Shown: piece by piece, positions 1 to 64,000 of the stretch | Layout: every line of letters begins with the position of its first letter | Numbering within the stretch: the first letter of the stretch is position 1 | From: an uncultured Actinomycetes bacterium | GTDB taxonomy: Bacteria > Actinomycetota > Thermoleophilia > RBG-16-64-13 | NCBI GenBank assembly: GCA_963706025.1 | Contig: CAVPLM010000003.1 | Span: forward strand, 320,001 to 384,000 | Reading direction: 5' to 3' | Length of the DNA stretch: 64,000 nt | Notes under the pieces: generated by a model | Database searches by the model: none | The model's input: the letters and a program-made list of their open reading frames with translations, nothing else | What the model was told of the DNA's origin: nothing | Made by a program: the position numbers and the translations under genes

Positions 1-1
1 A

Positions 2-1390
2 CTCGGCGACCAGAAGATCAAGGTTGCCTGCATCGGGCCCGCCGGAGAGAAGCAGGTGCCTCTGGCGTGCGTGATGAACGACGAGCAGCGGGCCGCCGGC
101 CGGGGCGGGGCCGGCGCGGTCATGGGTTCCAAGAACCTGAAAGCCATCGCCGTCCGCGGGAGCATGAAGGTCCCTGTGGCGGACGAGGCCCGGCTGCGCG
201 AGATCTCCAAGGAACTGCGCGGCCGTCTGGAGCAGCACCCGGTCGTTTCCCTGTTCAAGCCCTACGGGACCGCCTGTCTCATGGAGCACGGCTGGGTCAG
301 CGGCGACGTCCCCAACAAGAACTGGGGAAAGGGTGTGTGGCGGGAAGGCTGCGAGGTCCTCAATGGCCGCGTTATGGCCGAGACTATCCTGGTGCCGCAC
401 GCGGCCTGCCAGGGGTGTTTCATCCGCTGCGCCCGCTGGGTGAAGATCGACGAGGGCCCGTTCGCGATGGATGGCCCGGGTCCCGAGTACGAGACTCTGG
501 CGGCTTTCGGCACGATGCTGATGAACGACGACCTGGCGGCGGTCTGCCATGCCAACGATCTGGCCAACCGCTATGGCGTAGACACCATCTCCACCGGGTC
601 GGCCATCGCCTTCGCCATGGAGGCCTACGAAAAGGGCGTCATCACCAAGGAAGAGGCGGGCTGCGAGCTCACGTGGGGCAATGTCGACGCCATCATGGAG
701 ATGATCGAACAGATCGGTAACGCCCGCGGGCTCGGGGCCATCCTGGGCAAGGGCGTGAAGCGCGCGGCCGCCGAGCTGGGCCGAGGGACTGAGGACTACG
801 CCGTCCATGTGAAAGGCATGGAGGTCCCATACCACGATCCCCGCGCTTTCTTCTCCATGGCTACGACCTATGCCACCGGACCGCGGGGGGCCTGCCACAT
901 GCATGGGGCCTCCTTCATCATGGAGCAGGGAGCGCCCCGTCCCGATACCGGCGTTCCGCCCGAGGTCGACCGTTTCGCCAACGAAGGCAAAGGCATCCTG
1001 GCCAAGCTGGCCCAGGACAAGTATTCGGTGACCGGTTCGATGGTCATATGCGTCATGCTCTCTGATGGCATGATCTTCGCCGACCAGGCGAGCGTGCTCG
1101 AGGCTGTGACCGGCGAACCCTGGACGGTCGAGCGGGTCGCGAAGACGGGCGAACGCATCACCAACCTGCAACGCGTCTTCAGCCTGAAGTGCGGCATAAC
1201 GGGGGCAGACGACAGGCTGCCGAAGCGGCTGCTCGAGGGACCCGACGAAGGTAGTCACGCCGGGAAGGTGCCCGACATGACCGTTCTTCTGCCGGATTAC
1301 TATCGCGAGCGCGGTTGGGACGAGAACGGTCGTCCCACCCCGGCGAAACTCGAGGAGCTGGGACTGGTGGAGATAGCGGGGGAGTTCTAG
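2..1390 (+). CDS. aor: Aldehyde:ferredoxin oxidoreductase (AOR/WOR family), 5'-partial
   Basis: Frame open from window edge (LGDQKIKVACIGPAGEK); motifs RAAGRGGAGAVMGSKNLKAI, CxxCxxxC, GPEYET, DTISTG, YYRERGWD. Confidence 0.93.
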   Translation, partial: LGDQKIKVACIGPAGEKQVPLACVMNDEQRAAGRGGAGAVMGSKNLKAIAVRGSMKVPVADEARLREISKELRGRLEQHPVVSLFKPYGTACLMEHGWVSGDVPNKNWGKGVWREGCEVLNGRVMAETILVPHAACQGCFIRCARWVKIDEGPFAMDGPGPEYETLAAFGTMLMNDDLAAVCHANDLANRYGVDTISTGSAIAFAMEAYEKGVITKEEAGCELTWGNVDAIMEMIEQIGNARGLGAILGKGVKRAAAELGRGTEDYAVHVKGMEVPYHDPRAFFSMATTYATGPRGACHMHGASFIMEQGAPRPDTGVPPEVDRFANEGKGILAKLAQDKYSVTGSMVICVMLSDGMIFADQASVLEAVTGEPWTVERVAKTGERITNLQRVFSLKCGITGADDRLPKRLLEGPDEGSHAGKVPDMTVLLPDYYRERGWDENGRPTPAKLEELGLVEIAGEF

Positions 1391-1391
1391 A

Positions 1392-1673
1392 GTGCAGGTG
1401 ACCGTGAGCTTCCTGGGGTCGCTGCGCGATCAGCTCGGGAAGCAGTCATTGGTGGTCGAGCTCCCGGCCGCGGCGACATACCGAGATCTTCTGGACAGCA
1501 TCGCCCCCACGATGCAGGAGAAGCTGGCCGCTTGGGCGTGGGATGCCGAGAGACGATCGTTCCCTGGTCAGATGATGGTCTCGCGGAACCTGTCGGTCGA
1601 CGTACGAGACGAGAGCACGATCCTGGCCGACGGCGACGAGATCATCGTCGTCCCGCCGCTGGCCGGAGGGTGA
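1392..1673 (+). CDS. MoaD/ThiS-family sulfur carrier
   Basis: 93 aa, C-terminal PPLAGG, immediately after AOR. Confidence 0.88.
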   Translation: MQVTVSFLGSLRDQLGKQSLVVELPAAATYRDLLDSIAPTMQEKLAAWAWDAERRSFPGQMMVSRNLSVDVRDESTILADGDEIIVVPPLAGG

Positions 1674-1696
1674 GCGCCTTAAGGCAGGAAGCGGCT

Positions 1697-2415
1697 CTAC
1701 GGAAGGAACCGGCTCGGATCCGTCAGGAAGTCGCGGTACAGGCGGAAGTGATCCGTCGCTTCGTACTCCGTTTCCCGGATGCCCGTGTCTGCGAGAAGGA
1801 AGATCTGGCTGTCGGGCAGCGCCATGAGAATCGGGGAGTGTGTCGCGATCACGAACTGAGCGTGGCTGGAAACGCGATGGGCCGCGAGGATCCTCAGGAG
1901 CTCCAGTTGGCTCGCCGGGGAGAGGGCACTCTCGGGTTCGTCCAGGAAGTACAGCCCCGGCACACTGTAGCGGCCGGCCAGGTAGGCCAGGATCCCCTCT
2001 CCATGGGACCTCGCCGTAAGGTCGGCACCGCCGTGGTATTTGGCTTGACCAGGATCGAGCCGCGTCACGTCGTCGAGGAACTCCGCCCACTCGCGGAAGG
2101 CCTCCGCGCTGAACAGCCCCCCGGTGACGCTGCCCTCGACGAGGGTGACCCGCACGTGGTGACTCAAGGCCGCCGCCGAGAGTTCGTCGCTAGCCAGATA
2201 GCGCCTGGGCTGACCCCACATGGGCAGTCCGCAAAGCTGCGCCACCGCCTGGATGAGCGTGGACTTCCCCGATCCGTTCTCCCCCACCAAGAAGCTCACC
2301 GAGCGGTTGAAGTCCAGCCTCTGGCGCCCCTGCAGGGGCGCCACGTTGAAGGGGTACCTTCCCCGATCCGGGAACTCGTCGCCCCGGATCTCCACGCTTT
2401 GCAGCAGAGACTCAT
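1697..2415 (-). CDS. ABC/AAA-type predicted ATPase (COG3910-like)
   Basis: Walker A GENGSGKS, SHGE signature, LDEPESALSP, IATHSPIL; probable true ATG at 2415 overlapping upstream stop, with a frameshift near the start (ORF track starts 2395). Confidence 0.82.
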
Positions 2416-4712
2416 CGAAAGTCCGGGGAGGAGTCCAGAAGTATCAGCGCGTCGGCGGCCTTGACCCCTCGCCCCTCTGCGCCCACCATCAGGGGGTTGA
2501 TGTCTATCTCCGCGAGATACGGCTCGAGGTCGAGGGCAAGTCGCGACATCTTGAGCAGCACGTCCTCGATCGCGGCGACGTCCGCCCTCGGGTGACCTCG
2601 GGCGCCGGTAAGCAGCTTGAAGCCTTTGGTCTCGCGGACCATCGCGGCCGCGTCGGTCTCCGTCAGGGGGGCCACTCTGAGAGCGACGTCTTCGAAAACT
2701 TCCACGAAGATACCGCCCAGACCGAACAGGAGCGTCGGTCCGAACTGGGGGTCCCTCTTCATGCCGACTATGCACTCGGCGACCGAATCGGCCACCATCT
2801 CCTGTATCAGCACCCCGTTGATGGTCGCCTCCGGGTAGCGCTCCGCTCCCTGCCGCAGGATGCGGTGAAACTCGGCCTCCGCTGTTTCGGCTGTGCCGCA
2901 GCCCAGCGCGACCAGGCCGGCCTCGGTCTTGTGGAGGATGTCGGGGGAGTCGATCTTCAGCACCACCGGGAACTCGAATACGGGCAGCGTTGCCGCGAGC
3001 TGGTCCGCGCTGGCCACAGGCCACTCCCGCGTTATCGGGATGCCGTAGGCCTCCAATACCTTCTTCGCCTCGTGCTCGCTCAGGCTCTTCTGCCCACGCG
3101 CCAAGGCCGTTTCTATGATCGCGCGGGCTCGGTCCACTGCCTGGTCCTGGTCGACGACTCGGCTTCGTTCCGACACTTCGCCTCCGTCCTTGCTCATGCC
3201 CCCCTCACCCCGCCGGTAGTAATCGATCACGTGGCCCAACGCCCGGAACGCCCGGTCGGGCGTCGGGTACACGGCTATTCCGTTGTCTTGATAGTAGCGG
3301 CGCAGTCTCAGTCTCTCCGCTTCCACGGCGATATCGCTGCGCGGGTCAAGGTTCTCCCTGAGCACCACGACGACCGGTATGCCCGATATCCGCTGGATGT
3401 CGATGGGGATCTCGGAGAGCCAGGGCTCGTCCTCCGTGGATGTCTGGCTCGCGTAGTGCATCAGCCGTCGGAGTTCCTTGGACAGCACTATCCTGTCCAG
3501 GATGATCGTTCCGACCTCACCTGACCCGGCCATGGCCTCGAGAACGCCCTTCACCACCGGAGGCGAGGGCATCGGGGCGAGGACGTCCACCGGGTTGGAG
3601 GCGGTGGAGCCCACCGGGGGGAGGAAAGAGGCGATCTTGTCGCGGATCGCTGGGCTCATCGGTGGCATAGTGAGGCCGGCCCGATAGCATGCGTCGCTGG
3701 CCACCACGCTGTTGCCTCCGCCGGCACACACATAGCCGATGCGTGGGTCGGCGAGCCGGGGCAGGAAATGGAAGGCGGCGAGGCAGTCCAGGAGCTCCTC
3801 GAGGCTCTCTACCCGTACCACCCCTGCCTGGCGGAGCACTGCGGCCCAGACTTCGAGGTTGCCGGCCAAGGCGCCGGTGTGGCTGCTCGCGGCCACCGCC
3901 CCTTGGGGCGTCGCCCCTCCCTTCCACAGCACTACCGGTTTCGTGGCGGCGACCCGGCGCAGTACATCGGCGAACCTCCGGCCGTCCCGCGCTCCCTCGA
4001 CGTACATCCCGATGATGCTGGTGGCCGGGTCGGCGCCCATGTATTCGAGAAGGTCGGCCTCGTTGAGATCGAGGGCGTTCCCGAAACTGATCACCTTGCT
4101 CGAGTAGAAGCCGAAGTTGGGTGTGGCGCGGGCAAAGTCCTCCGACAGCCCTCCGCTCTGGGCGACAAAGGCCACGTCGCCACTCTCACGGGGATAGCCC
4201 TCGCCAGGATGCTGGGTAACGCCGCCCGCCGGGGAATAGACACCCAGGCAGTTGGGCCCCACCATGCGGAAGCTGCCGTCGAACTGCTCGCGCAGTTCAG
4301 CCTCAAGAGCTCTGCCTTCCTCCGTACCCGTTTCGCCGAAGCCGCCGGTGAAGGCCACGATCGTCTTGACACCCTTCTCCCGACACTCCCGCACCACCGA
4401 CGGTAGAGTCTGGGCGGGCACGAAGAGGAAGGCCAGGTCGGCAGCCTCCGGCAGCGAGGCGACCGATGGGTAGACCTCCAGCCCCATCAACTGCCCCCCT
4501 CGGGCGCTGATAGGGTAGAGCCGGCCGGGGAATCCGAAGTGGAGGAGAGCCCGGAGCATGGAAGTGCCTGGTTTCCAGGTGTCCTGAGAGACGCCGACGA
4601 CCGCTACGCTACTGGGGAAGAAAAGCGGTCGCAACTCCTCGTAGATGCCCGGTTGCGCCACGTCGGTCGATTTGGCCTCGGGTCCCTCTTGTTCACTCAT
4701 GTCGCGGGTCAC
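2412..4712 (-). CDS. ADP-forming acyl-CoA synthetase (CoA-binding alpha + ATP-grasp beta)
   Basis: GPNCLG, SHTGALAG phospho-His, LSEHEAKKVLEAYGIP, KIDSPDILHKTEAG, EIDINPL; beta part has its own possible ATG at 3197. Confidence 0.9.
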   Translation of the reverse strand: MTRDMSEQEGPEAKSTDVAQPGIYEELRPLFFPSSVAVVGVSQDTWKPGTSMLRALLHFGFPGRLYPISARGGQLMGLEVYPSVASLPEAADLAFLFVPAQTLPSVVRECREKGVKTIVAFTGGFGETGTEEGRALEAELREQFDGSFRMVGPNCLGVYSPAGGVTQHPGEGYPRESGDVAFVAQSGGLSEDFARATPNFGFYSSKVISFGNALDLNEADLLEYMGADPATSIIGMYVEGARDGRRFADVLRRVAATKPVVLWKGGATPQGAVAASSHTGALAGNLEVWAAVLRQAGVVRVESLEELLDCLAAFHFLPRLADPRIGYVCAGGGNSVVASDACYRAGLTMPPMSPAIRDKIASFLPPVGSTASNPVDVLAPMPSPPVVKGVLEAMAGSGEVGTIILDRIVLSKELRRLMHYASQTSTEDEPWLSEIPIDIQRISGIPVVVVLRENLDPRSDIAVEAERLRLRRYYQDNGIAVYPTPDRAFRALGHVIDYYRRGEGGMSKDGGEVSERSRVVDQDQAVDRARAIIETALARGQKSLSEHEAKKVLEAYGIPITREWPVASADQLAATLPVFEFPVVLKIDSPDILHKTEAGLVALGCGTAETAEAEFHRILRQGAERYPEATINGVLIQEMVADSVAECIVGMKRDPQFGPTLLFGLGGIFVEVFEDVALRVAPLTETDAAAMVRETKGFKLLTGARGHPRADVAAIEDVLLKMSRLALDLEPYLAEIDINPLMVGAEGRGVKAADALILLDSSPDFR

Positions 4713-6385
4713 CCTTCTGGGGTCTCCAGTATGTAGACCACGCCGATATCGCCGTCGACCCTAACGCGCATCCCCGTCTTGAGTTTCTTCGTGCCTTCGA
4801 CGCACCCTGAAATGACCGGCAGGCCATACTCCCGGCCCAAGATGGCCGAGTGGCTCAAGATACCGCCGACGTCTGTGACGACGGCCTTGGCGACGTTGAA
4901 GAGGGGTGTCCACACTGAGGAGGTCTCGATCGTCACCAGGATGTCGCCGGGCTCGAACTTATCGAAGTCTTCCTCTGAGCGGAGCACCTTGACCACTCCC
5001 TCGGCGACGCCGGGGGTCGACACGGTGCCGTAGAGATCTGCGTTCAGTTCCGGTCTCACCCGGGGATGAGGCTGCTGTGTGCTGCGTAGCATAGGACTGC
5101 TCGCGATCACCTCTCCCAGTTTGGTGATGTCCCCGATGAACAGATCCGGTTCGGCTTTGCGGAAGCGCGCGTGCTCTGTTCTACGCTTGGCCACCAGATC
5201 TTGAGCAGGGAATCGGCCCAGAATGCGCGCGCTGATCTCTTCCGGAAGCAGGAAGTACACATCTTGGGGGTCGTCGACGATCCTTTGGACGGCGAACCTT
5301 CTCCCGATCTCCTTCGTCACCCGGCGGGCCAACGCATTGCCGTAATTCTCGGCATAGAATGGATGCTCATCGTCCACGACGCTCGACCACTGAGCCGCTC
5401 TCATCAGCTCGGCGAACGCTTCCTTCTTGTCCTCCGGTACGCGTGAAAGTACCTCTTCCTCAGCCCTCGCCCTCGCCTCGAGGAGCCTCGGTTGGGCTTC
5501 GTCCAGCGCGAACACCGGGACCATCATGAAGCGCCTGATCGACGGCAACACCTGGCTCGGCTTCTCGATCCAGGTGGGGTGGCTGGCATCCCAGTTCTCG
5601 ATGGTGCGCCAGCCGTATTCGGCCAGGAACGCGTGGAAAGCTGCGAGCCAGGCCCTTCCGGCCTCGGAGCTCTCCAGCCTGAGGAGCAGTTCTTCGTCGT
5701 TCGGCGTCTCCGCGAAGAGGGGCTCGAGTCCCGTTTCCCGGGCCTTCGCCCCCAGATAGAACATCTCCCTGTCGGTCTGCAGTATCTTGTGGTTGAAACC
5801 CGCCATGAGATCGTTGAACAGACGGTTGTTCCTGTCTATCCCGACGAGATCCTTGCACATCTCCTCGAACATCTCGTAGATCTTGCAGTAGGCAAGGAGC
5901 CACACCATATGCAGATTGCCGGCTCGCCGGTAAAGCCAGACCCATTCGTCGAAGGCGTCCGAAAGCTCGAAGTCCTCGCACCCCTCGATGTCGACGGCCT
6001 TGGCCTTCTCATAGAGGGCCATGACCTCGTCTACACCCTTGTTGTACTCCCGGCCGAAATCCTCGATCCAGGGTGCTATCCGTTTTTCGAATTTCGCCGT
6101 CCGCTCTTTGCGCTCCTCTTCAGTCGTGAAGAGGGTGCCGTCATAGACCCAGCCGTCTTTCAGCTTGCAGTCGAAGCCTCTGCATTCGGGGACGCAGAAG
6201 TACTCGTGCCCGTATTGGAGCCCGATGTTGTCGTAGTTGTACTGGAGCATCCACAGATCGAAGGGCGTGGGGGAACGCAGTGTCTCTTTCCGGTCGAGGA
6301 TCCAGACTTTGTAGCGTTCCAGGAGCGCCATATCGCGCTCCTCGTTCCAATTAACAAGCACGCCCTCGGTCGAGTAACCTGACAT
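4709..6385 (-). CDS. PEP-utilising mobile-domain protein, phenylphosphate synthase subunit A-like
   Basis: C-terminal swivel His domain (WTPLFNVAKAVVTDVGGILSHSAILGREYGLP...VDGDIG), long helical N-terminal region, no ATP-grasp; RBS AAGGAG. Confidence 0.8.
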   Translation of the reverse strand: MSGYSTEGVLVNWNEERDMALLERYKVWILDRKETLRSPTPFDLWMLQYNYDNIGLQYGHEYFCVPECRGFDCKLKDGWVYDGTLFTTEEERKERTAKFEKRIAPWIEDFGREYNKGVDEVMALYEKAKAVDIEGCEDFELSDAFDEWVWLYRRAGNLHMVWLLAYCKIYEMFEEMCKDLVGIDRNNRLFNDLMAGFNHKILQTDREMFYLGAKARETGLEPLFAETPNDEELLLRLESSEAGRAWLAAFHAFLAEYGWRTIENWDASHPTWIEKPSQVLPSIRRFMMVPVFALDEAQPRLLEARARAEEEVLSRVPEDKKEAFAELMRAAQWSSVVDDEHPFYAENYGNALARRVTKEIGRRFAVQRIVDDPQDVYFLLPEEISARILGRFPAQDLVAKRRTEHARFRKAEPDLFIGDITKLGEVIASSPMLRSTQQPHPRVRPELNADLYGTVSTPGVAEGVVKVLRSEEDFDKFEPGDILVTIETSSVWTPLFNVAKAVVTDVGGILSHSAILGREYGLPVISGCVEGTKKLKTGMRVRVDGDIGVVYILETPEG

Positions 6386-6403
6386 GGTCTCTGGCTCCTT
6401 ACC

Positions 6404-7366
6404 CTAGAATCTGAAGCTGATCCGGAATGTCTCGGGTCTTGTCTGCAGAATGAACACGGGGTCCGAGGGGGCGCCGCGATCGATCGCCCACTCGATGTCT
6501 TGGGGCCTGCCGAAGTGTGCCTCGATGCGCTTGCCGATCCTGGCCAATTCGAGCACTTCTTCATCGAGAAGGCAGCTGCAGCTTTCGCCCGCCTCAGAGG
6601 ATAGACCATCGCCCGGCGCCCCGGGGGCGATCCTGCGATCGACTATCGTGAACTCGGTGGCGTCCACGGTCCAGTTGTCGGGAATGACCGCTCCGGCGAC
6701 CACGATCTCCCCGAGGCCCCGGCACCCCTCGATGATCATCCGAGTGGCATCGGCCGTCGTCGGTTCCGCCGTGAACATGACACCCGCCGCGTCGGCGTCG
6801 ACCATCGCGAGCACCGCCACGCCTATAGGATCTGAGTCGAGCGGGAGCCCTTTGCGGGCTCGGGCGACCAGAGAGCGGGCGTTGAAGGTGCTGGACCACA
6901 CCCTGATCACGTTCTCCGCGACGGCGGCGCTCCCGGTCACGTTGAGGAAGCTCTCGTACTGTCCGGGGTGGCTCGCCGGCCCCGCGGACCGGGTGGCGAC
7001 GGGCAGGTTCGCAATGCCGGTCCTCGCGCATAGCCCGTCGTAGTGGCCGGCCAGGGTGTCTGAGATGTTCCGCGGCATGTCCTTCGACTCGACGATCTCG
7101 CACACGATCCTGGAAGCCTCCGTGAATCTGGCCAACTGCTTGGGATCGTCGGGGTCTGCCTCGAAGGGAGCCAAGTACTTCTTGATCTCGGCTCCGGCGC
7201 CGGTGGCCCTCATGAATTCCTCGTAGGCCTCCAGACAAAGCGCAAAGCCGGGCGGGACCTGAAAACCGGCCCTGGTCAGCTCGCCGAGGTTCGCGCACTT
7301 CCTGCCGACCGATCCACCGTCTGCTTGGGTCAGGTCTTCGAGCCAGGATATCCACTCACTCGTCAT
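6404..7366 (-). CDS. PEP/pyruvate-binding (ATP-grasp) protein, phenylphosphate synthase subunit B-like
   Basis: VGRKCANLGEL, VPPGFAL, VATRSAGPASHPGQYESFLNV, PQDIEWAID, FILQTRPE; start MTSEWISWL at 7366 in ATGA overlap. Confidence 0.82.
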   Translation of the reverse strand: MTSEWISWLEDLTQADGGSVGRKCANLGELTRAGFQVPPGFALCLEAYEEFMRATGAGAEIKKYLAPFEADPDDPKQLARFTEASRIVCEIVESKDMPRNISDTLAGHYDGLCARTGIANLPVATRSAGPASHPGQYESFLNVTGSAAVAENVIRVWSSTFNARSLVARARKGLPLDSDPIGVAVLAMVDADAAGVMFTAEPTTADATRMIIEGCRGLGEIVVAGAVIPDNWTVDATEFTIVDRRIAPGAPGDGLSSEAGESCSCLLDEEVLELARIGKRIEAHFGRPQDIEWAIDRGAPSDPVFILQTRPETFRISFRF

Positions 7367-8149
7367 CCGGTCGCCCCCATCCGGTTCGCCACGGGTCGGC
7401 CCCCCGCTGCTTCGCCCCCATATCTCACATTGTCTCTCAGGCCGTTGAAGCGCTCGATCACCATGATCCGCCTCGGTGGGCCCCCGGTAGATGTAGCCTG
7501 TGTAAAGGATAGTCTTGAACCCCCGCTTTTTGGCGGGGGTGATGTCCGCCCACTCCTTATCGCCCATCATGGCCGCTTCGCCGGGCAAGATCCCGCGGGC
7601 GTTCAGATCCTCGGCCAGTACGTCGTAGATCGTCCCGTCTTCCTTCGACGTCCCTTCGTACCGGGTATCCACCGCCCGGTCGGCAATGCGCATCCTCCCA
7701 CGTGGGGTCACCAGGGCCTCGAAGTATTTCAGGACGTCGTGTCTCTCCAAGAACCTGAATTCGCAGGAATCGTCCATAGGCCCAGGGCTGGTCCTGGCCG
7801 CCGTGACTACGGAAAGCTCTATACCCTCCTCGCGCAGGTAGCTCAGAGCCTCGTGCGCGCCGGGCGCCAGAGCCAGATACTCCTGCTCGACGCCGAGGAA
7901 CACCTCTCCGGCCGCGGGATCGTCATCGAACACATAGCCGAGAAGCTCGATTTTGTGACGTTCCAGGACCACCGGGAGGGAGCCGTACTTCTCGATCAGC
8001 ACGCGCCACCTATGGTATGCGCTCGCGCTCGACTCCGGTCTGCTCAAAGCCTTGGCGGTGTCGCCGGTCAGCAGATGGCCGCGTCTCGGAGTGACATCCA
8101 TCAAGCACTCACCCATGTCGATGCCCATCCACTTGACATCGAGGGTCAT
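7363..8149 (-). CDS. HAD-superfamily hydrolase (frameshift near 7462)
   Basis: GIDMGECL motif I, MMGDKEWADITPAKKRG motif IV; removing one base near 7462 gives ADHVIERF...GATG-stop overlapping the next ATG. Confidence 0.75.
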
Positions 8150-9033
8150 GGCGCGTCTGCTTCTCCGGACTCTCGATATCCCAGGTCATAGGAAAGGGCT
8201 GCCGCCACCTGTCTGAGGGCCTGCTGATACCGCCGGTCCTCGGCCTGTCCGTAGCGCACCTCGGAAACGACCAAGGAGAGACTGGCCCGGACCTCCCCGG
8301 AGAAGTCCCTCACGGGCACGGCCAGAGCGCACACCGCCCGCTGCTGCTCCTGGATGTCGTGAGCCACCCCTTCCTGCACCACCCGGCGGAGTTCGTCGGC
8401 GTAGCGGTCGGGATCGGTGATGGTGAACGGAGTGAGGGCCACCAAAGGGCGGCTCAAGGCTTTGGTCCGTCTTTCTTCCGGTCCGAAGGCCAGCAGCACT
8501 TTGCTGTGGGCATTGGCGAGGTCGGTGAATGTCTGGCCGACGTACATGAGGAACTTGAACGGACGCGGCGACGGGGAATGAGCGACGCACAAGGGGCCGT
8601 CCCCGTTCCAGACGGTGAGCCCCACGCTTTCGTCGGTGGCATCGGCCAGTCTCTCGAGATGCGGCGCTGCGAGACGGGCCAGAGCCGCCTCGGCTATCCA
8701 TACGTATGCCAGTTGGAGCACCGCCGGTCCCAGGAAGTACTTGCCGTTCAAGGGATTCAGAGCGATGACACCTTCCGCCTCCAAGGTCTTCGTCAGCCGG
8801 AACGCGGTGGTACGTCGCAGTCCCGACCGCCGGGCCAGTTCTGAGGGGTTCCATTCGGGGTGCCCAGAGTCGAACATGCGCACGATGCGCAGGGCCCGCT
8901 GGACCGATTGGACCAGAGAACCGCTACCCGGCTCGTCCAGATCGGGTTCGTCGGGGTCGAAAGCCGGATGTTCTGGGTCTTTGCTCACATCGGACCGCTC
9001 TGGAGACTCAGCTGTTTCTGTGGAGGAAGACAA
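8146..9033 (-). CDS. IclR-family transcriptional regulator
   Basis: VQSVQRALRIV...ELARRSGLRRTTAFRL HTH; AHSKVLLAF and CALAVPVRD effector-domain motifs; start uncertain. Confidence 0.92.
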   Translation of the reverse strand: MSSSTETAESPERSDVSKDPEHPAFDPDEPDLDEPGSGSLVQSVQRALRIVRMFDSGHPEWNPSELARRSGLRRTTAFRLTKTLEAEGVIALNPLNGKYFLGPAVLQLAYVWIAEAALARLAAPHLERLADATDESVGLTVWNGDGPLCVAHSPSPRPFKFLMYVGQTFTDLANAHSKVLLAFGPEERRTKALSRPLVALTPFTITDPDRYADELRRVVQEGVAHDIQEQQRAVCALAVPVRDFSGEVRASLSLVVSEVRYGQAEDRRYQQALRQVAAALSYDLGYRESGEADAP

Positions 9034-9050
9034 GGTCGCCGTGCAAGAGT

Positions 9051-9172
9051 ATTGTTCTATAATACGTCAGTCATGTCAATATTTTGGGACTGGAGCAGCC
9101 AAAACCTTGACATCGGGCCAGGCCTAGAGCTATCGTGAGACTGATTTTTGCCTTCTATAATCCAATAATGGA
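9051..9172. promoter_or_regulatory. Divergent sigma70-type promoters with candidate operator
   Basis: + strand TTGACA(9107-9112)-N18-TATCGT; - strand TTGACA(9079-9074)-N17-AACAAT; TTCTATAAT twice; palindrome TCCA-ATAA-TGGA 9161-9172. Confidence 0.5.
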
Positions 9173-9256
9173 CAGAGGAGTGCTTGCCCAGTCGTCGCTG
9201 CGCCGACGTCCATTGATTGGCTCTGGCCTTGTGGTAATCGGAGGTTCGTCTTGAGA

Positions 9257-10937
9257 ATGGTCTCCTATCCACCGCAACTCCAGGCAGAACTGTTGCCCCC
9301 AGGGTGTCTTCCGGACCTGGTGCGGCCCGCGGAACTGGGCCTCGAGTTGCCCGAGGAGATCAACCTGACCGAGTGGTTCCTGGACCGGAATCTGGCGGGG
9401 GAGCAGGCCGATCGTGTCGCCTACTACTCCGGCGAGAGGGCTATCACCTACCGGGTCCTGAACGAATGGGTCAATAAGTTCGCCAACGCCCTCCGCGGCC
9501 TGGGGGTCGAGAAGGGCGACCGGGTGATGCTCCGGATCGCCAACAGCGTCGAGTACGTCGTCAGCGCTCTGGCCGTGGGTCGCATGAGCGCCGTCGTCGT
9601 GCCCGACCATGACTCTTCTGCGCGCGAAAGTCCTCGTCACGACGCCAATAGATCGGAAGCCAAGGTCATCATCTGTGGGTACGAGCTTCTGGGCGAGATC
9701 GAAGCCGGTCGAGACCAGTACAGACGGTCGAGCACATCATCTCAATCGGCGGCGAGCCGGAGGAGCTTGAAGGTCGCAAACTGCTGGGTTACGAAGGGTT
9801 GATCGCTTCGGCCGACGATCGGATCGAGAGCGTCAGGGTGCCGGCCGATCGTTGGCTGCGGTCTTCTTCACCTCGGGCACCACGGGACAGCCGAAGGGCT
9901 GCATGCATCTGATCCGGAGCATCATCGGCTCCGTGCACTCCTTTCCGCTCACCTTCGGCGGCGTCAAGCCGACCGACGTCTTCCTGGGTTCGCCCCGTTC
10001 GCTTTCGTCATCGGTACGGCTACAACATGTTGCTGCCGCTATCTGCCGGGGTCCCCAGCGTGATCCTGGAAGGCAGGATGTCCGCCGAGGCTTTCTCGAA
10101 GCCATCCCGAGGTACAAGGTGACCATGTTCAACGCCGTCCCTACGGCCTTCAATCAGATCCTCAACCACCCGAACATCGCCGACTACGACCTGAGCAGCC
10201 TACGGGTGGTGATGTCCGGCAGCGCTCCACTCCTGGCCTCTACTTTCCAGCGGTTCAAGGAACTCACCGGGCTGGAGATCGTGAACGGCATCGGCTCCAC
10301 GGAATCCATCGGGACTCAGCTTGCCTCCTACTTGCCGGGCTACAAGCCTGGTGCCACCGGTTGGCCGGTCCCCGGGGTCCAGGCCAAGATCATCGACGAT
10401 GACGGCAACGAATGTGCGCCCGGAGTGACCGGGCGGCTGGTGGTCAAGGCCTGCTATGGGACCATGTATTGGCGTGACGTCGAACGGCAGAAGAAAGCGG
10501 TGATCGACGGCTGGAGTCTCTCCGGCGACTATGCTACAAGGACGAGGATGGTCTTTTCTGGCACGTCTCCCGCATCGACGACATCATCAAGAGCCGTGGC
10601 TATCGGGTGTCGCCCGGGGAGGTGGAGGACGCCCTTCACGAGCACGGAGCAGTTTACGAATCCACGGTCATCGGCGTACCCGACCCGAGCAGGGTCAGCG
10701 GGTGAAGGCTTTCGTGATACTGAAGGACGGTTTCGTCGGGTCACCGGAGCTGGTCGAGGAGCTCAAAGCGTTCGTCAAGAGAGCGGGTGGCACCTTATAT
10801 GTCCCCCAGCGATATCGAGTTCGTCGAATCCCTGCCCAGGACGGAGACCGGAAGGTGCGCCGCCTCGAACTCCGCGAACTCGAGGCACGGCGGGCCGAGG
10901 AAGAGCGTCAGAAGTGCACGCGCAGGGAAGGACATGA
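9257..10937 (+). CDS. AMP-forming aryl-CoA ligase (benzoate/aminobenzoate-CoA ligase-like), multiply frameshifted
   Basis: FFTSGTTGQPKGCMH, NGIGSTE, GATGWPVPG, DDIIKSRGYRVSPGEVE spread over several frames. Confidence 0.8.
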
Positions 10938-10941
10938 GCCC

Positions 10942-11829
10942 GTGAACCTACCTGCCTTCGCGTACCTGGAAGCCGGAACCTGGAGGAGGCCTGGAGTCTG
11001 CTGCGGGAGCACCGGGCGACGGCAAGGTGCTTGCCGGGGGGACCGACCTCCTGGTCAAGATGAAACATAGGAGACTCATCCCCGTCTCATCTGGTCAGCA
11101 TCAAGGGCATAGCCGGGCTCGACTACGTCGAATACAAGCTCGGCGAGGGGCTGCGCGTGGGCGCCTCTCACAACCATAGAGTCGGTCAAGCGCTCCCTGG
11201 TGGTGCGCAAGATGTATCCGGTGCTACTTCCAGGCGGCTGCGTACATGGCCACGTCGCGATCCGCAACCGAGCCACCGTGGAGGCAACATCTGCAATGGC
11301 TCGCCCTCGGCGGAGACGGCGCCGGCCCTGATCGTGCTTGGTGCAAGGGTACGGATCGTGGGGCCGGGCGCGAGAGGGTCGTCGCGGTCGAGGACTTCTT
11401 CACCGGGCCGGGCTGTACGGTGCTGGAACCCGGTGAGATCGTGGCCGAGATCCAGGTGCCTGAGCCACCGCGCGGGAAGCGCCGGGGTATATGAGAAGCA
11501 CAGCCTGAGGCGGATGGACGTGGCCATGGTTGGGGTGGCCGCACTGGTGGCCCCCGCGGGAGAGACCTGTGGCGACATACGGATCGCACTCAGCGCAGTC
11601 GCGCCGACTCCCGATGAGGGCCAGGAAGGCGGAGGACATGCTCCGGGGCCTGGCTCCGACCTAGAGCCTGGTCGCCGCGGCTGCGCGCGCGGCCGCCGAA
11701 GAATCGCGGCCCATCACCGATATCCGCGGCAGCGCGGAGTCGCGCAGGCAGACCGTGGAAACGCTGACGGCTCGGGTGGTCCACCAGGCTCTGAAGGGCG
11801 GCCAAGACTGGAGGTCGACCGGCAGATGA
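10942..11829 (+). CDS. Xanthine dehydrogenase-family FAD subunit (CoxM-like), frameshifted
   Basis: AGGTDLLVKMK, IRNRAT..GGNICNGSPSAETAPAL, RIALSAVAPTP, PITDIRGSAE; stop overlaps next ATG; no HcrB-type Cys insert seen. Confidence 0.8.
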
Positions 11830-14292
11830 AGCAGGCACCGACCGAGGCACCGAACGCGGAGACGACCGACATGATGCGGAAGATCGCGCTCACCGTCAAC
11901 GGCAAGGGGTATGAGTTCGAGGTCGAGCCCCAGGAGACGCTGGTGGAGCTTCTGCGGGAGAGGCTGCGCCTCATGCGGACCAAGGAAGGCTGCGGGGTGG
12001 GTGAGTGCGGGTCGTGCACCGTCGTCATGGACAAGAAGGCCGTGGCCTCCTGTCTCGTGCTGGCGGTGGATGCCGACGGCTCGGAGATCGTGACGACGGA
12101 GGGCATGTCCTGCGACAGCGAGTTCCAACCGATGCAGGAGTCGTTCGTCGACCATCTGGCGATGCAGGCGAGGGTCGGGGTGTCCACGCTCAGCGCACGC
12201 GAGCAGTACCTGACGTTCTGCCACCTGTGTTGCGGGCATTGCGCGGTCAAGGTGACCGTGGCGGACAACGTCATCGTCGACATGGCCCCGGACCTGGAGA
12301 GCGGCCTGTCCAACGAGCAATGCGTGTACAAGAAGGGGCGGCTCTCGATCCCCGAGATCCACGGCCATCCCGACCGGCTCCTCTACCCGATGAAGCGGGT
12401 GGGAGCCCGAGGGGAGGGCAAGTGGGAACGTATCTCCTGGGACGAGGCGCTGGACACCGTGGCGGACAAGTTCCGGACCATCAAGGAGGAATCCGGGCCC
12501 GAGTACGTGATGTTCGGCCTGGGTGAACCGCATGGGCTGGAGTTCGCCTTCGCCCAGCGCTTCGCCTCGGTCTTCGGTACGCCCAACGTCACCACTCCCG
12601 GCTGGTTCTGCGGGGTGCCCTTCCAGACGGCCAACGCCTTCACCTTCGGCCAGGGCGCGATACCGGACGAGGAAGGCACACCCCGGAGCTACTGGTGATC
12701 TGGGGCACCAACCCCAACCACACCTCCGGGGGCATCCGCAGGCAGACGGTCATCAAGATCGTGGAGAGCGGAGCCAAGATCGTCGTCATCGACCCGCGCA
12801 AGATCGACTTGGCCGGCCTCGCCGACCTGTGGATCAAGCCTCGCCCGGGCACCGACGGGGCCCTGGCGATGGGACTGCTCAAAGTCGTGGTCGAAGAGGG
12901 GCTCTACGACAAGGAGTTCGTGCGCGACTGGACCGTCGGCTTCGATGAGCTCAAGAGCCGAGCTGGGCAGCCTTCTCGCTGGCCGACGTGGCAGCAGCCA
13001 CCTGGGTGCCGGAGGAGCAGATCCTCAAGCTCGCCCGGATGATCGGCGAGAACCACCCCACCTGCCTGCACTGGGGCAACGGCATCGACCAGGGGGTCCA
13101 ACCCTTCCAGACCCACCGGGCCATCTCCATCCTCGCGGCGATCAGCGGCAACCTCAACGTCCCCGGAGGGCATCGTCCTACCCGACTCAGAGACCAATTT
13201 CGTCCGCCCGGGCAGGTTCTACAGGCTGAGCAAGCGGCTCCCCGTCGCGGACAAGACCATCGGCAAAGAGTTCCCGATGACCCTCAAGTCGACCTCCGTT
13301 CCCTCGTGGAGCCTGGTGAAAGCCATCCTCGAGGAGAAGCCATATCTGCCACGCGCAGCCTTCTTCATGCTCACGAACCCAATGACCAGCTTCATCAACA
13401 CGGCGGGAGACCCGGGAGGCGCTCATGAAGATCGAGTTCACCGTGGTGCTCGACCTGTTCATGACACCGACCGCGGCGTTGGCCGACATCGTCCTCCCGG
13501 TCGCGTTCGGGATGGAGCACGATGAGGTGGGCTACTGGCCGGGATGGTACAACGAGGTGAGGGCTCATCCCAAGGTCGTAGACCCGCCGGGGGAGGCTGG
13601 CCCGACACCAGGATCATCAACGAGCTGGCGAAGCGCCTCGGGCTGAGCGACTTCTGGGAGGAGGACCATGAGGCGCTCGACGTGTGGCTGGCTCCAAGCG
13701 GTCTCACCTTCGAGGACCTCAAGCACCAACGGACTCTGCTGCCCAAGAAGAACTACAGCAACGCCAACCTGCGCACGCCCTCGGGCAAGGTGGAGATCGT
13801 AGCCGAGCCGCTCGCCGAACTGGGTCTGGCGGTGCTGCCGACCTGGCGGGAGCTCTCCGCCATCCCGGAGATACCGGAGGAGTATCCGCTGCTCTTCACC
13901 AACTCGAAATCCGAGATCTTCATCGGCACGAGCTACAAGGGGGTGCCGGCCCTGCGCGGGATGCGGCCCGAGCCGGTGGTCCAGATGAACCCGGCCACCG
14001 CTCGTGGAGCTCGGGTTGAAGGACGGCGACGAGGTCTACATCGAGACCAAGATGGGGAGGGTCAAGCAGCGACTGGTTTTCGATCGGGACATCGACCCTC
14101 GGGTGGTTTTCGCTGATTTCGGCTGGTGGTTCCCTGAGGACCCCTCGGGCGACCTGGGTTGGGACTGGGGGAACATCAACATGCTCACCAGTGCCGAGGG
14201 GCCGGTCGACCCGGCGGTCGGTGTGATGGTGCTCAGAGGCGTTCCCCTGCAAGGTGTACGCTGCGGAGCCTACTGGAGGCTCAGCGTGCTGA
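11826..14292 (+). CDS. Partial CoxS [2Fe-2S] domain fused to Mo/W-bisPGD oxidoreductase (acetylene hydratase-like), frameshifted
   Basis: KEGCGVGECGSC...SC, then FCHLCCGHC, HPDRLLYPMKRVG, WERISWDEALD, IWGTNP, PRPGTDGALA, TPSGKVEI, WWFPE..NINMLT..DP. Confidence 0.8.
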
Positions 14293-14350
14293 GCCTGTGT
14301 CACGGGTCGGGGACCTTCGGCGACAACCCTCGACAAGGGAGGTAGGCCGC

Positions 14351-15091
14351 ATGGTGATTACGCCAAGATGGGTCGGCATCGACTTCGGCCAGACCCTAAT
14401 GGACTCGTCCCCGGAACGCACCTATTGGATGATCGGAGACACCAGCAAGGAACTGGGTGAGCCAGAGCTGGTCGAGGAACGCTGTCATCGTTGGCGGACG
14501 ATGAAGGAGAAGTACGGCTCCTATCCGGTGATAAAGGAGCGGGCCCGGCCGGAGATAATGACCTACGTCTTCGATGACCGTCCCGGCGTCGACCGAGGTG
14601 TTCAGCCGCATCGAGCAGAAGTACCTGAAGATCGCCGACGGAGCGCATCGACGCGATCAAGTACCTCAGCGACCAGGGCATCGAGGTGTCGATCGTCGCG
14701 GAGCTCAAGAGGACCCTGGGGCCCATCGGCACCGACATGGTGAGCGCGTTCCTGGTGAGACAGGGCGTGATCGAGTACTTCGACGAGCTCATCAGCCCCC
14801 AGGGCAAGATCGATCTGCGCACGGGCGAGACCGATCTGCGCTACAAGGGCACTTCCAAGGAAGTGGGCGATCTCTACGACGTGCTCGCCGACGACCTCCG
14901 CTCGCGCGGGATCGAGCCCCGGGACGCGGTCATGGTGGGCGACAAAGAATGGTCCGATATCACGCCTGCGCAGAAGCGCGGTTTCCAGGCCATCCACTAC
15001 TCCGGGCTACATCTTTCATGCCCCCTCGAACGCCACCTACGAGATCACGGCATCTTCCGAGCTAAAGAACATCATCAGACCGGTGGAGTGA
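14351..15091 (+). CDS. HAD-superfamily hydrolase, paralog of 7363-8149 (frameshifted)
   Basis: RBS GGAGGT; GIDFGQTL; MVGDKEWSDITPAQKRG; collinear with first HAD. Confidence 0.75.
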
Positions 15092-15095
15092 AAAG

Positions 15096-15803
15096 ATGAA
15101 TCAGCCGAAGCGAAGTTGATCGTCGAATACGATGACGGCTCCACGAGGGAGGCGGACTACGCGGCAAGGTGGACGGCGCAGACCCGGCTACCGCTTGGCT
15201 CGGCTCTGGGACTCTTCCCGGCCGGCGCGCACGTGGGTCGTGTCCAAGCACTACCTGCTGGTGCGGTGGCAAGGACGGCTGGCAGGAGGTCTTCGGGATC
15301 GACGACGGACTCTGCCGAATCTGCTCCGTTACTACGTCATCGAGAGGATCGAAGATAGGGGTCAGACTCTCTCTGGAGACCGGGTGGCGACTATCCCGAA
15401 CTGCACGTCATCGAGCGCACTCCCCGCGATGTGGTCGGCGCCGTGATCGTCGGCGAGGGCGGTGTCAAGTCCTACGCTCTCGACAAGTCAGGTCGAGCGG
15501 TGGGAGGGGATATACGAGGCCGGGGGCAAGAGGGAGCATGTCAGGTTCGACAAGACGAGCGACAAGTATCCGCACGAGGCCGGCGACGACGGGAACGCCT
15601 TGGAGCCTGTCTTGGACGCGCTGAGGCGCGAACTCGACACTAGGGGCGTCGATCCCCGGACGCTGCTGGCCATGGACGAGTCAGAGCGCGTGAGCGAGTA
15701 CAAGACTCTGGCCTCCGGCGCGAACATCCGAGGGAGTTACAGACAAGAAGACGTCTATGGGTTCGTGGAGTCGATGATAACCAGACTGGCGGGAGCGGTG
15801 TGA
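15096..15803 (+). CDS. Hypothetical protein (frameshifted), coupled to UbiD gene
   Basis: Coding-like segments IVEYDDGSTREAD / HYLLVRWQ / LLRYYVIERIEDRG / VERWEGIYEAGGK...RLAGAV; stop overlaps UbiD start. Confidence 0.55.
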
Positions 15804-17262
15804 TGAAAGACCTTAGAGACTGGATCGCGGCTTGCGAGAACGAAGGCGAGCTCAAGCGGATCACCAAGGAGGTCGACTGGGAGCTGGAGCTCGGCCACGT
15901 GGCCACCCTTAACGAACGGGCGGGGGGACCGGCTCTCCTCTTCGAGAAGGTCAAGGACTACGGCATCCCGGTACTCAGCAGCACGGTGACCACGGCCAAG
16001 AAGATGGCCATCACCTGCGGGAAGCCCGCGCACTACACGCTCTGCGACGTCTCTCGGGAATGGAAGAACGTTATCCAGCAGGGCAGGCTGGTGGAGCCGG
16101 TGGAGGTCAAGGACGACATCCCGGTGATGTACGAGGTCCTGGAAGGTGACGACGTCAACGTCTTCGACCTTCCCTCCCGCGCCTCTACCCGCAGGACGGC
16201 GGCCGCTACCTTGGCCTCGCCTGCAACTACATCACCCAGGACCCGGAGACCGGCTGGACCAACCTGGGGACCTACCGCGGCATGGTCATGGACGAGAAGA
16301 CCATCGGCGCGAACATGATGGGCAAGGCCAAGCACGGACGGATCCACGTCGACAAATACTCCAAGCTGGGGACCAGGATGCCGGCGGCCGTCTATTGCGG
16401 CTGCGATATGTTCCATCTTGTGGTCGGCTCGACCATGGTGCCGGCGCAGCAAGACGAGTACGGTGTCATCGGCGCAGTCATGGGTCGGCCGGTCGAGGTC
16501 TTCACCAGCGACCTGACCGGGCTGAAGCTTCCGGCTCATGCCGAGATCATTCTCGAGGGCGAAGTGGAGCTCGATCCCGACAAGTTCCGGCCCGAGGGCC
16601 CCCTGGGTGAGTACGTGGGCTTCTACGCTGCCAGCGGTGAGGGCCCGAAACCCTGGCTTGAGATCAAGCGGATCTACAAGCGGAAGGATCCCATCTTCGT
16701 CATCAGCACCGTCGGCCGGCCGGTGGGCGACGCGCACATGATCAACGCCGTCGGTCGTATGGCCTATCTGTGGGCCGACCTGGAGATGATGAAAGTGCCG
16801 GGTGTCCGGTCGGTCTACTGCCCGCCCGAAGCCGCGGGCCGATTCTGGGCCATAGTGTCGGCGAAGATCACCCATCCCGCCGGTGCCGAGAGGGTCGCCG
16901 AGGCGGTGTCTTGCAGTCCCACAGGGCACTTCGGCATCAAGGGGATCATCGTCGTCGACGAGGATGTCCCGGCCGACGATATGGCAGGCGTCTGGTGGTC
17001 TCTGGCCTGCCGCTACGATCCAGGTAAGGACACCCAGATCATCAACAAGATGCGCCCCACCCCGTTCGACCCCGCCCTCCCTGCTGGGGCGAAGGCCATA
17101 GGCTCCAAGATCCTGATCGATGCCACCACGCCGGTGGAATGGGAGAAGAAACCTCGCCTGGTCGAACTGGACGAGGCCACTTCGAGGGCGGTGTTGGACA
17201 AGTGGCAGGAATACGGGTTCGAACAGCCGTACAAGCTGTCAGGAGATGCTCTGCCGAGGTAG
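15800..17262 (+). CDS. UbiD-family (de)carboxylase, phenylphosphate carboxylase beta subunit-like (frameshift near 16175)
   Basis: DLRDWI..ELKRITKEVDW, GPALLFE, NLGTYR, EGPLGEY, GRFWAIVS, GIKGIIVVDED, ACRYDP, TPFDPAL. Confidence 0.85.
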
Positions 17263-17486
17263 CCGTCAGCGGGGCAGAGGTGCCGAACGAAAGCACGACA
17301 CGAGGAGGAAAAGGGCGTAGTGTGATAAGTGGCGGTGGGAGCTACTCAGGGAGACCCGGCCCGCGTGTGTGGCGGCGCAGGGCAGGCGGTCGGGGGAGGT
17401 GTGGTTGAGAGAAGATGCTGGGTTACGAGGTAGGGGTTTTGTCGGTTGACGGAAGAGATAGTAGTGCATGAAAACGGGGGTTACAC

Positions 17487-18965
17487 ATGTCAGCTCAAGA
17501 CAAGAATCACTGCGAAGACCCGGATCTCATCGACGGCCGGACCGTCAGCCGTCGGGAGTTCCTGAAGCTGGCCGGCATCGCCGGGGCGACGATCGGGGTG
17601 GGCGCCGGCCTGGGCGGGCTCCTGACGGCCTGCGGCGAGGAAGAGACCACCACTACCACGGCTGCAGCTACCACCACCACGGCCGGAGCTACCAGCACCA
17701 CGGCGGGCGCCACGACCACGGTGAGCACCGGTGCCGAGGCCGGGCGGGAGATCAAGGTGGGCTTTGTCGACCCGATCACGGGCGCTATCGCCGGATTCGG
17801 GATCCCCGGCAAGTGGTGCGTGGAGCGCTGGAGTGAAGCGGTGAAAGACGGGCTGGTGTGCGGCGACGGCTTGAACCACCCCGTCAAGATCGAGCTCCAG
17901 GATAGCCAGTCCGATAGCAACCGGGCCGCGCAGGTGGCCGGTGACCTCATTACCAATGGTAAGGCCGACTTCATGATGGCGGCTGCCTCCCCGGACACCG
18001 TGAACCCGGTAGCCGACCAGAGCGAGGCCTTGGGATGTCCCTGTCTCACCGTCGACGCTCCCATGGAGCCCTACTTCTATGGCCGGCAGGGAGCCAACCC
18101 GGATCCGAACTACGTCTTCAAGTGGACCTACCACCTGTTCTGGGGCTTCACCGAGATGGAGAAGGTCTACTGGGACACCTGGAACGGAACGGCGACCAAC
18201 AAGAAGGTCGCGATCATGTTCCCCAACGACGTCGACGGGAACGCCTATCGGCAATACTTCACCCAGGAGAAGTGCGCCGCGAACGGCTTCACCACCGTCG
18301 ACCCGGGGCCCTTCCAGCCCATGACCGACGACTTCACCACTCAGATCTCGCTCTTCAAGAAAGAGGGATGCGAGATCGTTTCGGCCTGGTTCATCCCGCC
18401 GGAGATGGCCACCTTCTGGACACAGTCCCTACAACAGGGCTTCAACCCGATAATCTTCCAGGCCGTGAAAGCCTCGCTGTTCCCCACTGCCATAGAAGCC
18501 ATAGGAGGGACCTCGGGCGACGGCATAGTTGGTCCCTGCTGGTTCCATCCGACCTACACCTACGTGTCTTCACTCACGGGTGAGACCTGCCAGCAGTTGT
18601 GCGACGACTTTGAGACTCGGACCAACCAGCAGTGGACGCAGCCGATCATGCACTATGCGGCCTTCGAGTGGGTCGTCGACGTTCTCACGCGCACCACGAA
18701 CGTGGACGACAAGGAAGAGATCATGAAGCGGGTGACCGAGACCAAGGCGGACTTCGTCTGCGGTCCGGTCGACTTCACGGTCCCGATCTCTGCCGACTTC
18801 GGCGCCAAGCGGCACGTCGCCAACGTCTACGTGACCCCGTTGTGGGCCGGTCAGTGGCAGCTTGACCCGGGTGGCAAATGGCAGTACAAGCTCGTGGTGG
18901 TCACCAACTCGGCCGCTCCGGACCTCAAGGTTGAGGGCCCGCTCCAGCCGATCAAGTACTCTTAG
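17487..18965 (+). CDS. ABC transporter substrate-binding protein (branched-chain/type 1 family), Tat lipoprotein
   Basis: SRREFLK twin-arginine, LTAC lipobox, Thr-rich linker, DSQSDSNRAAQVAGDLI. Confidence 0.85.
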   Translation: MSAQDKNHCEDPDLIDGRTVSRREFLKLAGIAGATIGVGAGLGGLLTACGEEETTTTTAAATTTTAGATSTTAGATTTVSTGAEAGREIKVGFVDPITGAIAGFGIPGKWCVERWSEAVKDGLVCGDGLNHPVKIELQDSQSDSNRAAQVAGDLITNGKADFMMAAASPDTVNPVADQSEALGCPCLTVDAPMEPYFYGRQGANPDPNYVFKWTYHLFWGFTEMEKVYWDTWNGTATNKKVAIMFPNDVDGNAYRQYFTQEKCAANGFTTVDPGPFQPMTDDFTTQISLFKKEGCEIVSAWFIPPEMATFWTQSLQQGFNPIIFQAVKASLFPTAIEAIGGTSGDGIVGPCWFHPTYTYVSSLTGETCQQLCDDFETRTNQQWTQPIMHYAAFEWVVDVLTRTTNVDDKEEIMKRVTETKADFVCGPVDFTVPISADFGAKRHVANVYVTPLWAGQWQLDPGGKWQYKLVVVTNSAAPDLKVEGPLQPIKYS

Positions 18966-19145
18966 ACCAACTCGTGCCTCTGGAACCTGCCCACCCGCGA
19001 AAACAGGCAGCAGGCTCAGGATGAAGTGAGACCGTGGCGCGTGCCCAGCACGCGCCACGGTCTCATTCCGGTGGATCGCGGTCCGCGACAAAACAGATGG
19101 CGCCGCACACGGCGACCGGTGAACCCGAAGAGCGAGCCCGAGAAA

Positions 19146-20046
19146 ATGACCCCAGCTTATGACCTCGTTTTCGTGGGCAATGCGTCCATCGACCAGATCC
19201 ATACCTTTGAAGGACCGATCCAGACCCTCTTCGGCGGGGGTGTGGTCTTCAGCTCCATGGCGGCGGTGTGGTCCGGCAAACGGATCGCAGTGGTCACAAG
19301 GATGGCGGAACGCGAGGCCCACTTGCTCGACCCCTTGCGTGAGGCCGGGATCGACGTATACGTCACCTATGCTCCGCAGACTACGCGCCACAGGGCGTTC
19401 CACCTCAGCGGAGATGTCGACCAGCGGCAAGTCGTCCTGGAGGAGAGCGCCGGAGCCTTCACGGGTGGAAGACCTGCCCCCAATGCGGCCTACTTTCTTG
19501 CACCTGGCCGGTCTTACCGACCAGGAGTTCTCCCTTGCTTTCATGAAGAGCGTGAACGAGCTGGGCCATACCTTCTCCGTGGACTTCCAGGGGCTGGTCC
19601 GTCAGGCAGACCTGCACACGGGTGAGGTGTCATACGCCAACGTTCCCGACAAGGTGGAGATCACCAACCTAGCCGACAAACTGAAGCTCGATGCGCTGGA
19701 GGCCAAGTTTCTGACCGGTACGGCCAACCCCGAACTGGCAGCCGCGCGGATAGAAGAATGGGGCGCCTCAGAAATAATGGTGACGAGGACGGAGGGAGCT
19801 TTGGTTCGCTGTCGCGGCGAGTCGTATTTTGAGCCCTTTTCGAACAGAAGCGTCGAAGGTAGAACGGGACGGGGTGACACCACGTTTGGTGCCTACCTTG
19901 CGAGCCGCCTGGACAGCAGTGTCGGCTACTCGCTGCGACTCGCCGCATCTGTGGCCTCGATCAAGATGGAGACTCAGGGTCCGTTCAGAGGTACCTTCGA
20001 AGAGATAGCGGCGAGGATGAGCACCATTCATGGGCGAGGCCGATGA
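19146..20046 (+). CDS. PfkB/ribokinase-family kinase (frameshift near 19465)
   Basis: VGNASID, GGGVVFS, GRTGRGDTTFGAY anion-hole motif. Confidence 0.8.
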
Positions 20047-20071
20047 CTACGTCCAGATCACGACCATCCGA

Positions 20072-20099
20072 TTGACTCACATGTTCGGTATCGTATGAT
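20072..20099 (+). promoter_or_regulatory. Candidate sigma70 promoter for alcohol dehydrogenase
   Basis: TTGACT-N16-TATGAT; RBS AAGGAG before 20171. Confidence 0.4.
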
Positions 20100-20170
20100 G
20101 GAGCGAAGGAGTGTTGCCTGGGTCATCGTCCAGGTGCTGTGCTGAGGACCAACAGGACAAGGAGTGAGAA

Positions 20171-21326
20171 ATGAGCAGGATGTCAGTCGCTGCCGTCGTG
20201 CGCGAGCCTTGCGCTCCGTACACTCTCGAGTCGGTCGAACTGGACGATCTACGGCCAGATGAGGTCTACGTCCGTATCGAGGCGGCGGGGGTCTGCCATA
20301 CCGACGCGAACATGCAGGTGATGGTCCCGATGCCGGCCGTCGTCGGTCACGAGGGAGTCGGGAGTCGTGGAGGAAGTCGGCTCGGGCGTGTACGATGTGA
20401 AGCCCGGCGACAGGGTCATCATCTCCTGGCCGGCCTGCGGTGTGTGTTTCAATTGCCTCACGGGCAAGCGATACATCTGCGAGAATGCGTTTCCGCTGCT
20501 GTTCAGCGGGCGCCGTTTGGACGGCTCACCAACGATCAAGCTAGGTGGCGAGTGGATCTCGGGCGCCTGGTTCCAGCAGTCTTCCTTTGCCACCTACGCC
20601 ATAGCCTCCGCCGACTCGCTGGTCCGGGTGGAGGACGATGTGCCGCCGGAGATCCTTGCCGCTCTGCCCTGCGGGGCGATGACCGGCGCCGGCGGGATAC
20701 TCAGTGCCCTGCGGGTCGGCCCCCGGGACGAGGTGCTCATCCTCGGCGCCGGCGGGGTCGGGCAGGCCGCGGTGATGGCCGCACACATGGCCGGAGCTTA
20801 TCCGATCATTGCGGTGGCGCGGAATCCCAAGCGCCTGGAGCTCGCCCTCGAACTTGGGGCGACCCATGTGGTGAACGCGGCCTGCGAAGACATCGCTGCG
20901 CGGGTGCAGGAGATAAGCCCCGGCGGGGTGCGCTTCGCCTTCGACAGCTCCGGGGCGGTCACCTGTTGGAAAGCGGCCGCACTGAGTCTCCGTGCCGGTG
21001 GTACGTTCGGGGTCTGCGCTGCCGCCGAGGAGGAGACCCTTGGCGGGAGTCCTCACTTCTTCTTGTCGAAGGGGGCCCGTATTCAGTTCATCATGGGCGG
21101 TTCCGTGGTTCCTCGGGTCTTCTTGCCGAAGCTCATCCAATGGTACAAGCAGGGACGCTTTCCCGTTGACAAGTTGGTCCAGACCTTCCCCTTCTCGGAG
21201 ATAAACGAGGCCTTCGCGGCCTCACACGAGGGCCGGGCGGTCAAACCGGTGCTGCTGATGCCATTCCACGCCACTACGCGTAGTAGTCGACCAAGGCCCG
21301 GCTGGGACGACCCAGTTGGTAGTTGA
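20171..21326 (+). CDS. Zn-dependent (aryl/benzyl) alcohol dehydrogenase (frameshift near 20365)
   Basis: GVCHTD, GHEG, CGVCFNC...C, FQQSSFATYA, GAGGVG; natural end KPVLLMP near 21262 reads on into IS. Confidence 0.85.
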
Positions 21327-22256
21327 GGCTGATGCAGGCGGCCAGGCACAAGAAAGCGCTGCAAGATGCGCTCTTTGAGGCCCGCAAGGGTGCGGGCGCC
21401 GTGGCGTTCCAGGGTGAGGATGTCCTTGCAGGTGCCGAAGATGGATTCGATCCGTTGGCGAAGCGGAGCAAGGTGAGGGCCTTCTCCCGGCTCGTCTTTG
21501 CGCTTGGGCCGGACCAGCGGTGGCCTCGAAGCTCTTTGACGGCTGAGGCGAACTCCTCGCCCGCATAGCCCTTGTCGGCAAAGGAGGATCTCCCCTCCCT
21601 CGCGCCGGCAGCTCCCAAGGAGTTCGAGGCCCACCTCCCGTTCATCCCGCTTGGGCGAGGCGAACGATAGCGCCCGGGGAGTGCCGTCCGAGGCGAAGAT
21701 GGCGTGCAGGCGCACCCCCCAGAAGTAGCGGGAGTGACTGCGGCGCAGTAGCCGTAGTCGCAGAGGTCGGAAAGAGCGGAGCGAAGCACCGTCTCCCGGC
21801 TTCTGGCGCACTCGACCGGGGTGGAGTCGATAAGCAGGAGATCATCGTAGAAACCCGGGCTTTGCTCGGCAAAAGATGAGAAGGAGCCACTCAAGGAGCG
21901 GGGAGCAAGACGGCGCCGGCGCTTGAAGTAGCCGGCCTGGCCGGGGACGACAGGGAAACAGGTGGCCAAGAGACTTTCCGGGCCCGCTCGAAGGAAGCGC
22001 CGGTCAGAGGGGATGCCCATGATGGCCTGCGCGACGGCAGAGGGTGACGATCTCGGCATCGGTGGTGCGCCGGCGGGCATTGCCGCGTCTTCTCTGGCAA
22101 AAGATCATCGGCTGTGCAATAAACGAAGGTGCAGAGGGTGTCGAGGTCGGCGTGCATCGTGGCCTCCTGGTCAGACGGTGATGCTGACACCGTCGGACTT
22201 CGGCTTCTCTGCCTCGAATCCCTTCTGCACCGGCATTTTCGTGGAATCAATCACTA
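21255..22256 (-). mobile_element. IS982-family-like insertion sequence; transposase 22157-21274 frameshifted
   Basis: MHADLDTLCTFVYCTADDLLP, LLIDSTPVECARSRETV, YFWGVRLH, ADKGY, LRQRIESIFGTCKDILTLERHGART; imperfect terminal IR sharing ATTCCACG. Confidence 0.8.
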
Positions 22257-22468
22257 GGGGTCGGCCCTGCGCCGAACGCCTGGTGACGCGCCAATGCTCT
22301 TGTGGTCGCCGGAGCTCTCTCTGGCTCCCCTTCCTCGAAAGCTTCGCAGAGGATGTCGATCAGGTGATCGATCTCCTCCTCAGTCATCAACGCGGCTCCA
22401 GCCCGCTCTCGCTCACTCGACAGGCCCCAGCGCATCGGCGCGTTCTGGCGCTGGGCCGCGACCTCCAT
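22247..22468 (-). CDS. Small hypothetical protein adjacent to IS end
   Basis: Acidic helix MTEEEIDHLIDILCEAFEE; AT-rich upstream; ends inside IS terminus. Confidence 0.25.
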   Translation of the reverse strand: MEVAAQRQNAPMRWGLSSERERAGAALMTEEEIDHLIDILCEAFEEGEPERAPATTRALARHQAFGAGPTPSD

Positions 22469-22694
22469 TATTGGTATACTCGTTTCATTTGACAGACAGC
22501 GCCAGGTCCCTCGCCGGCACCCGGGCGATGGTCGCCGTGTGAAGAAGCGGCGTGACGCGCCCTAGAAACGGGAGAGGTCCAGTTTTGAAGAGCAACAAGG
22601 AGGGAATTCACAGTCCTAGTCGAGTTGGACCGCACGGCTTTGCATCGGAAGCTGATCTGGCACGAGATGCCGATCTTAGTAAGGAGAGTCGATC

Positions 22695-23501
22695 ATGACA
22701 GATGTCGTCACTGATCCCTATTCGGGGCTGCAGATGGTGGAGCTGAGCCATTTGTGGGGCCATGGCGTGCCGTCCTACCCCGGAGATGCCGACGTACGCA
22801 TGGTGCGGGCGGTCAAGTTCGCCCAGCACGGCGTTATGGCGCACCGGATCACCACCGTGATGCACACCGGGACCCACATGAACGCCCCTCTGCACCTGAT
22901 CCAGAAGGGCGCCGATCTGGCGGCGATCCCCGTCGATCGCTATTTCGGCAACGGCGTGGTGCTGGACATCCCCAAGAAGAACTGGGAAGTGATCACGGCT
23001 GACGACCTCAAAGCAGCCAAGCCCGGGATCCAGTCCGGCGACATCGTTGTCATCGTTACGGGTTGGTATCACAAGTACTCCGACGGACTGGAGTACTTCG
23101 GCGAGGCGCCGGGGCTCTCGAAAGACGCGGCCGAGTATCTGGTGGAGATGGACGCCAAGATGGTCGCCATCGACACCCCCCACGTCGATCATCCTTTGGC
23201 CACCTCCATGGGCCCCCATCGCGGCGGGCCGCAGATGAAACGTCTGGCCGGCGAGTACACCAAGGCCACCGGTCTCGATCCCAAGAAAGAGCACGGCGAG
23301 TGGTACGCCGCGCACAAGACGCTCCTCGCGGCCGGGATCCCCACCATCGAGCAGGTGGGCGGGGACGCCGATCTGGTCAAAGGCAGGCGCGCGACTCTGG
23401 CTGCCACGCCCTGGAAGTTCGAACACGGCGACGCCTGCCCGGTCAGATTGATCGCGATGTTCGATCCCACCGGTAAGGCCCGGATCGAGCCTGGCAACTG
23501 A
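22695..23501 (+). CDS. Cyclase/kynurenine formamidase-family protein (copy 1)
   Basis: HTGTHMNAP, IVTGW, AIDTPHVDHP, TIEQV, GDACPVR; RBS AAGGAG. Confidence 0.88.
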   Translation: MTDVVTDPYSGLQMVELSHLWGHGVPSYPGDADVRMVRAVKFAQHGVMAHRITTVMHTGTHMNAPLHLIQKGADLAAIPVDRYFGNGVVLDIPKKNWEVITADDLKAAKPGIQSGDIVVIVTGWYHKYSDGLEYFGEAPGLSKDAAEYLVEMDAKMVAIDTPHVDHPLATSMGPHRGGPQMKRLAGEYTKATGLDPKKEHGEWYAAHKTLLAAGIPTIEQVGGDADLVKGRRATLAATPWKFEHGDACPVRLIAMFDPTGKARIEPGN

Positions 23502-23530
23502 CTATCCGCCGAGCCGAAAGGACGAACCAT

Positions 23531-24314
23531 ATGAGTCTCAAGATCTACAACCTCAGCCATACCTTCACGCAGTTCATGCCCGAGTGGCCCTCGACTCCGA
23601 GCGTGGACGTAGACGTGGTGAAGTTCCATGCCAAAGACGGCGTATACCAGACGCAGTGGGAAGGCATCATGCACCGCTGCACCCACATGGACGCCCCCAT
23701 CCACGTGACCGAATGTACCCCCAGCATCAACGACTACCCGTTGTGGCGCATGTTCGGCACCGGCGTCGCGGTCTCCATCCCCAAAGAGAAGTGGGGGATC
23801 ATCACCCCCGAGGATCTCGAGAATGCCCGCCCGAAGATCCAAGAGGGCGACATCGTCATGATCAACACCGGCTTCCATCGCAAGTGGGGCGATACCGACG
23901 AGTACTTCGCCTACGGTTGTGGGATCTACCAAGAGGGCGCCCAGTGGCTGGTGGACAAGAAAGTCAAGCTGGTCGGCTACGGCTGCCAGGCGAACGACCA
24001 CCCCATCGCCACCAAGCTCGTCAATCACGGCCTTGGCCCCACGCATCCCCACCTGATCGAAGAGTGGAAAGAGGAGTTCGGGCAGGACCCCATCGAGGAC
24101 TTCCCCAGGCTGGGAATCGGCGCACAAGACCCTGATGGTCAAGGGCGGGATTCCCGGGATCGAGAACGTCGGCGGCGACTTGGACGAGGTGACGGGCAAG
24201 CGCTGCACCTTCTTGGTCCTGCCTTGGCGCTGGCCCGGCGGGGACGGCTGCATCGTGCGCGTCCTTGCCATCATCGACCCGGACCAGGAGTTCCGCTTCG
24301 AAGCTGGGCTGTAA
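23531..24314 (+). CDS. Cyclase-family protein (copy 2; frameshift near 24110)
   Basis: HRCTHMDAP, INTGFH, ANDHP, then GIENVGGDLD...GDGCIVR...FEAGL-stop in shifted frame. Confidence 0.85.
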
Positions 24315-24389
24315 GAACGGCGCCTAACCTGGCGCAGTCGGGCCGCCCGGCGGGTGAAGGGTCCCGCCGCCCGCTGACGGGGTCGCCCG

Positions 24390-26520
24390 TTACCGGGAGG
24401 TGACGTCCTCCAGAGCCTGCTGGTATTCCTCCACGCCGCTCTTGAGGCGCTCGTGCCAGGAGACCTTCTGCCAGGGATCCCAACCGTACCCGTTCGTCGA
24501 GTAGAGCTCGGAACCGAGGGCCACGCTGATGCCCACGCGATCCACCGTCTCGGTGACAAGGCTGCCGTCGGGGTTCCAGCGGAGCGCCTGCAGTGAAGAT
24601 GGGTCGGAGAACCCGATCGCCTGGTAGGGCAGGCGGACCTCGATACAGTCACCTGCCGCCCAGGTGACTCGCGAGTCGTAGTCGCCGCTTGACGGGTCGG
24701 TGGTCCCATAGCGCATTTGCCCAGCGTCGAACCACTCGAGGGGCAGCTTCTGCCCGCTGCCTGGCATCGTCTGAGGTTTGTTCGTGATGAGCTGCTCCGG
24801 GTTCCAGACACCACTTCCTTCGGCGAGTCGCCGCGGCGTCGAATGGTATGTACCCCTTCACCTTGCCCCAGAAGATGGTGAACTGGTCGTTCGAGGCCCG
24901 CACATAGACCTGACCCTGTTTGCCCGGACCGAGCACCACGGCATAGTCTGCTTCCGGGTCCTCGCCGGGCAGGCCGGGCAGGCCACCGTTGCCTCCCGGG
25001 ATGACATCGATACCCAGGGTGAGCGGAACCTCTTTCCACACCTTGCGATTGTCGAGCAACAGGCGCAGGTAGAGATATCCCTCGTCTTTGACGGCACGTA
25101 CCTCGCGTAGCCCGGTAGCGTTTTCGTAGATCACCTGCGAGTCGTTGTCCTCCCACTCGGAACCGTCACCATCCACGGTGACCGCCTGGTCGGAGCCGGG
25201 GTCCATGGCAAGGAGCCCAAAGTGCTCCTCGTTGGTCCAGGGATTGGTCCAGAGCGCCCGGCGGTCGCGCGGGAGCTCGTAGTCGATGGTGTTCCACGTG
25301 AACTTGAACCACTCGTCGGCCCATTCAAAGAGCATGCCGCCCGAAAGCCCCATGCCGTGGATCACGCGCAGCAGCTCCGCATCGATGGCCATCTGCTGCT
25401 GCTCGGAGTGGTTTCCCTGATCGCGGCCGAGTGGGCCGGTGTGCGCCATGCTCATCGAAGACGGCACGCCGAACTCGGTGATCATGACCGGCATGGTGGC
25501 ATGGTGATCCTTCAGGGCGCTCAAGTAGCCGGCGTACGGATCGTTCCGCTCCCCGTATACGAACGATTGAAGAGAGGGCTCATACCTCTGGAAATCGGGG
25601 TAGTACGGATAGGCGTGGTAGCTCGCGAAGTAACCCCCGGGCCACGCGGACGAGACCGCGATGTGGTTCGCGTCCACCGATACCAGATCCTCGTTCTCCA
25701 TGGGTTCCTCCGGATGCCGCAATGGGTCTGTGGTAGGCCAGTTGGTGAAGGTGAGGGGCACGGCGATCCCACGGGCCGCCTCTTCGCTCGCCACGTGATC
25801 GAGCATCTCGGCGAGCCAGGTTTCCGTGGGGGTCGCCTGCTCTGTGGAGGCGAAGTACTCGCCTTCGTACATGGCCCTACCGGCGTTCTTCTTATCCGAG
25901 ACCGAAGTAGCCAAGGGATCCCACTCCACCCCCAATGAGTAGGAGTAGAGCCAGGGGCTGGCATCGGCCGTCCACCTTCCCCACGCCTTGCCCCGCTGTT
26001 GGTCTCTCTGCAGATCCCCGTGCACCGCCGCGACAGCGTCGGTGATCTCGCGCTTGAAGCCGTCGTGCACCGTCGGGTCGAAGAGGTCCTCCGTGCCCAG
26101 AAACTCCTCTTCCGGTATCCACACCCCCTGGATCAGGTAGAGCGGATGGTCCGGGTTGGCCTGATTGAAGGCGGTCAACTCCTGGTAGAACACGGGCGGA
26201 AGGATGGTATACACGCGCACCGCGCGCAGACCCATCGAAGTCATCATCGAGAACCAGCGGGCGTACTCCTCGCCGGTGACGGCCAGCTCGCCGGGCTGGG
26301 TACCGGGAACGGTCGAGCCAAGATTCACGCCCGGCAAGAAGTCGATCACGCCTCCCTGCGTGGAGAGGAGGAGCTTCTGGCCCTCGGTGTGGGCGATGCG
26401 GGTGAGGCCCCCCACAGTCTCCGGCCGCGGCGCCCAGTCTGTCGAGACCGGGGATCCACAGCCAAACAGGAAGCCCATCAGGGCGACCACCATGAAAACC
26501 ACGGCCACGACCGGCGTCAT
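24390..26520 (-). CDS. Lipoprotein with clan GH-A-like TIM-barrel glycoside hydrolase domain (frameshift near 24825)
   Basis: Signal/lipobox LFGC; AVRVYT, LGVEWDP, SYHAYPYYPDF, ITEFGVPS, FEWADEWFK. Confidence 0.6.
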
Positions 26521-26770
26521 ACGGCGGTTCGACCCAAACCGGATTCTCCTGTCGCGTCTTGCAGCGAGATGCCCGCAGTTCCCACTTCTCTCCCGCCCCA
26601 TCTGTTGATCACCTGGCATTTGAGCTCTGGTCTCACCGGTCCTTATCGGCACCGCAGCGTCACCTTCTGAGCGGCGGACGCTGGACGCGCACAGGAGAGC
26701 GGGGACGGGCCGACCAGGCGTCGAGAACATGGTGCAGGTCGGTGGGGGCTAGAGAGCCTCCGATAACAGA

Positions 26771-26948
26771 ATGGGCACAGAAGAGGATCCGTGGCGTCTC
26801 AAGACTCCCAGCGGGCAATCGGACCTGGAGGTGTATCGCTCTCTCACGGATCTCCACGCCATGATCAAAGCGCGCGGTGACTGGATGCCGCTGGGAATGG
26901 CCGAGGTCGAGCACAACCCCAGGAACAGGCGCATTAGGCGCCCCGTAA
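26771..26948 (+). pseudogene. Internally deleted remnant of a small conserved hypothetical protein
   Basis: Blocks GTEEDPWRLKTP / DLHAMIKARGDWMPLG / AEVEHNPRN recall a longer conserved family (DUF6855-like, from memory). Confidence 0.4.
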
Positions 26949-27001
26949 GTCCCTGCTCGACCTGCGCCCCATGCTTGCCGAGCGCGGGGCTTACTCCGTG
27001 C

Positions 27002-27502
27002 TCAGACGAAGATGATCTGCGCGCCCTCCGTCATGTCGAGGAAGTCGCTCACCGTGACGATGTCGAGCACCCCGTCGATGAAGTCTTCCTTCTTCAGCCC
27101 CATCATATCCACGGTCATCTTGCACGCGTAGAGCTTTGCTCCCCCATCCACCAGCATCTCCATGTACTCGCGTATGGGCGGCGCCTCGACCTGTTTGATC
27201 TTCTTCCTCATGATCCACGTGGCGAACCTCGTCATGCCGGGCAGGACGCCCATGAGGTTGGGGATCCCCAGATTGCCGGGCACGCCCATCATGCTCATCT
27301 TCATGCTGGTATTTGCCACTGGAGCCAGTTGAAGGTGGTCGATGCGCTTCTTGGTGATCATGTCCATGCCCCAGAAGGTGAAGAACAGGGTCACGTCGAT
27401 GCCGTTGCCCAACGCCCCCCAGGCCATGATCGGCGCGGGATAGGCCATGTCCAGATCGCCTTTGGAGCAGATGAACGCCATGTGGCGGTTCTCATCAGCC
27501 AT
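27002..27502 (-). CDS. DsrE/DsrF/DrsH-like sulfurtransferase (DsrE2-type)
   Basis: SKGDLDMAYP, LFFTFWG, LYACKMTVDMMG. Confidence 0.88.
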   Translation of the reverse strand: MADENRHMAFICSKGDLDMAYPAPIMAWGALGNGIDVTLFFTFWGMDMITKKRIDHLQLAPVANTSMKMSMMGVPGNLGIPNLMGVLPGMTRFATWIMRKKIKQVEAPPIREYMEMLVDGGAKLYACKMTVDMMGLKKEDFIDGVLDIVTVSDFLDMTEGAQIIFV

Positions 27503-27562
27503 GTGCTACTCCTCTCGTCAGTGCTTCGCTGTACGCGCGGCGCAGTTCTTTCGGCCGATCGA

Positions 27563-27883
27563 TCACACGCATCCTTCTGGTTTGCCCAAGCCGGAGATGC
27601 GAGCTACCTTCTTGGCCGGGCCTTTCGGGAACAGGGCGAACAGCTCTTTGGTCGAGACCCCGGTCCCGGTGGTGATCTGCCGAAGGGTGGGCGATTTCCC
27701 GTTCAAGCCTTTGGCCGTCTCCCGGCTCCAATCGATCACCTTCCAGTGAGCCTCGGTCAGCTCGGTGAGTCCCTCTTCCTGGGCGATCTCCGCCGCGATG
27801 ACCTTGTCCCACTCGTTGGGATCGGTCATGAAGCCCTCATCGTTGACCTGCACTACCTTGCCTGCGATCGTCTTGGTCGGCAT
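27563..27883 (-). CDS. tusE: TusE/DsrC-family sulfur relay protein
   Basis: NDEGFM, LTEAHWKVI, LFPKGPAK, GLGKPEGCV (single C-terminal Cys). Confidence 0.85.
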   Translation of the reverse strand: MPTKTIAGKVVQVNDEGFMTDPNEWDKVIAAEIAQEEGLTELTEAHWKVIDWSRETAKGLNGKSPTLRQITTGTGVSTKELFALFPKGPAKKVARISGLGKPEGCV

Positions 27884-27929
27884 ACGCTTCTCCTTCTGAT
27901 GGTCGAGTATTTGTTGGATGACGGTTCGG

Positions 27930-28634
27930 CTATTTGCCGGCCGCCTGCCCGGCAGCTTGCGCGCCTATGACGCGAAGCACGCGCATGGTGAGCACAAGTC
28001 CGCGGCGTGTATCCGGATCTCGCATCTGGCCCAGCAGTGAGCGTAGAGAGGTGTCGATCGGCTGCGCGAGCTCCACCTCGCTCTTCGAGATCACTTCGTG
28101 GACCAGGTTGAGGACCTGGGGCTGCGTCACGTCTCTCATCACGTTCACGAGCGGGACGACGTTATCGCCAAGTTGTTCTATCTCTTCGGGACTGAAGGAG
28201 GTGACGACGTTGTCTGCGGCCCGGGCGCCTCCTCGGGCCAGTGCGAAGTAACCTCTTCGCTCGGCCGACTGCAGCAGGTCGGTCGCCTTCTCGAAGGCGC
28301 TGTCGGTTAGGGGACCGACGGTCTGCGCGAGATCCATCAGGCTCTCGAGCTGGTCGAGCATCTTGTCGATGTTGCGCCCGTTGCGCAGCAGGCGTTTGAC
28401 CAAGCGGAGCACGTCACATAGGTCGACGTACTCCTGGACCTCCTCCAATTGCACGGTCACGAGCTGGAGGGCCTCGTCTGCGATCGGGATCACGTCCTGC
28501 AAGAGCTCGTCGCGCTCCGCCTGCCGGCGCGAGGCGGATCGGGCCTGGTCGGTCAGGATCTGGACCTGGCCGGCGAGGAGATCGAGCTTCTCATGTAGAG
28601 CGGCAAGATCCGAGGCCGCTAATGCCTGTTCCAT
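27930..28634 (-). CDS. DUF1641-like helical protein
   Basis: C-terminal SLRSLLGQMRDPDTRRGL; typical position after sqr. Confidence 0.7.
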   Translation of the reverse strand: MEQALAASDLAALHEKLDLLAGQVQILTDQARSASRRQAERDELLQDVIPIADEALQLVTVQLEEVQEYVDLCDVLRLVKRLLRNGRNIDKMLDQLESLMDLAQTVGPLTDSAFEKATDLLQSAERRGYFALARGGARAADNVVTSFSPEEIEQLGDNVVPLVNVMRDVTQPQVLNLVHEVISKSEVELAQPIDTSLRSLLGQMRDPDTRRGLVLTMRVLRVIGAQAAGQAAGK

Positions 28635-28644
28635 GCCGGCCTCC

Positions 28645-29877
28645 TCACTTGTGCCACTTGCCCGACATGCTCATGCGCGCGGGCAGCGGCAACTCCTGGC
28701 CCTTCAACAGGATGTTCCAATACATCCAACGGAACATCATCTTGCCCCAGTGGTTCAGCTCCGACTCCTGCAGCAAGGCGAAAGGTCCCATCCCGGGCAA
28801 TGGATAGCGGCCGGGAAGTGGCTCCACGTCGTAGTTGAAATCGATCAGCAGACCTTTGCCGAAGCCGGACTCGATGAAGCAGTTCGTGTGCCCGTCGTAG
28901 GGGACCAGCATATCCAGGCCGTCAACGTGGCGTAAGAAGTTCTCGGTGAAACAGTCCACCGCGAAGTGGGCCCCTGAACCGCTTTTCGAGGTGGGCAAGG
29001 CCGCGGTGTCGCCAAGGGCGAAGATGTTCGGGTGCTCCTTCGAAAGGAAGGTGTGGATGTCGACCGGGACGTAGTTCAATTCGTCGCCCAGCCCCGAGCG
29101 TGCCACGAACTCGTCACCCTTGTTGAGCGGGACGGTCACCAGCAGATCGTATTCCAGTTCAGTCTCGTCGTAATGCACGAGTCTCTTGGCGTCCGGGTCG
29201 ACGTGCTCGACCAGGAACTCGGGCACCACCTGGATGCCCTTTTCTTCGAGGATGTCGCCCAGGTACTTGGAGGCGATAGGCTTGGTGAACGCGCCCGGAA
29301 GCGGGGTGGCATAGATCAATTCGACTCTATCGCGGATACCCTGCTCATGGAAGAACCAGTCCGCCAACATGATGAATTCGAGCGGAGCCACCGGGCACTT
29401 GATGGGATTCTCGACCACGTTGAGCACCAGCCGACCGCCCTGCCAGGTGCGCAGGTGTTTCGCCAGAGCCACCGCACCCTCGATGGTGTAGAAGTCGTAG
29501 ATGGACCGGTGCCACTCGGGCCCCTCGAGGCCGGGAGTCTCCCCGGGCCGGGTCCGCGTGCCGGTTGCGATCACCAAGAAGTCATAATTGAGGATGCGAC
29601 CGTTCGTCAGCTTCACGCGGTTCTGATCGGGTTCGATGACGTCTGCCTCGGCCTTGATCATCTCCACCCCGGCTGGGATGAAGTCAGGCTTGGGCTTCAT
29701 CACGTCGTTCTTGCTGTACATGCCGAAGGGGATGAATAGATAGCCCGGTTGGTAGTAATGGGTCTCGATCGGGTCGACGATGGTAATCTTCCACTCATCG
29801 GTGCCGAGTAACCGACGAAGGCGATTGACGACCATAGTCCCCGCGGTCCCGGCGCCGATGACCAGCAGTCGCTTCAT
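28645..29877 (-). CDS. sqr: Sulfide:quinone oxidoreductase-like flavoprotein (type III-like)
   Basis: GAGTAG, HYYQPG, KCPVAPLE, YDGHTNCFIESG, NHWGKMMFRWMYW. Confidence 0.85.
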   Translation of the reverse strand: MKRLLVIGAGTAGTMVVNRLRRLLGTDEWKITIVDPIETHYYQPGYLFIPFGMYSKNDVMKPKPDFIPAGVEMIKAEADVIEPDQNRVKLTNGRILNYDFLVIATGTRTRPGETPGLEGPEWHRSIYDFYTIEGAVALAKHLRTWQGGRLVLNVVENPIKCPVAPLEFIMLADWFFHEQGIRDRVELIYATPLPGAFTKPIASKYLGDILEEKGIQVVPEFLVEHVDPDAKRLVHYDETELEYDLLVTVPLNKGDEFVARSGLGDELNYVPVDIHTFLSKEHPNIFALGDTAALPTSKSGSGAHFAVDCFTENFLRHVDGLDMLVPYDGHTNCFIESGFGKGLLIDFNYDVEPLPGRYPLPGMGPFALLQESELNHWGKMMFRWMYWNILLKGQELPLPARMSMSGKWHK

Positions 29878-30068
29878 GAATCAGAACCCCCTTCCACGTG
29901 ATTAGCCACTCCCAATTCGCGCATCACCGCTGCATCACCACTATATCTCCAAAAGGCCTCATCCCCAGAAGGCTTCGATCCCAGCCGACGCACCGTGCGT
30001 CATTATACCCTAGTGGGTATGTTCGTAAGTGGGTATCGCGGTTCTGAAGGGGGCCACCAAGTGCGGGC

Positions 30069-31310
30069 GTGATAGTATGCGCGCCAATGGAGACGCCCGA
30101 TCTGATAACCGTCTCTGAGTACGCGCAGCGCCGCGAAGCGGTCTTGCAGGCGCTAGATGGTGCTGCTGCCCTGGTGTTGGCCGGCCACGAGACGCCATCT
30201 TCGTCACCTGTCGATCGCTGGAAGACCGACCGGCTCTTCTGGTACCTGACCGGCCTCGACTACGAAAGCGGCGCCGCGGTGGTGTTCGACCCGGCCGAGG
30301 AGGACCCCGAGCGCCGGATAACCCTCCTTCTGCGTCCCCGTGACCCAGAGATGGAGCGCTGGGATGGCTTTCGCGACCCCTTAGGCCTGGCGCTCAAGGA
30401 GAAGACAGGCTTCACCAGCATAGCGCGGATCCCGTCACTCTCTTCCAGAATGGGCGATGCCGCCCGGCGCACCAAGCGCCTGGCCTGTATGCATCCTTTC
30501 GCCCCCTATGACGCCGCGGTCTCACCGGACCTCGATATCTTCCGGAAGATCTGCGAGCGGATCCCGGGCGTGGCTATCGAGGACCGTACCGAACTGCTGC
30601 CGTCGATGCGTGCCGTCAAGTCCCCGGCAGAGCTCGCCTTGATGGAACGGGCTATCGCCGCCTCGGTCGCTGGGTATGAGGCGGTTCTGCGCTTCATCCA
30701 CCCCGGCGTGACGGAGGCACAGGTAGCCGAGGTACTGACCACTGGGTTTCGCGAGCGGGGCGCGGAGCCGGCCTACGCTCCCGTCGTCGGCTCGGGGCTG
30801 AACGGAACGGTGCTCCACTACCTCGACAATGACCAGGTCGTCAGAGACGGAGACCTGATCGTCATCGACTATGCCGCGGCCTACGGCGGATACGCATCGG
30901 ATGTCACCCGCACGTTTCCGGCCGACGGAACGTTCACTTCCGAGCAACGAGGGATCTACGAGGTGGTGCTGGAGGCCAACCTCGCCGGTATCGACGCGGC
31001 CCGCCCCGGCGCCACCATCACCGACATGCAGAATGCCGCGCGAGCAGTGATCGCCGAGGCCGGCTACGAAGACTACTTCATCCACGGCATCGGTCATCAG
31101 CTTGGCATCGAGGTCCACGACCCGACTCCCGACGGGCCGCTCGTGCCGGGGATGGTGCTGACCATCGAGCCGGGCGTCTATCTGCCGCAACGCCGGCTGG
31201 GGGTACGCATCGAGGACGACATCCTTCTCACCGAGACCGGCAGCGTGAACCTCACCGCTGCTATTCCCAAGACCGTGGCCGCTATCGAGGCCGCAATGGC
31301 GGGGCGCTAG
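30069..31310 (+). CDS. Xaa-Pro aminopeptidase (M24B)
   Basis: LHY, IDYAA..ASDVTRT, HGIGH..HD, TIEPG, RIEDD. Confidence 0.92.
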   Translation: MIVCAPMETPDLITVSEYAQRREAVLQALDGAAALVLAGHETPSSSPVDRWKTDRLFWYLTGLDYESGAAVVFDPAEEDPERRITLLLRPRDPEMERWDGFRDPLGLALKEKTGFTSIARIPSLSSRMGDAARRTKRLACMHPFAPYDAAVSPDLDIFRKICERIPGVAIEDRTELLPSMRAVKSPAELALMERAIAASVAGYEAVLRFIHPGVTEAQVAEVLTTGFRERGAEPAYAPVVGSGLNGTVLHYLDNDQVVRDGDLIVIDYAAAYGGYASDVTRTFPADGTFTSEQRGIYEVVLEANLAGIDAARPGATITDMQNAARAVIAEAGYEDYFIHGIGHQLGIEVHDPTPDGPLVPGMVLTIEPGVYLPQRRLGVRIEDDILLTETGSVNLTAAIPKTVAAIEAAMAGR

Positions 31311-31319
31311 CCGGGAGAG

Positions 31320-31358
31320 AAAAGGGGCGGGGCCGGGGAGTTTCCCCGGCCCCGCCCC
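31320..31358 (-). terminator. Intrinsic terminator between convergent genes
   Basis: Perfect 16-bp GC stem 31324-31339/31343-31358; T-tract on minus strand. Confidence 0.7.
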
Positions 31359-31415
31359 AGTGCCAAAGCTGGCCTGTCTGCCCGCGCGGGAGTCGAGCCC
31401 TGCGCTACTCTTCGG

Positions 31416-32701
31416 TCACGGCTTCGCCGTGGTGGTCGTCGAAGGCGCCGCCGTGGTTATGGTCTGCCCCGCCGAGGTCGCGGTCGAAGAGGCCGCTGTC
31501 GTGGTAGTCGTGTCTCCCGAGCCCGAGGTGGTGGCAGTGGTCGACGCGGTGGTCGTGGTGGTCGGTGCCATACCCTCCTTGTAGATCACTCCCAGTTCGG
31601 CCTTGGTGTCGATGAGCCACTGCTCAAAGACATCGCCTTTCTTGGCGTTCAGGAGGGTGGTGGTGATCTCTTCCTTCTTCTCTTCCAGGGTGTACTGCTT
31701 GGCTTCGGTGATGCCGGTGACCTGGATCACGTGATAGCCGAACACCGTTTTGACGGGGTCCGAGATCTCATTCAGGGCTAGGGAGAACACCGAGTCCTCA
31801 AACTCCTTGACCATGGCGCCTTTTGCGACGAGTCCCAGATCCCCACCAGCGTCTTTGGTCCCGGTGTCGTCCGAGTAATCGGCCGCCTACTTGGTCCAGT
31901 CGCGCACCGCCGACCAGATCAGCCCGGACCTTCTGCGCCGTCGCCTAGAGCCTCATCCCAGTCGGCCTGGGTGGGCGCGGACGTACTGGTCGTGGTCGAC
32001 TCGGTGCTGGTCGACGACGAGCCGGCGGTGGTCGACGTAGAACCGTCGGTGGAAGTGGTCGACGCGTCGTCGGATACATCCGGCGTAGCAGAGATCAATA
32101 TGTGGCGGGCCGTCCGCGTCTCGTCGTCGACGTACTTGGCCTTGTTCTCTTCGTAATACGCGGCGATCTCCTCATCAGGGACGGGGGTGACATCCTTGGT
32201 CACCTCGTCGAAGACGCTGTTGAGGAATGTGTCCTCTTTCTCATAGCGCTTTGTCGCCTTGCTTCTCTCTTTCAGCTGATCAAGAGTCATGTTCTGAGCC
32301 GCGAGGGCCGCGTCGAACTGGGCTTGGTCGCCTCCGAAGTAGTCGGTCAGGATCTTGTCTAACTCGGTCTGGACCTCCGCGTCGGTCACCGTCACATCCG
32401 GGAGGGCCACGTTGAGCGAAGGGGCTTTTTGAAGGGCCATCTCATACATGACCATGTAGTCCAGCACGCGCAGTTGGAAATCCTTGTAGCCCTCCGGATC
32501 GGTATCCTTGTCGGGTAGTCCCTGACCCGCGTATTGAGCTTCGAAATCAGCCATGCGCTGGTCGAACTGCTCCTGAGTGATGTAGTTCTCACCTACCTTG
32601 GCTACGGCGTCTTTAGGCAAATCGCCGCCACAACCAACCAGCAAGCCCACAGCGACGGCAAGAAGGAGCACAAGGACGCTGGCCACGAATCTCTTTTTCA
32701 C
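31416..32701 (-). CDS. prsA: PrsA-like foldase lipoprotein (parvulin PPIase), frameshifted near 31890-31945
   Basis: LVGC lipobox, [39 protein letters not shown]; Thr-rich insert and tail. Confidence 0.82.
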
Positions 32702-33023
32702 ACGAACCTCACTTGATCTCGGTCGGAAACGGCGCGGATGCAGTATAGCCTCATCTGCATAAGGACGCTGTTAAGAAGCAGGAGGTGTTCTCTTGGTTCC
32801 ATGGAGAAGCAGGCGCTCACTTCGCGAGGTTTATGTCATGGGGGTGTGGTGCTAGGATGAAGTTGTTGGGGGTAACGGGGCAATCAAACACGCACGATCC
32901 AGCGGGGCCGGCTGCGCTCGTACGGCGCGGTGGGCGACGCAAGATCAAGTCCGGAGAGGAGGGTCGCCAAGACGATTCCGCTGGCCGCACTGAATGACCT
33001 ATCACTTCGTAGGAGGAGGGGCA

Positions 33024-34501
33024 ATGCAGGACAAAGACCCTGAAGTCAAGCATGAAGAACGTGGTGTTGCTCGAAGGCAAGTCCGTCAGCCGGAGAGAGT
33101 TCCTGAAGATCGCCGGTGTCGCCGGAGCCGCGGTGGGCGTGGGCGCCGGCCTGGGCGGAGTGCTTGCCGCCTGCGGCGAGGAAGAGACGACCACCACGAC
33201 AGCCGGCGCGACGACCACGACGGCTGCTCCCACTACTACCACCACCGCCGCTCCCACGACCACCGTGAGCACCGGCCCGGAGGCGGGCCGCGACATCATG
33301 CTCGGCCTGGTCTCGCCCAGCACCGGCCCCCTGGCCTTAGTTCGCGAAAGCCGATGACTGGTGGGTCGATTTCGCCATGGCCGCGGTGCCCGACGGCATC
33401 ATCGGCGGCGACGGCAAGCAGCACAAATCGTGATCAAGCGCGCCGACAGCCAGTCCGACTCCAATGCGGGCGGCTCAGGTGGCGGGCGACCTGATCAACA
33501 ACGACAAGGTCGATCTCATGATGGCCTCCGGCTCCCCAGACACGGCCAACCCGGTCGCCGACCAGTGCGAGGCTTCGGGATGTCCGTCGATCGCGAACTT
33601 CGTGCCCTGGCAGCCGTTCTTCTTCGGTCGGCGGCGAAACCCCGGATCCCACCAAGGCCTTCAAGTGGACCTATGCCCAAGCTCTGGGCCTGGAAGGCAT
33701 CGTGTCCAACTTCATCGCCATGTGGGACCAGGTGGAGACCAACAAGAAGGTCGGCTTCCTCTTCGCCAACGACGCAGACGGGGCGGCCTGGACCGACATG
33801 ACCACCGGGCTTCCGCCGGCGGTGGAGGCGGCGGGATACAGTATTACCTGTCCGACCTGTATCCGGTCCCCAGCGAGGACTTCACCAAGTACATATCCGA
33901 TTTCAAGAAGGAAGGCTGCGAGATCTGCTGCGGCACGATCATCACGCCGGACTTCACCAACTTCTGGAAACAGGCTGTCCAGCAGGGCTACAACCCGAAG
34001 GTCCTGACCATCGGGAAGGCTCTGCTCTTCCCGCAGACCCTCGAAGCCATCGGCGACATCGCCTACAACGCCACGGTCGAAGGCGTGTGGCATCCCACCT
34101 GGCCGTTCAAGGACTCCATCACCGGCAAGACCTGCCAGGAACTGGCCGACGACTACATGGCCAAGACCGGCGAGCAATGGACCGCGCCGATCGGCCAGTA
34201 CGCCAAGTTCGAGTGGGCGGTGGACGTCTTCAAGCGGGTCACGAACCTCGACGACAAGGAAGACATCATCGCCCAGGTGAAGACGACCAAGTTGGAGACC
34301 TGCCTCGGGCCGATCGACTTCACCGCGCCCATCGAAATGATGACCAGGCACCCGGTGGAGAACGTCTACACAGCCGCCGACCGGTGGCGCGCAGTGGGTC
34401 AAGGGCGACGAAGTTCGCCTTCGAGCCGGTCATGGTCAGCAACGCTCTGGCCGACGGAACTGCCGGTGGCTGCCAAAGTCCAGCTGATGCAGTACTCGTA
34501 A
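33024..34501 (+). CDS. Second Tat-lipoprotein ABC substrate-binding protein (frameshifted), paralog of 17487-18965
   Basis: RBS AGGAGG; SRREFLK, LAAC, Thr linker, SPDTANPVADQ, FKKEGCEI. Confidence 0.82.
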
Positions 34502-34574
34502 TCGACCCGGCCCCTTCCCAGGAGGCTGAAGTCCCGGGCTGGGAGCGCGGACAAGTCGGTCCGACTCTTCGGAC

Positions 34575-34605
34575 AGGGGGAGCCCCGCGATGCGGGGCTC
34601 CCCCT
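34575..34605. terminator. GC hairpin between convergent SBP and TetR genes
   Basis: AGGGGGAGCCCCGC-gat-GCGGGGCTCCCCCT perfect 14-bp stem. Confidence 0.65.
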
Positions 34606-34661
34606 CCCTCTCGCGCTCGCCCAGGGCGTCCCTGACGGCCGAGCTTCATTCTGAACGAGTT

Positions 34662-35354
34662 CTAAGCGAGTGAGACGGCGATCATCATTTCGGCGGGCTC
34701 GGGCAGACCGAGCGGGGCGTCTCCTCGAAGGTACAGGTAGAGCGCTTTCTGAAGCTCGCTGAAGATCGTCTGGCTGCCGATGCCGTAGTACAGCTCGTGT
34801 TCTTGACCGAACACCATCCTTCCCCGCAGGACGGCGGCATACATCCCGTATGCCATGCTGATAGCCAAGACCGGGTCGGAATGGCCGATCTCATCGCGGT
34901 GTTTCAATAGGACCGAGATCAGCGCTTCGCGACGCTCCCGGTTCACACGCTCGCCCCGCTCTCTCAGGACAGGATCGAAGACGGAGTTCATCATGAAGGC
35001 GCGAGAGAGCTCGAGCTCTTCCGTGACCCGCCTGATGAGCGCACCGATGGTGCGCTCCACTGCTTCGGCCAGAGTCTCCGGCGAGCTGGGCTCTTCCAGC
35101 AGCTCGGCGTGTATCAGGGGCTCCAACCGGTTGTGGAACCGATCCTGCAGCAAGTGCAGAAGAGCGGTCTTGTCGGGGAACCGCGTGTAGAAGGCGCCGA
35201 CAGACAGACCCGCGCGGTTCAGAACACTTGCCACAGTCAGAGAGTCGATCCCCTCTGTGCGGATCTGCTCCTCGGCCGCATCCAAGAGCCGTTCGAGAGA
35301 CTCGCGGCTTCGCTTCTGGCGAGGGACTCGATAGGTGTGCTCAGCCTGCTCCAT
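34662..35354 (-). CDS. TetR/AcrR-family regulator
   Basis: PRQKRSRESLERLLDAA...AGLSVGAFYTRFPDKTALL. Confidence 0.9.
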   Translation of the reverse strand: MEQAEHTYRVPRQKRSRESLERLLDAAEEQIRTEGIDSLTVASVLNRAGLSVGAFYTRFPDKTALLHLLQDRFHNRLEPLIHAELLEEPSSPETLAEAVERTIGALIRRVTEELELSRAFMMNSVFDPVLRERGERVNRERREALISVLLKHRDEIGHSDPVLAISMAYGMYAAVLRGRMVFGQEHELYYGIGSQTIFSELQKALYLYLRGDAPLGLPEPAEMMIAVSLA

Positions 35355-35559
35355 GCCCACCAGTATATCGTGGGGTCGTTCCTCGCGAAGGTCGAGACTG
35401 ACCTGTTCAGGGGGCCACCTTGCGCAAAGCAAGTTCCACAGGAGGCAGGCCGTGCGCACCCTGCAAACGGCTGATATCCTTTGCACCTACAGGGACCAGT
35501 TTTCCAGGGCTTTCCACCGGACCGCCGCGAGCGCGGAGCCTGCAGAGCAAAGGAGTGAC

Positions 35560-37433
35560 ATGTACAAGGGCGGCTACACCGGCAACGTGCTGCGGGTCAA
35601 CCTGACCGACAAGACGTTCAAAGAGGAACCGCTACCGTTGGAGGTGGCGCAGGACTTCATCGGTGGCTCGGGCTTCACCGTCAAGTACCTCTATGACGAG
35701 GTCCCGCCGGACTGTGACCCCCTGGGCCCCGAGAACAAGCTTATCTACGCTCCCGGGCCGTTCACCGGTACCACCATCCCTTGCGCCAGCCGCATGGCCA
35801 TCAACGCCAAGTCGCCGGCCACGGGCGCAATGGGGGTGGCCACCACCGGCGGGCACTTCCCGGTGGAGATGAAGCGGGCCGGGTACGACGTCATCATCAT
35901 CGAAGGCAAGGCCGAGGAGCCCACCTATCTCTGGATCAAGAACGGCGAGGTCAAGTTCCGCCCGGCGAAGGAGCTCTGGGGTCTCACCAGCTCCGATTGT
36001 CAGCAGGTGATCAAGGACGAGCTTCACGACCAGAACATCCGCATCAGCTGCATCGGGCCGGCCGGGGAGAAGCTCTCCAAGATGGCCTGCATCGTGAACG
36101 AGCGCCGGGTGGCCGGCCGCAAGGGCCTCGGGGCAGTCATGGGCAGCAAGAACCTCAAGGCCATCGCCCTGCGGGGTGAGGGTCAGATGGCCATTGCGGA
36201 CAAGGAGAAGTACGACGCCGCCCGCAAGCGCATGATGGCCGGTATGCGCAAGAGCCCCATCCTTTATCCCGGAGTTCTCCCGCTACGGCACCTCCACCAC
36301 CCTGGATCTGACCCAGAGCCTGGGCATCTATCCGGCCAAGAACTGGACCGCCACCGGCGTCTTCAACCCGGCCGACAAGATCGGCGGGTTCGCCATCGAG
36401 ATCCCGCGGTACGGGCAAGATGGCCTGTGCCGGTTGCCCGGTCGGGTGCAGCCAGCTCCGCTTGGCGCAGGAGGGACCATATGCCGGTTGGTTCACGGAA
36501 GGACCGGAGTACGAGACCTTGTATTCCTTCGGCGGAGTCACCGGGGTGGACAATCCCGACGCCATCATCGCCTGCGACCGTATCTCGGACGAACTGGGGC
36601 TCGACACCATGTCGGCTGGGGTCACCATCGCCTTCGCCATGGAGCTGTTCGAGCGGGGCATCCTCACCCTTGAGGACACCGGGGGTATGGACCTCCACTT
36701 CGGCAACGACCAGTCGATGGTCAAGCTGCTGCACATGATGGGGGAGCGGCAGGGCTTAGGCGACGTCCTGGCCGACGGGGTCAAGGCAGCCGCAGCGAGG
36801 ATAGGCAAAGGCAGCGAGAAGTACGCCATGCACGTCAAGGGCCTGGAGCTGCCGGCGTACGATGTCCGAGGCGCGAAAGCGCACGGTCTCAACTACGCCA
36901 CCGCCTTCACCGGCGCCGACCACAACAAGGGCTACGCTTTCCAAGAGATCTTCGGTATCCCCATCCCCTATCCGGTGGATCGCTTCGCCATCGAGGGCAA
37001 GGGCAAGCTCTGCAAGTGGGACCAGGATGCCCGCACGGCCCTGGCCGACTCTCCCACGATGTGTGTCTTCCTCATGGACATGGCCGTAGCGGACTTCATG
37101 TTCGAGAATACGGCCGATCTCATGGAGGGGGCCACCGGGCTCATCTACACGCCCGAGGAAGTGCACGAGGTCGGCGACCGCATCAACACCTTGGCCCGCG
37201 TCTTCAACATATTCGCCGGGTTCACCAGAGCCGACGACGACCTCCCCGAGCGCCTGAAGACCGAGCCCATCCCCGACGGACCCTCCAAGGGGCAGATGAT
37301 CAGCCAGGCGGATCTCGATTTCATGCTGGACGAGTACTACGATGCCCGGGGCTGGACCCGCGAGGGCGTTCCCACCCGGGCCAAGCTTGAAGAGCTGCGC
37401 CTGGGCTACGCCGCGGACAGGCTGGGCCTGTGA
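35560..37433 (+). CDS. aor: Aldehyde:ferredoxin oxidoreductase (second copy; frameshifts near 36270-36420)
   Basis: RBS AAGGAG; GYTGNVLRVNLT, KSPATG, CIGPAGE, GLGAVMGSKNLKAI, EGPEYET, EYYDARGW. Confidence 0.9.
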
Positions 37434-37479
37434 CGGCGCCCGCAGCCCGTAGGCAAAGGTCTCCCGGAGTGCGCACACC

Positions 37480-37767
37480 ATGAAGATCACCGTTCGTAGC
37501 ATCGCCCTGATCAAGACGCTGCTCGGTCAGGGAGAGATGGAGCTCACCCTGGCCGATGGAGCCACCATCGACGTCCTGCTCGCGGAACTGACGGAGATCG
37601 GCGGCGAGAAGCTGGCTCCGTATGTGAGGGTGCCCAAGGAGGAGAGTGCTCACGCCCCGCTGAGGGTCATGGTCAACGGTCGCGATATCACCGCGCTCGC
37701 CGGCCGGAAGACCGTGCTCGAGGAGGGTGACGACGTCCTGATCTTCATCCCCATCGCCGGGGGTTAG
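37480..37767 (+). CDS. MoaD/ThiS-family protein
   Basis: VMVNGRDI...C-terminal IAGG. Confidence 0.88.
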   Translation: MKITVRSIALIKTLLGQGEMELTLADGATIDVLLAELTEIGGEKLAPYVRVPKEESAHAPLRVMVNGRDITALAGRKTVLEEGDDVLIFIPIAGG

Positions 37768-37843
37768 AGTCCGAGTCGGGCACACAGCTGTCTCGACAAG
37801 AACCCACGGCGCACTCGACGGCGTCCACAAGAAAGGCGGGATC

Positions 37844-38869
37844 GTGAAGACGGTCGACCTTGAGACTCATTTCGTGACCCAGGAGTGGATCGACGCGATA
37901 TACGCAAACCCGGAGTATCCGCGCTTCGTCGACGATCCGGCTTCCGGTAAGCGCCGTATGTACTATCGTGACGACGCCTTCGAGCCCCACGGCGACTTCC
38001 TCCTCGACCGGCTTCTGGATGTGGGTGAGGGACGGATCGAAGGGATGGGCGCCGCCGGCATAGACGTGGCCGTGGTCTCACTGACTGCACCCGGCACGGA
38101 CCATTTCGACCCCGCGACGGGAACCCGGCTTGCCGGCCGGATCAATGACGAGTTGGCGGCGGCTATCGACAGATACCCGGACCGGTTGATGGGTTTCGCG
38201 GCATTGGCTCCGAAGGACCCTTATGCCGCCGCGGCCGAGTTGGAGCGGGCGGTCAAAGAGCTGGGCTTCAGGGGCTGGAAGTGCCACTCGAACTTCGGCG
38301 ACTCCTACATCGACGAGAAGCGTTACTGGCCCATCCTGGCCAAGGCGGAGGAGTTGGGTGCGCCCATCTATCTGCACCCTGTGGCACCCATGATCCCGCA
38401 GCTACGCACCTATGGGCTGGCTCTGGCCGGGGCGGCCTTCGGATTCGGTATCGAGACGGCCACGGCCATGATGAGGCTGATATTGAGCGGGGCGTTCGAT
38501 GCCTTCCCCAAGCTCAAGATCATCCTGGGGCACTACGGCGAAGGCCTCCCCTTCCTGATGCAACGGATAGACCATCCCTTCGTCCGGCCGCATCTCAAGG
38601 CCTCCGACCCGGACGTGGTACCCGCTCTCGAGCGGCTACCCAGCGACTACCTGCGCGACAACATGGTCGTGACCACCAGTGGCAATTACCTTCCGGCGGC
38701 CTTCAAGTGCACCCGTGAGGCGCTCGGCATGGACAAGATCCTCCTGGGTACCGACTATCCCTACGAGGAGATGGACGACTGCATGCGCTACCTTGAGGGT
38801 CTGGGGATGCCGGAAGAAGAAAAGGCACAGCTCTACCACGAAAACGCGGCCGCTTTGGGATTCGCCTGA
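37844..38869 (+). CDS. Amidohydrolase-superfamily aromatic acid (de)carboxylase (LigW/2,3-DHBA/gamma-resorcylate-like)
   Basis: DLETHF (ExH), IYLHP, ILGHYGEGLPF, TTSGNY, GTDYPYE. Confidence 0.82.
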   Translation: MKTVDLETHFVTQEWIDAIYANPEYPRFVDDPASGKRRMYYRDDAFEPHGDFLLDRLLDVGEGRIEGMGAAGIDVAVVSLTAPGTDHFDPATGTRLAGRINDELAAAIDRYPDRLMGFAALAPKDPYAAAAELERAVKELGFRGWKCHSNFGDSYIDEKRYWPILAKAEELGAPIYLHPVAPMIPQLRTYGLALAGAAFGFGIETATAMMRLILSGAFDAFPKLKIILGHYGEGLPFLMQRIDHPFVRPHLKASDPDVVPALERLPSDYLRDNMVVTTSGNYLPAAFKCTREALGMDKILLGTDYPYEEMDDCMRYLEGLGMPEEEKAQLYHENAAALGFA

Positions 38870-38933
38870 TCCGCTTTGGTCGCCGAATCTGTTCGATCCA
38901 TTCCGTCCGTCTGGCAGAAAGGTCCTTGCGCTC

Positions 38934-40139
38934 ATGGAGCAACTCACGTACCACGACATCCTCTACAACGATGAGCCTATCGGGCCGTGGCCCACTCACC
39001 TGCTGACGCGGGTCGACAAACCCACCAACGAGATCGTGGGGCCGATCAAGCGGCGCGACGAGCGGGAAAGCCCCTTTGGGAAATCCCTCCTCGGCGGGTA
39101 CGGGGAGGAGATCCAGCGGGAGTTCATCCGTATGACCGTGCGCTATCCCCTCGGCGCGGCTCTGGTCGACATGCAGAACCTCATCAACACGGTCGTGCGG
39201 AAGCTCAACCCCGTTGCTCCGGAAAAGGCTCCCATACCCGACGATCCTGGAGTGCTGAGCCGCCACGTCAAGCTACTGGGCCATTTCCTGGGCGCCGACA
39301 TGGTAGGTATCGGCCCGCTCAGCCAATCGGCCGTCTATACCCATAACATGAAGGGGCGGGAGATCGAAGCTCCCTTCAAGTACGCCATCGTGCTCCTCTG
39401 CCGAAAGCACGATCCCACCATCTCCGCCTCCAACGGCTGGGAGGAGATAATCGACCCGGCCAGCTTCCAGACCTATCAGCGGCTGGCCATGCAGACCGAG
39501 ACCATGGCCAACTATTTGCGCAGGCTGGGCTGGGAGGCCGAGGCCTCCAACATGAACCGCTACCGCACTTTGATGCCCCAGGTTGTCCTGGACGCCGGTC
39601 TGGGTGAAGTGTCGCGGATGGGGATCATCCTCAACCCGTTCTTGGGATGCAACTTCAAATCCGCCTGTGTGCTCACCAACATGGAGCTGGAGACCGACGG
39701 CTACATCGACTTCGGGCTCCAGGAGTACTGCAGCAACTGCACGCTGTGCGCCGAGCAGTGCCCTCCTCGGGCCATCACTCGGGGACCCAAGACGCTCTAC
39801 AACGGCTACTACACCTGGAAGCTCAACAGCAAGGTCTGCTCCGATTTCGACGTGCTCAACAAGGAAGGCTGCGTGTGCGGCCGCTGCACCAAGGTATGCC
39901 CGTGGCATATCCCCGGCCAGGAGCCGCGCGATTTCGCCGATTGGGATGGAGACCTGATTTGGCTGCACAAGCGGGTGGACGAGCAGCGCGAGCGCATCAT
40001 CGCCAACAATTACGTCGATCCCGCCGAGCATACTCACAAGTGGTGGTTCCCGCTCGACGAGGTCGACGGCAGGCTGGTCGTCCCGACCGACAAGAACAAG
40101 CAGAAGATTTGCCGGGAGTATCCCCTACAGAACCGGTAG
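38934..40139 (+). CDS. Reductive dehalogenase-like cobalamin/2x[4Fe-4S] protein, no Tat signal
   Basis: FLGADMVGIG, DAGLGEVSRMG..LNPFLG, CSNCTLCAEQCP, CGRCTKVCPW, KWW. Confidence 0.8.
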   Translation: MEQLTYHDILYNDEPIGPWPTHLLTRVDKPTNEIVGPIKRRDERESPFGKSLLGGYGEEIQREFIRMTVRYPLGAALVDMQNLINTVVRKLNPVAPEKAPIPDDPGVLSRHVKLLGHFLGADMVGIGPLSQSAVYTHNMKGREIEAPFKYAIVLLCRKHDPTISASNGWEEIIDPASFQTYQRLAMQTETMANYLRRLGWEAEASNMNRYRTLMPQVVLDAGLGEVSRMGIILNPFLGCNFKSACVLTNMELETDGYIDFGLQEYCSNCTLCAEQCPPRAITRGPKTLYNGYYTWKLNSKVCSDFDVLNKEGCVCGRCTKVCPWHIPGQEPRDFADWDGDLIWLHKRVDEQRERIIANNYVDPAEHTHKWWFPLDEVDGRLVVPTDKNKQKICREYPLQNR

Positions 40140-40369
40140 GTCCGGGCTCGTTTGCGCACGTCCCGGCGCGTCTTGCTCGCGCCGCAGCGCGCCGACCTTA
40201 AGCCCGCGATCGCACGCGGGTCGAGGGCTTTACTTTTCGAAGCGGCGGGCTAGAATTAATGCAGGGTCCGCCGCGGTGGCCCCTCCAGCGCCCCGGCGGT
40301 GCCCTGGCGCGTGCTCGCGGGGCTTAGCCGGGCCGGCTCACGTAGAGGCCGGCCGCAAAGGGGGTAATC

Positions 40370-41662
40370 ATGCGGCGGACGTGGCTCCTTCTAATCCTCA
40401 CTGTCTCATTGGCGATTGCATTCGTGTGCACGGGCGCCCTAGGGCCGGCGCCGCCGCGCGCGGCCGCCGCGGCGCCGACGTTCAGTGACGTTCCGGTGGA
40501 CCACCCCTACTACGAAGCCATCGAGGGGATGGCCGCGGCGAACGTTATCAACGGCTTTCCTGGCGGCACCTTCCGTCCCGACGACCTCGTTATCCGCCAG
40601 CAGTTCGCCAAGATGATCGTGCTGGCTCTGGGCCTGCCGGTGAGCGAGCAGGATGTGTGCACATTCCCCGACGTCTACAAGGGCGGACCCGACACGTTCT
40701 ATCCCGACAACTTCATCGCCGTCGCAGCCAAGAAAGAGATCACCACCGGCTACACCGACGGCCGCTTCGGCGCTGTTGACAACATCAAGCGATGCCAGAT
40801 ATCCACGATGATGGTCCGGGCAGCCAATAACCTGGACTTCCGCGATCTGGTCGAAGCCCCGGATTGGTTCCTGTCCGACTGGGGCATCAGCGACGTCCAT
40901 GGGCCGTTCGCCGACACCGCTCAGTACAGCGGGCTTTTCGAGGGATTGCTACCCGATTTCTATCGGGATCCCTACAAGCTGGCCACCCGGGGTGAGGTGG
41001 CCCAGTTGCTCTGGAGCCTCAAGACTTTTGTCAGGCAGACCAAGAGCGTGGACCACTTGGTGACGATCACCGAGCTGACGGACGGCCCAGTGGCGGCGGC
41101 GTTCAGAGCGGCGCTGGAGGATGCCTCCGGCGGCCAGGTCGAATGGATGAGAGCGCTGCGGACGGAGCACCCCGTGAACGCCTCCATCGTGGCCTCTGTC
41201 AATTATGGGTGTGCCAATGGTGATTTTTACCTTGGTGTGCCCGGGCCGGGAGGAACAGCCGTGGTCGGCCCACTGATGGCCGGCTTCCTGACCTATATGG
41301 AGAAGTTCGGAGCAGAGGTCGGCTACGGGGCTCTGTTCGATGTCAAGTTCGCCTCCGCTTTCAACTGGCGGCTGGGGGGAGACTATCTTCGCCAGGGGGA
41401 CGAGACTCTTGATGAGTACGCGGCTCGGATCCAACTGCTTATGGACAGCTTCGTGCAGCAGCACGCTGAAGACGAGATGTTCTTCCTATCCGATCCGGCC
41501 GTGCACGATCTCATCGAGTCCAGCGGCTCTCTGAGGATATCCGACCCGGGCCGGGCGCTACTTGGTGTGCGCTACGGGGTAGACCTGTACCGGGCGTCCG
41601 GAGACGCATATGCTGACGTGATAGACCAGGTCGCCGACGAGTTCTGGCCCTGGGAGGATTGA
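40370..41662 (+). CDS. Secreted S-layer homology (SLH) domain protein
   Basis: Signal peptide; FSDVPVDHPYYEAI, FRPDDLVIRQQFAKM, ATRGEVAQLL; unknown C-terminal domain. Confidence 0.8.
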   Translation: MRRTWLLLILTVSLAIAFVCTGALGPAPPRAAAAAPTFSDVPVDHPYYEAIEGMAAANVINGFPGGTFRPDDLVIRQQFAKMIVLALGLPVSEQDVCTFPDVYKGGPDTFYPDNFIAVAAKKEITTGYTDGRFGAVDNIKRCQISTMMVRAANNLDFRDLVEAPDWFLSDWGISDVHGPFADTAQYSGLFEGLLPDFYRDPYKLATRGEVAQLLWSLKTFVRQTKSVDHLVTITELTDGPVAAAFRAALEDASGGQVEWMRALRTEHPVNASIVASVNYGCANGDFYLGVPGPGGTAVVGPLMAGFLTYMEKFGAEVGYGALFDVKFASAFNWRLGGDYLRQGDETLDEYAARIQLLMDSFVQQHAEDEMFFLSDPAVHDLIESSGSLRISDPGRALLGVRYGVDLYRASGDAYADVIDQVADEFWPWED

Positions 41663-41759
41663 GAGACTCCGGGCGCAAGTACGCCGCTCGGCGGTTGGGG
41701 GGCACTGCAACGGGGTATACGGGTGAGCAGTCCGGTCGTAGGTCGCCGGAAACCGAAGC

Positions 41760-42194
41760 ATGCGCTTGGGAGGCGGGATGAATTACGTGGCCATTTGGTT
41801 CGCGGCATTCGTGGTCATGAGTGTGCTCGACGTGATCTGGCATCTGGGCGTCTTCGGCTGGGCGTACGGCCCCGATTTCAAGGCCGTGGCTCGCATGGTC
41901 GATGGGAAAATGAAACTGCAGCCCATTCCAGGCATCATCTCACAGGTGCTCGTGGTGAGCGCGCTCATGGTCATCACAGTCATGGGAGTGCGGTCCGGCC
42001 AGGGATACCCGGTGAACTTTCTGATGGGCGCGATGGGCGGCGTTCTGGCCATCAGCGTGTACGGGCTGGTGAACCAGGCCTTGATTGACAAATGGACCTG
42101 GCGGCTCACCATCCTGGAAGTCATCTGGGGACCGATAATCGGGGGGCTGGGAGGTCTCTTCATCGCCTGGATGTACAGGGCGCTGGAACTCTAG
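41760..42194 (+). CDS. Small 4-TM membrane protein (DUF2177-like)
   Basis: Four hydrophobic segments; LDVIW, VYGLVNQA, EVIWG. Confidence 0.6.
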   Translation: MRLGGGMNYVAIWFAAFVVMSVLDVIWHLGVFGWAYGPDFKAVARMVDGKMKLQPIPGIISQVLVVSALMVITVMGVRSGQGYPVNFLMGAMGGVLAISVYGLVNQALIDKWTWRLTILEVIWGPIIGGLGGLFIAWMYRALEL

Positions 42195-42314
42195 CAGCCC
42201 CAGGATTACTCCGGGGCAGGCCGAATGGACTACAATACGTGGTCGTCGGCCGTCCCTTGACCTGGGAGAGTTCGATCGGTTTGTCCAGTTCGTCCCGTCT
42301 GCGCCGGTCTCCTG

Positions 42315-44365
42315 TTGTGCCCCGCCGTGGGGTCGCGATCACCCGGCTCCTCACCTTGGTGCTCCTTGTGGGGGCGTTCTTGGCGCTGGGATGGGGGCTG
42401 CAGCCGGTCGGGGCGACCGACACCGGGACGGTCGAGCCGGCTCAGTACGCCGCCGCCGGCCCCCTCGTCACGGATGCCCTTCCCGCGGAAGTCCCGCCGG
42501 GCGCGGGGCGTATCGCGCTGAAACTGGCGCCCGGCTATCGTCTTGAATCCGGGGCCGACGGGGCCCTGCTGGTGGTGCAAGACCGGGGGGTCATGGCTAC
42601 TGCGGCGATGGACGTCCTCGGGATGGCGCTGCAGCAGGTAGCCGAAGTCGAAGGTCTTGGCATCCAGGTGGTGGCGCCGACATCGTCTGATGCGCCGACG
42701 GCGGCCGATGATGCTGATCTGGAGGCGGCGGTCGGAGCGCTGCGGCTCCTGCCCGGAGTGCTCTGGGCGGAAGTCAGCCATCCGGTCTACGCGTGCCTGG
42801 TGCCCAATGATCCGCTATACGCGCCCAGCGTCTGGGAACCTCTCGGCCAATGGGGTCTTGTTCGTGTCGGCCTGCCCACAGCGTGGGACACGGTCACCGG
42901 TTCGGCCGACGTGGTGGTGGCGGTGGTCGACAGCGGGCTCAATCGCGACATAATGGATTTCGCCGGCCGCATCGTGTACCCCTACAGCATCCTTTCCGGA
43001 AGCTCGGTCTGGCCGGCCTGGCAGGATACCTACGGCCACGGCTCGGGAGTGGCGGCAGTGGCCGCTGCCCAGGGCAACGATCATCTGGGGATCGCCGGGG
43101 CGGCCTGGAACGTCAAGGTGATGCCCGTCAAGATCGCCAATTCCAACTCATCGGATGATGTGACTCTGGCAGCGGGTATCACGTATGCGGTCGACAAGGG
43201 CGCCGACGTCATCAACGTGAGCTTCGCCGGGACGGAGGGAAGTAGGACCCTGGAGAGCGCCGTCGACTACGCGCTGGCGCGCGGCGTCGTGATAGTGGCC
43301 GCTGCCGGCAACAACAGCGCTTGGTCCGTCGGCTATCCCGCTGCGATCCCGGGTGTCATCGCCGTGGGGGCCACCGACAGCGCCAACAACCGGTGCAGTT
43401 TCTCCAATCAAGGGAGCGCCCTCGACATCGCCGCGCCGGGGGCCAGCATACTGAGTTACACCACCGCTTCGGCCACGTCGTTCGCACGCTGGAGCGGTAC
43501 GTCGTTCTCCTCTCCCCTCGTGGCTGGTGTGGCGGCGCTCTTGAAGTCCGCGAACCCGACTCTTACACCTGCAGAGATCGCCGACATGATCAGCGACTCA
43601 GCCGATGACCTGGGTGTGAGCGGTTGGGACCAGGCGTTCGGCTGGGGATTGCTCGATGCCGACGAGGCGGTCGCGGAGGCGGTAGCCGGCGTCACCACCA
43701 CGACCACTACCACGGTCTCGACTACCACTACGACCACGGTCCCCTCCACGACCACCACGACGGCCCCACCGTCGACGACCACCACAACGACGACATCCAC
43801 GACCATCGTGGGCCGATTCGCCGACGTGTCCGCGGAGACCACGCCATACGCGGCTCAGATCGAGCAGTTGGCCGCTTCGGGGGTCGTCGAAGGCTACACG
43901 GTGGGCGATCACAAGGAATTCCGTCCTCTCGACCTTGTGAGGCGCCAGCAGTTCGCGAAGATGATCGTGCTCACTCTGGGTTATCCCGTGACGGAGAGTG
44001 ACACCTGTACGTTCACCGACGTGGTTCACAAACCCGGGGAGCTCTATCCCTATCACTACGTTGCGGTCGCCTACAAGAAGGGGATCACAGAGGGTACTAA
44101 GCCTCCGCGACTGTTCTCTCCCTACGGCGAGTTGACGCGGGCGCAGATGATCACCATGGTGGTGCGGGCCACCCAACTGCCCGATCCCCCGCCGGGCTAC
44201 ACCCCGCCCTTCCCCAACTTCTCGGCTGTGCATTACCCCTTCGCGCGGAAGGCGGCAAGTGCTGGGCTTCTGGACGTGCTGGAAGGGATGGGGCCCGGTT
44301 ACGACTTCCTCGCTCCGGCGACCCGGGGTGAGGTATGCGCCTTGCTCGCACCCTTGCTTCAGTAG
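42315..44365 (+). CDS. S8 subtilase with Thr-rich linker and C-terminal SLH domains
   Basis: VVDSG, HGSGVA, AAAGN, GTSFSSP catalytic motifs; SLH RRQQFAKMI, ATRGEV; start uncertain. Confidence 0.88.
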
Positions 44366-44901
44366 CTGCCGTAGCGGTCCCGGAACTCCCGGTCGAGGAT
44401 GTCGAGCACCACATAGTCGGCGAAGCGCCCGTGCTGGAATGCCGCCTCGCGCTCTCTGCCCACCTCGACGAAGCCCACGCGTCTATAGAGACCGAGCCCG
44501 CGGCCATGATCTTGATGTGCCCTGAGACGCACGCTGTGCAGCCCCAACGTATCGAAGGCGAAGTGCAGGCAGGTCACAATGGCCTCTGCCCCGTAACCCT
44601 GACCCCAGTCTTCCTTCGATCCGATCACCAAGCCTAGCTCGGCTCGACGGTTCACCAGGTTCACGTCTTTGATGCCCACGTTGCCTATGTACCGACCATC
44701 CTCGATCAGGTGGATCTCGAAGGTGTAGCGGTCGGTTGAGGCGGCCTCGCGGTCGTAGTAGTACTCTTCGGCTTCCCGGGTGACGGGGATGTGACCGACG
44801 ACCAGATACTCGTGCACCTCGGGATCGTTCAACCAGCCGCGGATGGTCTCGGCGTTTCCCCGGTCCAGTTCGGTGAGGTAGATCCTCTCGCCTTTGATCA
44901 T
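44359..44901 (-). CDS. GNAT acetyltransferase (RimJ/RimL-like)
   Basis: IGNVG, WGQGYGAEA, LYRRVGFVEVG. Confidence 0.88.
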   Translation of the reverse strand: MIKGERIYLTELDRGNAETIRGWLNDPEVHEYLVVGHIPVTREAEEYYYDREAASTDRYTFEIHLIEDGRYIGNVGIKDVNLVNRRAELGLVIGSKEDWGQGYGAEAIVTCLHFAFDTLGLHSVRLRAHQDHGRGLGLYRRVGFVEVGREREAAFQHGRFADYVVLDILDREFRDRYGSY

Positions 44902-44957
44902 GTTACTGCGCGCGCTGGACGGAGCCACAATCGCCGGTATGGCCGATCAGCCGGAGT

Positions 44958-45584
44958 TCACTCGGCGGGACCGGGCTGGAAACTCGCCACCAGCGCAGCG
45001 AAGACGGGCGCGTTTGTCTCCCAGTTCTCGGTAGCAGCCTGCAGGGTGAGCTGGTATTCGATGTCGCCGCTGAACAAGAAGTAGAGCGTGGAGGTGACCG
45101 GCGCACCGCTCTTAAAGAAGCTGTAGGTAACCTTGAAGCCGGACATCCCCGCGACCTTGGCCTCGGACAAGGCTTCTATCGTCTCCATATCGGTCGCCTG
45201 GCTTTCGAGGCTGGCGAGCACCTGCTCCACTTCAGCCTGGATCTCAGGCATCATGGACTCGTCGACGGTGAGATTGAGCTCGTAGACCGACACCTGGGCC
45301 AGGTCGATGTACGTGTCATCGGCGACGGCCCCCTCGGGATCGAACACACCCACGCTTTTCGCAGCGCTACCACCTGCCGTGACGTCGGAGCTGTCGCCCT
45401 CCTGCAGTTGCCAGTCGGCCGGGTAGTCGAAGCTGAAGCCGTAGTCGGTATCGGTGTAGGTCTTGGTGCCACCGCTATTGGAATCGCCGCCGTTTCCACA
45501 GCCGGCAGCCACGAACGCCGCCACTAGGAGGACGCATCCCAGCAGGGCTGCAAACCCCATTGAACGGCGTGTGCGCATTCTCAT
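44958..45584 (-). CDS. Lipoprotein, PsbP-like fold candidate
   Basis: RBS GAGGAG; AAGC lipobox; YGFSFDYPADW; LVASF end. Confidence 0.65.
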   Translation of the reverse strand: MRMRTRRSMGFAALLGCVLLVAAFVAAGCGNGGDSNSGGTKTYTDTDYGFSFDYPADWQLQEGDSSDVTAGGSAAKSVGVFDPEGAVADDTYIDLAQVSVYELNLTVDESMMPEIQAEVEQVLASLESQATDMETIEALSEAKVAGMSGFKVTYSFFKSGAPVTSTLYFLFSGDIEYQLTLQAATENWETNAPVFAALVASFQPGPAE

Positions 45585-45752
45585 CTTCGTCTCCTCGTGT
45601 GGATGGTGTGCCACCCATTGTGCCACGTGCGCGGGCAAGGAAGGGAGCCCGCGTCGCCGGCACGCAGGCATCGTCGCTCTTGAGCAGAAAATAACAGAGA
45701 GTCGGTAACGGGATCGCGTGGAGACTCGTCATTATGAGAAGGGTGGACTAAG

Positions 45753-46931
45753 GTGCGGTTCAGACGAGCCCTCTTCATCCTGGTCTGCGGTGGTCTCATC
45801 TCGGCGGCAGCCTTGCTGCAGGGAGGCTGCGTAGAGATCACCGGTTTCCAGATCAATGGAGCTGTCGCAGCCGGCTCGCATCACGTCATCACTCTGCAAG
45901 CCTCGGCGACGGTGCCCTCCGGTGGCCCCGTCAGGTGCGTGATAGCGATCCGCATACCTTCGCAGTGGGAGGTCGGTTCGGCGACGTTGAACGGGCCGAC
46001 AGTGACGGATACGTTCCAGGAGTCGAGCGTCATGGAAACCGTCTACGCCAACGAGTGGGAAGCGGCGCCGGTCGGCGTGGGCCACAACGGCCGCAAAGAA
46101 GGCTACAAGTGGTGGGTGGGATACAGCGGTGCGCACGACTGGGCGCTGGGTGAAACGGGCCAGGTAGCCATAACCATAGACACCCACGGGCGGGGCGGCA
46201 GTTACCTGCTCGATCTGGCGACCGGGGTCGCGGGAAGCGCCGACCCGGAGAATCTCGCGGACAAGAGCTTGTGGCAGGTGGGAAGCGCGGGGCTCAAGCC
46301 GTCCGGGGTGCTGCTCGATCAGGCGATCACCCTCTATTGCTTCACAGATGTGATCCCTGGAGTCAGGTATTTCGAAGCCATCCAGGGGATGGGGGCACAG
46401 GGACTTGTCGAGGGCTATCCCGTCGGTTCTGGAGGTTACCGGGAGTTCAGGCCCACGAACCCAGTCCTCCGGGCTCAGTACGCCAAGATGATGGTGGGCG
46501 CTCTAGGTCTGGGCGTCGACGAGGCCATGACTCCCCCCGTGGACTTCCGCGATCTGGGCCGCGACGTGAGCACCAATCTCTACCCGCACGAGTATGTGTG
46601 GACGGCGTATGGCAACAACATCATCAAGGGCTACACTGACGGCACCTTCAGACCCTACGTCGCGATCAGCCGGGGCCACGCCGTCACGATGACCGTGAGG
46701 GCGCTTCAGAAGCTGCACCCGAGCGTCCTCCAGACTGTGCCCGCTACGTTCGTCCAGACCTGGGGCAAGGACCTGTTGCCCGAGCACAGCGCCAATGCCC
46801 GCATAGCCGAATACAACCATCTCCTGGACGGCCTGCCCTTGACCACGACGTCCGCCGACGGCAAAGCAGCCATGTCCAGGGGTGAGGTGGCGCAGTTGCT
46901 CTGGAACATGATGGATCTCGTCGCGCGATAG
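45753..46931 (+). CDS. Secreted/lipo-protein with C-terminal SLH domains
   Basis: FTDV..YFEAI, FRPTNPVLRAQYAKM, GYTDGTFRP, SRGEVAQLL. Confidence 0.78.
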   Translation: MRFRRALFILVCGGLISAAALLQGGCVEITGFQINGAVAAGSHHVITLQASATVPSGGPVRCVIAIRIPSQWEVGSATLNGPTVTDTFQESSVMETVYANEWEAAPVGVGHNGRKEGYKWWVGYSGAHDWALGETGQVAITIDTHGRGGSYLLDLATGVAGSADPENLADKSLWQVGSAGLKPSGVLLDQAITLYCFTDVIPGVRYFEAIQGMGAQGLVEGYPVGSGGYREFRPTNPVLRAQYAKMMVGALGLGVDEAMTPPVDFRDLGRDVSTNLYPHEYVWTAYGNNIIKGYTDGTFRPYVAISRGHAVTMTVRALQKLHPSVLQTVPATFVQTWGKDLLPEHSANARIAEYNHLLDGLPLTTTSADGKAAMSRGEVAQLLWNMMDLVAR

Positions 46932-46990
46932 CGCTTCGGGATCGCGCTGGAGAGGCTTCGCCCTGTCGCCTCGCCCTCGTGACCCTGCGG

Positions 46991-47584
46991 TCAGGCGAGG
47001 ACTTCCACCAGAGTCCAGATGCCGAAGCCGATGAAGAGGGCTCCGGAAATGCGCTTCATGAGCTTCTCCGGCACCCGGCGACCGGCCGTGTGCCCGATGA
47101 CCACCGCGAGGGCGTTGGCGAGGATCATCCCTATCGTCGCTCCCAGCCATACCCCGACAGAGCCGAACAGGCTGCCCTCGAAACGGGCGCCCAGCGACAA
47201 GACGGCCAGCTGGGTCTTGTCTCCGATCTCAGCGATGAAGAACGCTCCGGCCACTGCGAGTATGACGTGCCTCTGGCTCTTGACCTCGCACTCTCCGCCT
47301 TCCTCCGCAGGCTTCTCCTTGGCCAGCAGGTTCCAGAGTCCGAAGCCGATGAAGAGCACTCCGGCCCCGATTCTCACGGCCGTAAGCGGTATGAAACGCC
47401 CGGCAACGGCTCCGACCACCACGGCGATCAGGTTGAGCACGGCGATGGCGATGGCCACTCCGATGAGGACCTTGCGCGCCGGATACCGGCAAGATAGAGA
47501 CAGGGTGAGCAACTGCGTCTTGTCGGCCATCTCGGCGATGGTGACAAGGATGAAGGAAGTAATGAAGGGCGTCATCGGCCGCAT
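46991..47584 (-). CDS. TMEM165/GDT1 (UPF0016) family cation transporter
   Basis: Two ExxDKTQ motifs (EMADKTQ, EIGDKTQ). Confidence 0.9.
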   Translation of the reverse strand: MRPMTPFITSFILVTIAEMADKTQLLTLSLSCRYPARKVLIGVAIAIAVLNLIAVVVGAVAGRFIPLTAVRIGAGVLFIGFGLWNLLAKEKPAEEGGECEVKSQRHVILAVAGAFFIAEIGDKTQLAVLSLGARFEGSLFGSVGVWLGATIGMILANALAVVIGHTAGRRVPEKLMKRISGALFIGFGIWTLVEVLA

Positions 47585-47655
47585 GATAGCAGGCCCATTA
47601 CCTGGGACGCTGGGTTACACTGAGAATGGATTGCAGGCGAGAGGGGGAGAGGTTC

Positions 47656-48666
47656 TTGGAAGCACGCATCATCGGGCTGAAGGGGTGCGGCAAGACCACT
47701 CTGGTGGCGGCCCTGGCTGAGGGCCGCGGTGAGGGACACATCGCCACCGTGCACGTGGGGGACGCGCGCGTGCGCACCCTGTCCGAGATATTCCAGCCTA
47801 AGAAGACCACGTTCGCTGAGCTCAGGGTGCGGGAGGTGGCCTGGCCGGAGGCGAGCGCCCGGAAGGGGGAGATGGAGCGGTATCTGGACGCTCTCGCCGG
47901 CGGCCAGGTGTATCTGCACGTGCTGCGCGCGTTCGAGAACCCCACGCTGGGCGAGCCGGTCCACCCGCGACGGGATCTCGAGGAACTGGACCGGGAGTTC
48001 CTGCTGTTTGATCTGATACGGGTGGAGCGGGCTTTCGAGCGGGCTAAGAAGGCCCCGCTGCCCGACATCGGCAAGAAGGCCCTCACCCGCTGCCGGGACG
48101 TTCTGGAAGCCGAGACCCCGCTCCGCGAGGTCGATTTCGACGAATCCCAATCGGCTTTCATCAGCGGATACCAGTTCCTCACCCTGATCCCTCAGTTACT
48201 GGTGGTCAACACCGAGTCGGAGGGATCCTGGGAGGCTTCCGCTCTAGAATCGCTCGCTAGCCACCGCCAAGTCCTGGCGTTCCCCTTTGTCGATGCCCTC
48301 GAAGTGGCCAGGCTCTCCTTGGAGGAGCAGGAAGAGTACGCTCTGGCTCTAGGGCTCCCCGGTCCGGCCGGTGAGGTGGTGGCGCGGGCAGCCTTCGCGC
48401 AACTGGGCCTCATCAGCTTTCTCACCACAGGCAGCGACGAGGTCCGAGCCTGGCCTGTGCGTGCGGGTGAAACCGCACGGGAAGCTGCCGGCGCCGTCCA
48501 CTCCGACATCCAGCGGGGCTTCATCCGGGCGGAAGTGGTCTCGTTTGACGACTTCATGCGCCATGGCACCATGAAAGCCTGTCGCGACACGGGAGTCCTG
48601 AGGATCGAAGGCAAGGACTACGTGGTCGCCGACGGCGACATGATCAACTTCCGGTTCAACGTGTAG
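47656..48666 (+). CDS. YchF-like Obg-family ATPase with TGS/DUF933 domain
   Basis: GLKGCGKTT, AGAVHSDIQRGFIRAEV, EGKDYVVADGD..FRFNV. Confidence 0.85.
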   Translation: MEARIIGLKGCGKTTLVAALAEGRGEGHIATVHVGDARVRTLSEIFQPKKTTFAELRVREVAWPEASARKGEMERYLDALAGGQVYLHVLRAFENPTLGEPVHPRRDLEELDREFLLFDLIRVERAFERAKKAPLPDIGKKALTRCRDVLEAETPLREVDFDESQSAFISGYQFLTLIPQLLVVNTESEGSWEASALESLASHRQVLAFPFVDALEVARLSLEEQEEYALALGLPGPAGEVVARAAFAQLGLISFLTTGSDEVRAWPVRAGETAREAAGAVHSDIQRGFIRAEVVSFDDFMRHGTMKACRDTGVLRIEGKDYVVADGDMINFRFNV

Positions 48667-48669
48667 GGG

Positions 48670-48854
48670 GGCTGACCTGAGGCCCGCTCACTTCGCGCGC
48701 ACCGAACCCACGCGCGACTGCTGCGTGAGCGGGCCTCAGGTCAGCCTGGCAATCTGTCGCGCGCACCGAACCCATGCGCGACTGCTGCGCGAGCGGGCCT
48801 CAAGTCAGCCTGGCAATCTGTCGTGCGCACCGAACCCATGCGCGACTGCTGCGC
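48670..48854. repeat. 64-bp tandem repeat (about 2.5 copies) plus 22-bp perfect inverted repeat
   Basis: Units start at 48693, 48757, 48821; GGCTGACCTGAGGCCCGCTCAC (48670-48691) pairs with 48725-48746. Confidence 0.92.
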
Positions 48855-48920
48855 CAGAGACCCTCGGGTTGGGCTGATGGTCGCTCCGCCGCGGCACTTC
48901 CGTGCCTGAGTCGGCTTCCG

Positions 48921-49928
48921 CTATTCCGAGCCCGGCTTGTCGACGGCAAAACCTCGGGCAGAGTGGTAGACAGCCTTGTCGAAGAAGACAGCGAAGCGGC
49001 TCTGCAACTCCATCACCCGGTAGGTGTCGACCGGCCTCTGCCACACCCCCTGGGAGCGGGCATAGTCCCAGATATGCTTCTTCAAGAGCATATGGGCGGA
49101 CAAGACCTCGTGCAACTGCACCCCTTGCGCCTGTCGCCGCCTACCCAAGTCCCTGTAGAACGCTTTGATCTGATCTTCGGTGCTTTCGCCCTCCAGCCAC
49201 CGTCCTAGCTGCCGAAGGCCCTCTGTAACCTCGGATAACAAGGGCTCGGGATCCAGACGCCTGTAGCCGGCTGTAGTGCGGCTCGAGCGGACGTCGGCCA
49301 GCCAGAGCCGGGCCACGTACGCGGCATGCTCGCTCACGAATCCGACCAGGCTGTCGGAGAGCATCTCGGCGCCCGGGCCTTCATCGAGGCGGTGGAAAGA
49401 ATCCTGGATGGCCCATTCGTCCAGATGAAGGTCGGCGCATAGCCGGATGGCCTTCTCGTTGGAGGGGAAAGCCAGCGGGGGGAGACGGTCGATGGGGAAG
49501 TAGCCTACGTCCTCGGCGTCGTCGCCAGGAGCCTCCGTCCCGGCAGTCTTCTCCACCTCGAAGGTGACCACCAGCAGCTCGCCATAGTAGGCACCGCTCC
49601 AGGAGTCCGCGTCGATCAACCGAAGGATGCGCCCCTCCACTCCGCTCTCTTCGTGCAGTTCGCGCAGAGCCGCCTCGGCGATGGTCTCGCCCGTCTCGGC
49701 GAAGCCGATGGGCAAGCACCACATACCTTTGTTAGGCGGGAACTTGCGCTTGACGAGCAGAACCTGTCGTTTCGCATCCAATACCAGTGCCCCAGCTGCC
49801 GGAAGCGGATTCTGGTAGAAGACCATGCCGCAGACCGAACAGACTTCCCGCGGCCTGTCGCCGACGATCTGGACATCGATGGGGCCGCCGCATTTGGAGC
49901 AAAAAAGCGCGTTCATATCCTGTTTCAT
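48921..49928 (-). CDS. Zn-ribbon NUDIX hydrolase with extra C-terminal helical domain
   Basis: CSKCG..CSVCG; GFAETGETIAEAALRELHEESG Nudix box. Confidence 0.85.
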   Translation of the reverse strand: MKQDMNALFCSKCGGPIDVQIVGDRPREVCSVCGMVFYQNPLPAAGALVLDAKRQVLLVKRKFPPNKGMWCLPIGFAETGETIAEAALRELHEESGVEGRILRLIDADSWSGAYYGELLVVTFEVEKTAGTEAPGDDAEDVGYFPIDRLPPLAFPSNEKAIRLCADLHLDEWAIQDSFHRLDEGPGAEMLSDSLVGFVSEHAAYVARLWLADVRSSRTTAGYRRLDPEPLLSEVTEGLRQLGRWLEGESTEDQIKAFYRDLGRRRQAQGVQLHEVLSAHMLLKKHIWDYARSQGVWQRPVDTYRVMELQSRFAVFFDKAVYHSARGFAVDKPGSE

Positions 49929-49967
49929 TCCCGGGGCTGCACTCTCGCCACACCCGGTCGGGCGAAG

Positions 49968-50807
49968 TCACCGAGTGATCGGCTCCTCGGTGACCTGCAA
50001 ATACACGTGGGAACCGGCATCATGCGTATGCTCCGCGAGGGTAGCGCCCAATTCAGCGGGGCACTCGCGTACCTTGCCCAACTGCGTCTTGCCGGCCGTC
50101 ACGACCTCGCCGATGGCGACCGCTGGTTCGCTGATGAACAGGAGAGAGATGGTGGTACCACTCATTTCCTCGGGGCGGATATCGATCCGTATGTCATCGT
50201 ACTTCCCGTACAGCTTGTACGACTTGACGGCGGTCACGAGCCCAGAGACCGGCGATGTCACCGGGGATCCCTCGAGGGCTCCCACCAGCACCGAGCTGGT
50301 GACCGCCCCCTCCTCGCCGGCGAACAGGTAGTACCGGACCGACGGCTCCCCGGAAAAGACACCGCGGAAGAAACGGATCAGCGCGTTGGCGTTGGCTTGG
50401 TCCCCGATGGGAGAGAGCGCCACCGCGCGCTCGTCGCTCACAGGCTGATAAGCGATGATGGTGGCGTCACCGGCGGCAACGGGGAGCAAGAGGTTTCGGT
50501 CGCCCAGCCGGGCGAAGGCGGGGTGTTCTTCGCCGGTGGCGGTAACCGGCGAGGACGGTGAACCGGAATCGCTGACCAAGAGGCTCTGGGCACCGATCTG
50601 GGCGGTCGATCCACCCACGGAGGTGGCGATGAGAATGCCGGCGATCACCAAGCACAGCGCAGCGAACCCCAATGCAAAGCGCATCCTTCGCCTGCGGTGC
50701 ACCGCCGTGACTCGCCGTTTCTGCCTCAGCGATTCCTGGTGGCGCCAGCCCCCTGGTGCAGTTACCCCTTCTCGCATTACTGTCAAGGTACCATCTTGCC
50801 GCCCCAT
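49968..50807 (-). CDS. Membrane-anchored protein, M23-peptidase-like fold candidate
   Basis: Basic N-terminus, single TM, GSPVTSPVSGLV, IGEVVTAGKTQLG; start uncertain. Confidence 0.55.
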   Translation of the reverse strand: MGRQDGTLTVMREGVTAPGGWRHQESLRQKRRVTAVHRRRRMRFALGFAALCLVIAGILIATSVGGSTAQIGAQSLLVSDSGSPSSPVTATGEEHPAFARLGDRNLLLPVAAGDATIIAYQPVSDERAVALSPIGDQANANALIRFFRGVFSGEPSVRYYLFAGEEGAVTSSVLVGALEGSPVTSPVSGLVTAVKSYKLYGKYDDIRIDIRPEEMSGTTISLLFISEPAVAIGEVVTAGKTQLGKVRECPAELGATLAEHTHDAGSHVYLQVTEEPITR

Positions 50808-50986
50808 TGCCCAGCAAAGACCGCGTATCGAACCGGGAATCGTCTTGGCTTCGGCTTGGCCTGCTTCCTGCGCGGGAGCTCTTTGACTGGTAATCTGACT
50901 GTAATCTGACTGGTAGTCTTTGAAGTGGGCGGGTTGGCGGAGGGCGCGCCGAGCCGAGAAGGCGATCGGAGGGGAAGGAGGGGTAG

Positions 50987-52150
50987 GTGCGAATCACCAT
51001 TCCACGGTGGGTCCAGTTCGTGCTGATCCCCGTCGCGATCCTCGTTGCGCTCTACTTCCTCCGCCTGGCCAGCCACGCTGTGTTCGTGTTCCTGATCGCG
51101 ACGATCGTGACCTTGCTCCTCAATCCCTTGGTGCTCGGCATGCGTCGCCTCAAGTGCCCTCGTTGGCTGGCGGTCGTTGTGGTCTACGCGGCTTTCGTGG
51201 CCATCATCGTGCTACTTGTCATATTCCTCGGCCCCCCGCTCGTCCGGCAGTTCCAGCGCCTTTTTGAGGCCATCCCTCGATGGCTGGACGATCTTAACGG
51301 GTTGTTGGCCGATCTCCAAGCCTGGCTGGCGAAGAACGATGTAGAGGTCGACCTGCAGCTGAACACGGGCAGTATCGTCGACTGGCTGCAGACTAACGGA
51401 CCGGCGTCGGTCGGGACCCTTTTCTCCGTCGGTATGAGCGTCGTCGGGATCGTGGTCAATCTCATCCTGACGGTGATCGTCAGTTTCTACATGCTTATCG
51501 ACGGCAACCGTCTCTTCCGCTTCATAAGCAAACTCGCGCCCGGCGAATCGCACGTGAAGGACGAGTACACACGAGGCCTTCAGACAGCCTTCAGCCGGTT
51601 TGTCCGTGGACAAGCACTGCTGGGAGCTACGGTCGGGTTGGCCTCGGGTCTGGCCATATGGATCCTGAGCTGGGACGCAGTCGGTGTGTGGCCAGAAGGC
51701 GGTCAGTATGCGCTGCTTTTCGGCGTGTGGGCCGGGTTGACCGAGGTCATTCCTTATATCGGGCCCTTCCTGGGCGCCATTCCTCCGGTCATCGCCGCCT
51801 TCTTCCACTCCCCTATCGCGGCCCTCTGGGTCATCGTCATCTACCTGGTGATCCAGCAACTGGAGGGTCACATCCTGGCTCCCAACATCGTAGGCAGCTC
51901 GGTCGGGGTTCATCCGCTGGTGGTCATCTTCGCCTTGCTGGCGGGAGCGGAGATCGGGGGGATCCTGGGCATGCTCGCGTCGCTTCCGCTGTTGGCTCTG
52001 CTCAGGCATACGCTGACCTTCTACGATTTTCGCCTATCGCGGGCGCCTTGGGCGGGGGACGACGGGATCGCCCTTATCCCCGCTAGGTCCGGGGCGCCTC
52101 CACCCCGGCGGGTGAACCTCGAAGAGCCGGTGAAGCCACCCGAGGACTGA
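50987..52150 (+). CDS. AI-2E family transporter
   Basis: FVRGQ, IPYIGP, IQQLEGHILAP, VHPLVV. Confidence 0.9.
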   Translation: MRITIPRWVQFVLIPVAILVALYFLRLASHAVFVFLIATIVTLLLNPLVLGMRRLKCPRWLAVVVVYAAFVAIIVLLVIFLGPPLVRQFQRLFEAIPRWLDDLNGLLADLQAWLAKNDVEVDLQLNTGSIVDWLQTNGPASVGTLFSVGMSVVGIVVNLILTVIVSFYMLIDGNRLFRFISKLAPGESHVKDEYTRGLQTAFSRFVRGQALLGATVGLASGLAIWILSWDAVGVWPEGGQYALLFGVWAGLTEVIPYIGPFLGAIPPVIAAFFHSPIAALWVIVIYLVIQQLEGHILAPNIVGSSVGVHPLVVIFALLAGAEIGGILGMLASLPLLALLRHTLTFYDFRLSRAPWAGDDGIALIPARSGAPPPRRVNLEEPVKPPED

Positions 52151-52294
52151 GCCGGCCTGGTGCCGGATGGCCGCACCTGGATTGGGCACAGTTGGGAAGG
52201 GGGCCCGAGCCGGGGCGTTTGTGGAGGGTGGTCGATACTGTTACAATCGCGAATTGCCGGGACAATCAGCCCGGAATCCGGACGGTAGCAGGCG

Positions 52295-52909
52295 ATGGAG
52301 AACATTCGCGACTTCTTCGGCATAAGGATGCGCAAGGGCTTCACGCCGATGCTTTCGGCCCTGCAAAAGCTCCACGTCACTCCCAACCAGGTCACTATCG
52401 TCGGGACACTTCTCAATGTAGCGGCGGCCGTGCTCATAGCGATGGATCACCTGATCTACGCGGGCATCGTGTTTCTGCTTGCAGGCTGCTGCGACATGCT
52501 CGATGGGGCCCTGGCCCGCCGGGCCGAGCAGTCGACGAAGTGGGGGGCCTTCCTGGACTCGACACTTGATCGGGTGTCCGAAGGGGTCGTCCTGGCCGCC
52601 ATCGCCTACCTGCTGGCCTCTCAAGGGCACGCCCTTGACGCGGCCTTGGTCGTGCTGGCGCTTCTGGGGAGCATCTTGGTCAGCTACACCCGGGCCCGGG
52701 CCGAAAGCCTGGGAGTGGAGTGCAAGGTGGGGATCATGAGCAGGCCGGAGAGGATCATCCTTGTCGCCCTGGGGCTCTTCTTCAACGTGTTGTCGTACGC
52801 GATCTACATAATGCTGGCTCTGACCGCGTTCACCGTGATCCAGCGCGTCGTCTACACCTACCGACAACTGGGTAGGCAAACGGAACAGGGAGGGATTGTT
52901 GAGCGATAA
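52295..52909 (+). CDS. pgsA: CDP-alcohol phosphatidyltransferase (PI-phosphate synthase-like)
   Basis: [33 protein letters not shown]. Confidence 0.88.
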
Positions 52910-53984
52910 AGTGCGGGTCGCCATCATCGGGGTGGGCAACTGTGCATCGTCCTTCATTCAGGGAGTGCACTTCTATCGCAACGCCAAGGCCGACGAGTTC
53001 GTCCCCGGGCTCATGCACGTGAATCTTGGCGGGTATCACATCTCGGACATCGAGTTCACGTGCGCCTTCGACATCGACAAGACCAAAGTGGGCAAGGATC
53101 TCTCCCAGGCTATCTGGGGGGGTAGGAACTGCACAGTCAAGTTCTGTGACGTTCCCGATCTAGGGGTCAATGTATACCGGGGCATGACCCACGATGGGCT
53201 GGGCAAATACCTGTCGGAGGTCATCGAGAAGGCCCCCGGTCCCACCGACGACGTCATCGGCATCCTCAAGGACACCAAGACCGACGTGGTGGTGAGCTAT
53301 CTGCCCGTGGGCAGCGAGATGGCCACCAAGTGGTATGTGGAGCAGATCCTGGAGGCGGGCTGTGCCTTCGTGAACTGCATCCCGGTCTTCATCGCCCGGG
53401 AGAAATACTGGCAGGAGCGGTTCGAGGAGCGAGGTCTACCCGTCATCGGCGACGACATCAAATCCCAGGTGGGCGCCACCATCGTCCACCGGGTCCTCAC
53501 CCGGCTCATGCGCGAGCGGGGCGTGCGCCTGGAGCGCACCTCCCAACTGAACGTGGGCGGCAACACCGACTTTCTCAACATGCTCGAGCGTTCGCGTCTG
53601 GAAAGCAAGAAGATCTCCAAGACCAACTCTGTCACCTCGCAGCTCGACTACGACATGGGTAGCAGGAACATACACATCGGCCCGTCGGACTACGTGGAAT
53701 GGCTCGATGACCGTAAGTGGGCCTACATCCGCATGGAAGGCCGTACGTTCGGCGACGTGCCGCTCAATATCGAGTTGAAGCTGGAAGTGGTCGATTCGCC
53801 CAACTCCGCCGGTATCGTCATCGACGCCGTGCGCTGCGCGAAGCTGGCCCTCGATCGGGGCGTCTCAGGTGCTCTGTTCGAGCCGGCTTCGTATTTCATG
53901 AAATCGCCGCCCATCCAGTACAGTGACGAGGAAGCCAGGCGCAAGACCGAGGCGTTCATCGCCGGCGAAGCGGCCTGCGAGTGA
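52896..53984 (+). CDS. ino1: myo-inositol-1-phosphate synthase
   Basis: [49 protein letters not shown]. Confidence 0.95.
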
Positions 53985-54002
53985 TGTAGACCGGACTGCG
54001 GA

Positions 54003-54040
54003 TGGGGGGCCCGGGCGGTATTTCCCGCCCGGGCCCCCCA
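54003..54040 (+). terminator. GC hairpin between ino1 and glycosyltransferase (terminator or RNA-stabilising element)
   Basis: Perfect 16-bp stem TGGGGGGCCCGGGCGG/CCGCCCGGGCCCCCCA, no U-tract. Confidence 0.5.
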
Positions 54041-54058
54041 CCATCTCGAGGGCCGCGC

Positions 54059-56065
54059 GTGAAGCCAGACCTCCACATAGCACTGGTGACCCCCTTCTCC
54101 TGGAGTACGTCCAGCGCCGTCAACCAGCATGTCGGCGACTTGGCGCGGGAGCTCAAAGCGCGAGGACACCTACCCGTGGTGGTGACCTCGTCCGACGAGC
54201 CCCAGGAAGTGAAGCGGATGCGGCTGCTTTTCCAGCGCACGCGGGGGCAGGTGGTCACCCTACTGAGCGACTACCATCGAGGGGCGCCCGCCGACCCCTT
54301 GTTGCTTCCGCCTTCGGGTCTCGGTCCTCTGGGACCGGACGCGGGCATCCCGGTGGTGCCTCTGGGCTCGAGCTTTCCCGTGCGGCTCAACGGGGGGGTG
54401 GCCAATCTCGGTCTGCCCGTGGATGTGACGTCGCGGCTGGAGAAGCTCATGTTGGGCGCGGACTTCGATCTGGTGCACGTGCACGAGCCCCTCGCTCCCT
54501 CGCTCAGTTTCAGTGCCCTGCGAGAGACGCGGAGCCCGGTCGTGGGAACCTTTCATCTCACTCCAGTCGGCGTGGCCGCCTACGAGTTGGGGCAGTCCGT
54601 ACTGGAGCGCTTCTTCCTCAGGCTTGATGCTCGTATCGTCACCTTTGCGCACGGCAAGCAGATGATGGAGGAGATCTACTCCGGCGACTTCGAAACCCTG
54701 AGTTGCGGTACCGGAATGGTCCGCTGCTCCGAGGTGCGGCGGGCCCCGGGACCGTCTTCCGACCGTTTTGGTCTGTATGTCTACAGGGGAGACGGGCGCC
54801 GCTCGTACCGGGCGCTGCTCCGCACCCTCCTCGCCGGGTTCCCTCCGGGACTCGATCGCCTGGTGGTGGCTTTGCACCAGCCGTCGGTGGACCGCTGGCT
54901 CCCGCGGGCGGTTCCTCGCAAGCTCGGATCACGGCTGGCTCTATTCGGCTTCCACGACCCCGATGAATTGGCCGCTTTGTACCAGGCTGCCTCCGTTACC
55001 ATCCTGCCTTATCTTGGGGGAGAATGGCTTTGTGCGACCGCCGCGGAGGCGGCCGTCTGCGGGTGCCCGGTGGTGGGGCCTGACCTCCCACCCGTCCGTG
55101 AGCACGTGTCTGCGGACCCGGGCCGGGGAGCGGTCTTCTCCCCCAACCAGTCAGGCTCTCTGAACGCGGCCATCGGGGAGGCTGTGCTCGGATCTCGCCT
55201 GCCCTCCGACGCCCATACGATGGGTGCGGTCGCCGGTCGGCTGGAAGAGATCTATCAGGCCACCCTCGCCGCCACCAGCGGGCGGGCAGGCCTCTCGGGC
55301 AAGACTCCCGTGGCAAGCTACTCCCTGCACGTGCGCGGCATCGGCGAGGAGTCCGCCCGAAGGCGCATGCGGCACGCTGCTCTGGGCCCGTCCCGGCCCG
55401 ATTGGATAAACGCCGATCTCCACGTTCACACCAACTACTCCAAAGACTGCGTGATGCCCATAGAGTCCATTCTGGAGACCGCCCGGGAGATCGGCCTTGG
55501 CGCTTTGGCCATAGCCGACCACAACGAGATAGAGGGAGCGTTTCTGGCCCGGGAGCTTGCCCAAGGCGACCCCTTCATCATCGTTGCCGAGGAGGTCAAG
55601 ACAACCGAGGGAGAGGTGATCGGGCTCTTCCTCACGGAGGCGGTTCCCCGAGGGCTGAGCTTCGACGACACCTTGTCTTTGATCAAGGAACAGGGGGGCC
55701 TCGTGTATGTGCCCCACCCCTTCGACGCTCTCCGCACCACCCCCTCCTACCGCTCGATGGTGGACAATCTCCATCGTATCGATGTCATCGAGACCTACAA
55801 CGCAAGGGTGGCCCTCTCCTCGTTCAACCTCAGCGCCGAACGCTTCGCCGCCAAATACAACGTCGTCGCCGGAGCAGGAAGCGACGCACACGTGCTTCAG
55901 GGACTGGGCACGGCGATGCTACGCATGCCCCGGTTCACCGACTCCCAGAGTTTCATGGCGGCGTTGTGGGAGGCGGACATCATCGCCAAACGCAAGAACC
56001 TGCTCTATCTGACCTCGCTGAAGCTTCTGCAGACCACCATGGACCGGGTGTTTCCGGAAGACTAG
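54059..56065 (+). CDS. GT4 PimA-like glycosyltransferase fused to PHP phosphoesterase domain
   Basis: DLVHVHEPLAPSLS, VVGTFH, Ex7E; then DLHVHTNYSKD, ADHN, PHP, GSDAH. Confidence 0.82.
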   Translation: MKPDLHIALVTPFSWSTSSAVNQHVGDLARELKARGHLPVVVTSSDEPQEVKRMRLLFQRTRGQVVTLLSDYHRGAPADPLLLPPSGLGPLGPDAGIPVVPLGSSFPVRLNGGVANLGLPVDVTSRLEKLMLGADFDLVHVHEPLAPSLSFSALRETRSPVVGTFHLTPVGVAAYELGQSVLERFFLRLDARIVTFAHGKQMMEEIYSGDFETLSCGTGMVRCSEVRRAPGPSSDRFGLYVYRGDGRRSYRALLRTLLAGFPPGLDRLVVALHQPSVDRWLPRAVPRKLGSRLALFGFHDPDELAALYQAASVTILPYLGGEWLCATAAEAAVCGCPVVGPDLPPVREHVSADPGRGAVFSPNQSGSLNAAIGEAVLGSRLPSDAHTMGAVAGRLEEIYQATLAATSGRAGLSGKTPVASYSLHVRGIGEESARRRMRHAALGPSRPDWINADLHVHTNYSKDCVMPIESILETAREIGLGALAIADHNEIEGAFLARELAQGDPFIIVAEEVKTTEGEVIGLFLTEAVPRGLSFDDTLSLIKEQGGLVYVPHPFDALRTTPSYRSMVDNLHRIDVIETYNARVALSSFNLSAERFAAKYNVVAGAGSDAHVLQGLGTAMLRMPRFTDSQSFMAALWEADIIAKRKNLLYLTSLKLLQTTMDRVFPED

Positions 56066-56215
56066 CTCTTTTCGCTCTCGGGCCGGAGGATTTCACCGGC
56101 CACCCGCCAATATAGTGTCTACCCTCACCGACCGGGCGGCGCCTTCGTCCGCTCTCATCGTGGTCGGTCGGGGCAGCGGCGCACCACAAGACTTGAGAGC
56201 GATCTAGGCGACAAC

Positions 56216-56837
56216 GTGAAAGAATCTCCGCCTCTCGCGGAAGCGAACGAGATCTACCGAAAGCTCGAAGAGCGGGCCATCACCGAGAGCAACGATCTCA
56301 ACCGGCGCGTGGTTCACTGCCGACTATGCCGGCGGAGTGACTTCCTGCCCACGGTGGGGTCCGGGCATCCGCTTGGCCGACATACTCCTGATCAAATACC
56401 GGCCCCGCCATCTCGAAGTGACCGAAGGAGTAGCCTTCTTCGGTCGTTCGGGCGCCGCGGTCCTCAAGAGCATGGAGCGCCTGGGCGTGAACCCCCTGAT
56501 CGTGTACGGCACCAACCTCCTCAAGTGCCACGACGTGAACTCCGCCGAAGGGGAGCAAAACTGTCCCGTCTATTGGTTGGAGGAGTTCCACATCACCCAA
56601 CCTCGGATCGTGGTGCTCATGGGCCGGCAGACTCTCGAGGTGGTGAACCGCGACCGGGTCGCGGGCATGAAGGAACTGGCCTGGGACCTGGGGGCCTTGC
56701 AGGACTTCACAGCGTTCTGCAAAGCGCTGGTCACACCCGACATCGACGACGCCCTGGACGAGGAAAAGGCGAAGGCCGAATTCTGGAAGGCGTTTCGGAA
56801 CCTGGGCGAGTGGTTCCGTGACGAGCCTCCCTACTAG
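56216..56837 (+). CDS. Uracil-DNA glycosylase family 4-like protein (frameshift near 56370)
   Basis: CRLC, EGVAFFGRSG, TNLLKC, PRIVVLMG. Confidence 0.72.
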
Positions 56838-56945
56838 AATTCGTCACCGGAACGTCTCACCAGGCGCCTCACGCATAGGCTCGCCGGTCACCGGGTAGAC
56901 TAGTTCTGAAGGCTCCACCCGTGAGTCGATCCTTGGAGGGCATAC

Positions 56946-57461
56946 ATGGCTGAGAACAGGCACCTTGTCGTGACGGTCTTCGAAACCGAAGCCGCGGCCT
57001 TGGCAGCTGCTGAGTATTTGAAGAAGTGGGAGAGCATGAACAAGGACGTCGATGACCTCAAGTTCGATGCGATAGGCGTCCTCACGGCCGGCGAAGACAG
57101 GGAGATCAAGATCCACCGCGTAGGCAAGCGTGACGCCAAAGCCGGGGCAGGATTGGGCCTTGTCATCGGAGGGTTGGTCGGCGCCCTGACCCTCGGCATC
57201 GGGCTGCTCGGCGGAATGGCCGCCGGCGCCCTGGTGGGCGGAGTCGGGGGCGGCCTGATCCACAAGGGTCTTGGCATGTACGAGGGGGATCTGGCCGAGT
57301 TGACCGATCAACTCTGCTCGGGCAGGGCTGCCGTTGCCATAGTTGTCCAAGAAGCGGACGTGACGGCCGTGACGGAACAGCTGGTCAGCCTGGGGGGCGA
57401 GACAAAAGTCTACGAGTGCTCCTTGGAGGAACTCGAAGAGGCTGAAAAGAGCCAGTCCTAG
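56946..57461 (+). CDS. DUF1269-like membrane protein
   Basis: RBS GGAGG; Gly-zipper GAGLGLVIGGLVG..GALVGG. Confidence 0.6.
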   Translation: MAENRHLVVTVFETEAAALAAAEYLKKWESMNKDVDDLKFDAIGVLTAGEDREIKIHRVGKRDAKAGAGLGLVIGGLVGALTLGIGLLGGMAAGALVGGVGGGLIHKGLGMYEGDLAELTDQLCSGRAAVAIVVQEADVTAVTEQLVSLGGETKVYECSLEELEEAEKSQS

Positions 57462-58975
57462 CCGTAGTCCGCAGTGGCCTTGGATACAGCGGTCGCAGGA
57501 CTCTGGCGCACCAGCAGGCCCACGGCCTCCACGTGCGGCGTGTGCGGGAACATGTCCACGGGAGTGACCCTTTCCAGCCGGTATCCGTATTCCTGAAACT
57601 GGGCGATGTTGGGCGCCATCGTGCTGGGATTGCACGAGACGTAGACGATCCGGGGCGCCCCCACCTCGCCGAGGCGGTAGACGACTCGATTGCTCAGTCC
57701 GGCGCGAGGCGGGTCAACCACTACGACATCCGGTCTCTCCAATCCTGGGGGCAGTCTGCGACTGCCCTGAGCCACCTCCCGGAGCACTCGGCGCACGTCG
57801 CCCTCCACGAACGCTACGTTCTCGATACCGTTGAGGCGGGCATTCTCACGGGCGTCTCCGACCGCGGTAGGCACAGCCTCGATGCCCAGAACGGCTCTGG
57901 CTCTTCCCGCCAACGAAAGCCCGATCGACCCCACGCCGCAGTAGAGGTCCCAGATAACCGGGGCGTCGAGCGCGGAGACGCCGGCTGAGGGGGCACCTAC
58001 CGCAGGGGCAACGGCCACCACGGTGCCCGCGGCGGAGGCGCCCGTCGCGCCGCCGCCGACCGGCGCGTGGACTTCCCGCGCGACCAGACCGTACAAGGCG
58101 TGAGCCATCAGCGTGTTGGTCTGGAAGAAGGCATCGACAGACACCTTGAGAGTGATGCCCACCACCCGCTCCACAAGAAACGGTCTTCCCCACAGGGTCT
58201 CGAATCCCAGGCCCGTGCTGATCTCCGCTCGACCCTGGTTGACCGCGTGGACGATCCCCACCACCTGGGGGTGGGCGGCACGCAAGCGCTCCACCAATCC
58301 GTGGGCGTCGGGTAGGAAAGGCGATCCGGTCACCAGGCTGACCAGGACTTCTTTTTCCATCTGCGCGGAGCGCACCAGCAGATGCCTGGCCAAGCCCGAG
58401 CCGGTCCGTGGATCCCATCCTGGGACGCCATTCTCCCGCAGCCAGAACTCCACGGTTGCCCGCACGGATTCCACGACGTGGCCAAGGAGGTGGCACTCCG
58501 ATAGGGGCAGGACCGAGTCCCAGCGACCCGGCGGGCGAAACCCTACGATGGCACCGGACTCGCTCATCCCGACGGCGAAGTCCGCCCGGTTCCGATACCG
58601 CCAAGGCTCGGCCATGCTGAGGGCGGGAAGGACCTGGAAATCTTCCAGACCGCCCAGATGCTCCAGCGATTCCCGCACCTGTCGGGCCTTGTACTCGAGT
58701 TGGACCCCGTAGTCCAGATTCTGCCAGGCGCAGCCGCCGCACGCTCCAAAGGAGGGACAGCGCGCCTCGACTCGGTCTGGAGAGGGCTCTATCAGTTCCA
58801 GCACGCGGGCCTCGGCGTAGCGCCTCTTGGTCTTGGTGACTAAGGCTCGGGCGACGTCGCCCGGCACAGCGCCGGTCACGAAGACGACGAAGTCCTCGAC
58901 CCTGGCCACCCCCCTGCCGCCGAAGGCCAGAGCGTCGACGGACAGGTCGAGTGTGTCTCCCTTACGCGGTTTCAC
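57458..58975 (-). CDS. rlmD: 23S rRNA (uracil-C5)-methyltransferase
   Basis: TRAM domain, CPSFGACGGC, AFFQTN, DLYCGVG, DPPRAG, YVSCNP, DMFPHTPHVE. Confidence 0.93.
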   Translation of the reverse strand: MKPRKGDTLDLSVDALAFGGRGVARVEDFVVFVTGAVPGDVARALVTKTKRRYAEARVLELIEPSPDRVEARCPSFGACGGCAWQNLDYGVQLEYKARQVRESLEHLGGLEDFQVLPALSMAEPWRYRNRADFAVGMSESGAIVGFRPPGRWDSVLPLSECHLLGHVVESVRATVEFWLRENGVPGWDPRTGSGLARHLLVRSAQMEKEVLVSLVTGSPFLPDAHGLVERLRAAHPQVVGIVHAVNQGRAEISTGLGFETLWGRPFLVERVVGITLKVSVDAFFQTNTLMAHALYGLVAREVHAPVGGGATGASAAGTVVAVAPAVGAPSAGVSALDAPVIWDLYCGVGSIGLSLAGRARAVLGIEAVPTAVGDARENARLNGIENVAFVEGDVRRVLREVAQGSRRLPPGLERPDVVVVDPPRAGLSNRVVYRLGEVGAPRIVYVSCNPSTMAPNIAQFQEYGYRLERVTPVDMFPHTPHVEAVGLLVRQSPATAVSKATADYG

Positions 58976-59092
58976 AATGGCTCAATGCTATCAGCACCTG
59001 CGTTCGGGCAGCGCGCGCCGGCGGACTGCCGCCGCAGACGGCCTGTCCGAGTGGGGGTCGCGGCCGGGGCCGGCTTCCCCTGGACGCAGAGG

Positions 59093-61705
59093 CTATGCGG
59101 GCGCCGGCGCTGTCTCAGCGCCGGCGCCTGTCACCTTCTCGAACACCAGTTCCAGATTGCGCTCGTCCACCCGGACCGTGTCGCCGTCGCGGAAGTCGCC
59201 CTTGAGGAGAGCCAACGCTACCTGATCCTGGATCTCCTTCTGAATGAGCCGCTTGAGCGGCCGCGCCCCATAAGCGGGGTCGTACCCTTGCTGCGCCAGA
59301 TAGGCCTTGGCGGCGTCGGTGATGTCCAAGCTTATGTCGCGCTCGGCCAGGCGCTTGCGCAGCAGGCCCAGCTGGATCTCGACTATCCCCTTGATGTCCT
59401 CCAACGACAGACGATGGAAGATGATGACCTCGTCCACCCGGTTGAGAAACTCCGGCTTGAAGGTGGCCTGCATGAGCTCGGTGACCCGCACGTCCATGTC
59501 TATCTCGGTGATGTCGGGGTCGAGGATGAACTGGCTGCCGATGTTGGAGGTCATGATTACCACCGTGTTCTTGAAGTCCACGGTGCGTCCGTGACCGTCG
59601 GTCAGCCGGCCTTCGTCGAGGATCTGGAGCAGCAGGTTGAAGACGTCGGGATGAGCCTTCTCGATCTCGTCGAGGAGGAGGACCGAGTAGGGGCGGCGCC
59701 GCACGGCCTCGGTGAGGTAGCCGCCTTCCTCGTAGCCTACGTAGCCGGGCGGCGCCCCGATCAGCCGGGCCACCGAGTGCCGCTCCTGGAACTCGCTCAT
59801 GTCCACGCGGACCATGGCCTTCTCGTCGTCGAACAGGAACTCGGCCAGGGCCCGGCCCAGTTCGGTCTTGCCCACGCCGGTAGGTCCCAGGAAGATGAAG
59901 CTGCCGATCGGCCGGTTCGGGTCCTGTAGGCCGGCGCGGGCCCGACGGATGGCGCTGGCCACCGCCTGCAGGGCGTCGTCCTGACCTATCACCCGCAGAT
60001 GCAGTCGCTCCTCCATTTGGATGAGCTTCTCTACCTCGCCCTCGAGCAGCCGCGACACGGGGATGCCGGTCCACTTGGCCACCACCTCGGCGATGTCCTC
60101 CTCTTCCACCTCTTCTTTGAGCATCTTGACGTCACGCTGCAGCTCGTTCAGCCGCGCATTTTCCGCCACCAATTGCCGCTCGGCTTCAGGGATGCTTCCG
60201 TAGCGTAGCTCCGCCGCCTTCTGTAGGTCGCCGACCCGTTCGGCCTTCTCGGTCTCGGTCTTGGCTTCCTCTATTTGCTCTTTGAGGACCTGGATCTTAC
60301 CGATGGCCTCCTTCTCGGCCTGCCAGTGGGCCTTCATGCCGGCCGACTGTTCGCGCTGCTCGGCCAGTTCGGCCTCGATGGCCTTGCGCCGCTCCTTGGA
60401 GGCGGGGTCCTTCTCTTTGCTGAGGGCGTGCAACTCGATATCGAGCTGCTTTATCCGTCTCTCCACCTGGTCGATCTCCATGGGCATGGAATCGATCTCG
60501 ATGCGCAGGCGGCTCGCGGCTTCGTCCACCAGGTCGATGGCCTTGTCGGGCAGGAACCGGTCGGAGATGTACCTATGGGAAAGCACGGCTGCCGACACCA
60601 GGGCGGAGTCCTGGATCCGGACACCGTGGTGGACTTCGTACCGTTCCTTGAGCCCCCGCAGGATGGCGATGGTGTCCTCCACCGTCGGTTCTCCGACCAA
60701 GACCGGCTGGAAACGCCGTTCGAGAGCGGCATCCTTCTCCACGTGTTTGCGGTATTCGTCCAGGGTGGTAGCGCCCACCACCCGGAGCTCGCCTCGAGCC
60801 AACATGGGTTTGAGCATGCTGGAGGCGTCCACCGCCCCTTCGGCTGCGCCGGCACCCACGATGGTGTGCATCTCGTCGATGAAGGTGATGATCTCGCCTT
60901 CGGAACCGGCGATCTCCTTGAGCACCGCCTTCATGCGCTCCTCGAACTCCCCCCGGTACTTGGCGCCGGCCACCATCGCCCCGATGTCGAGAGCGATCAC
61001 GCGCTTGTTCTTGAGCCCCTCGGGCACGTCGCCCGACACGATCCGCTGCGCCAGTCCCTCCACGATGGCCGTCTTGCCCACCCCGGGCTCTCCGATGAGG
61101 ACGGGGTTGTTCTTGGTCCGGCGGCTGAGGACTTGGATGACCCGCCGGATCTCGTCGTCCCTGCCGATCACCGGGTCGAGCTTGCCGCGGCGAGCCAGAT
61201 CGGTCAAGTCGCGGCCGAAACGCTGCAGCGCTTGGTACTTCTCCTCAGCATCGGGGTCCTCGGCCCGCTGGGAGCCGCGGATGCCCTTGAGGACCTGGAA
61301 GATGCCGTCCCGGGTGACGCCATAGCGTTTCAAGAGGTCACCGAGCCAGGCCTGGTTGGCCGCTAGACCCATGAGCACGTGCTCGGTCGAGACGTAGGCG
61401 TCGCCCATCTTGTTCGCTTCAGACTGGGCCGCCTCGAGGGCCGCCTGCGTCTCCCGGGCAAGCCCGATCTGCGTGGCGCCGTGTGCCGTGGAGAAGTAGT
61501 CCAGCCGCTTTTCCAGCTCCGCCCGTACCGCCGCATGGCTGACGCCGACGCGCTCCAGAATAGGCACGGTCAATCCGCCCTCCTGATCGAAAAGGGCGAC
61601 CGCCAGATGCTCCGGCTCGATCTGGGCGTGCCCGCGTTCTTGCGCCAGCTTATGGGTGGCCGCCAGAGCTTCCTGGGCTTTGAGTGTGAACCTGTCCAAC
61701 TGCAT
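59093..61705 (-). CDS. clpB: ATP-dependent chaperone ClpB
   Basis: GEPGVGKT, M-domain [35 protein letters not shown]. Confidence 0.97.
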
Positions 61706-61897
61706 GTGTATCAGCGCTCCTCGTTTCCCTGCTGACGGTCCGGTCGGTAAACAAGAAATACTATATTAAGAAGCACAAGAGAACGCTGTCGGAGACAGGC
61801 GAGTCCGGGAGGCTCCGGGCTCCGGGAGGAGTCGCAAGGAGTCATGGGACTTGTCCTGGAGGACGCGCAAAAAGGGCAGCCGGCCTGCCTGCGCGAG

Positions 61898-64000
61898 CTA
61901 GAAACTGGTGACGGGCGGCCCGGTAGGCGGCGGGGAAGTAGTGGGCGGCGCCGTGGTATCCGTGGTCGGTTCGGTGGTCGTGTCGGTGGTGGGAATGGTT
62001 GTGGTCGTGGTGCTGCTGGTGGTGGTGGTGCTGGACGTGGGGGCGACCGCGTATTCGCTCCGGAAGAAGGGATTGTACTCGACCAAGACCTCGGGTTCCG
62101 CAAACTCCTCCTCGGAGTAGTCGCGGTCGGCGTCGTACATGAACTTGCGCCACATCTCGGCCGGGAAACTGCCCCCGGTGACTTTGATGCCGTGGACATC
62201 GTCCATAGAGACCTGACCCTCGGGGTGGCCCATCCACACCGCCGTGGACAGGTTCGGCGTATAGCCACAGAACCAGGCGTCATACCACTCCTGGCCGGTC
62301 CCGGTCTTGCCGGCGCATGGCCTGTCGATGTCGGCTTTCTTGCCGGTGCCGTGCCAGATGTTTTGCTGCAGGAGACGGGTGACCTCATAAGCGACGCCGC
62401 CGGCGATCGCTTGGGTGCGTTTGGGTTCCGCCTCCCAGATCACGTTCCCTTGTGCGTCCCTGACCCTAAGTATGATGGTGGGCTCGATATGCTCCCCGCC
62501 ATTGGCCAGAGTGGCATAGGCCGAGGCCATCTCGAGCGGAGACACCCCTACGGTCAGACCGCCAAGAGCTATCGCCGGATCGGCGTTCAGGGGAGAGGTG
62601 ATGCCCATGCGATGGGCCACGTTGACGATCTGTTCGGCTCCCACATCGAGAGCCATCTGCGCATAGACCGTGTTGTCGCTGCGGAGCGTGGCTTCGGCTA
62701 CGGTCGAGGTGCCGTAGTAGCTGTTGCCGTAGGTTTTGACGTCCCAGGGCTCAGGCGCCCCGGGGTAGTCGAGGACCACCGGCATCGATTCGTAGTAGGT
62801 GTCGTACGGGCTGATCCCCATCTCGATAGCGGCGGTGAGAACGAACGTCTTGAACGCTGAACCCGGCTGCCGACGCCCCTGGGAGGCTAGGTTGAACTTG
62901 GAGCTATCGTAGTCGCTCCCCCCTACCATGGCGCGGATGAAGCCGGTCTTGGTCTCGATGCTCACCAGCGCGGCCGAGGGGTCGTCTTCTTTGTCGAGAG
63001 TGGTGGAGATAGCCTCCATCGCCAGCTTCTGGTAGGCGGGATTGATACTGGTCTCCACCCGTAACCCGCCTTCAAAGACTGTTTCCTCCCCGAACATGCC
63101 GATGAGCAGCTTGCGAACGTACGCCACCACGTATGGCTCCTGCACCTGGGTGTAGGGCGAGTAGGGGGCCAACTCAAGCGGTTCGCGTAGGGCCTGGCGA
63201 GCCTCGTCCAAGGTGACGAAGCCCTGGTCATGCATCTTGAGAAGGATCAGGTTGCGGCGCCTGAGGGCGTCCTCGGGATGCTTGCGGGGCGAGTACGCGC
63301 TGGGCGCCTGGGGAAGTCCGGCCAGGAGAGCGCTCTCTGCAATGGTGAGGTCAATGGGGTCTTTGTCGAAGTAGGTGCGCGCGGCTGCCTCCACCCCATA
63401 GGCGTTCGAGCCGAAGTACACCGTGTTCAGGTACATCTCCAGGATCTCGTCCTTGGAGTACTTCTTCTCCATCTGCCAGGCCAGCGCCATCTCGTTGAAC
63501 TTGCGAGAGAAAGTGATATCCGTGCGATCGAGGTAGAGGTTGCCGACGAGCTGCATGGTGATCGTAGAGAAGCCCTCGCTCACCCCCCTGGCTTGGACGT
63601 TGGTGACCAGGGCGCGCATGAACCCCTCGAGGTCCACGCCGGAATGTTCATAGAAACGCTCGTCCTCGACGGCGACGAGGGCGTGCTTCAGGGAGTCGGG
63701 CATTGCCTTGCCGCTGATGACGGTGCGGTTCTCTACGCCGTGTAGATAGGCAAGGAGAGTTCCATCCGCGGCGTAGAGCGCCGTGGTCTCGGCCAGCGCG
63801 ACCGAATTCTGGGCCTCCAGCGAAGGTAGGTCCTTCTCGATGGCGGCCACTGTGCGCAGGCCCGCGCTAAAGACCCCGGCGAGCACGATCGCTGCGATCA
63901 AGGGTATGACGACGAGCACGGCGATCAGGACGATGACGCGCTGTCGCCTAGCTGCGTGGGCGCGTCGCTGTCGCGCGCTCCGTCTCTCTCTACCGACTCT
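61898..64000 (-). CDS. Class A penicillin-binding protein (PBP1A), 5'-partial
   Basis: EDERF, STITMQL, RKFNE, SAFK (SxxK), SDN, KTG; Thr/Pro tail; frame open to window end. Confidence 0.93.
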   Translation of the reverse strand, partial: RVGRERRSARQRRAHAARRQRVIVLIAVLVVIPLIAAIVLAGVFSAGLRTVAAIEKDLPSLEAQNSVALAETTALYAADGTLLAYLHGVENRTVISGKAMPDSLKHALVAVEDERFYEHSGVDLEGFMRALVTNVQARGVSEGFSTITMQLVGNLYLDRTDITFSRKFNEMALAWQMEKKYSKDEILEMYLNTVYFGSNAYGVEAAARTYFDKDPIDLTIAESALLAGLPQAPSAYSPRKHPEDALRRRNLILLKMHDQGFVTLDEARQALREPLELAPYSPYTQVQEPYVVAYVRKLLIGMFGEETVFEGGLRVETSINPAYQKLAMEAISTTLDKEDDPSAALVSIETKTGFIRAMVGGSDYDSSKFNLASQGRRQPGSAFKTFVLTAAIEMGISPYDTYYESMPVVLDYPGAPEPWDVKTYGNSYYGTSTVAEATLRSDNTVYAQMALDVGAEQIVNVAHRMGITSPLNADPAIALGGLTVGVSPLEMASAYATLANGGEHIEPTIILRVRDAQGNVIWEAEPKRTQAIAGGVAYEVTRLLQQNIWHGTGKKADIDRPCAGKTGTGQEWYDAWFCGYTPNLSTAVWMGHPEGQVSMDDVHGIKVTGGSFPAEMWRKFMYDADRDYSEEEFAEPEVLVEYNPFFRSEYAVAPTSSTTTTSSTTTTTIPTTDTTTEPTTDTTAPPTTSPPPTGPPVTSF

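Follow-up and report, generated by a model that had tools for sequence, protein, structure and literature searches.

A candidate island for oxygen-independent phosphorylation and carboxylation of phenolic compounds in an uncultured Thermoleophilia-type actinobacterium

The two divergent gene arms found on the stretch of DNA analysed here (the window, 64,000 nucleotides) most likely allow an uncultured soil or sediment actinobacterium to phosphorylate a phenolic compound and then to carboxylate it without oxygen. For the wider reading, that the arms form one unit with which an anaerobic actinobacterium of the Thermoleophilia type catabolises a phenolic, or a similar aromatic compound with a hydroxy or amino group, independently of oxygen, we see about an even chance. 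Seen directly are gene content, conservation, family placement and the fact that the natural population carries the genes intact. Several parts, including a Mo/W hybrid enzyme, are unlike those of the textbook pathway.

Gene organization of the island

Pfam and NCBIfam scans recovered every gene named in the initial annotation at the position given for it, between 2412 and 17262, and the island with its flanking genes is organized as follows.

1..1390, plus strand: aldehyde:ferredoxin oxidoreductase (AFOR), tungsten type (Pfam AFOR_N and AFOR_C)
1697..2395, minus strand: AAA_21-type ATPase, terminal gene of the minus arm (Pfam)
2412..4712, minus strand: ADP-forming acyl-CoA synthetase, ACD (Pfam CoA_binding, Succ_CoA_lig, ATP-grasp_5)
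4709..6385, minus strand: dikinase subunit A, 558 aa, intact (Pfam PEP-utilizers, residues 477–548)
6404..7366, minus strand: dikinase subunit B, PPDK_N ATP-grasp nucleotide-binding domain, about 320 aa (Pfam)
7367..8149, minus strand: HAD1, atypical HAD with motif I D-x-G (Pfam Hydrolase, HAD_2, Hydrolase_like)
8146..9033, minus strand: IclR-family regulator (Pfam HTH_IclR and IclR_C)
9034..9250, no strand: divergent intergenic (promoter/operator) region (sequence)
9251..~10950, plus strand: AMP-forming acyl/aryl-CoA ligase, frameshifted (Pfam AMP-binding and AMP-binding_C)
~10950..~11826, plus strand: CoxM/XdhB-like FAD-binding subunit, frameshifted (FAD_binding_5 and CO_deh_flav_C)
11823..14291, plus strand: Fer2 and Mo/W-bisPGD fusion, frameshifted (Pfam Fer2, Molybdopterin, Molydop_binding)
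14351..15088, plus strand: HAD2, second atypical HAD (D-x-G), frameshifted, 245 aa in L002 (Pfam, NCBIfam, alignment)
~15093..15803, plus strand: Unk, 231-aa protein, heavily frameshifted (no Pfam or NCBIfam family)
15800..17262, plus strand: UbiD-family (prFMN) carboxylase/decarboxylase (TIGR02724, tree)
17487..18965, plus strand: solute-binding protein (Peripla_BP_6) with a twin-arginine-like signal (Pfam, NCBIfam)

The arms had been described as two ATGA-coupled operons diverging around an IclR gene. The overlaps are real, being of the ATGA/GTGA type at five of six minus-arm and three of five plus-arm junctions in the intact same-genus copy L002, but the IclR gene, instead of lying between the operons, opens the minus arm and shares an ATGA overlap with HAD1. 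Its best NCBIfam match is the PcaR/PcaU/PobR subfamily (133.6 bits, below the cut-off of 284.75), and the intergenic region contains two copies of TTCTATAAT. The island is also larger than first stated: the AAA_21 ATPase and AFOR genes belong to it and are kept beside it, with 74–96% identity, in five further genomes or records (L018/L009, L017/L011, L015, L013, L026). The ATPase gene follows the ACD genes in L009, L011, L012 and L015–L019 and adjoins HAD2 in L027, and the AFOR reading frame begins about 470 bases ahead of the window (C3:319531–321390, 619 aa). As noted before, a second UbiD, a UbiX and a large subunit of the xanthine-oxidase type are all missing from the window, and none of the 76 window ORFs scanned gave a CBS-domain protein. 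The Peripla_BP_6 protein is possibly an uptake component; its gene is located between those of UbiD and a pfkB-like protein and is absent at that place in genome G002. In L024 the conserved core described below is flanked by an ABC transporter and by binding proteins of a similar kind.

The dikinase, the HAD proteins and Unk

The kinase, annotated as a PEP-synthase half and a swivel-His half, is a small-molecule dikinase split over two genes, PPDK_N scoring 232.6 bits on one and PEP-utilizers 74.5 bits on the other. Subunit B, the ATP-grasp subunit, is a separate 320-aa gene in L002, and subunit A consists of a rifampicin-phosphotransferase-like substrate-binding domain and a C-terminal phosphohistidine swivel domain (GGILSHSAILGRE). 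A PEP/pyruvate-binding domain is absent from both subunits. Only PRK08296-type NCBIfam models match subunit A over its full length, those for PEP synthase and RPH covering residues 226–554 only, and its best solved relative is rifampicin phosphotransferase (residues 227–553).

The 18 aligned HAD1 and HAD2 sequences retain the nucleophilic Asp, the Lys and the acidic Mg2+ motif (GDKEWxD), but Asp+2 is Gly in all of them, in contrast to ordinary HAD phosphatases that have the general-acid Asp there; this would fit the release of an unprotonated phenolate that attacks CO2. Unk has no Pfam or NCBIfam family and 81 relatives among 1.84 billion representatives. Its AlphaFold model (pLDDT 90.7) gives no Foldseek match at E≤0.001, and the best VIA Z is 4.9.

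The UbiD protein

Profile scores and a quick tree place the island UbiD in the phenylphosphate-carboxylase beta lineage, as had been supposed, as a divergent branch of that family. The intact ortholog scores 457.6 bits with TIGR02724 (phenyl_P_beta; equivalog cut-off 468.95), the next model giving 293, and the two fragments present here score 100 and 292 bits. The protein and all five actinobacterial orthologs scored fall at 437–458 bits, under the cut-off, and relatives with 51–74% identity, named phenylphosphate carboxylase subunit beta by NCBI, score 480–644 bits. The tree nests the island clade (SH-aLRT 100) among sequences so named, distant from the other UbiD paralogs of the genome. The genome contains no second UbiD of the PpcA type, these paralogs reaching 44–116 bits on TIGR02723, but the search for ubiX was successful, with a UbiX encoded outside the window (243 bits, above cut-off). 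The UbiD gene overlaps Unk by ATGA and shares an operon with HAD2; HAD1, HAD2 and Unk have no match at E≤0.01 to families named phenylphosphate carboxylase gamma or delta subunit.

CoA ligases and the Mo/W enzyme

The ACD comprises a beta (ATP-grasp) part at 2412 to about 3200 and an alpha part at about 3200–4712, in a single 766-aa ORF here and in two overlapping genes in G002 and G003. It scores 340–417 bits with the NCBIfam acetate--CoA ligase (ADP-forming) models, all under the cut-offs. The AMP-forming ligase (569 aa in L002) is likewise below the cut-offs of TIGR02262, the benzoate-CoA ligase family (326.6 against 375.25 bits), and PRK06187 (368 against 476), as is the CoxM-like subunit (293 aa in L002) with the XdhB models (224–236 bits) and the 4-hydroxybenzoyl-CoA reductase beta model (140 bits, cut-off 404.55). 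The Mo/W protein (820 aa in L002) has a CoxS-type N-terminal [2Fe-2S] domain followed by a [4Fe-4S] motif (CHLCCGHC) and a Mo/W-bisPGD catalytic domain in which the Cys metal ligand is conserved. Its best solved relative is acetylene hydratase (2e7z, 287 bits; FdhF 197), and this [2Fe-2S]-fused bis-PGD enzyme is most likely a hybrid molybdenum or tungsten enzyme that had not been described before. It is placed in the clade of acetylene hydratase, to which the literature also assigns the catechol dehydroxylases; these are reported to be closest to acetylene hydratase (PMC7028382).

The ligase, CoxM and Mo genes constitute a separate, widespread three-gene unit, with CoxM directly upstream of the Mo enzyme in 57 of 58 metagenome loci that have enough flank and the ligase ahead of CoxM in 29 of 36. 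Conceivably the unit is a stand-in for 4-hydroxybenzoyl-CoA reductase. A xanthine-oxidase-type enzyme that resembles the alpha subunit of that reductase (670 bits, cut-off 995) is encoded about 95 kb away.

Frameshifts in the plus arm

Relative to L002 the plus arm carries about 55 frame-breaking indels of one or two bases between 9.0 and 16.2 kb, one of them in the UbiD gene (16176), compared with two in the 5.7-kb minus arm. We read them as errors of the present assembly and not as gene decay, because the same-genus genomes are intact, short-read contigs lack the indels and substitutions are biased to third codon positions. Every island gene is whole in the same-genus L002 and L009. The advice to repair the frameshifts from reads proved sound, since short-read contigs from four public runs of two studies (X1, X2, X3, X5) are free of the plus-arm indels, indicating that the frameshifts are technical. 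On the minus arm these contigs match at 99–100% with 0–1 gaps (e.g. 743 bases with one difference, 669 with none), and at about 10.1–15.2 kb of the plus arm each has 4–10 gaps against the assembly. Nine of the 12 listed indel places in these contigs are within a few bases of frame-breaking indels relative to L002 (10534, 10686, 10783, 11226, 11254, 11285, 11370, 12674, 19463).

That the plus arm has truly lost its function in this strain and is a relic of recent pseudogenisation is very improbable. The uneven numbers of indels in the two arms, and their occurrence also outside homopolymer runs, would agree with decay, but the independent contigs from four runs lack them, genome-specific plus-arm substitutions show no excess (473, against 613 and 618 in relatives) and 64% of them are on third positions (99:71:303 for positions 1:2:3; 115:81:417 in G002), and single indels also split the pfkB-like gene (19463), an ADH gene (20168–21326) and an AFOR gene (35335–37433). 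The 766-aa ACD and a 581-aa HAD-PPDK_N ORF are probably artificial fusions, as one-base indels coincide with them, at 3199 in a run of C and at 7464 where HAD1 is joined in frame to PPDK_N, and the genes are separate in G002 and G003.

Conservation and linkage

Among named records, the closest carry titles of Gaiellales, Thermoleophilia or Actinomycetes bacteria, and the assignment to a probable actinobacterium was therefore right. In the proposed synteny check the arms co-occur: they are collinear in the same-genus genomes G002 and G003 (78–85% DNA identity) and rearranged but linked in G001, G015 and G011, the modules lying on two contigs in the last. Beside the dikinase in 13 other genomes there is a HAD in 12, Unk in 11, a PpcB-like UbiD in six and the ligase-CoxM-Mo triad in six, and the core conserved across the Thermoleophilia and Chloroflexi records consists of the dikinase, Unk and one or two atypical HADs. 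The UbiD does belong to the PpcB lineage, but as a constituent of the island it adjoins the core in only those six genomes. The other seven have the core without an adjacent UbiD, although in at least three the locus or contig ends too early to judge, indicating that carboxylation is not obligatory for the core.

Proposed pathway and alternatives

From family and architecture, the two-subunit dikinase should phosphorylate an aromatic hydroxyl from ATP via phosphohistidine. The aryl phosphate would next be taken up by a carboxylase formed with the PpcB-lineage UbiD, with prFMN supplied by the UbiX encoded elsewhere, and one or both HADs and Unk may participate. The AMP-forming ligase would convert the aromatic acid to a CoA thioester, which, in the most tentative step, might be transformed, most likely reductively dehydroxylated, by the soluble Mo/W enzyme, whose chain would run from FAD (CoxM-like) over [2Fe-2S] and [4Fe-4S] to Mo/W-bisPGD. 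ACD and AFOR could recover ATP from a thioester or provide a link to the aldehyde level, and IclR is expected to govern the whole unit. The analogy to a phenol-type route drawn in the initial annotation thus holds for the PpcB-lineage UbiD, the split dikinase and the linked arms, but not for the inconstant UbiD adjacency, the independent triad and the missing benzoyl-CoA markers. The suggested search for the latter found no ring reduction or cleavage markers in the genome (92% complete), the best scores being 73.9 bits for Oah/BamA (cut-off 464) and 25.9 for class I benzoyl-CoA reductase subunit B (cut-off 487), and a benzoyl-CoA product would therefore be without a recognised fate.

Alternatively, phosphate might be a temporary handle, the dikinase phosphorylating a phenolic hydroxyl to prepare the ring or a side chain for oxidation or dehydroxylation by the Mo/W enzyme, the HADs then removing the phosphate and UbiD separately carboxylating or decarboxylating what is formed. 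Comparable schemes are CreHI/CreD of p-cresol oxidation, the pathway for acetovanillone and the dikinase pair on which 3-hydroxypyridine dehydrogenase depends; in Ensifer adhaerens a split dikinase (orf9/orf10), likened by the authors to CreHI and phenylphosphate synthase, is reported to be genetically required for the Mo/FAD/[2Fe-2S] 3-hydroxypyridine hydroxylase (bioRxiv 10.1101/2020.01.08.898148). It also agrees with a core that is kept with or without UbiD, with the Dehalococcoidales (Chloroflexi) records L022 and L023, where the dikinase genes (in L023 together with HAD and Unk) have as neighbours an unfused bis-PGD enzyme and a protein of the metallo-beta-lactamase fold but no UbiD, and with a second dikinase pair, 53–60% identical, that directly adjoins the Fer2-Mo gene in G001, G015, L028, L031, L034 and L043. 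We nevertheless consider it fairly unlikely: the UbiD falls specifically in the beta lineage of phenylphosphate carboxylase, and its gene is coupled to Unk in the operon of HAD2, the HADs lack the general acid of an ordinary phosphatase, the known examples are aerobic with xanthine-oxidase-type or P450 partners instead of bis-PGD enzymes, and the CoA ligase travelling with the Mo enzyme indicates that the substrate is a thioester and not an aryl phosphate.

Quite improbable, in our view, is a patchwork brought together by chance or shared regulation, with the dikinase acting on a non-phenolic compound such as an antibiotic, UbiD as a simple aromatic-acid decarboxylase and the triad acting on an unrelated acyl-CoA. 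The modules are indeed shuffled between genomes, the triad mostly occurs without the dikinase (present in 5 of 77 metagenome loci, many of them short) or a PpcB-like UbiD (one of at least 65% identity in 3 of 77), and the nearest solved relative of subunit A is an antibiotic phosphotransferase. However, the modules stay linked, often by 4-base overlaps, across the DNA divergence within the genus, and their linkage (L028, L031 and L085 included) extends to another genus of the family and to Chloroflexi records; the two arms share a single IclR gene and a single divergent promoter region, and the dikinase is split.

Comparison with known systems

Phosphorylation followed by carboxylation, the preferred reading, has a model in phenylphosphate synthase, which uses ATP to phosphorylate an aromatic hydroxyl via phosphohistidine and is split like the present dikinase, a likeness of family and architecture. 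Rifampicin phosphotransferase has a substrate domain homologous to that of subunit A, but unlike the dikinase it is a single polypeptide. The island differs from the Thauera-type phenylphosphate pathway in that the CBS-type PpsC and the PpcA-type second UbiD were not found for it. A precedent for its gene combination is the aniline cluster of Desulfatiglans anilini, which is described as uniting dikinase subunits, a PpcB-like carboxylase and CO-dehydrogenase-type subunits (PMC7500099).

Gene organization of the island

All of the genes in the initial annotation were recovered by Pfam and NCBIfam within 2412–17262, arranged as follows.

2412–4712, minus strand: ADP-forming acyl-CoA synthetase (ACD)
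4709–6385, minus strand: 558-aa protein with a C-terminal PEP-utilizers swivel domain (swivel-His)
6404–8149, minus strand: ORF with a HAD domain (HAD1) followed by a PPDK_N ATP-grasp domain
8146–9033, minus strand: IclR regulator
9034–9250, between the minus and plus arms: divergent control region, from the junction sequence
UbiD end at 17262, plus strand, in this order: AMP-binding ligase, CoxM-like FAD protein, protein with Fer2 and molybdopterin-oxidoreductase domains (Fer2-bisPGD), second HAD (HAD2), protein without a family (Unk), UbiD

The IclR gene had been placed as a free-standing gene between two operons, but it shares an ATGA overlap with HAD1 and is therefore the first gene of the minus arm. 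The control region holds TTCTATAAT twice, about 85 bases apart, and these copies could be -10 elements or the halves of an IclR operator. An aldehyde:ferredoxin oxidoreductase (AFOR) gene (window <1–1390) and an AAA_21 ATPase gene are conserved at the end of the minus arm. At the other end a Peripla_BP_6 solute-binding gene (17487–18965) sits between UbiD and a pfkB-like gene, whereas in the related genome G002 the pfkB-like gene directly follows UbiD. A few kb downstream of the island there is a DDE transposase fragment (21083–21841), adjoined by two "putative cyclase" (PF04199) genes at 22683–24403. Several SLH-domain proteins, including an S8 subtilase, are encoded at 40346–46931 and point to an S-layer-bearing cell envelope.

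Frameshifts and intact copies

In L002, the copy of the island in G002, each gene is a single open frame.

Lengths of the island gene products in L002
Ligase: 569 aa
CoxM-like: 293 aa
Fer2-bisPGD: 820 aa
HAD2: 245 aa
Unk: 231 aa
UbiD: 486 aa
PPDK_N: 320 aa
Swivel-His: 562 aa
ACD, as separate genes: alpha 503 aa, beta 255 aa

When aligned to L002 the window shows 68 gaps of a length not divisible by three. The stretch from 9.0 to 16.2 kb contains about 55 of these and the 5.7-kb minus arm only two, at 3199 and 7464; these two indels lead to the apparent ACD alpha-beta and HAD1-PPDK_N fusions. Contigs from four public short-read runs (two studies) were aligned on 2000–20000, and showed 0–1 gaps in the minus arm (e.g. 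8 differences over 1501 bases, 1 over 743 and 0 over 669) and 4–10 gaps per contig in the plus arm at about 10.1–15.2 kb. At nine of the 12 indel places listed (10534, 10686, 10783, 11226, 11254, 11285, 11370, 12674 and 19463) the L002 alignment has a frame-breaking indel no more than a few bases away, and the indel at 19463 is absent from the contigs of two of the runs, X1 and X2. In a three-way comparison of the plus arm, 473 lineage-specific substitutions fall to the genome under study (G000), 613 to G002 and 618 to the related G003, and those of G000 are distributed 99:71:303 over codon positions 1:2:3, as in genes under selection. A reading of the plus arm as pseudogenes is rejected on these three grounds, i.e. 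the intact frames in L002, the indels missing from the public-run contigs and the selection-type substitutions. The island frameshifts, taken from the start as repairable from reads, are thus technical and not biological, and the protein analyses were for that reason run on the intact L002 orthologs, no repaired window sequence being built. Single-base indels also split a pfkB-like kinase (19146–20025), a zinc ADH (20168–21326) and an AFOR gene (35335–37433), indicating that error-rich patches are not confined to the island; in a genome-wide ORF-coverage scan for such patches the signal was masked by spurious long ORFs at 64% G+C.

The dikinase

PPDK_N stands alone on the 320-aa protein (subunit B) and PEP-utilizers alone at the C-terminus of the 558–562-aa protein (subunit A), and Pfam finds no PEP/pyruvate-binding domain in either. 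The swivel domain matches PF00391 over its full length (1–72 of 72) and reads GGILSHSAILGRE, where the His is presumably the phosphorylated residue, as in the family. Only NCBIfam models of the PRK08296 type ("hypothetical protein") cover subunit A from end to end, and the PRK08296 subfamilies are also the best NCBIfam models for the dikinase, with 150–182 bits against cut-offs of 578–693. Models for PEP synthase, prodigiosin ligase and rifampicin phosphotransferase cover only residues 226–554 of subunit A, and the best solved relative is rifampicin phosphotransferase over residues 227–553, indicating that the N-terminal two thirds is a small-molecule-binding domain of the rifampicin-phosphotransferase kind. 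A precomputed database annotation places PF27448 on the N-terminal part of this protein, which the local Pfam copy does not report. The initial annotation had found no PpsC in the window, and in agreement with this no CBS-domain subunit was detected by Pfam in the 76 window ORFs, nor in the intact L002 island.

The UbiD protein, the HAD proteins and Unk

The L002 UbiD scores 457.6 bits with TIGR02724, the equivalog model for the phenylphosphate carboxylase beta subunit, which is 11 under the cut-off of 468.95; the generic UbiD model comes second with 293 bits and the alpha model gives 162. Five further actinobacterial orthologs (L009, L010, L012, L021 and P0324) are likewise under the cut-off with 437–445 bits, three Dehalococcoidia-type members of the island UbiD clade are over it with 480–492 bits, and typical named members reach 536–644 bits. 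Relatives with 51–74% identity are named phenylphosphate carboxylase subunit beta by NCBI, and come from Dehalococcoidia, Bacillota, Deltaproteobacteria, Spirochaetia and Syntrophorhabdaceae. In a quick maximum-likelihood tree (32 rows, supported by SH-aLRT alone, free of characterised references and with long outgroup branches) the island UbiD clade (SH-aLRT 100) is nested inside the sequences that pass TIGR02724, with the other UbiD paralogs of the genome far away. The proposed kinship with phenylphosphate carboxylase is thus borne out, since both the TIGR02724 ranking and the tree place the island UbiD in the PpcB lineage. The motifs E-x4-E and N-x-G-x-Y-R are visible in the L002 protein, and we take their roles to be as in ferulic acid decarboxylase.

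Besides the island gene G000 contains four UbiD genes, making five in total. The scan covered the three full-length ones, namely a generic UbiD, a VdcC-like protein and a menaquinone decarboxylase; the fourth is a truncated VdcC-like copy on contig C6. None of the three full-length paralogs is a second UbiD of the PpcA type (44–116 bits with TIGR02723). UbiX was sought elsewhere in the genome and is encoded outside the window at C3:46494–47036 on the same contig, with 243 bits to TIGR00421, above the cut-off.

HAD1 and HAD2 are paralogs with about 48% identity. Motif I reads D-[FM]-G in all 18 HAD1 and HAD2 sequences from the loci, so that the nucleophile Asp is kept while the Asp+2, which is the general acid/base in HAD phosphatases, is replaced by Gly in 18 of 18, in departure from the DxD form; the Lys motif and GDKEWxD are retained. 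Against the known gamma and delta families of phenylphosphate carboxylase no match was obtained, both proteins hitting generic HAD models only, with at most 36 bits. The 231-aa Unk matches no family in Pfam and NCBIfam at E≤0.01, the phenylphosphate carboxylase subunit models included, and has 81 relatives among 1.84 billion representatives. Its AlphaFold model has a pLDDT of 90.7 and a pTM of 0.81, and gives no Foldseek match to the PDB at E≤0.001; the best score in the VIA wide search is Z 4.9, to the beta-sandwich of the coronavirus M protein. The fold searches of the predicted model therefore gave no informative match, which falls short of proof of a new fold. In the ESM Atlas the best feature score of 0.86 is to unnamed clusters and is a lead only. 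A complex prediction for HAD2 with Unk gave a median of 0.33, with one control itself at 0.48.

The molybdenum/tungsten enzyme and its neighbours

The 820-aa protein begins with the first [2Fe-2S] domain of the CoxS type (C-x4-C-x2-C-x11-C), matching positions 2–110 of models that are 150–165 long, carries CHLCCGHC where a second [2Fe-2S] domain would follow, and continues with a bis-PGD catalytic domain (Molybdopterin and Molydop_binding). The catalytic subunit is thus of the bis-PGD type in place of a xanthine-oxidase-type large subunit. The FAD subunit scores 140.3 bits with TIGR03195 (HcrB) against a cut-off of 404.55, and the Fer2 domain matches only positions 3–98 of 148 in the HcrC gamma model, with 71 bits against 257.8.

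The best solved relative is acetylene hydratase (2e7z), with 287 bits over residues 133–810, followed by FdhF with 197 bits and pyrogallol hydroxytransferase with 53 bits; the matched solved chains include no catechol dehydroxylase. In the alignment to 2e7z CHLCCGHC faces CQSCDINC, GWFCGV faces MYMCIG, and the Cys metal ligand is aligned. In acetylene hydratase the second cluster Cys is followed by Asp13, a catalytic residue. In the L002 protein a Cys takes its place, and across 23 aligned family sequences no single residue has the majority at this column, which falls outside the set of invariant or nearly invariant ones. The Cys in place of the Asp rules out that the protein is an acetylene hydratase, and its pairing with an FAD subunit identifies it as a redox enzyme. 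PMC7028382 reports that the closest kin of acetylene hydratase are the catechol dehydroxylases of gut bacteria, whose homologs occur in anaerobic aromatic degraders. Together with the nearness to acetylene hydratase this makes aromatic dehydroxylation a reasonable guess, by analogy, for the island enzyme.

The fusion is widespread. Among the clusters listed, 120 in number, identity to the query protein is 51–90% and the record titles include Chloroflexi, Thermincola, Burkholderiales and Desulfobacterales. In a metagenome scan 588 relatives were confirmed, and 77 loci were kept. The CoxM-like gene is directly upstream of the fusion in 57 of the 58 loci with more than 1 kb upstream, and where more than 2.9 kb was available (36 loci) CoxM is preceded in 29 by a homolog of the AMP-forming ligase. 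In distant loci the ligase shares no more than 29–35% identity with that of the island, so substrates probably differ. Word searches of the open-access literature without supplements found no description of the ligase, CoxM-like and Fer2::bisPGD triad (which cannot show its absence from print), and such searches found none of phenylphosphate-type genes in Thermoleophilia, the single paper that names both phenylphosphate and Thermoleophilia being about 3-hydroxypyridine. Gmet_0231/0232 of Geobacter metallireducens were rejected as relatives of the molybdenum enzyme, being a hypothetical protein and a zinc oxidoreductase. The clusters of two recent papers on anaerobic benzene degradation are flavoprotein-based and unrelated.

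Synteny and distribution

The initial annotation had treated the two arms as one island, and in a DNA search of 30 related genomes both are collinear in two genomes of the same genus, G002 (83% identity) and G003 (78–85%), and rearranged in G001, G015 and G011.

Genes at the same locus in 13 other genomes with the swivel-His gene (several "missing" cases stop at a contig or locus border)
Adjacent HAD gene: 12 of 13
Unk: 11 of 13
ACD: 7 of 13
PpcB-like UbiD (≥68% identity): 6 of 13
Ligase-CoxM-Fer2::bisPGD triad: 6 of 13

In G011 the triad is on another contig than the swivel-His locus. In two Dehalococcoidales records, L022 and L023, the dikinase genes adjoin an unfused bis-PGD enzyme (38–39% identical) and a metallo-beta-lactamase-fold protein, in L023 together with HAD and Unk. 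In record L024 the dikinase and Unk are accompanied by two HADs and an ABC uptake system, and in L027 HAD and Unk by two swivel-His genes and two UbiD genes. These Chloroflexi records and the counts indicate that the dikinase, HAD and Unk constitute the invariant core, which UbiD and the molybdenum enzyme often accompany but from which they can be separated. Several genomes and metagenome contigs, namely L010 (2552–5219), L012 (2477–5108), L028 (10425–13000), L031, L034 and L043, have a further, paralogous dikinase pair (53–60% identical) directly beside the Fer2::bisPGD gene.

The closest named records of the swivel-His protein are titled as uncultured Gaiellales, Thermoleophilia, Actinomycetes or Actinomycetota (70–92% identity), and four (L022, L023, L024 and L027) are titled Dehalococcoidales or Chloroflexia (66–79%). 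The PpcB-like UbiD is 68–74% identical between actinobacterial and Chloroflexi-titled records. The identities of the two proteins suggest mis-binning or that the genes passed between phyla recently. Another 250 genomes of the class, evenly sampled, were searched at E≤1e-60 for relatives of the swivel-His protein: the window's own family has them in 11 of its 45 genomes, and the 205 genomes from eleven other families have none; close orthologs (≥82% identity) are present in G001, G002, G003 and G011. By their labels, the public runs in which the island occurs are metagenomes of freshwater, sediment, wetland or soil; none of those listed is an RNA run, and the contigs aligned above come from four of them.

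The rest of the genome

The G000 assembly, in which the window is C3:320001–384000, is 3.66 Mb in 30 contigs with 64% G+C, 92% complete and 7% contaminated. A search for genes of the benzoyl-CoA pathway, as the initial annotation had proposed, detected in this 92% complete assembly neither Oah/BamA (73.9 bits at best against a cut-off of 464) nor subunit B of class I benzoyl-CoA reductase (25.9 bits against 487). Two HGD-D loci are present. The genome contains at least 17 AFOR genes and dozens of bis-PGD paralogs (ORFs of 840–930 aa), for instance at C5:975525–986309, C3:420888–427300 and C17:25708–48988, an arsenal of pterin enzymes that is unusually large for 3.66 Mb. There are four xanthine-oxidase-type large subunits, with MoCoBD_1 genes at C3:432029, C3:474282, C3:499285 and on C21, and the best of them (C3:431630) has 670 bits with the 4-hydroxybenzoyl-CoA reductase alpha model, the cut-off being 995. 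This gene belongs to a second aromatic-looking cluster about 95 kb away, outside the window at C3:420888–433864, which also contains two AFOR genes, a generic UbiD (C3:427346–428950) and a CoxS-like gene (C3:431112).

Possible function

We give about even chances that the island serves the phosphorylation and carboxylation of a phenolic compound. The most economical account is a route of the phenylphosphate type in which accessory parts have been replaced, with thioesterification next and a redox step on the thioester after that. It has a precedent in the aniline cluster of Desulfatiglans anilini, compared below (PMC7500099). The main rival would have the phosphate serve as a handle, and its precedent is a dikinase pair needed by the Mo-dependent 3-hydroxypyridine dehydrogenase, the orf9/orf10 dikinase of that cluster being functionally tied to a Mo/FAD/[2Fe-2S] enzyme (bioRxiv 10.1101/2020.01.08.898148). 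Compared with phosphorylation plus carboxylation, a dehydroxylase role of the hybrid molybdenum/tungsten enzyme is rated as less likely. That the island unites two undescribed enzyme systems is a tentative and rather doubtful proposal when both are taken jointly. One would be an aryl-phosphate carboxylase, where a UbiD of the PpcB lineage acts together with HAD phosphotransferases lacking the general acid and a protein of new fold, the latter two standing in for the alpha, gamma and delta subunits of the Thauera enzyme. In the other, the triad would be an electron-input module of the xanthine-oxidase family grafted onto a catalytic subunit of the acetylene-hydratase/catechol-dehydroxylase clade, and this soluble enzyme would dehydroxylate aryl-CoA esters reductively (or hydroxylate them anaerobically).

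To our knowledge, the anaerobic breakdown of phenolics (lignin, humics, pollutants) is known in detail only from a few Proteobacteria and Desulfobacterota. If the above proposals are true, phosphorylation-dependent carboxylation would extend to uncultured Thermoleophilia and Chloroflexi, and the triad would do the work of 4-hydroxybenzoyl-CoA reductase for many uncultured anaerobes in sediments and wetlands; the hybrid enzyme alone would be a new class if its chemistry were confirmed. Targets for biochemistry are the HAD pair without a general acid, the confidently folded protein without a known fold relative, and the hybrid molybdenum/tungsten enzyme.

Comparison with known systems

The closest known systems are PpsABC and PpcABCD of Thauera aromatica and the single-PpcB variants in strict anaerobes. 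The Thauera phenylphosphate synthase is made up of PpsABC and the carboxylase of PpcABCD. As in PpsABC, the ATP-grasp and swivel-His functions of the island are on two proteins, but the CBS protein PpsC is lacking. As for PpcABCD, the island has a UbiD of the PpcB lineage encoded with a HAD protein and a small family-less protein, and UbiX is present in the genome; it differs in having no second UbiD of the PpcA type, in its HADs, which have about 250 aa, a cap domain and the motif D-x-G and match no phenylphosphate carboxylase subunit model, and in its 231-aa accessory protein without a fold match. CreHI, the acetovanillone kinases and orf9/orf10 of 3-hydroxypyridine degradation are, by description and not by sequence, also two-protein PEP-synthase-like kinases acting on an aromatic hydroxyl, but their pathways are oxygen-dependent or use xanthine-oxidase-type enzymes, and we know of none described with a PpcB-type UbiD.

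The triad resembles HcrABC in its CoxM-type FAD subunit, in a CoxS-type [2Fe-2S] domain feeding a pterin-metal centre and in the CoA ligase alongside. It differs in that the catalytic subunit is bis-PGD (DMSO-reductase family) and not of the xanthine-oxidase type, only the first [2Fe-2S] domain is present and is fused to a [4Fe-4S] motif, and the FAD subunit is of ordinary length and far under the HcrB cut-off. With acetylene hydratase the enzyme shares the N-terminal [4Fe-4S] motif and the conserved Cys metal ligand, whereas the N-terminal [2Fe-2S] domain, the FAD partner and the lack of an export signal set it apart from both acetylene hydratase and Dadh-type enzymes.

The aniline (ani) cluster of Desulfatiglans anilini, as far as the accessible part of PMC7500099 describes it, unites as the island does dikinase subunits, one PpcB-like UbiD and an FAD/Fe-S/molybdenum redox enzyme, namely a phenylphosphoamidate synthase with a relaxed substrate range that accepts both aniline and phenol, a PpcB-like carboxylase and subunits of the CO-dehydrogenase/4-HBCR type. 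In the same part of that report its molybdenum enzyme is of the xanthine-oxidase type and not bis-PGD, a second UbiD subunit is needed from another cluster, a HAD pair, Unk and an ADP-forming synthetase are not mentioned, and the host is an isolate of Desulfobacterota and not an actinobacterium.

Follow-up and report, generated by a model that had tools for sequence, protein, structure and literature searches.

How strict anaerobes carboxylate phenolic compounds with a single PpcB-type UbiD enzyme, lacking the alpha, gamma and delta subunits of Thauera, is stated to be open in passages of the Desulfatiglans anilini papers (PMC6114531, PMC7500099), which also regard the mechanism of these single-PpcB carboxylases as open. 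A locus of an uncultured Thermoleophilia/Gaiellales-like actinobacterium bears on this question. Here a PpcB-like UbiD gene directly follows genes for a HAD-like protein and an unknown protein (UNK), and an earlier interpretation made from the letters of the DNA (the sequence-only reading) had proposed that these two proteins replace the gamma and delta subunits in a new aryl-phosphate carboxylase. Are HAD and UNK subunits of the carboxylase, or do they serve the pathway in another way? The window is the whole stretch of 64,000 nucleotides that was analyzed.

Results

Organization of the Locus

The HAD-like, UNK and UbiD genes are co-directional (Table 1), and the tight packing noted in the sequence-only reading was found at these coordinates. 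A GGGAGG ribosome-binding site lies 8 nt 5' of the HAD-like ATG, the HAD-like and UNK genes are spaced by 4 bp (AAAG), and the TGA stop of UNK overlaps the start of UbiD, which is the ATG at 15803 or the GTG at 15800. The block was retained as one unit in six of six related genomes, even when inverted with respect to the upstream genes, and therefore exceeds what chance would give.

Table 1. Features of the cluster, with positions in the window
Feature	Position	Strand	Remarks
PpsA-like subunit of a split dikinase	4709..6403	-	PEP-utilizers mobile domain, PF00391
PpsB-like ATP-binding subunit	6404..7375	-	PPDK_N
HAD2, second HAD paralog, motif D-M-G-E-C	7450..8149 (approximate)	-	intact form L011:16258-17022(+)
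IclR-type regulator	8146..9033	-	between divergent operons
AMP-forming aryl-CoA ligase	9161..10937	+	frameshifted in window
CoxM-like FAD subunit, then [2Fe-2S]-bis-MGD molybdoenzyme fusion	10940..14345	+	frameshifted in window
HAD-like gene	14351..15091	+	~245 aa intact; Pfam HAD signatures; frameshifted in window
UNK gene (unknown protein)	15096..15803	+	~234 aa intact; many 1-2 bp insertions between 15107 and 15490
PpcB-like UbiD-family (de)carboxylase gene	15803..17262	+	486-487 aa intact; Pfam UbiD_N, UbiD, UbiD_C
TAT/lipoprotein ABC substrate-binding protein	17487..18965	+	Peripla_BP_6; intact

The PPDK_N and PEP-utilizers proteins of the window are separate and adjoining, and the presence of this Pps-like kinase pair about 6 kb from HAD-UNK-UbiD makes an aryl-phosphate pathway plausible. 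The PpsA-like protein scored 151-180 bits against PpsA-type equivalog cut-offs (NF00615x) of 578-723 bits, whereas sister genera hold canonical, high-scoring PpsA and PpcB. Both the kinase and the UbiD of the window score under the phenol-specific equivalog cut-offs. The gene immediately 5' of the PpsB-like one is HAD2. Its C-terminus is probably frameshifted into the PpsB frame, and it adjoins the kinase genes with no UNK of its own. The FAD subunit and molybdoenzyme fusion are a candidate aryl-CoA dehydroxylating reductase.

The Frameshifts of the Window and the Intact Genes

Frame changes were found in all three genes of the block: three in HAD (near 14590, 14645 and 15002), about seven or more in UNK (between 15100 and 15500) and one in UbiD, where one base is absent after 16175. 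Contigs from four public runs of two studies, 95-99+% identical to the window, lacked its extra bases at 15002, 15165, 15179, 15186, 15200, 15205, 15364, 15385 and 15490 and carried an additional C after 16175; ten window indels were thus contradicted by contigs from up to four runs. This comparison spanned 14351-17262, where the shifts at 14590 and 14645 and the stretch 14351-14546 were without contig cover and some runs had further gaps. The runs compared (X1-X4) are recorded as freshwater and freshwater-sediment metagenomes, and 16 other runs held small shares.

Furthermore, in a genome of the same genus (G003) the three genes are intact, encode 245, 234 and 486-487 aa and show the identical 4-bp gap and overlap, and the reading-frame pieces of the window share 88-96% amino-acid identity with intact orthologs. 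Since near-identical contigs lack the frameshifts and congeners hold intact genes, the frameshifts in HAD, UNK and UbiD are very probably assembly errors, and the three genes, which are real, are almost certainly intact in nature. A decaying pseudogene cluster was rejected on the contigs that contradict the window indels in the covered parts of the block.

The UbiD Protein Belongs to a Distinct PpcB-Like Clade

All four motifs quoted in the sequence-only reading (GRFWAIVS, GIKGIIVVDED, ACRYDP and TPFDPAL) were present in the 16150-17262 frame. Membership of the UbiD family was indicated by the three Pfam domains of Table 1 and by TIGR00148 (292.4 bits for the intact ortholog, cut-off 244.85). 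The best family was TIGR02724, phenylphosphate carboxylase beta, to which the intact ortholog scored 443.8 bits and the two pieces in the window 100.3 + 337.7 bits; against the alpha family the intact ortholog reached 168 bits. The description of the enzyme as PpcB-like stood as regards its best family, but 443.8 bits is below the equivalog cut-off of 468.95, whereas canonical PpcB proteins of sister genera scored 659.8 and 646.3 bits.

The residues N155, R160, H179, E220, E266 and E271, candidates for the metal/prFMN ligands and the catalytic Glu/Arg/Glu, were invariant in 34 sequences. Their spacing resembles that of N168, R173, H191, E233, E277 and E282 of Fdc1, compared by residue number and not by structural alignment. 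Additionally, the source genome (G000) carries a UbiX prenyltransferase gene (G000:C3, ~46.4-47.0 kb; NF004685, 262.1 bits against a cut-off of 188).

In a quick IQ-TREE phylogeny, the 15 sampled UNK-linked UbiDs all grouped together, separate from the canonical PpcB of sister genera, in a single clade (SH-aLRT 100, stem 0.44), and each sampled member of this clade had HAD-UNK in its locus. The tree left out L052 and L070 (stops in the cut-outs), L021 (frameshifted), L023, and four partial ones, L030, L051, L065 and L071. Within the PpcB-like group, the UbiD of the window falls into a separate clade.

Searches for the other Ppc subunits were made in the source genome, which is 92% complete. 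The best score there for an alpha-type UbiD (TIGR02723) was 115.6 bits against a cut-off of 564.6, no KDO-8-P-phosphatase-like delta (TIGR02726) was detected at E<=0.01, and the gamma family (TIGR02725) was unmatched in this genome and in every control genome.

A Non-Canonical HAD and a Protein Without Recognisable Fold

The intact HAD ortholog (L011:9196-9933(-)) matched Pfam HAD_2 and Hydrolase above their cut-offs, plus Hydrolase_like. Its AF2 model (pLDDT 89.1) gave 330 Foldseek matches in the PDB at E<=0.001, the best being C1-cap HAD IA proteins (E 5e-11); by this model HAD is predicted to be of the C1-capped type, with a Rossmannoid core and a cap. L-2-haloacid dehalogenases were among the matches of the model. 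Motif I was non-canonical, D-F-G-Q-T in the window and D-x-G-(Q/E)-(T/C) throughout the family: the nucleophile Asp is conserved, while at Asp+2 all 21 aligned members and all 31 further N-termini have Gly, and the phosphatase/mutase motif I, DxDx(T/V), is not matched. Motifs II, III and IV, assigned by sequence order and not by superposition, are conserved in alignment A3 (S113, K169 and G196-D197-K198-E199...D202). At E<=0.1 HAD did not match the delta-subunit family TIGR02726. A HAD devoid of Asp+2, the general acid/base, need not be a phosphatase, as dehalogenase-type and other chemistries occur on the same fold.

The UNK gene of the window matched nothing in Pfam, and its intact ortholog (L011:8487-9191(-)) had no match in Pfam or NCBIfam. 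Its AF2 model (pLDDT 85.7) retrieved nothing from the PDB with Foldseek at E<=0.001; with VIA-align, the best Z among 48,161 chains was 4.6, which is under the usual noise level and does not establish a new fold, and the best ESM Atlas score, 0.77 to unnamed phage-like clusters, was below the useful range. The family is rare, with 105 representatives among 1.84 billion proteins. UNK was also considered as the gamma subunit, and this was rejected, given an hhalign probability of 0.05 against the gamma-like ORF of G006.

Conservation of the Neighbourhood

Of 21 genome loci, 19 have HAD directly 5' of UNK, as do 30 of the 31 metagenome loci that could be evaluated, and the order PpsB-HAD-UNK was retained in paralogs of 25-52% identity. 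This linkage is conserved across four phyla-level groups, and HAD-UNK was seen in Actinomycetota, Chloroflexota, Syntrophorhabdales and Deltaproteobacteria. UbiD follows the pair in about half of the loci: a UbiD of >=60% identity came directly after HAD-UNK in 11 of 21 genome loci, and 12 of 41 metagenome loci had UbiD in the operon. Some loci had their genes interleaved, namely HAD-UNK-PpsB-UbiD-PpsA (L052) and UNK-PpsB-UbiD (L070).

In eight of the 21 genome loci HAD-UNK had no adjacent UbiD and Pps-like genes lay alongside. A Pps-like gene was located within 15 of the 21, and a PpsB-like gene was present elsewhere in the genome in five of five further genomes. Of ten genomes reached through their loci, three, which are Dehalococcoidales with the kinase and HAD-UNK, had no UbiD at E<=1e-30, five had only distant UbiDs (32-46% identical) and two had a clade member; in one genome (G048) the clade UbiD and Pps-HAD-UNK are on different contigs. 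MAG incompleteness limits all statements of absence given here. In UbiD-less genomes, a kinase paired with just a phosphatase would achieve nothing without some further modifying enzyme. At other loci HAD-UNK stands beside biotin-dependent or Amidohydro_2 enzymes, as at L029, where the neighbour is a biotin carboxylase and the locus has no Pps-like gene; L032 and L034 hold HAD-UNK-UbiD with no kinase within 10 kb.

HAD(Asp-x-Gly-Gln/Glu) and UNK make up an obligate module of two genes. Its companions are a Pps-like split kinase, the most constant of them, and a carboxylase. In about half of the loci the carboxylase comes from this UbiD clade; in the others it is of the biotin type or the Amidohydro_2 type, or was not seen. 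Because HAD-UNK also occurs near Pps-like genes with no UbiD, or near other enzymes, it is not specifically a set of carboxylase subunits.

Discussion

The best explanation of the locus as a whole, to which we assign a probability of about 0.5, is that HAD-UNK-UbiD forms the distal part of a ~12-gene cluster that phosphorylates, carboxylates and CoA-activates a phenolic compound, with HAD-UNK, at the same even odds, as the phosphoryl-handling module of a kinase-then-carboxylase pathway. The cluster would run from HAD2-PpsB-like-PpsA-like through IclR, a divergent aryl-CoA ligase and the FAD/FeS/Mo enzyme to HAD-UNK-UbiD and the ABC binding protein. HAD would accept on its conserved Asp the phosphoryl group of the aryl phosphate that the kinase makes, at the carboxylation step or later, and would be the functional counterpart of Ppc delta or HpeD. 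The absence of the general-acid Asp+2 would fit an aryl (phenolate) leaving group for which protonation is not needed, or not wanted. UNK may be the obligate partner of HAD, which it would provide with docking or with a catalytic or regulatory function that HAD lacks, and not a gamma-like subunit of UbiD. Stable binding of HAD-UNK to UbiD is possible; a complex prediction for UbiD, HAD and UNK (alignments A2, A3 and A1, with UNK as partner), run without controls, gave 0.04 and 0.02, where the mark was 0.32, values that speak neither for nor against binding.

In a strong form, the sequence-only reading would make HAD and UNK stoichiometric subunits of a new heteromeric aryl-phosphate carboxylase whose one UbiD is PpcB-like, with the two proteins physically replacing alpha, gamma and delta. 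The translational coupling of the genes by the 4-bp gap and the stop/start overlap, the dedicated, long-stemmed clade of all 15 sampled UNK-linked UbiDs and the failure to find canonical alpha, delta and gamma in a 92%-complete genome argue for such a complex, as does the co-expression with beta that the small subunit of Thauera required (PMC7500099). We nevertheless consider it unlikely, since eight of 21 genome loci have the pair without UbiD, only two of the ten locus-linked genomes hold a clade member, the clade UbiD of G048 is on another contig than Pps-HAD-UNK, UNK does not resemble the gamma-like protein by hhalign and HAD falls outside the delta family. What is left of the proposed replacement of delta and gamma is a functional analogy at most, because HAD is C1-capped and not KDO-8-P-phosphatase-like and UNK is unlike the gamma-like protein. 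It is also doubtful, though the gene neighbours suggest it, that HAD-UNK and HAD2 assist the Pps-like kinase and have no part in carboxylation, acting as a PpsC-like stimulator or in Asp-phosphate relay or editing between phospho-His PpsA and the phenolic. PpsB/PpsA is the most constant neighbour across deep divergence, HAD2 sits directly 5' of the PpsB-like gene, three UbiD-less genomes have the kinase and HAD-UNK alone, and the PpsC of Thauera has no known role in the cited account (PMC6114531); against this, the two-component kinases HpeHI, CreHI and PpsAB function without a third protein according to the passages cited (PMC12167813, PMC6114531), and L032 and L034 (no kinase within 10 kb) and L029 (no Pps-like gene in the locus) keep the pair.

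That UbiD alone is an ordinary reversible hydroxyaromatic-acid decarboxylase, with HAD and UNK as unrelated neighbours or the block as decaying pseudogenes, is hardly credible. It would agree with the frameshifts in all three genes and with the score of UbiD under the PpcB cut-off, and is contradicted by the contigs that lack ten of the indels, by the 88-96% identity of the frame pieces to intact orthologs and by a linkage that spans four phyla-level groups. HAD(Asp-x-Gly)-UNK might conceivably, as a long shot, be a phosphoryl-salvage relay, in which carboxylation would leave HAD, having no general base, with a long-lived aspartyl phosphate derived from the aryl phosphate, and UNK would return the phosphoryl group to the kinase, or hand it to a nucleotide, and not to water. 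Such a relay would account for a pair that tracks kinase genes as closely as carboxylase genes and, if true, would make phenol-type activation cheaper in ATP for Syntrophorhabdales, Dehalococcoidia and Thermoleophilia, among other energy-starved anaerobes.

The analysis defines a rare, conserved pair that travels with a kinase and a dedicated PpcB-like clade. One member is a HAD of non-canonical type, and the other belongs to no family and has no fold that could be recognised. This offers HAD-UNK as concrete candidate partners for UbiD and the kinase. It also means that automatic 'phenylphosphate carboxylase beta' labels span at least two architectures in one bacterial family. A full-text literature search, in which most matches were known by their entry only, surfaced no account of HAD-UNK-type partners.

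Comparison With Known Systems

As in PpcABCD/PpsABC of Thauera aromatica and Aromatoleum, a split PEP-synthase-type kinase is encoded close to a UbiD-type enzyme that scores best as PpcB, the carboxylase is accompanied by a HAD-superfamily protein, and downstream there are an aryl-CoA ligase and a redox enzyme (PMC6114531). The Ppc delta subunit is a phosphatase-family protein required for phenylphosphate carboxylation (PMC6114531, PMC7500099). The window differs in its single UbiD, with alpha, KDO-8-P-phosphatase-like delta and gamma not found in the 92%-complete genome; in its 245-aa C1-cap HAD with Asp-x-Gly for Asp-x-Asp; in the extra 234-aa protein; and in a UbiD and a PpsA-like protein under the equivalog cut-offs, where sister genera hold canonical versions.

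The single-PpcB clusters of strict anaerobes, those of Geobacter metallireducens and the phe and ani clusters of D. anilini, likewise have a PpcB-type UbiD only, which is accompanied by a kinase of two subunits, a CoA ligase and a redox enzyme of the CO-dehydrogenase/HCR-like kind, and those of D. anilini include a phenylphosphoamidate synthase/carboxylase (PMC6114531, PMC7500099). A pattern-limited genome scan of the two organisms gave no HAD-UNK homologs. The D. anilini ani genes 03869 and 03870, between pasB and pasA, were considered as HAD and UNK and rejected, being a UPF0261 protein and an acyl-CoA synthetase in the supplement.

In its predicted fold, HAD resembles the HAD IA C1-cap hydrolases (PH1655, 2hoq; YfnB, 3i76; the Thermococcus onnurineus phosphatase, 4ygq; and L-2-haloacid dehalogenases), with Foldseek E values of 5e-11 to 1e-9, TM scores of 0.54-0.66 and an alignable motif IV region; it differs in the low identity (13-22%), in motif I and in being always gene-paired with UNK.

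A comparable set is formed by the HpeHI kinase, the HpeCBA biotin carboxylase and the HAD phosphatase HpeD of the Hpe/Acv hydroxyphenylethanone pathway, which likewise runs from a kinase through a carboxylase acting on the phosphorylated phenolic and a HAD-family phosphatase to a CoA synthetase (PMC9618137). HpeD is NagD-like and stand-alone and, in the passages cited, does not stimulate the carboxylase (PMC9618137), whereas here the carboxylase is usually UbiD and a HAD without Asp+2 is always paired with UNK. The Hpe layout is mirrored at L029, where HAD-UNK occupies the position of HpeD.

The three-gene block and its reading frames

The sequence-only reading had placed three co-directional, packed genes at 14351-17262, and this was borne out by their starts, stops and Pfam domains. 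UbiD_N, UbiD and UbiD_C were found in the third gene (UbiD) and weak HAD signatures in the first (HAD), and the second (UNK) gave no Pfam match in the window. Every UbiD motif quoted in that reading was also found in the sequence, the G+C content of which is 62-66%.

Coordinates of the block and its neighbours in the window (L011, congener locus with intact orthologs)
Feature	Position	Strand	Remarks
PEP-utilizers protein of split PEP-synthase-type kinase (PpsA-like)	4709-6403	-	
PPDK_N protein of split kinase (PpsB-like)	6404-7375	-	
HAD2, second HAD paralog	7450-8149	-	46% identical; motif D-M-G-E-C; intact form L011:16258-17022
CoxM-like FAD subunit and 854-aa fusion	10940-14345	+	Intact at L011:9992-13440 (-)
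HAD-like gene	14351-15091	+	ATG 14351, stop 15089-15091; GGGAGG ribosome-binding site ahead of ATG
UNK gene	15096-15803	+	ATG four bases past HAD stop; TGA 15801-15803
UbiD gene	15803-17262	+	ATG 15803 (or GTG 15800); start overlaps UNK TGA

HAD, UNK, UbiD and most genes between 9.1 and 21.3 kb were each spread over several frames. Compared with two congeners, the window carried single or double surplus bases at 14590, 14645 and 15002, about ten further surplus-base sites between 15107 and 15490, and lacked one C at 16175. Four public runs, belonging to two studies, gave contigs with 95-99+% identity to the window; these were without the surplus bases at 15002, 15165, 15179, 15186, 15200, 15205, 15364, 15385 and 15490 and contained an additional C after 16175; their cover does not reach the frameshifts at 14590 and 14645. 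The genes were treated as intact, and the frameshifts as very probably not biological, since these contigs dropped the indels that they cover, the frame pieces kept 88-96% amino-acid identity to intact orthologs, and in a genome of the same genus (G003) HAD, UNK and UbiD are unbroken (245, 234 and 486-487 aa) and show the window's 4-bp gap and overlap. The G003 forms were used as reference proteins, with no sequence altered. Insertions of 1-2 bp were dense at 9000-21300, breaking nearly every gene, and long genes outside this region were intact (e.g., 2412-4760 and 59093-61765); the dense insertions look like errors introduced locally during assembly or polishing.

Linkage of HAD, UNK and UbiD

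The neighbourhood co-occurrence expected from the sequence-only reading held for HAD and UNK, but only in part for UbiD. Among 21 loci from species-representative genomes, HAD lay directly upstream of UNK in 19, the exceptions being L028 (HAD in the same operon, non-adjacent) and L037 (without HAD), and a UbiD of at least 60% identity directly followed the pair in 11. Pps-like genes were found inside 15 of these loci. Eight loci (L020, L024, L027, L028, L031, L033, L035 and L036) had Pps-like genes and lacked UbiD; there, the Pps-like genes shared the gene string with HAD-UNK, mostly directly adjoining it, and in L028 they lay between HAD and UNK. In metagenomes, where 10 of 41 loci were on contigs too short for HAD to be evaluated, HAD directly preceded UNK in 30 of the 31 others (the miss being L085), UbiD was in the operon in 12 of the 41 (one a weak 51-aa match) and Pps-like genes were present in 16, the locus rows being not all independent because of near-duplicate contigs (L034/L075 and L057/L059). 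Interleaved orders such as HAD-UNK-PpsB-UbiD-PpsA were also observed.

Ten genomes were reached through their loci. UbiD of the UNK-linked clade (see below) occurred in two, once on another contig without HAD-UNK adjoining; five had only 32-46%-identical UbiDs, and the three Dehalococcoidales had none at E<=1e-30. PpsB-like genes were present in all five genomes whose loci had none. Within the window's class, the family to which the window belongs had UNK matches in 13 of its 55 genomes, and the other families in none of 245. Distant UNK paralogs retained the order PpsB-HAD-UNK, followed by a 33%-identical UbiD in one case and by CoA ligases in two, and preceded by Amidohydro_2 in another. The Amidohydro_2 gene adjoining PpsB-HAD-UNK at L090:326-4189, in a distant paralogous system, belongs to the superfamily of ACMSD-type decarboxylases. 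The constant unit is HAD-UNK, the split kinase is its most faithful companion and a carboxylase of varying type comes third.

Affiliation of UbiD and properties of HAD and UNK

The description of UbiD as PpcB-like stood as regards its best NCBIfam family, phenylphosphate carboxylase beta (end-to-end alignment, versus 168 bits for the alpha family), but the score of 443.8 bits fell below the cut-off of 468.95. Homologs at 50-58% identity bear the PGAP name PpcB, and the closest solved structures were generic UbiD decarboxylases (7pda, PA0254/HudA and vanillate decarboxylase). In the window's own genome (92% complete), no alpha equivalog (best 115.6 vs 564.6 bits), delta (TIGR02726) or gamma was found, the gamma search having had no positive control. 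Sister genera of the same family (G006 and G010) carried canonical clusters with PpsA (886.8 bits), PpcB (659.8 and 646.3 bits), further UbiDs and a gamma-like ORF, in which no HAD-UNK was found; both the kinase and the UbiD of the window are paralogous to these high-scoring versions. In the clusters L046 (G006:C10) and L047 (G010:C21), PpsA/B and a high-scoring PpcB are joined by two or three more UbiDs, and L095 and L096, from two genomes also having HAD-UNK, are of the same make-up. Therefore, two architectures coexist in one family, and even in one genome.

In a quick maximum-likelihood tree, omitting eight partial or broken rows, all 15 UbiDs with UNK in the locus fell in one clade (SH-aLRT 100, stem 0.44), nested among PpcB-named sequences and apart from the canonical pair. 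The clade also includes four rows without recorded gene context, two of which are probably UNK-linked too, as their contigs are of the same lengths as those of L023 and L070.

The AF2 model of HAD (pLDDT 89.1) matched C1-cap HAD IA proteins (E 5e-11 to 1e-9, 13-22% identity), among them PH1655, YfnB, a HAD phosphatase from Thermococcus and L-2-haloacid dehalogenases; the sequence profile reached solved HADs in the motif IV region alone. The family retains the nucleophile Asp, a Ser in motif II, the Lys of motif III (SKE) and, in acidic form, motif IV (GDKEWxD). Nevertheless, Asp+2, the general acid/base position, is Gly in all 21 aligned HADs, and in all 31 further N-termini read, 45-51%-identical paralogs included, motif I being D-F/Y/M-G-Q/E-T/C. 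HAD gave no match to the NCBIfam delta family; a passage of the D. anilini paper equates delta with KDO-8-P phosphatase (PMC6114531).

UNK had no match in Pfam or NCBIfam. A word-indexed search returned 156 homologs of about 230 aa, every one named hypothetical, from Actinobacteria, Chloroflexota, Deltaproteobacteria and Syntrophorhabdus. When 1.84 billion representatives were searched exhaustively with a profile, just 105 matched at E<=1e-3 (30 at 1e-30); all were at most 250 aa long, so that no fused form was seen. In the AF2 model (pLDDT 85.7, pTM 0.79), a small helical domain comes after a beta-rich body, and no convincing fold relative was found by Foldseek or VIA-align. Since the invariant charged residues (D57, E61, R84, E86, R90, R107, E136, E146 and D218) are kept in 28-33%-identical paralogs, the conservation suggests that UNK is more than a passive scaffold.

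Surrounding genes

The split kinase lies on the minus strand, 6 kb upstream of the block, preceded by HAD2 and an IclR regulator. HAD2 immediately precedes the PpsB-like gene and lacks a UNK partner; its C-terminus reads on into the frame of PpsB, for which a further frameshift is the probable cause. Divergently, the plus strand encodes an AMP-forming aryl-CoA ligase, a CoxM-like FAD subunit, an 854-aa [2Fe-2S]/bis-MGD molybdoenzyme fusion, HAD, UNK and UbiD, followed by a TAT-lipoprotein binding protein, a PfkB kinase, a zinc ADH and two PF04199 cyclases (tandem, 22683-24403). A UbiX prenyltransferase gene is located elsewhere on the contig. This gene layout is that of an anaerobic phosphorylate-carboxylate-thioesterify pathway.

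The fusion joins an XdhC-type [2Fe-2S] domain and an Fe4S4 motif to a catalytic domain of the bis-MGD (DMSO-reductase-family) type. This pairing of electron modules of the xanthine-oxidase family with a Mo subunit of the DMSOR family recurs beside the aryl-CoA ligase in 10 or more loci (L017-19, L021, L022, L025, L026, L032, L050 and L061), and the candidate enzyme could be a hydroxybenzoyl-CoA dehydroxylating reductase of a type so far unrecognised. Additionally, the window contains an ADP-forming acyl-CoA synthetase (CoA_binding, Succ_CoA_lig, ATP-grasp_5; 2412-4760, minus strand) directly downstream of the PpsA-like gene, two aldehyde:ferredoxin oxidoreductase genes (2-1390 and 36312-37433) and DsrE-like and DsrC-like genes (27002-27964).

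Interpretation and comparison with known systems

The catalytic and binding roles given below for HAD, UNK and UbiD are inferred. In Thauera, alpha, beta and gamma catalyse CO2 exchange and the phosphatase-family delta is required to carboxylate phenylphosphate (PMC6114531, PMC7500099); in Rhodococcus, a Pps-like kinase comes first, then a biotin carboxylase that accepts the phenolic only in phosphorylated form, and then HpeD, a HAD phosphatase (PMC9618137). Because of these precedents and the linkage pattern, HAD-UNK is read as a putative phosphoryl-handling module of kinase/carboxylase pathways, which in the window would be coupled to a specialised PpcB-like UbiD. The missing Asp+2 fits a phenolate leaving group; UNK may complete the chemistry that decides the fate of the aspartyl phosphate. 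The substrate need not be phenol. The strong form of the sequence-only proposal, a stable three-protein carboxylase of HAD, UNK and UbiD, is weakened by the occurrences of HAD-UNK without UbiD and seems unlikely. A live alternative, to which we give the same low odds, makes HAD-UNK an accessory of the kinase.

Among openly available full texts, a literature search returned no paper describing the HAD-UNK partners. The system follows the known pps/ppc strategy and is not a separate kind of system. Its subunit set differs from that of the Thauera type, and the HAD-UNK pair sets it apart from the Geobacter and Desulfatiglans clusters with a single PpcB; at the comparable position, the ani cluster of D. 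anilini encodes a UPF0261 protein and an acyl-CoA synthetase. Compared with the Hpe pathway, the carboxylase is of another type and the HAD is non-canonical and partnered. The locus L029:42-9216 (biotin carboxyltransferase/BCCP, biotin carboxylase, HAD, UNK, UPF0261, AMP-ligase (CoA ligase), thiolase) resembles the Hpe layout: HAD-UNK takes the place of the phosphatase, and the UPF0261 protein (a type present in the ani cluster as well) occupies the expected kinase position.

Follow-up and report, generated by a model that had tools for sequence, protein, structure and literature searches.

A conserved four-gene unit of Thermoleophilia joins an aldehyde oxidoreductase and a decarboxylase to a reductive-dehalogenase homologue with a predicted role in anaerobic aromatic catabolism

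Four co-oriented genes of an uncultured Actinomycetes bacterium encode an aldehyde:ferredoxin oxidoreductase (AOR), a MoaD/ThiS protein, an aromatic decarboxylase and a small reductive-dehalogenase homologue (RdhA), and form a fresh variant of known enzyme kinds with a predicted substrate. They lie within the window analyzed here, a stretch of 64,000 nucleotides from contig CAVPLM010000003.1 (assembly GCA_963706025.1). We tentatively favor the reading that one transcription unit strips the substituents from plant ortho-hydroxy aromatic aldehydes, with polyhydroxy rings as the substrates. By the chemistry of the respective families, AOR, with MoaD for its pterin, would turn the aldehyde into the acid and reduce ferredoxin, the decarboxylase would take off the carboxyl group ortho to the phenolic hydroxyl, and RdhA, with B12 and two [4Fe-4S] clusters, would break the aryl-halogen bond through a Tyr181/Lys242 proton relay. 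Asp stands in place of both the phenolate-binding Arg and a residue of the second-halide pocket, so the substrates would carry extra hydroxyls; they would be of the halo-resorcinol, halo-phloroglucinol or halo-catechol type, with halogenated polyphenols or lignin as their source. Once dehalogenated, the di- or trihydroxybenzene would undergo ring reduction and cyclase-type opening instead of phenol carboxylation, with electrons supplied via the general ferredoxin pool and AOR serving as an optional front end. The hosts are uncultured, oxygen-avoiding soil and peat bacteria, which probably use the unit to remove the side groups of naturally chlorinated plant phenolics and then feed on the ring.

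RESULTS

Layout of the gene unit

An earlier note on this DNA had described four co-oriented genes with spacings below 80 nt, a divergent TetR gene and an adjoining binding protein, all of which the coordinates bear out. The spacings AOR/MoaD, MoaD/decarboxylase and decarboxylase/RdhA are 46, 76 and 64 nt, TetR and AOR diverge across 205 nt, and the binding-protein gene and the 3ʹ end of TetR are convergent; 230 nt separate rdhA from the next gene, which encodes an SLH protein. The enzyme classes named in that note (AOR, MoaD, aromatic decarboxylase and reductive dehalogenase type) were likewise upheld by domain and structure matches. A sigma-70 promoter and terminator scan returned no site in the TetR gap and no terminators in 32700-40500, and an Rfam scan of the window gave 0 matches, which means that the window holds no cobalamin riboswitch at the gathering score.

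Table 1. Features of the unit and its surroundings (window coordinates)
Feature	Position	Strand	Basis or remark
TetR-family regulator	34662..35354	-	PF00440 + PF17918; true start ATG at 35354
AOR, tungsten-family aldehyde:ferredoxin oxidoreductase	35560..37433	+	AFOR_N/AFOR_C; 623 aa in relatives
MoaD/ThiS sulfur carrier	37480..37767	+	PF02597; TIGR01687 below cut-off
Amidohydro_2 decarboxylase, LigW / gamma-resorcylate decarboxylase group, metal-dependent	37844..38869	+	PDB matches
RdhA-like reductive-dehalogenase homologue, 401 aa, single-domain	38934..40139	+	TIGR02486 and NpRdhA comparison
Peripla_BP_6 binding protein, Tat signal	33052..34501	+	frameshifted in this assembly
Cyclase-family metallohydrolase genes, tandem	22695..24403	+	30-38% identity to DPGC-like cyclase of L035
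Extended -10-like element TGnTATCCT	35472..35480	+	putative operon promoter; intergenic comparison
Conserved block, possible variant operator	35492..35520	+	window subclade only: window, L001, L004, L033
Palindrome B, TRAGYR-NN-YRCTYA type	32804..32821	+	5ʹ of binding-protein gene

Conservation and inheritance of the unit

A single genome scan with RdhA as the query yielded 53 fetched loci. The synteny search proposed in the earlier note found joint conservation: the order AOR-MoaD-decarboxylase-RdhA with TetR was kept in 10 of the 53 loci, and three further loci (L009, L014 and L023) had lost AOR and MoaD jointly. One locus was rearranged, and 39 carried rdhA without the cassette, mostly among unrelated neighbors; L002 and L013 lack the cassette although they fall inside the cassette clade. 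Judged from sequence, the 13 colinear loci are a single inherited locus of one Thermoleophilia lineage, and as one inheritance event their synteny weighs about once. The unit trees of these loci are congruent with the YchF+PrsA tree, and the nearest relatives place the host in the GTDB family RBG-16-64-13 of Thermoleophilia. The plasmid records, 11 in number, were every one below 36% identity, and none belonged to this RdhA clade.

The three AOR-less loci form a clade nested among AOR-bearing loci (support 100/99), and a monophyletic group of AOR-bearing loci was rejected (p-AU 1e-38) on a 26-row subset, 29 of the 55 rows being left out. These three loci retained the promoter, the decarboxylase and RdhA. 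Co-transcription of the unit is probable because a TGATG stop/start overlap joins the decarboxylase and RdhA in 8 of the 13 colinear loci. The shared order in 10 of the 53 loci, together with purifying selection on each of the four coding segments tested (dN/dS 0.03-0.11), goes beyond chance.

It is doubtful, in our judgment, that the unit instead combines two co-regulated but chemically separate modules, namely an older and wider AOR-MoaD-decarboxylase block acting on non-halogenated ortho-formyl or ortho-carboxy phenols (an anaerobic FerD+LigW analogue, or one with AOR as an acid reductase) and an RdhA added later in one lineage for other compounds. When the top 120 matches were compared by the length of their longest contig, an indirect proxy for linkage with offset controls of 0.2-0.3, identical lengths paired decarboxylase with AOR 11 times (down to 66-68% identity), compared to three RdhA-decarboxylase pairs and one RdhA-AOR pair, which favors separate modules, as does the large share of rdhA genes standing without the block. 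L051, the sole second arrangement of the cassette, cuts both ways: its AOR-MoaD-decarboxylase block lies 5.5 kb from an rdhA of a different clade and in opposite orientation, but the two are still near one another. The gene loss that took AOR and kept decarboxylase-rdhA with their overlapping stop and start argues against separation.

AOR and its place in the unit

Compared with L001, L004 and L033, the window AOR has one +1 insertion near 36267 and another near 36400, which split it over three frames. We consider decay of the unit in this strain, with AOR and the binding protein as pseudogenes, highly improbable. Besides the two AOR frameshifts, at least seven single-base indels in the binding-protein gene (relative to each of L001, L004 and L033) speak for decay; against it, dN/dS is 0.04-0.06 on either side of the AOR breaks, identity runs at 86-94% through all three frames, splits also affect prsA, cyclase 2 and ubiD in the window assembly, and the L033 AOR bears its own, different +1. 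The two insertions are probably assembly noise.

The intact L004 AOR best matched 9G7J (E 2e-130) and 1AOR (E 5e-126), and ranked closer to AOR of the P. furiosus type than to FOR, WOR5 or BamB. C289, C292, C296, C501, E318 and H454 were invariant in 44 sequences; we take E318 and H454 to be the catalytic Glu and His, and the four Cys to be Fe-S ligands. AOR is oxygen-sensitive. MoaD/ThiS presumably supplies sulfur for the AOR pterin cofactor.

The earlier proposal of a self-contained unit with AOR powering dehalogenation is not supported, given the loss of AOR and MoaD in three loci and the 39 of 53 loci without the cassette. Nor did a dedicated donor emerge: a CxxCxxCxxxC pattern scan, which is blind to 2Fe-2S ferredoxins, gave RdhA alone in the window and 14 cassette loci, with no fused PDOR and no adjoining ferredoxin or reductase. 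AOR thus appears to be locally dispensable, an optional front end and no dedicated donor. A bolder proposal, that the RdhA clade is a separate cytoplasmic B12 dehalogenase for natural halogenated polyphenol rings (halo-phloroglucinol, -resorcinol, -catechol), with electrons passing in the full cassette from AOR to the ferredoxin-like domain of RdhA in a redox-neutral module from the aldehyde to the dehalogenated polyphenol, strikes us as rather improbable. A prediction of the AOR-RdhA complex from L004 alignments scored 0.00, which speaks neither for nor against.

The decarboxylase

The best PDB matches of the decarboxylase were LigW (E 2e-59), LigW2 (9e-59) and gamma-RSD (2e-51), and in structure comparison the LigW and gamma-RSD types tied at Z 39-40, with IDCase/ACMSD ranking lower (E 1e-17 to 1e-30; Z 33-36). 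Metal ligands and other residues are kept among 120 relatives (E7 and H9 in 116; H178, F201, H230 and R241 in all 120), and D304 and Y307 were invariant in 30 sequences; passages of PMC6305744 and PMC8187880 describe this His/Arg/Asp/Phe/Tyr active-site set for LigW and gamma-RSD. The position of gamma-RSD Asn234, which binds the second ortho-hydroxyl according to a passage of PMC6305744, is F246 in 116 of 120 relatives, making phloroglucinol carboxylate a poor fit. The region of LigW Tyr51/Arg58 (distal carboxylate) is an N-terminal loop outside the phmmer alignment, and the Tyr317 equivalent is present. We predict an ortho-hydroxybenzoate (de)carboxylase activity.

RdhA keeps the catalytic core and differs in the pocket

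RdhA matched residues 258-627 of NpRdhA from its own residue 16 on, that is, the catalytic half only, and superposed on the NpRdhA structure 4RAS with Z 40.6, rmsd 2.7, 376 aligned residues and 31% identity. It has two 4Fe-4S motifs, with Cys motifs at 266 and 302, and Y181, K242 and S177 (NpRdhA Y426, K488 and S422) are each present in 119 of 120 relatives. RdhA is accordingly a predicted B12 enzyme with its catalytic residues intact. It lacks the vestigial duplicated cobalamin domain, and most of the top 120 matches are about 385-440 aa long. No Tat signal was found by PF10518/TIGR01409, the protein being predicted as cytoplasmic, and no rdhB lies by RdhA, so the marks of a respiratory reductive dehalogenase are absent. 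The family is wide (666 matches at E<=1e-20 in many anaerobic lineages). The name QueG, given in JGI annotations, was rejected (TIGR00276 27.4 bits vs a cut-off of 200; Z 15).

Pocket residues were assigned via alignment. D306 stands at the position of NpRdhA R552, where none of the 120 relatives has Arg; the position is variable, with Asp in 78. D174 replaces A419, with Asp in 106 of 120. Arg occupied the R552 position in 16 of 18 distant matches of 520 aa or more, and an Asp419/Arg552 exclusion outside the RdhA family was not significant (Fisher p 0.15). In passages of PMC7565698, R552 binds the phenolate, A419 lines the second-halide pocket, and the R552L variant is severely impaired.

The altered pocket, a TIGR02486 score of 127.5 bits under the cut-off of 160.35, and the breadth and strong conservation of the family could suggest that the RdhA-like protein, instead of dehalogenating, uses B12 to remove another leaving group, such as OH, much as QueG does with an epoxide. 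We regard this as very unlikely: the Tyr-Lys dyad and the Ser are kept, structural similarity is far higher to NpRdhA than to QueG, and the homologue in L035 passes the TIGR02486 cut-off at 160.8. A related variant of the separate-clade proposal for polyphenol rings, bolder still, in which RdhA removes a non-halide group, is most improbable.

Hints to the substrate

In L035, a 54% RdhA homologue lies co-oriented and 3ʹ of genes for an SDR, a 3-hydroxyacyl-CoA dehydrogenase, a cyclase, a BKACE and a CoA transferase. The SDR matched 5G4K (E 4e-106), presumably a phloroglucinol reductase, and the cyclase has the Trp-x-Tyr motif. This gene set equals the cluster composition given in a passage of PMC10470551 for the phloroglucinol cluster of Clostridium scatologenes. 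In L031 (Bathyarchaeia), a Trp-x-Tyr cyclase lies directly 3ʹ of rdhA with a PhlG-like hydrolase near. The phloroglucinol link comprises two distant loci in all; L034, with a near-identical RdhA, has no such cluster, and no PGR/TfD/TAL match was found in the window or the cassette flanks. The distant relatives beside phloroglucinol-degradation genes would make halogenated polyhydroxybenzenes likelier substrates. PMC12203004 names the genera RBG-16-64-13, Chersky-299 and 'CAQPS01' as degraders of catechin; the first two names are those of L002 and L018, and L009 is on a CAIQPS01 contig. Fungal lignin chlorination yields 5-chlorovanillin, according to a passage of PMC6299022.

In 10 of the 13 colinear loci, cyclase genes occur no more than 10 kb upstream of the unit. 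They are far closer to the DPGC-like protein than to formamidase, lack the full Trp-x-Tyr motif in Thermoleophilia, and are separated from the unit there by the housekeeping gene prsA. A downstream ring-opening step is a possible role for them, and their tie to the unit is putative.

It is quite unlikely that the substrates contain nitrogen (halo-aminophenols, hydroxypyridines or other heterocycles), with the Asp pair binding N-H and the cyclases acting as amidases. Two acids in the pocket, a weak cyclase match to kynurenine formamidase and isatin hydrolase, and genes for a xanthine/uracil permease and a nitrilase close to rdhA in L035 and L031 would fit, but the lower rank of IDCase/ACMSD and the cyclase affinities do not, and o-BDCs do not accept anilines in a passage of PMC6644310.

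The route of the earlier note runs from a halo-hydroxybenzaldehyde, here a halo-salicylaldehyde, via the acid and a simple halophenol to phenol, which would feed into pps/ppc, and AOR would act as the dedicated electron donor; we consider it improbable. The gene order fits this chemistry, a hydrogen bond between Asp and a neutral monohalophenol is conceivable, o-BDCs accept halogens at one meta position (a passage of PMC6644310), and PEP-synthase-like and PpcB-like genes stand in the window at 4.7-17.3 kb. However, the pocket lacks the phenolate Arg, whose loss in R552L is so damaging in NpRdhA; AOR is dispensable and no local ferredoxin was detected; no Pps- or UbiD-like match occurred in 53 flanks (10 kb limit); and the window UbiD, with 337.7 + 99.2 bits in two pieces, falls under the PpcB cut-off of 468.95, with no separate PpcA gene among 26 ORFs scanned in the window.

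TetR, promoter and operator candidates

TetR is kept in all 13 colinear loci (tblastn, tree), and relatives of 34-37% identity diverge from stand-alone rdhA in L016, L018, L021 and L051. The TGnTATCCT element, about 88 nt upstream of aor and also kept in AOR-less loci, is the putative operon promoter. A TetR-linked palindrome (motif A), trained on 7 TetR-SBP gaps, was found in 4 of 4 TetR-rdhA gaps (0-13 of 300 shuffles as good) and was missing from 6 of 7 direct TetR-AOR gaps, the window included, where 214 of 300 shuffles scored equally. The description of the unit as TetR-controlled is an interpretation that these results do not support for the window, though a variant operator may be involved. 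The conserved block of the window gap lies at the site where relatives bear palindrome B; scored against motif A in the window, it did not reach significance. Palindrome B, which in relatives sits after the -10 of the AOR/decarboxylase operon, was recovered in 14 of 14 gaps in a leave-out test (<=4 of 150 shuffles reached the score) and also occurs in the promoter of the binding protein, itself present in all 13 colinear loci. A TGCAAA-N12-TTTGCA repeat of the window gap was not kept in L001, L004 or L033.

DISCUSSION

Few of the reductive dehalogenases predicted from genomes have, to our knowledge, been assigned a natural substrate. Every characterized catabolic reductive dehalogenase acts on ortho-halophenols, according to a passage of PMC10463259. 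Here, a small, soluble, unfused RdhA has a systematically different pocket, and the adjoining enzymes narrow its chemistry, so that the unit leads to a short testable list of substrates. It lets one ask whether fermentative anaerobes, besides organohalide respirers, dechlorinate plant-derived organochlorines. If true, the polyphenol module would link the turnover of polyphenols, through anaerobic catabolism, with natural chlorine cycling in peat and wet soil. In the literature searched, with subscription journals mostly outside its scope, we found no description of the operon or the RdhA clade, and no paper bringing together reductive dehalogenase, aldehyde ferredoxin oxidoreductase and amidohydrolase.

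Comparison with known systems

NpRdhA of Nitratireductor pacificus (4RAS/6ZXX), BhbA and JtRdhA resemble the present RdhA in having no Tat signal and a catalytic core of B12 and 2x[4Fe-4S], and the equivalents of NpRdhA S422, Y426, K488 and F291 are kept. Unlike NpRdhA, the present protein has no vestigial duplicated B12 domain, PDOR or neighboring ferredoxin/reductase, carries Asp for both R552 and A419, and belongs to anaerobic hosts and an operon with AOR and the decarboxylase. It shares a single B12 domain, two Fe-S motifs and a dyad of Tyr and a basic residue with the respiratory enzymes (PceA 4UQU, 8Q4H), but lacks their Tat peptide and rdhB anchor and matches them much more weakly (E 3e-23, Z 29). 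The decarboxylase shares the ExH metal motif, the His/Arg/Asp/Phe set and the fold (Z 39) with the gamma-resorcylate and 2,3-dihydroxybenzoate decarboxylases (2DVT, 4QRO), and differs in Asn234 to Phe and Phe290 to a LigW-like Tyr.

As for gene context, the passages of PMC10470551 on the PGR-DPGC-TfD-TAL cluster of Clostridium scatologenes describe the gene families found upstream of the L035 homologue and cyclases related to those near rdhA in L031 and the cassette loci; they mention no dehalogenase. FerD and LigW of the beta-5 lignin pathway in Novosphingobium aromaticivorans (Saro_0797 / Saro_0799, PMC11323797) likewise perform aldehyde oxidation and then ortho-decarboxylation from nearby genes. 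Compared to that aerobic pair, the present unit has a tungsten-family AOR in place of the NAD ALDH and a dehalogenase added.

Gene layout and state of the window copy

All five genes of the earlier note were recovered in place, with names backed by Pfam and NCBIfam; the four co-oriented ones are separated by gaps of 46, 76, and 64 nt, within the 80 nt it had claimed.

Features of the unit and the cyclases in the window
Feature	Position (nt)	Strand	Basis	Remark
TetR	35354 to 34662	minus	Pfam/NCBIfam	
AOR	35560-37433	plus	Pfam/NCBIfam	
MoaD	37480-37767	plus	Pfam/NCBIfam	
Amidohydro_2 protein (decarboxylase)	37844-38869	plus	Pfam/NCBIfam	
401-aa Fe-S protein (RdhA)	38934-40139	plus	Pfam/NCBIfam	
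Two cyclases	22695-24403			upstream of unit

Compared with three relatives, the window AOR is interrupted by two +1 insertions, at about 36267 and 36400, and the neighbouring binding-protein gene carries at least seven single-base indels relative to its relatives. Because the AOR matches intact copies at 86–94% identity across all three frames, its dN/dS is 0.04–0.06 on either side of the breaks, and further window genes are also split, we read these indels as assembly noise, although this is not proven. Decay of the unit in the window strain, the other reading of the breaks, is very unlikely. A second AOR-MoaD pair (2-1673; 40% and 26% identical to the unit's pair) lies at the window edge, and the aromatic island contains xanthine-dehydrogenase-like FAD/2Fe-2S domains with frameshifts and, after them, a molybdopterin oxidoreductase (11064-14345).

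Conservation and history of the cassette

A single genome scan with the RdhA alignment yielded 53 loci. In this synteny check, of the kind proposed in the earlier note, TetR-AOR-MoaD-decarboxylase-rdhA was kept in 10 of the 53 loci (in four of them another binding-protein gene comes after TetR), 39 lacked the cassette (some with short flanks, two partial) and three had the unit without AOR and MoaD. In another locus, L051, TetR-rdhA is followed by corrinoid methyltransferase genes and then the other three genes reversed. Two loci that fall within the RdhA clade of the cassette loci (L002 and L013) lack the cassette.

The 10 full and three AOR-less loci are colinear. All 13 share a flanking prsA, and the trees of RdhA, decarboxylase, TetR, and YchF+PrsA broadly agree, pointing to a single inherited locus. 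In eight of these loci the decarboxylase and rdhA reading frames share an overlapping TGATG. YchF lies within range in 11 hosts, where it is 65–91% identical to the window protein. All AOR-less loci group in a single clade (support 100/99) nested among AOR-bearing loci, and monophyly of the latter was rejected (p-AU 1e-38, test on 26 of 55 rows), indicating that AOR was lost once with the remainder retained.

Contig-size coincidences among the top matches numbered 11 for decarboxylase-AOR, three for RdhA-decarboxylase, and one for RdhA-AOR (chance 0.2–0.3), an indirect sign which suggests that AOR and decarboxylase form a wider module than the full unit. A reading of the unit as two parallel modules is unlikely but deserves real weight.

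RdhA class, fold, and pocket

The closest solved structure was NpRdhA (E 2e-66, residues 258–627 only), the PceA match being much weaker (E 3e-23). The predicted model (pLDDT 90.9) aligned with 4RAS over 376 residues (Z 40.6, rmsd 2.7), compared to Z 29 for PceA and Z 15 for QueG. Tat-less single-domain rdhA genes are known as a general type. The protein sequence has no Tat signal, duplicated domain, or reductase fusion, and there is no space for rdhB beside the window gene. This architecture fits exactly none of the four reductive dehalogenase subfamilies given in the accessible part of PMC10463259.

At E≤1e-20 the family comprises 666 proteins among 2513 candidates, the best 120 of the 666 being 56–91% identical to RdhA. 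Counting along ungapped parts of the sequence alignment, NpRdhA S422, Y426, and K488 correspond to S177, Y181, and K242, each present in 119 of these best 120; the catalytic machinery is intact. NpRdhA A419 corresponds to D174 (Asp in 106/120), and R552 to D306 (Asp in 78/120, Arg in none). According to PMC7565698, K488, R552, and S422 of NpRdhA bind the substrate hydroxyl, and A419 forms part of the pocket for the second bromine; the R552L variant is severely impaired. The Arg552 equivalent is kept in 16 of 18 distant matches of at least 520 aa; outside the RdhA family, mutual exclusion of Asp and Arg was not significant (p 0.15). These residues make a halophenolate of the NpRdhA type an improbable substrate, and the halophenol-to-phenol route of the earlier note is doubtful. 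RdhA with non-halide chemistry is very unlikely.

Three tandem rdhA paralogues with differing pocket residues occur on an Oscillospiraceae contig (L047, 270-4056), and in Chersky_299 TetR is flanked by two rdhA copies (L018, 1591-4891). CbiM/CbiQ cobalt-uptake genes, annotated on L015 (286-3601), are also found less than 10 kb from rdhA in L011, L012, L024, and L052, in a second Thermoleophilia clade.

Decarboxylase, AOR, and substrate clues

LigW, LigW2, and gamma-RSD were the top matches of the decarboxylase by sequence and tied by fold (Z 39–40; predicted model, pLDDT 87.7). The decarboxylase retains the metal ligands, along with the His, Arg, Asp, and Phe that PMC6305744 and PMC8187880 describe. 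Y307 is LigW-like, and Asn234 of gamma-RSD is replaced by Phe in 116 of the best 120 relatives; the absence of this Asn accords poorly with phloroglucinol carboxylate as a substrate. Such enzymes require a phenolic hydroxyl ortho to the carboxyl and do not accept anilines, as stated in part of PMC6644310; nitrogen-containing substrates have a slim chance. The intact AOR of L004, a close relative of the window locus, is nearest to 9G7J and 1AOR, before FOR, WOR5, and BamB, and four Cys, Glu318, and His454 are invariant. A 2x[4Fe-4S] ferredoxin pattern was matched only by RdhA itself in the window and 14 loci.

In the related locus L035, genes for an SDR, a 3-hydroxyacyl-CoA dehydrogenase, a cyclase with a Trp-x-Tyr motif, a BKACE enzyme, and a CoA transferase lie upstream of the RdhA homologue in the same orientation; this set equals the anaerobic phloroglucinol cluster of PMC10470551. 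An archaeal locus, L031, has rdhA directly followed by a Trp-x-Tyr-type cyclase, and two related cyclases lie upstream in 10 of the 13 colinear loci. The L035 SDR matched 5G4K (E 4e-106; named only as SDR in the search), which we take to be phloroglucinol reductase. Counting against this link, most other rdhA neighbourhoods are unrelated to phloroglucinol genes and the cluster is absent from L034. Just upstream of its near-identical rdhA, L034 holds a 28-aa remnant (9438-9521) that matches the 3-hydroxyacyl-CoA dehydrogenase of L035 at 96% identity, which suggests recent loss of the cluster. Near the window cyclases are a translation resembling, by eye, a decayed transposase (21274-22080, minus), just upstream of the pair, and, between them and prsA, a sulfur-relay cluster of SQR-like flavoprotein, DUF1641, DsrC/TusE, and DsrE2 (27002-29877, minus).

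Genera of the host family figure among the catechin degraders reported from peat microcosms (bioRxiv 10.1101/2024.10.22.619724 and PMC12203004), and 5-chlorovanillin arises from fungal chlorination of lignin and humics (PMC6299022, excerpt). Tentatively, and at somewhat less than an even chance, we favor a unit in which formyl/carboxyl groups and halogen would be stripped in series from polyhydroxylated plant aromatics, with electrons supplied through the ferredoxin pool.

L051 carries a corrinoid protein, MtaA/CmuA-like methyltransferase fragments, and RACo (11438-18213) between rdhA and the reversed genes, and RACo also occurs near rdhA in L018 (3-1421) and L034 (16173-18056); such neighbours could indicate O-demethylation of halogenated methoxy-aromatics.

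The suggested entry of the product into the pps/ppc island was not borne out: none of the 53 flanks had a pps/ppc match, the window UbiD fell below the PpcB cut-off, and the genes lie 18–30 kb off. The window holds a split PEP-synthase-like pair (4709-8149), of which one part carries a fused HAD domain, and a PpcB-like UbiD (15800-17262) with no PpcA partner visible; an IclR regulator and CoA ligase lie nearby.

Regulation

TetR control, claimed in the earlier note, is unproven for the window operon. The gap separating TetR from the extra binding-protein gene holds palindrome A (AGAAT-N4-ATTCT); with a matrix trained on seven such gaps, the palindrome was present in 4/4 TetR-rdhA gaps (0–13 of 300 shuffles) and in only 1/7 direct TetR-AOR gaps, and was not found in that of the window (214/300 shuffles scored as well). 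Since it is missing from most direct gaps and L005 retains the terminator-like hairpin of a lost binding-protein gene directly after TetR, the TetR-AOR adjacency looks like the outcome of deleting a gene that carried the TetR-linked site. A block at 35492-35520, specific to the window subclade, could be a variant TetR site.

Ahead of AOR or the decarboxylase, the window and colinear loci carry a TGnTATCCT element, and palindrome B follows it in 9/10 relatives outside the window subclade. With a matrix trained on these nine gaps, palindrome B was found upstream of the binding-protein gene in 14/14 cases, including the window (at most 4 of 150 shuffles scored as well), and was not found in the AOR promoters of the window, L001, L004, and L033. 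It is a candidate operator (32804-32821 in the window), and its geometry is presumably like that of TetR-type acyl-CoA repressor boxes.

Comparison with known systems

FerD followed by LigW, described in the accessible part of PMC11323797, is an aerobic precedent for the AOR-to-decarboxylase sequence. Phloroglucinol and dehalogenases are handled separately in the available text of PMC3971608. A literature search, outside which most subscription papers fell, found no paper combining all three enzyme terms and no account of such an operon or RdhA clade, in line with the earlier note, which knew of no operon of this composition. Each enzyme of the unit is a member of a known superfamily; the gene combination and the altered RdhA clade seem not to have been described before.
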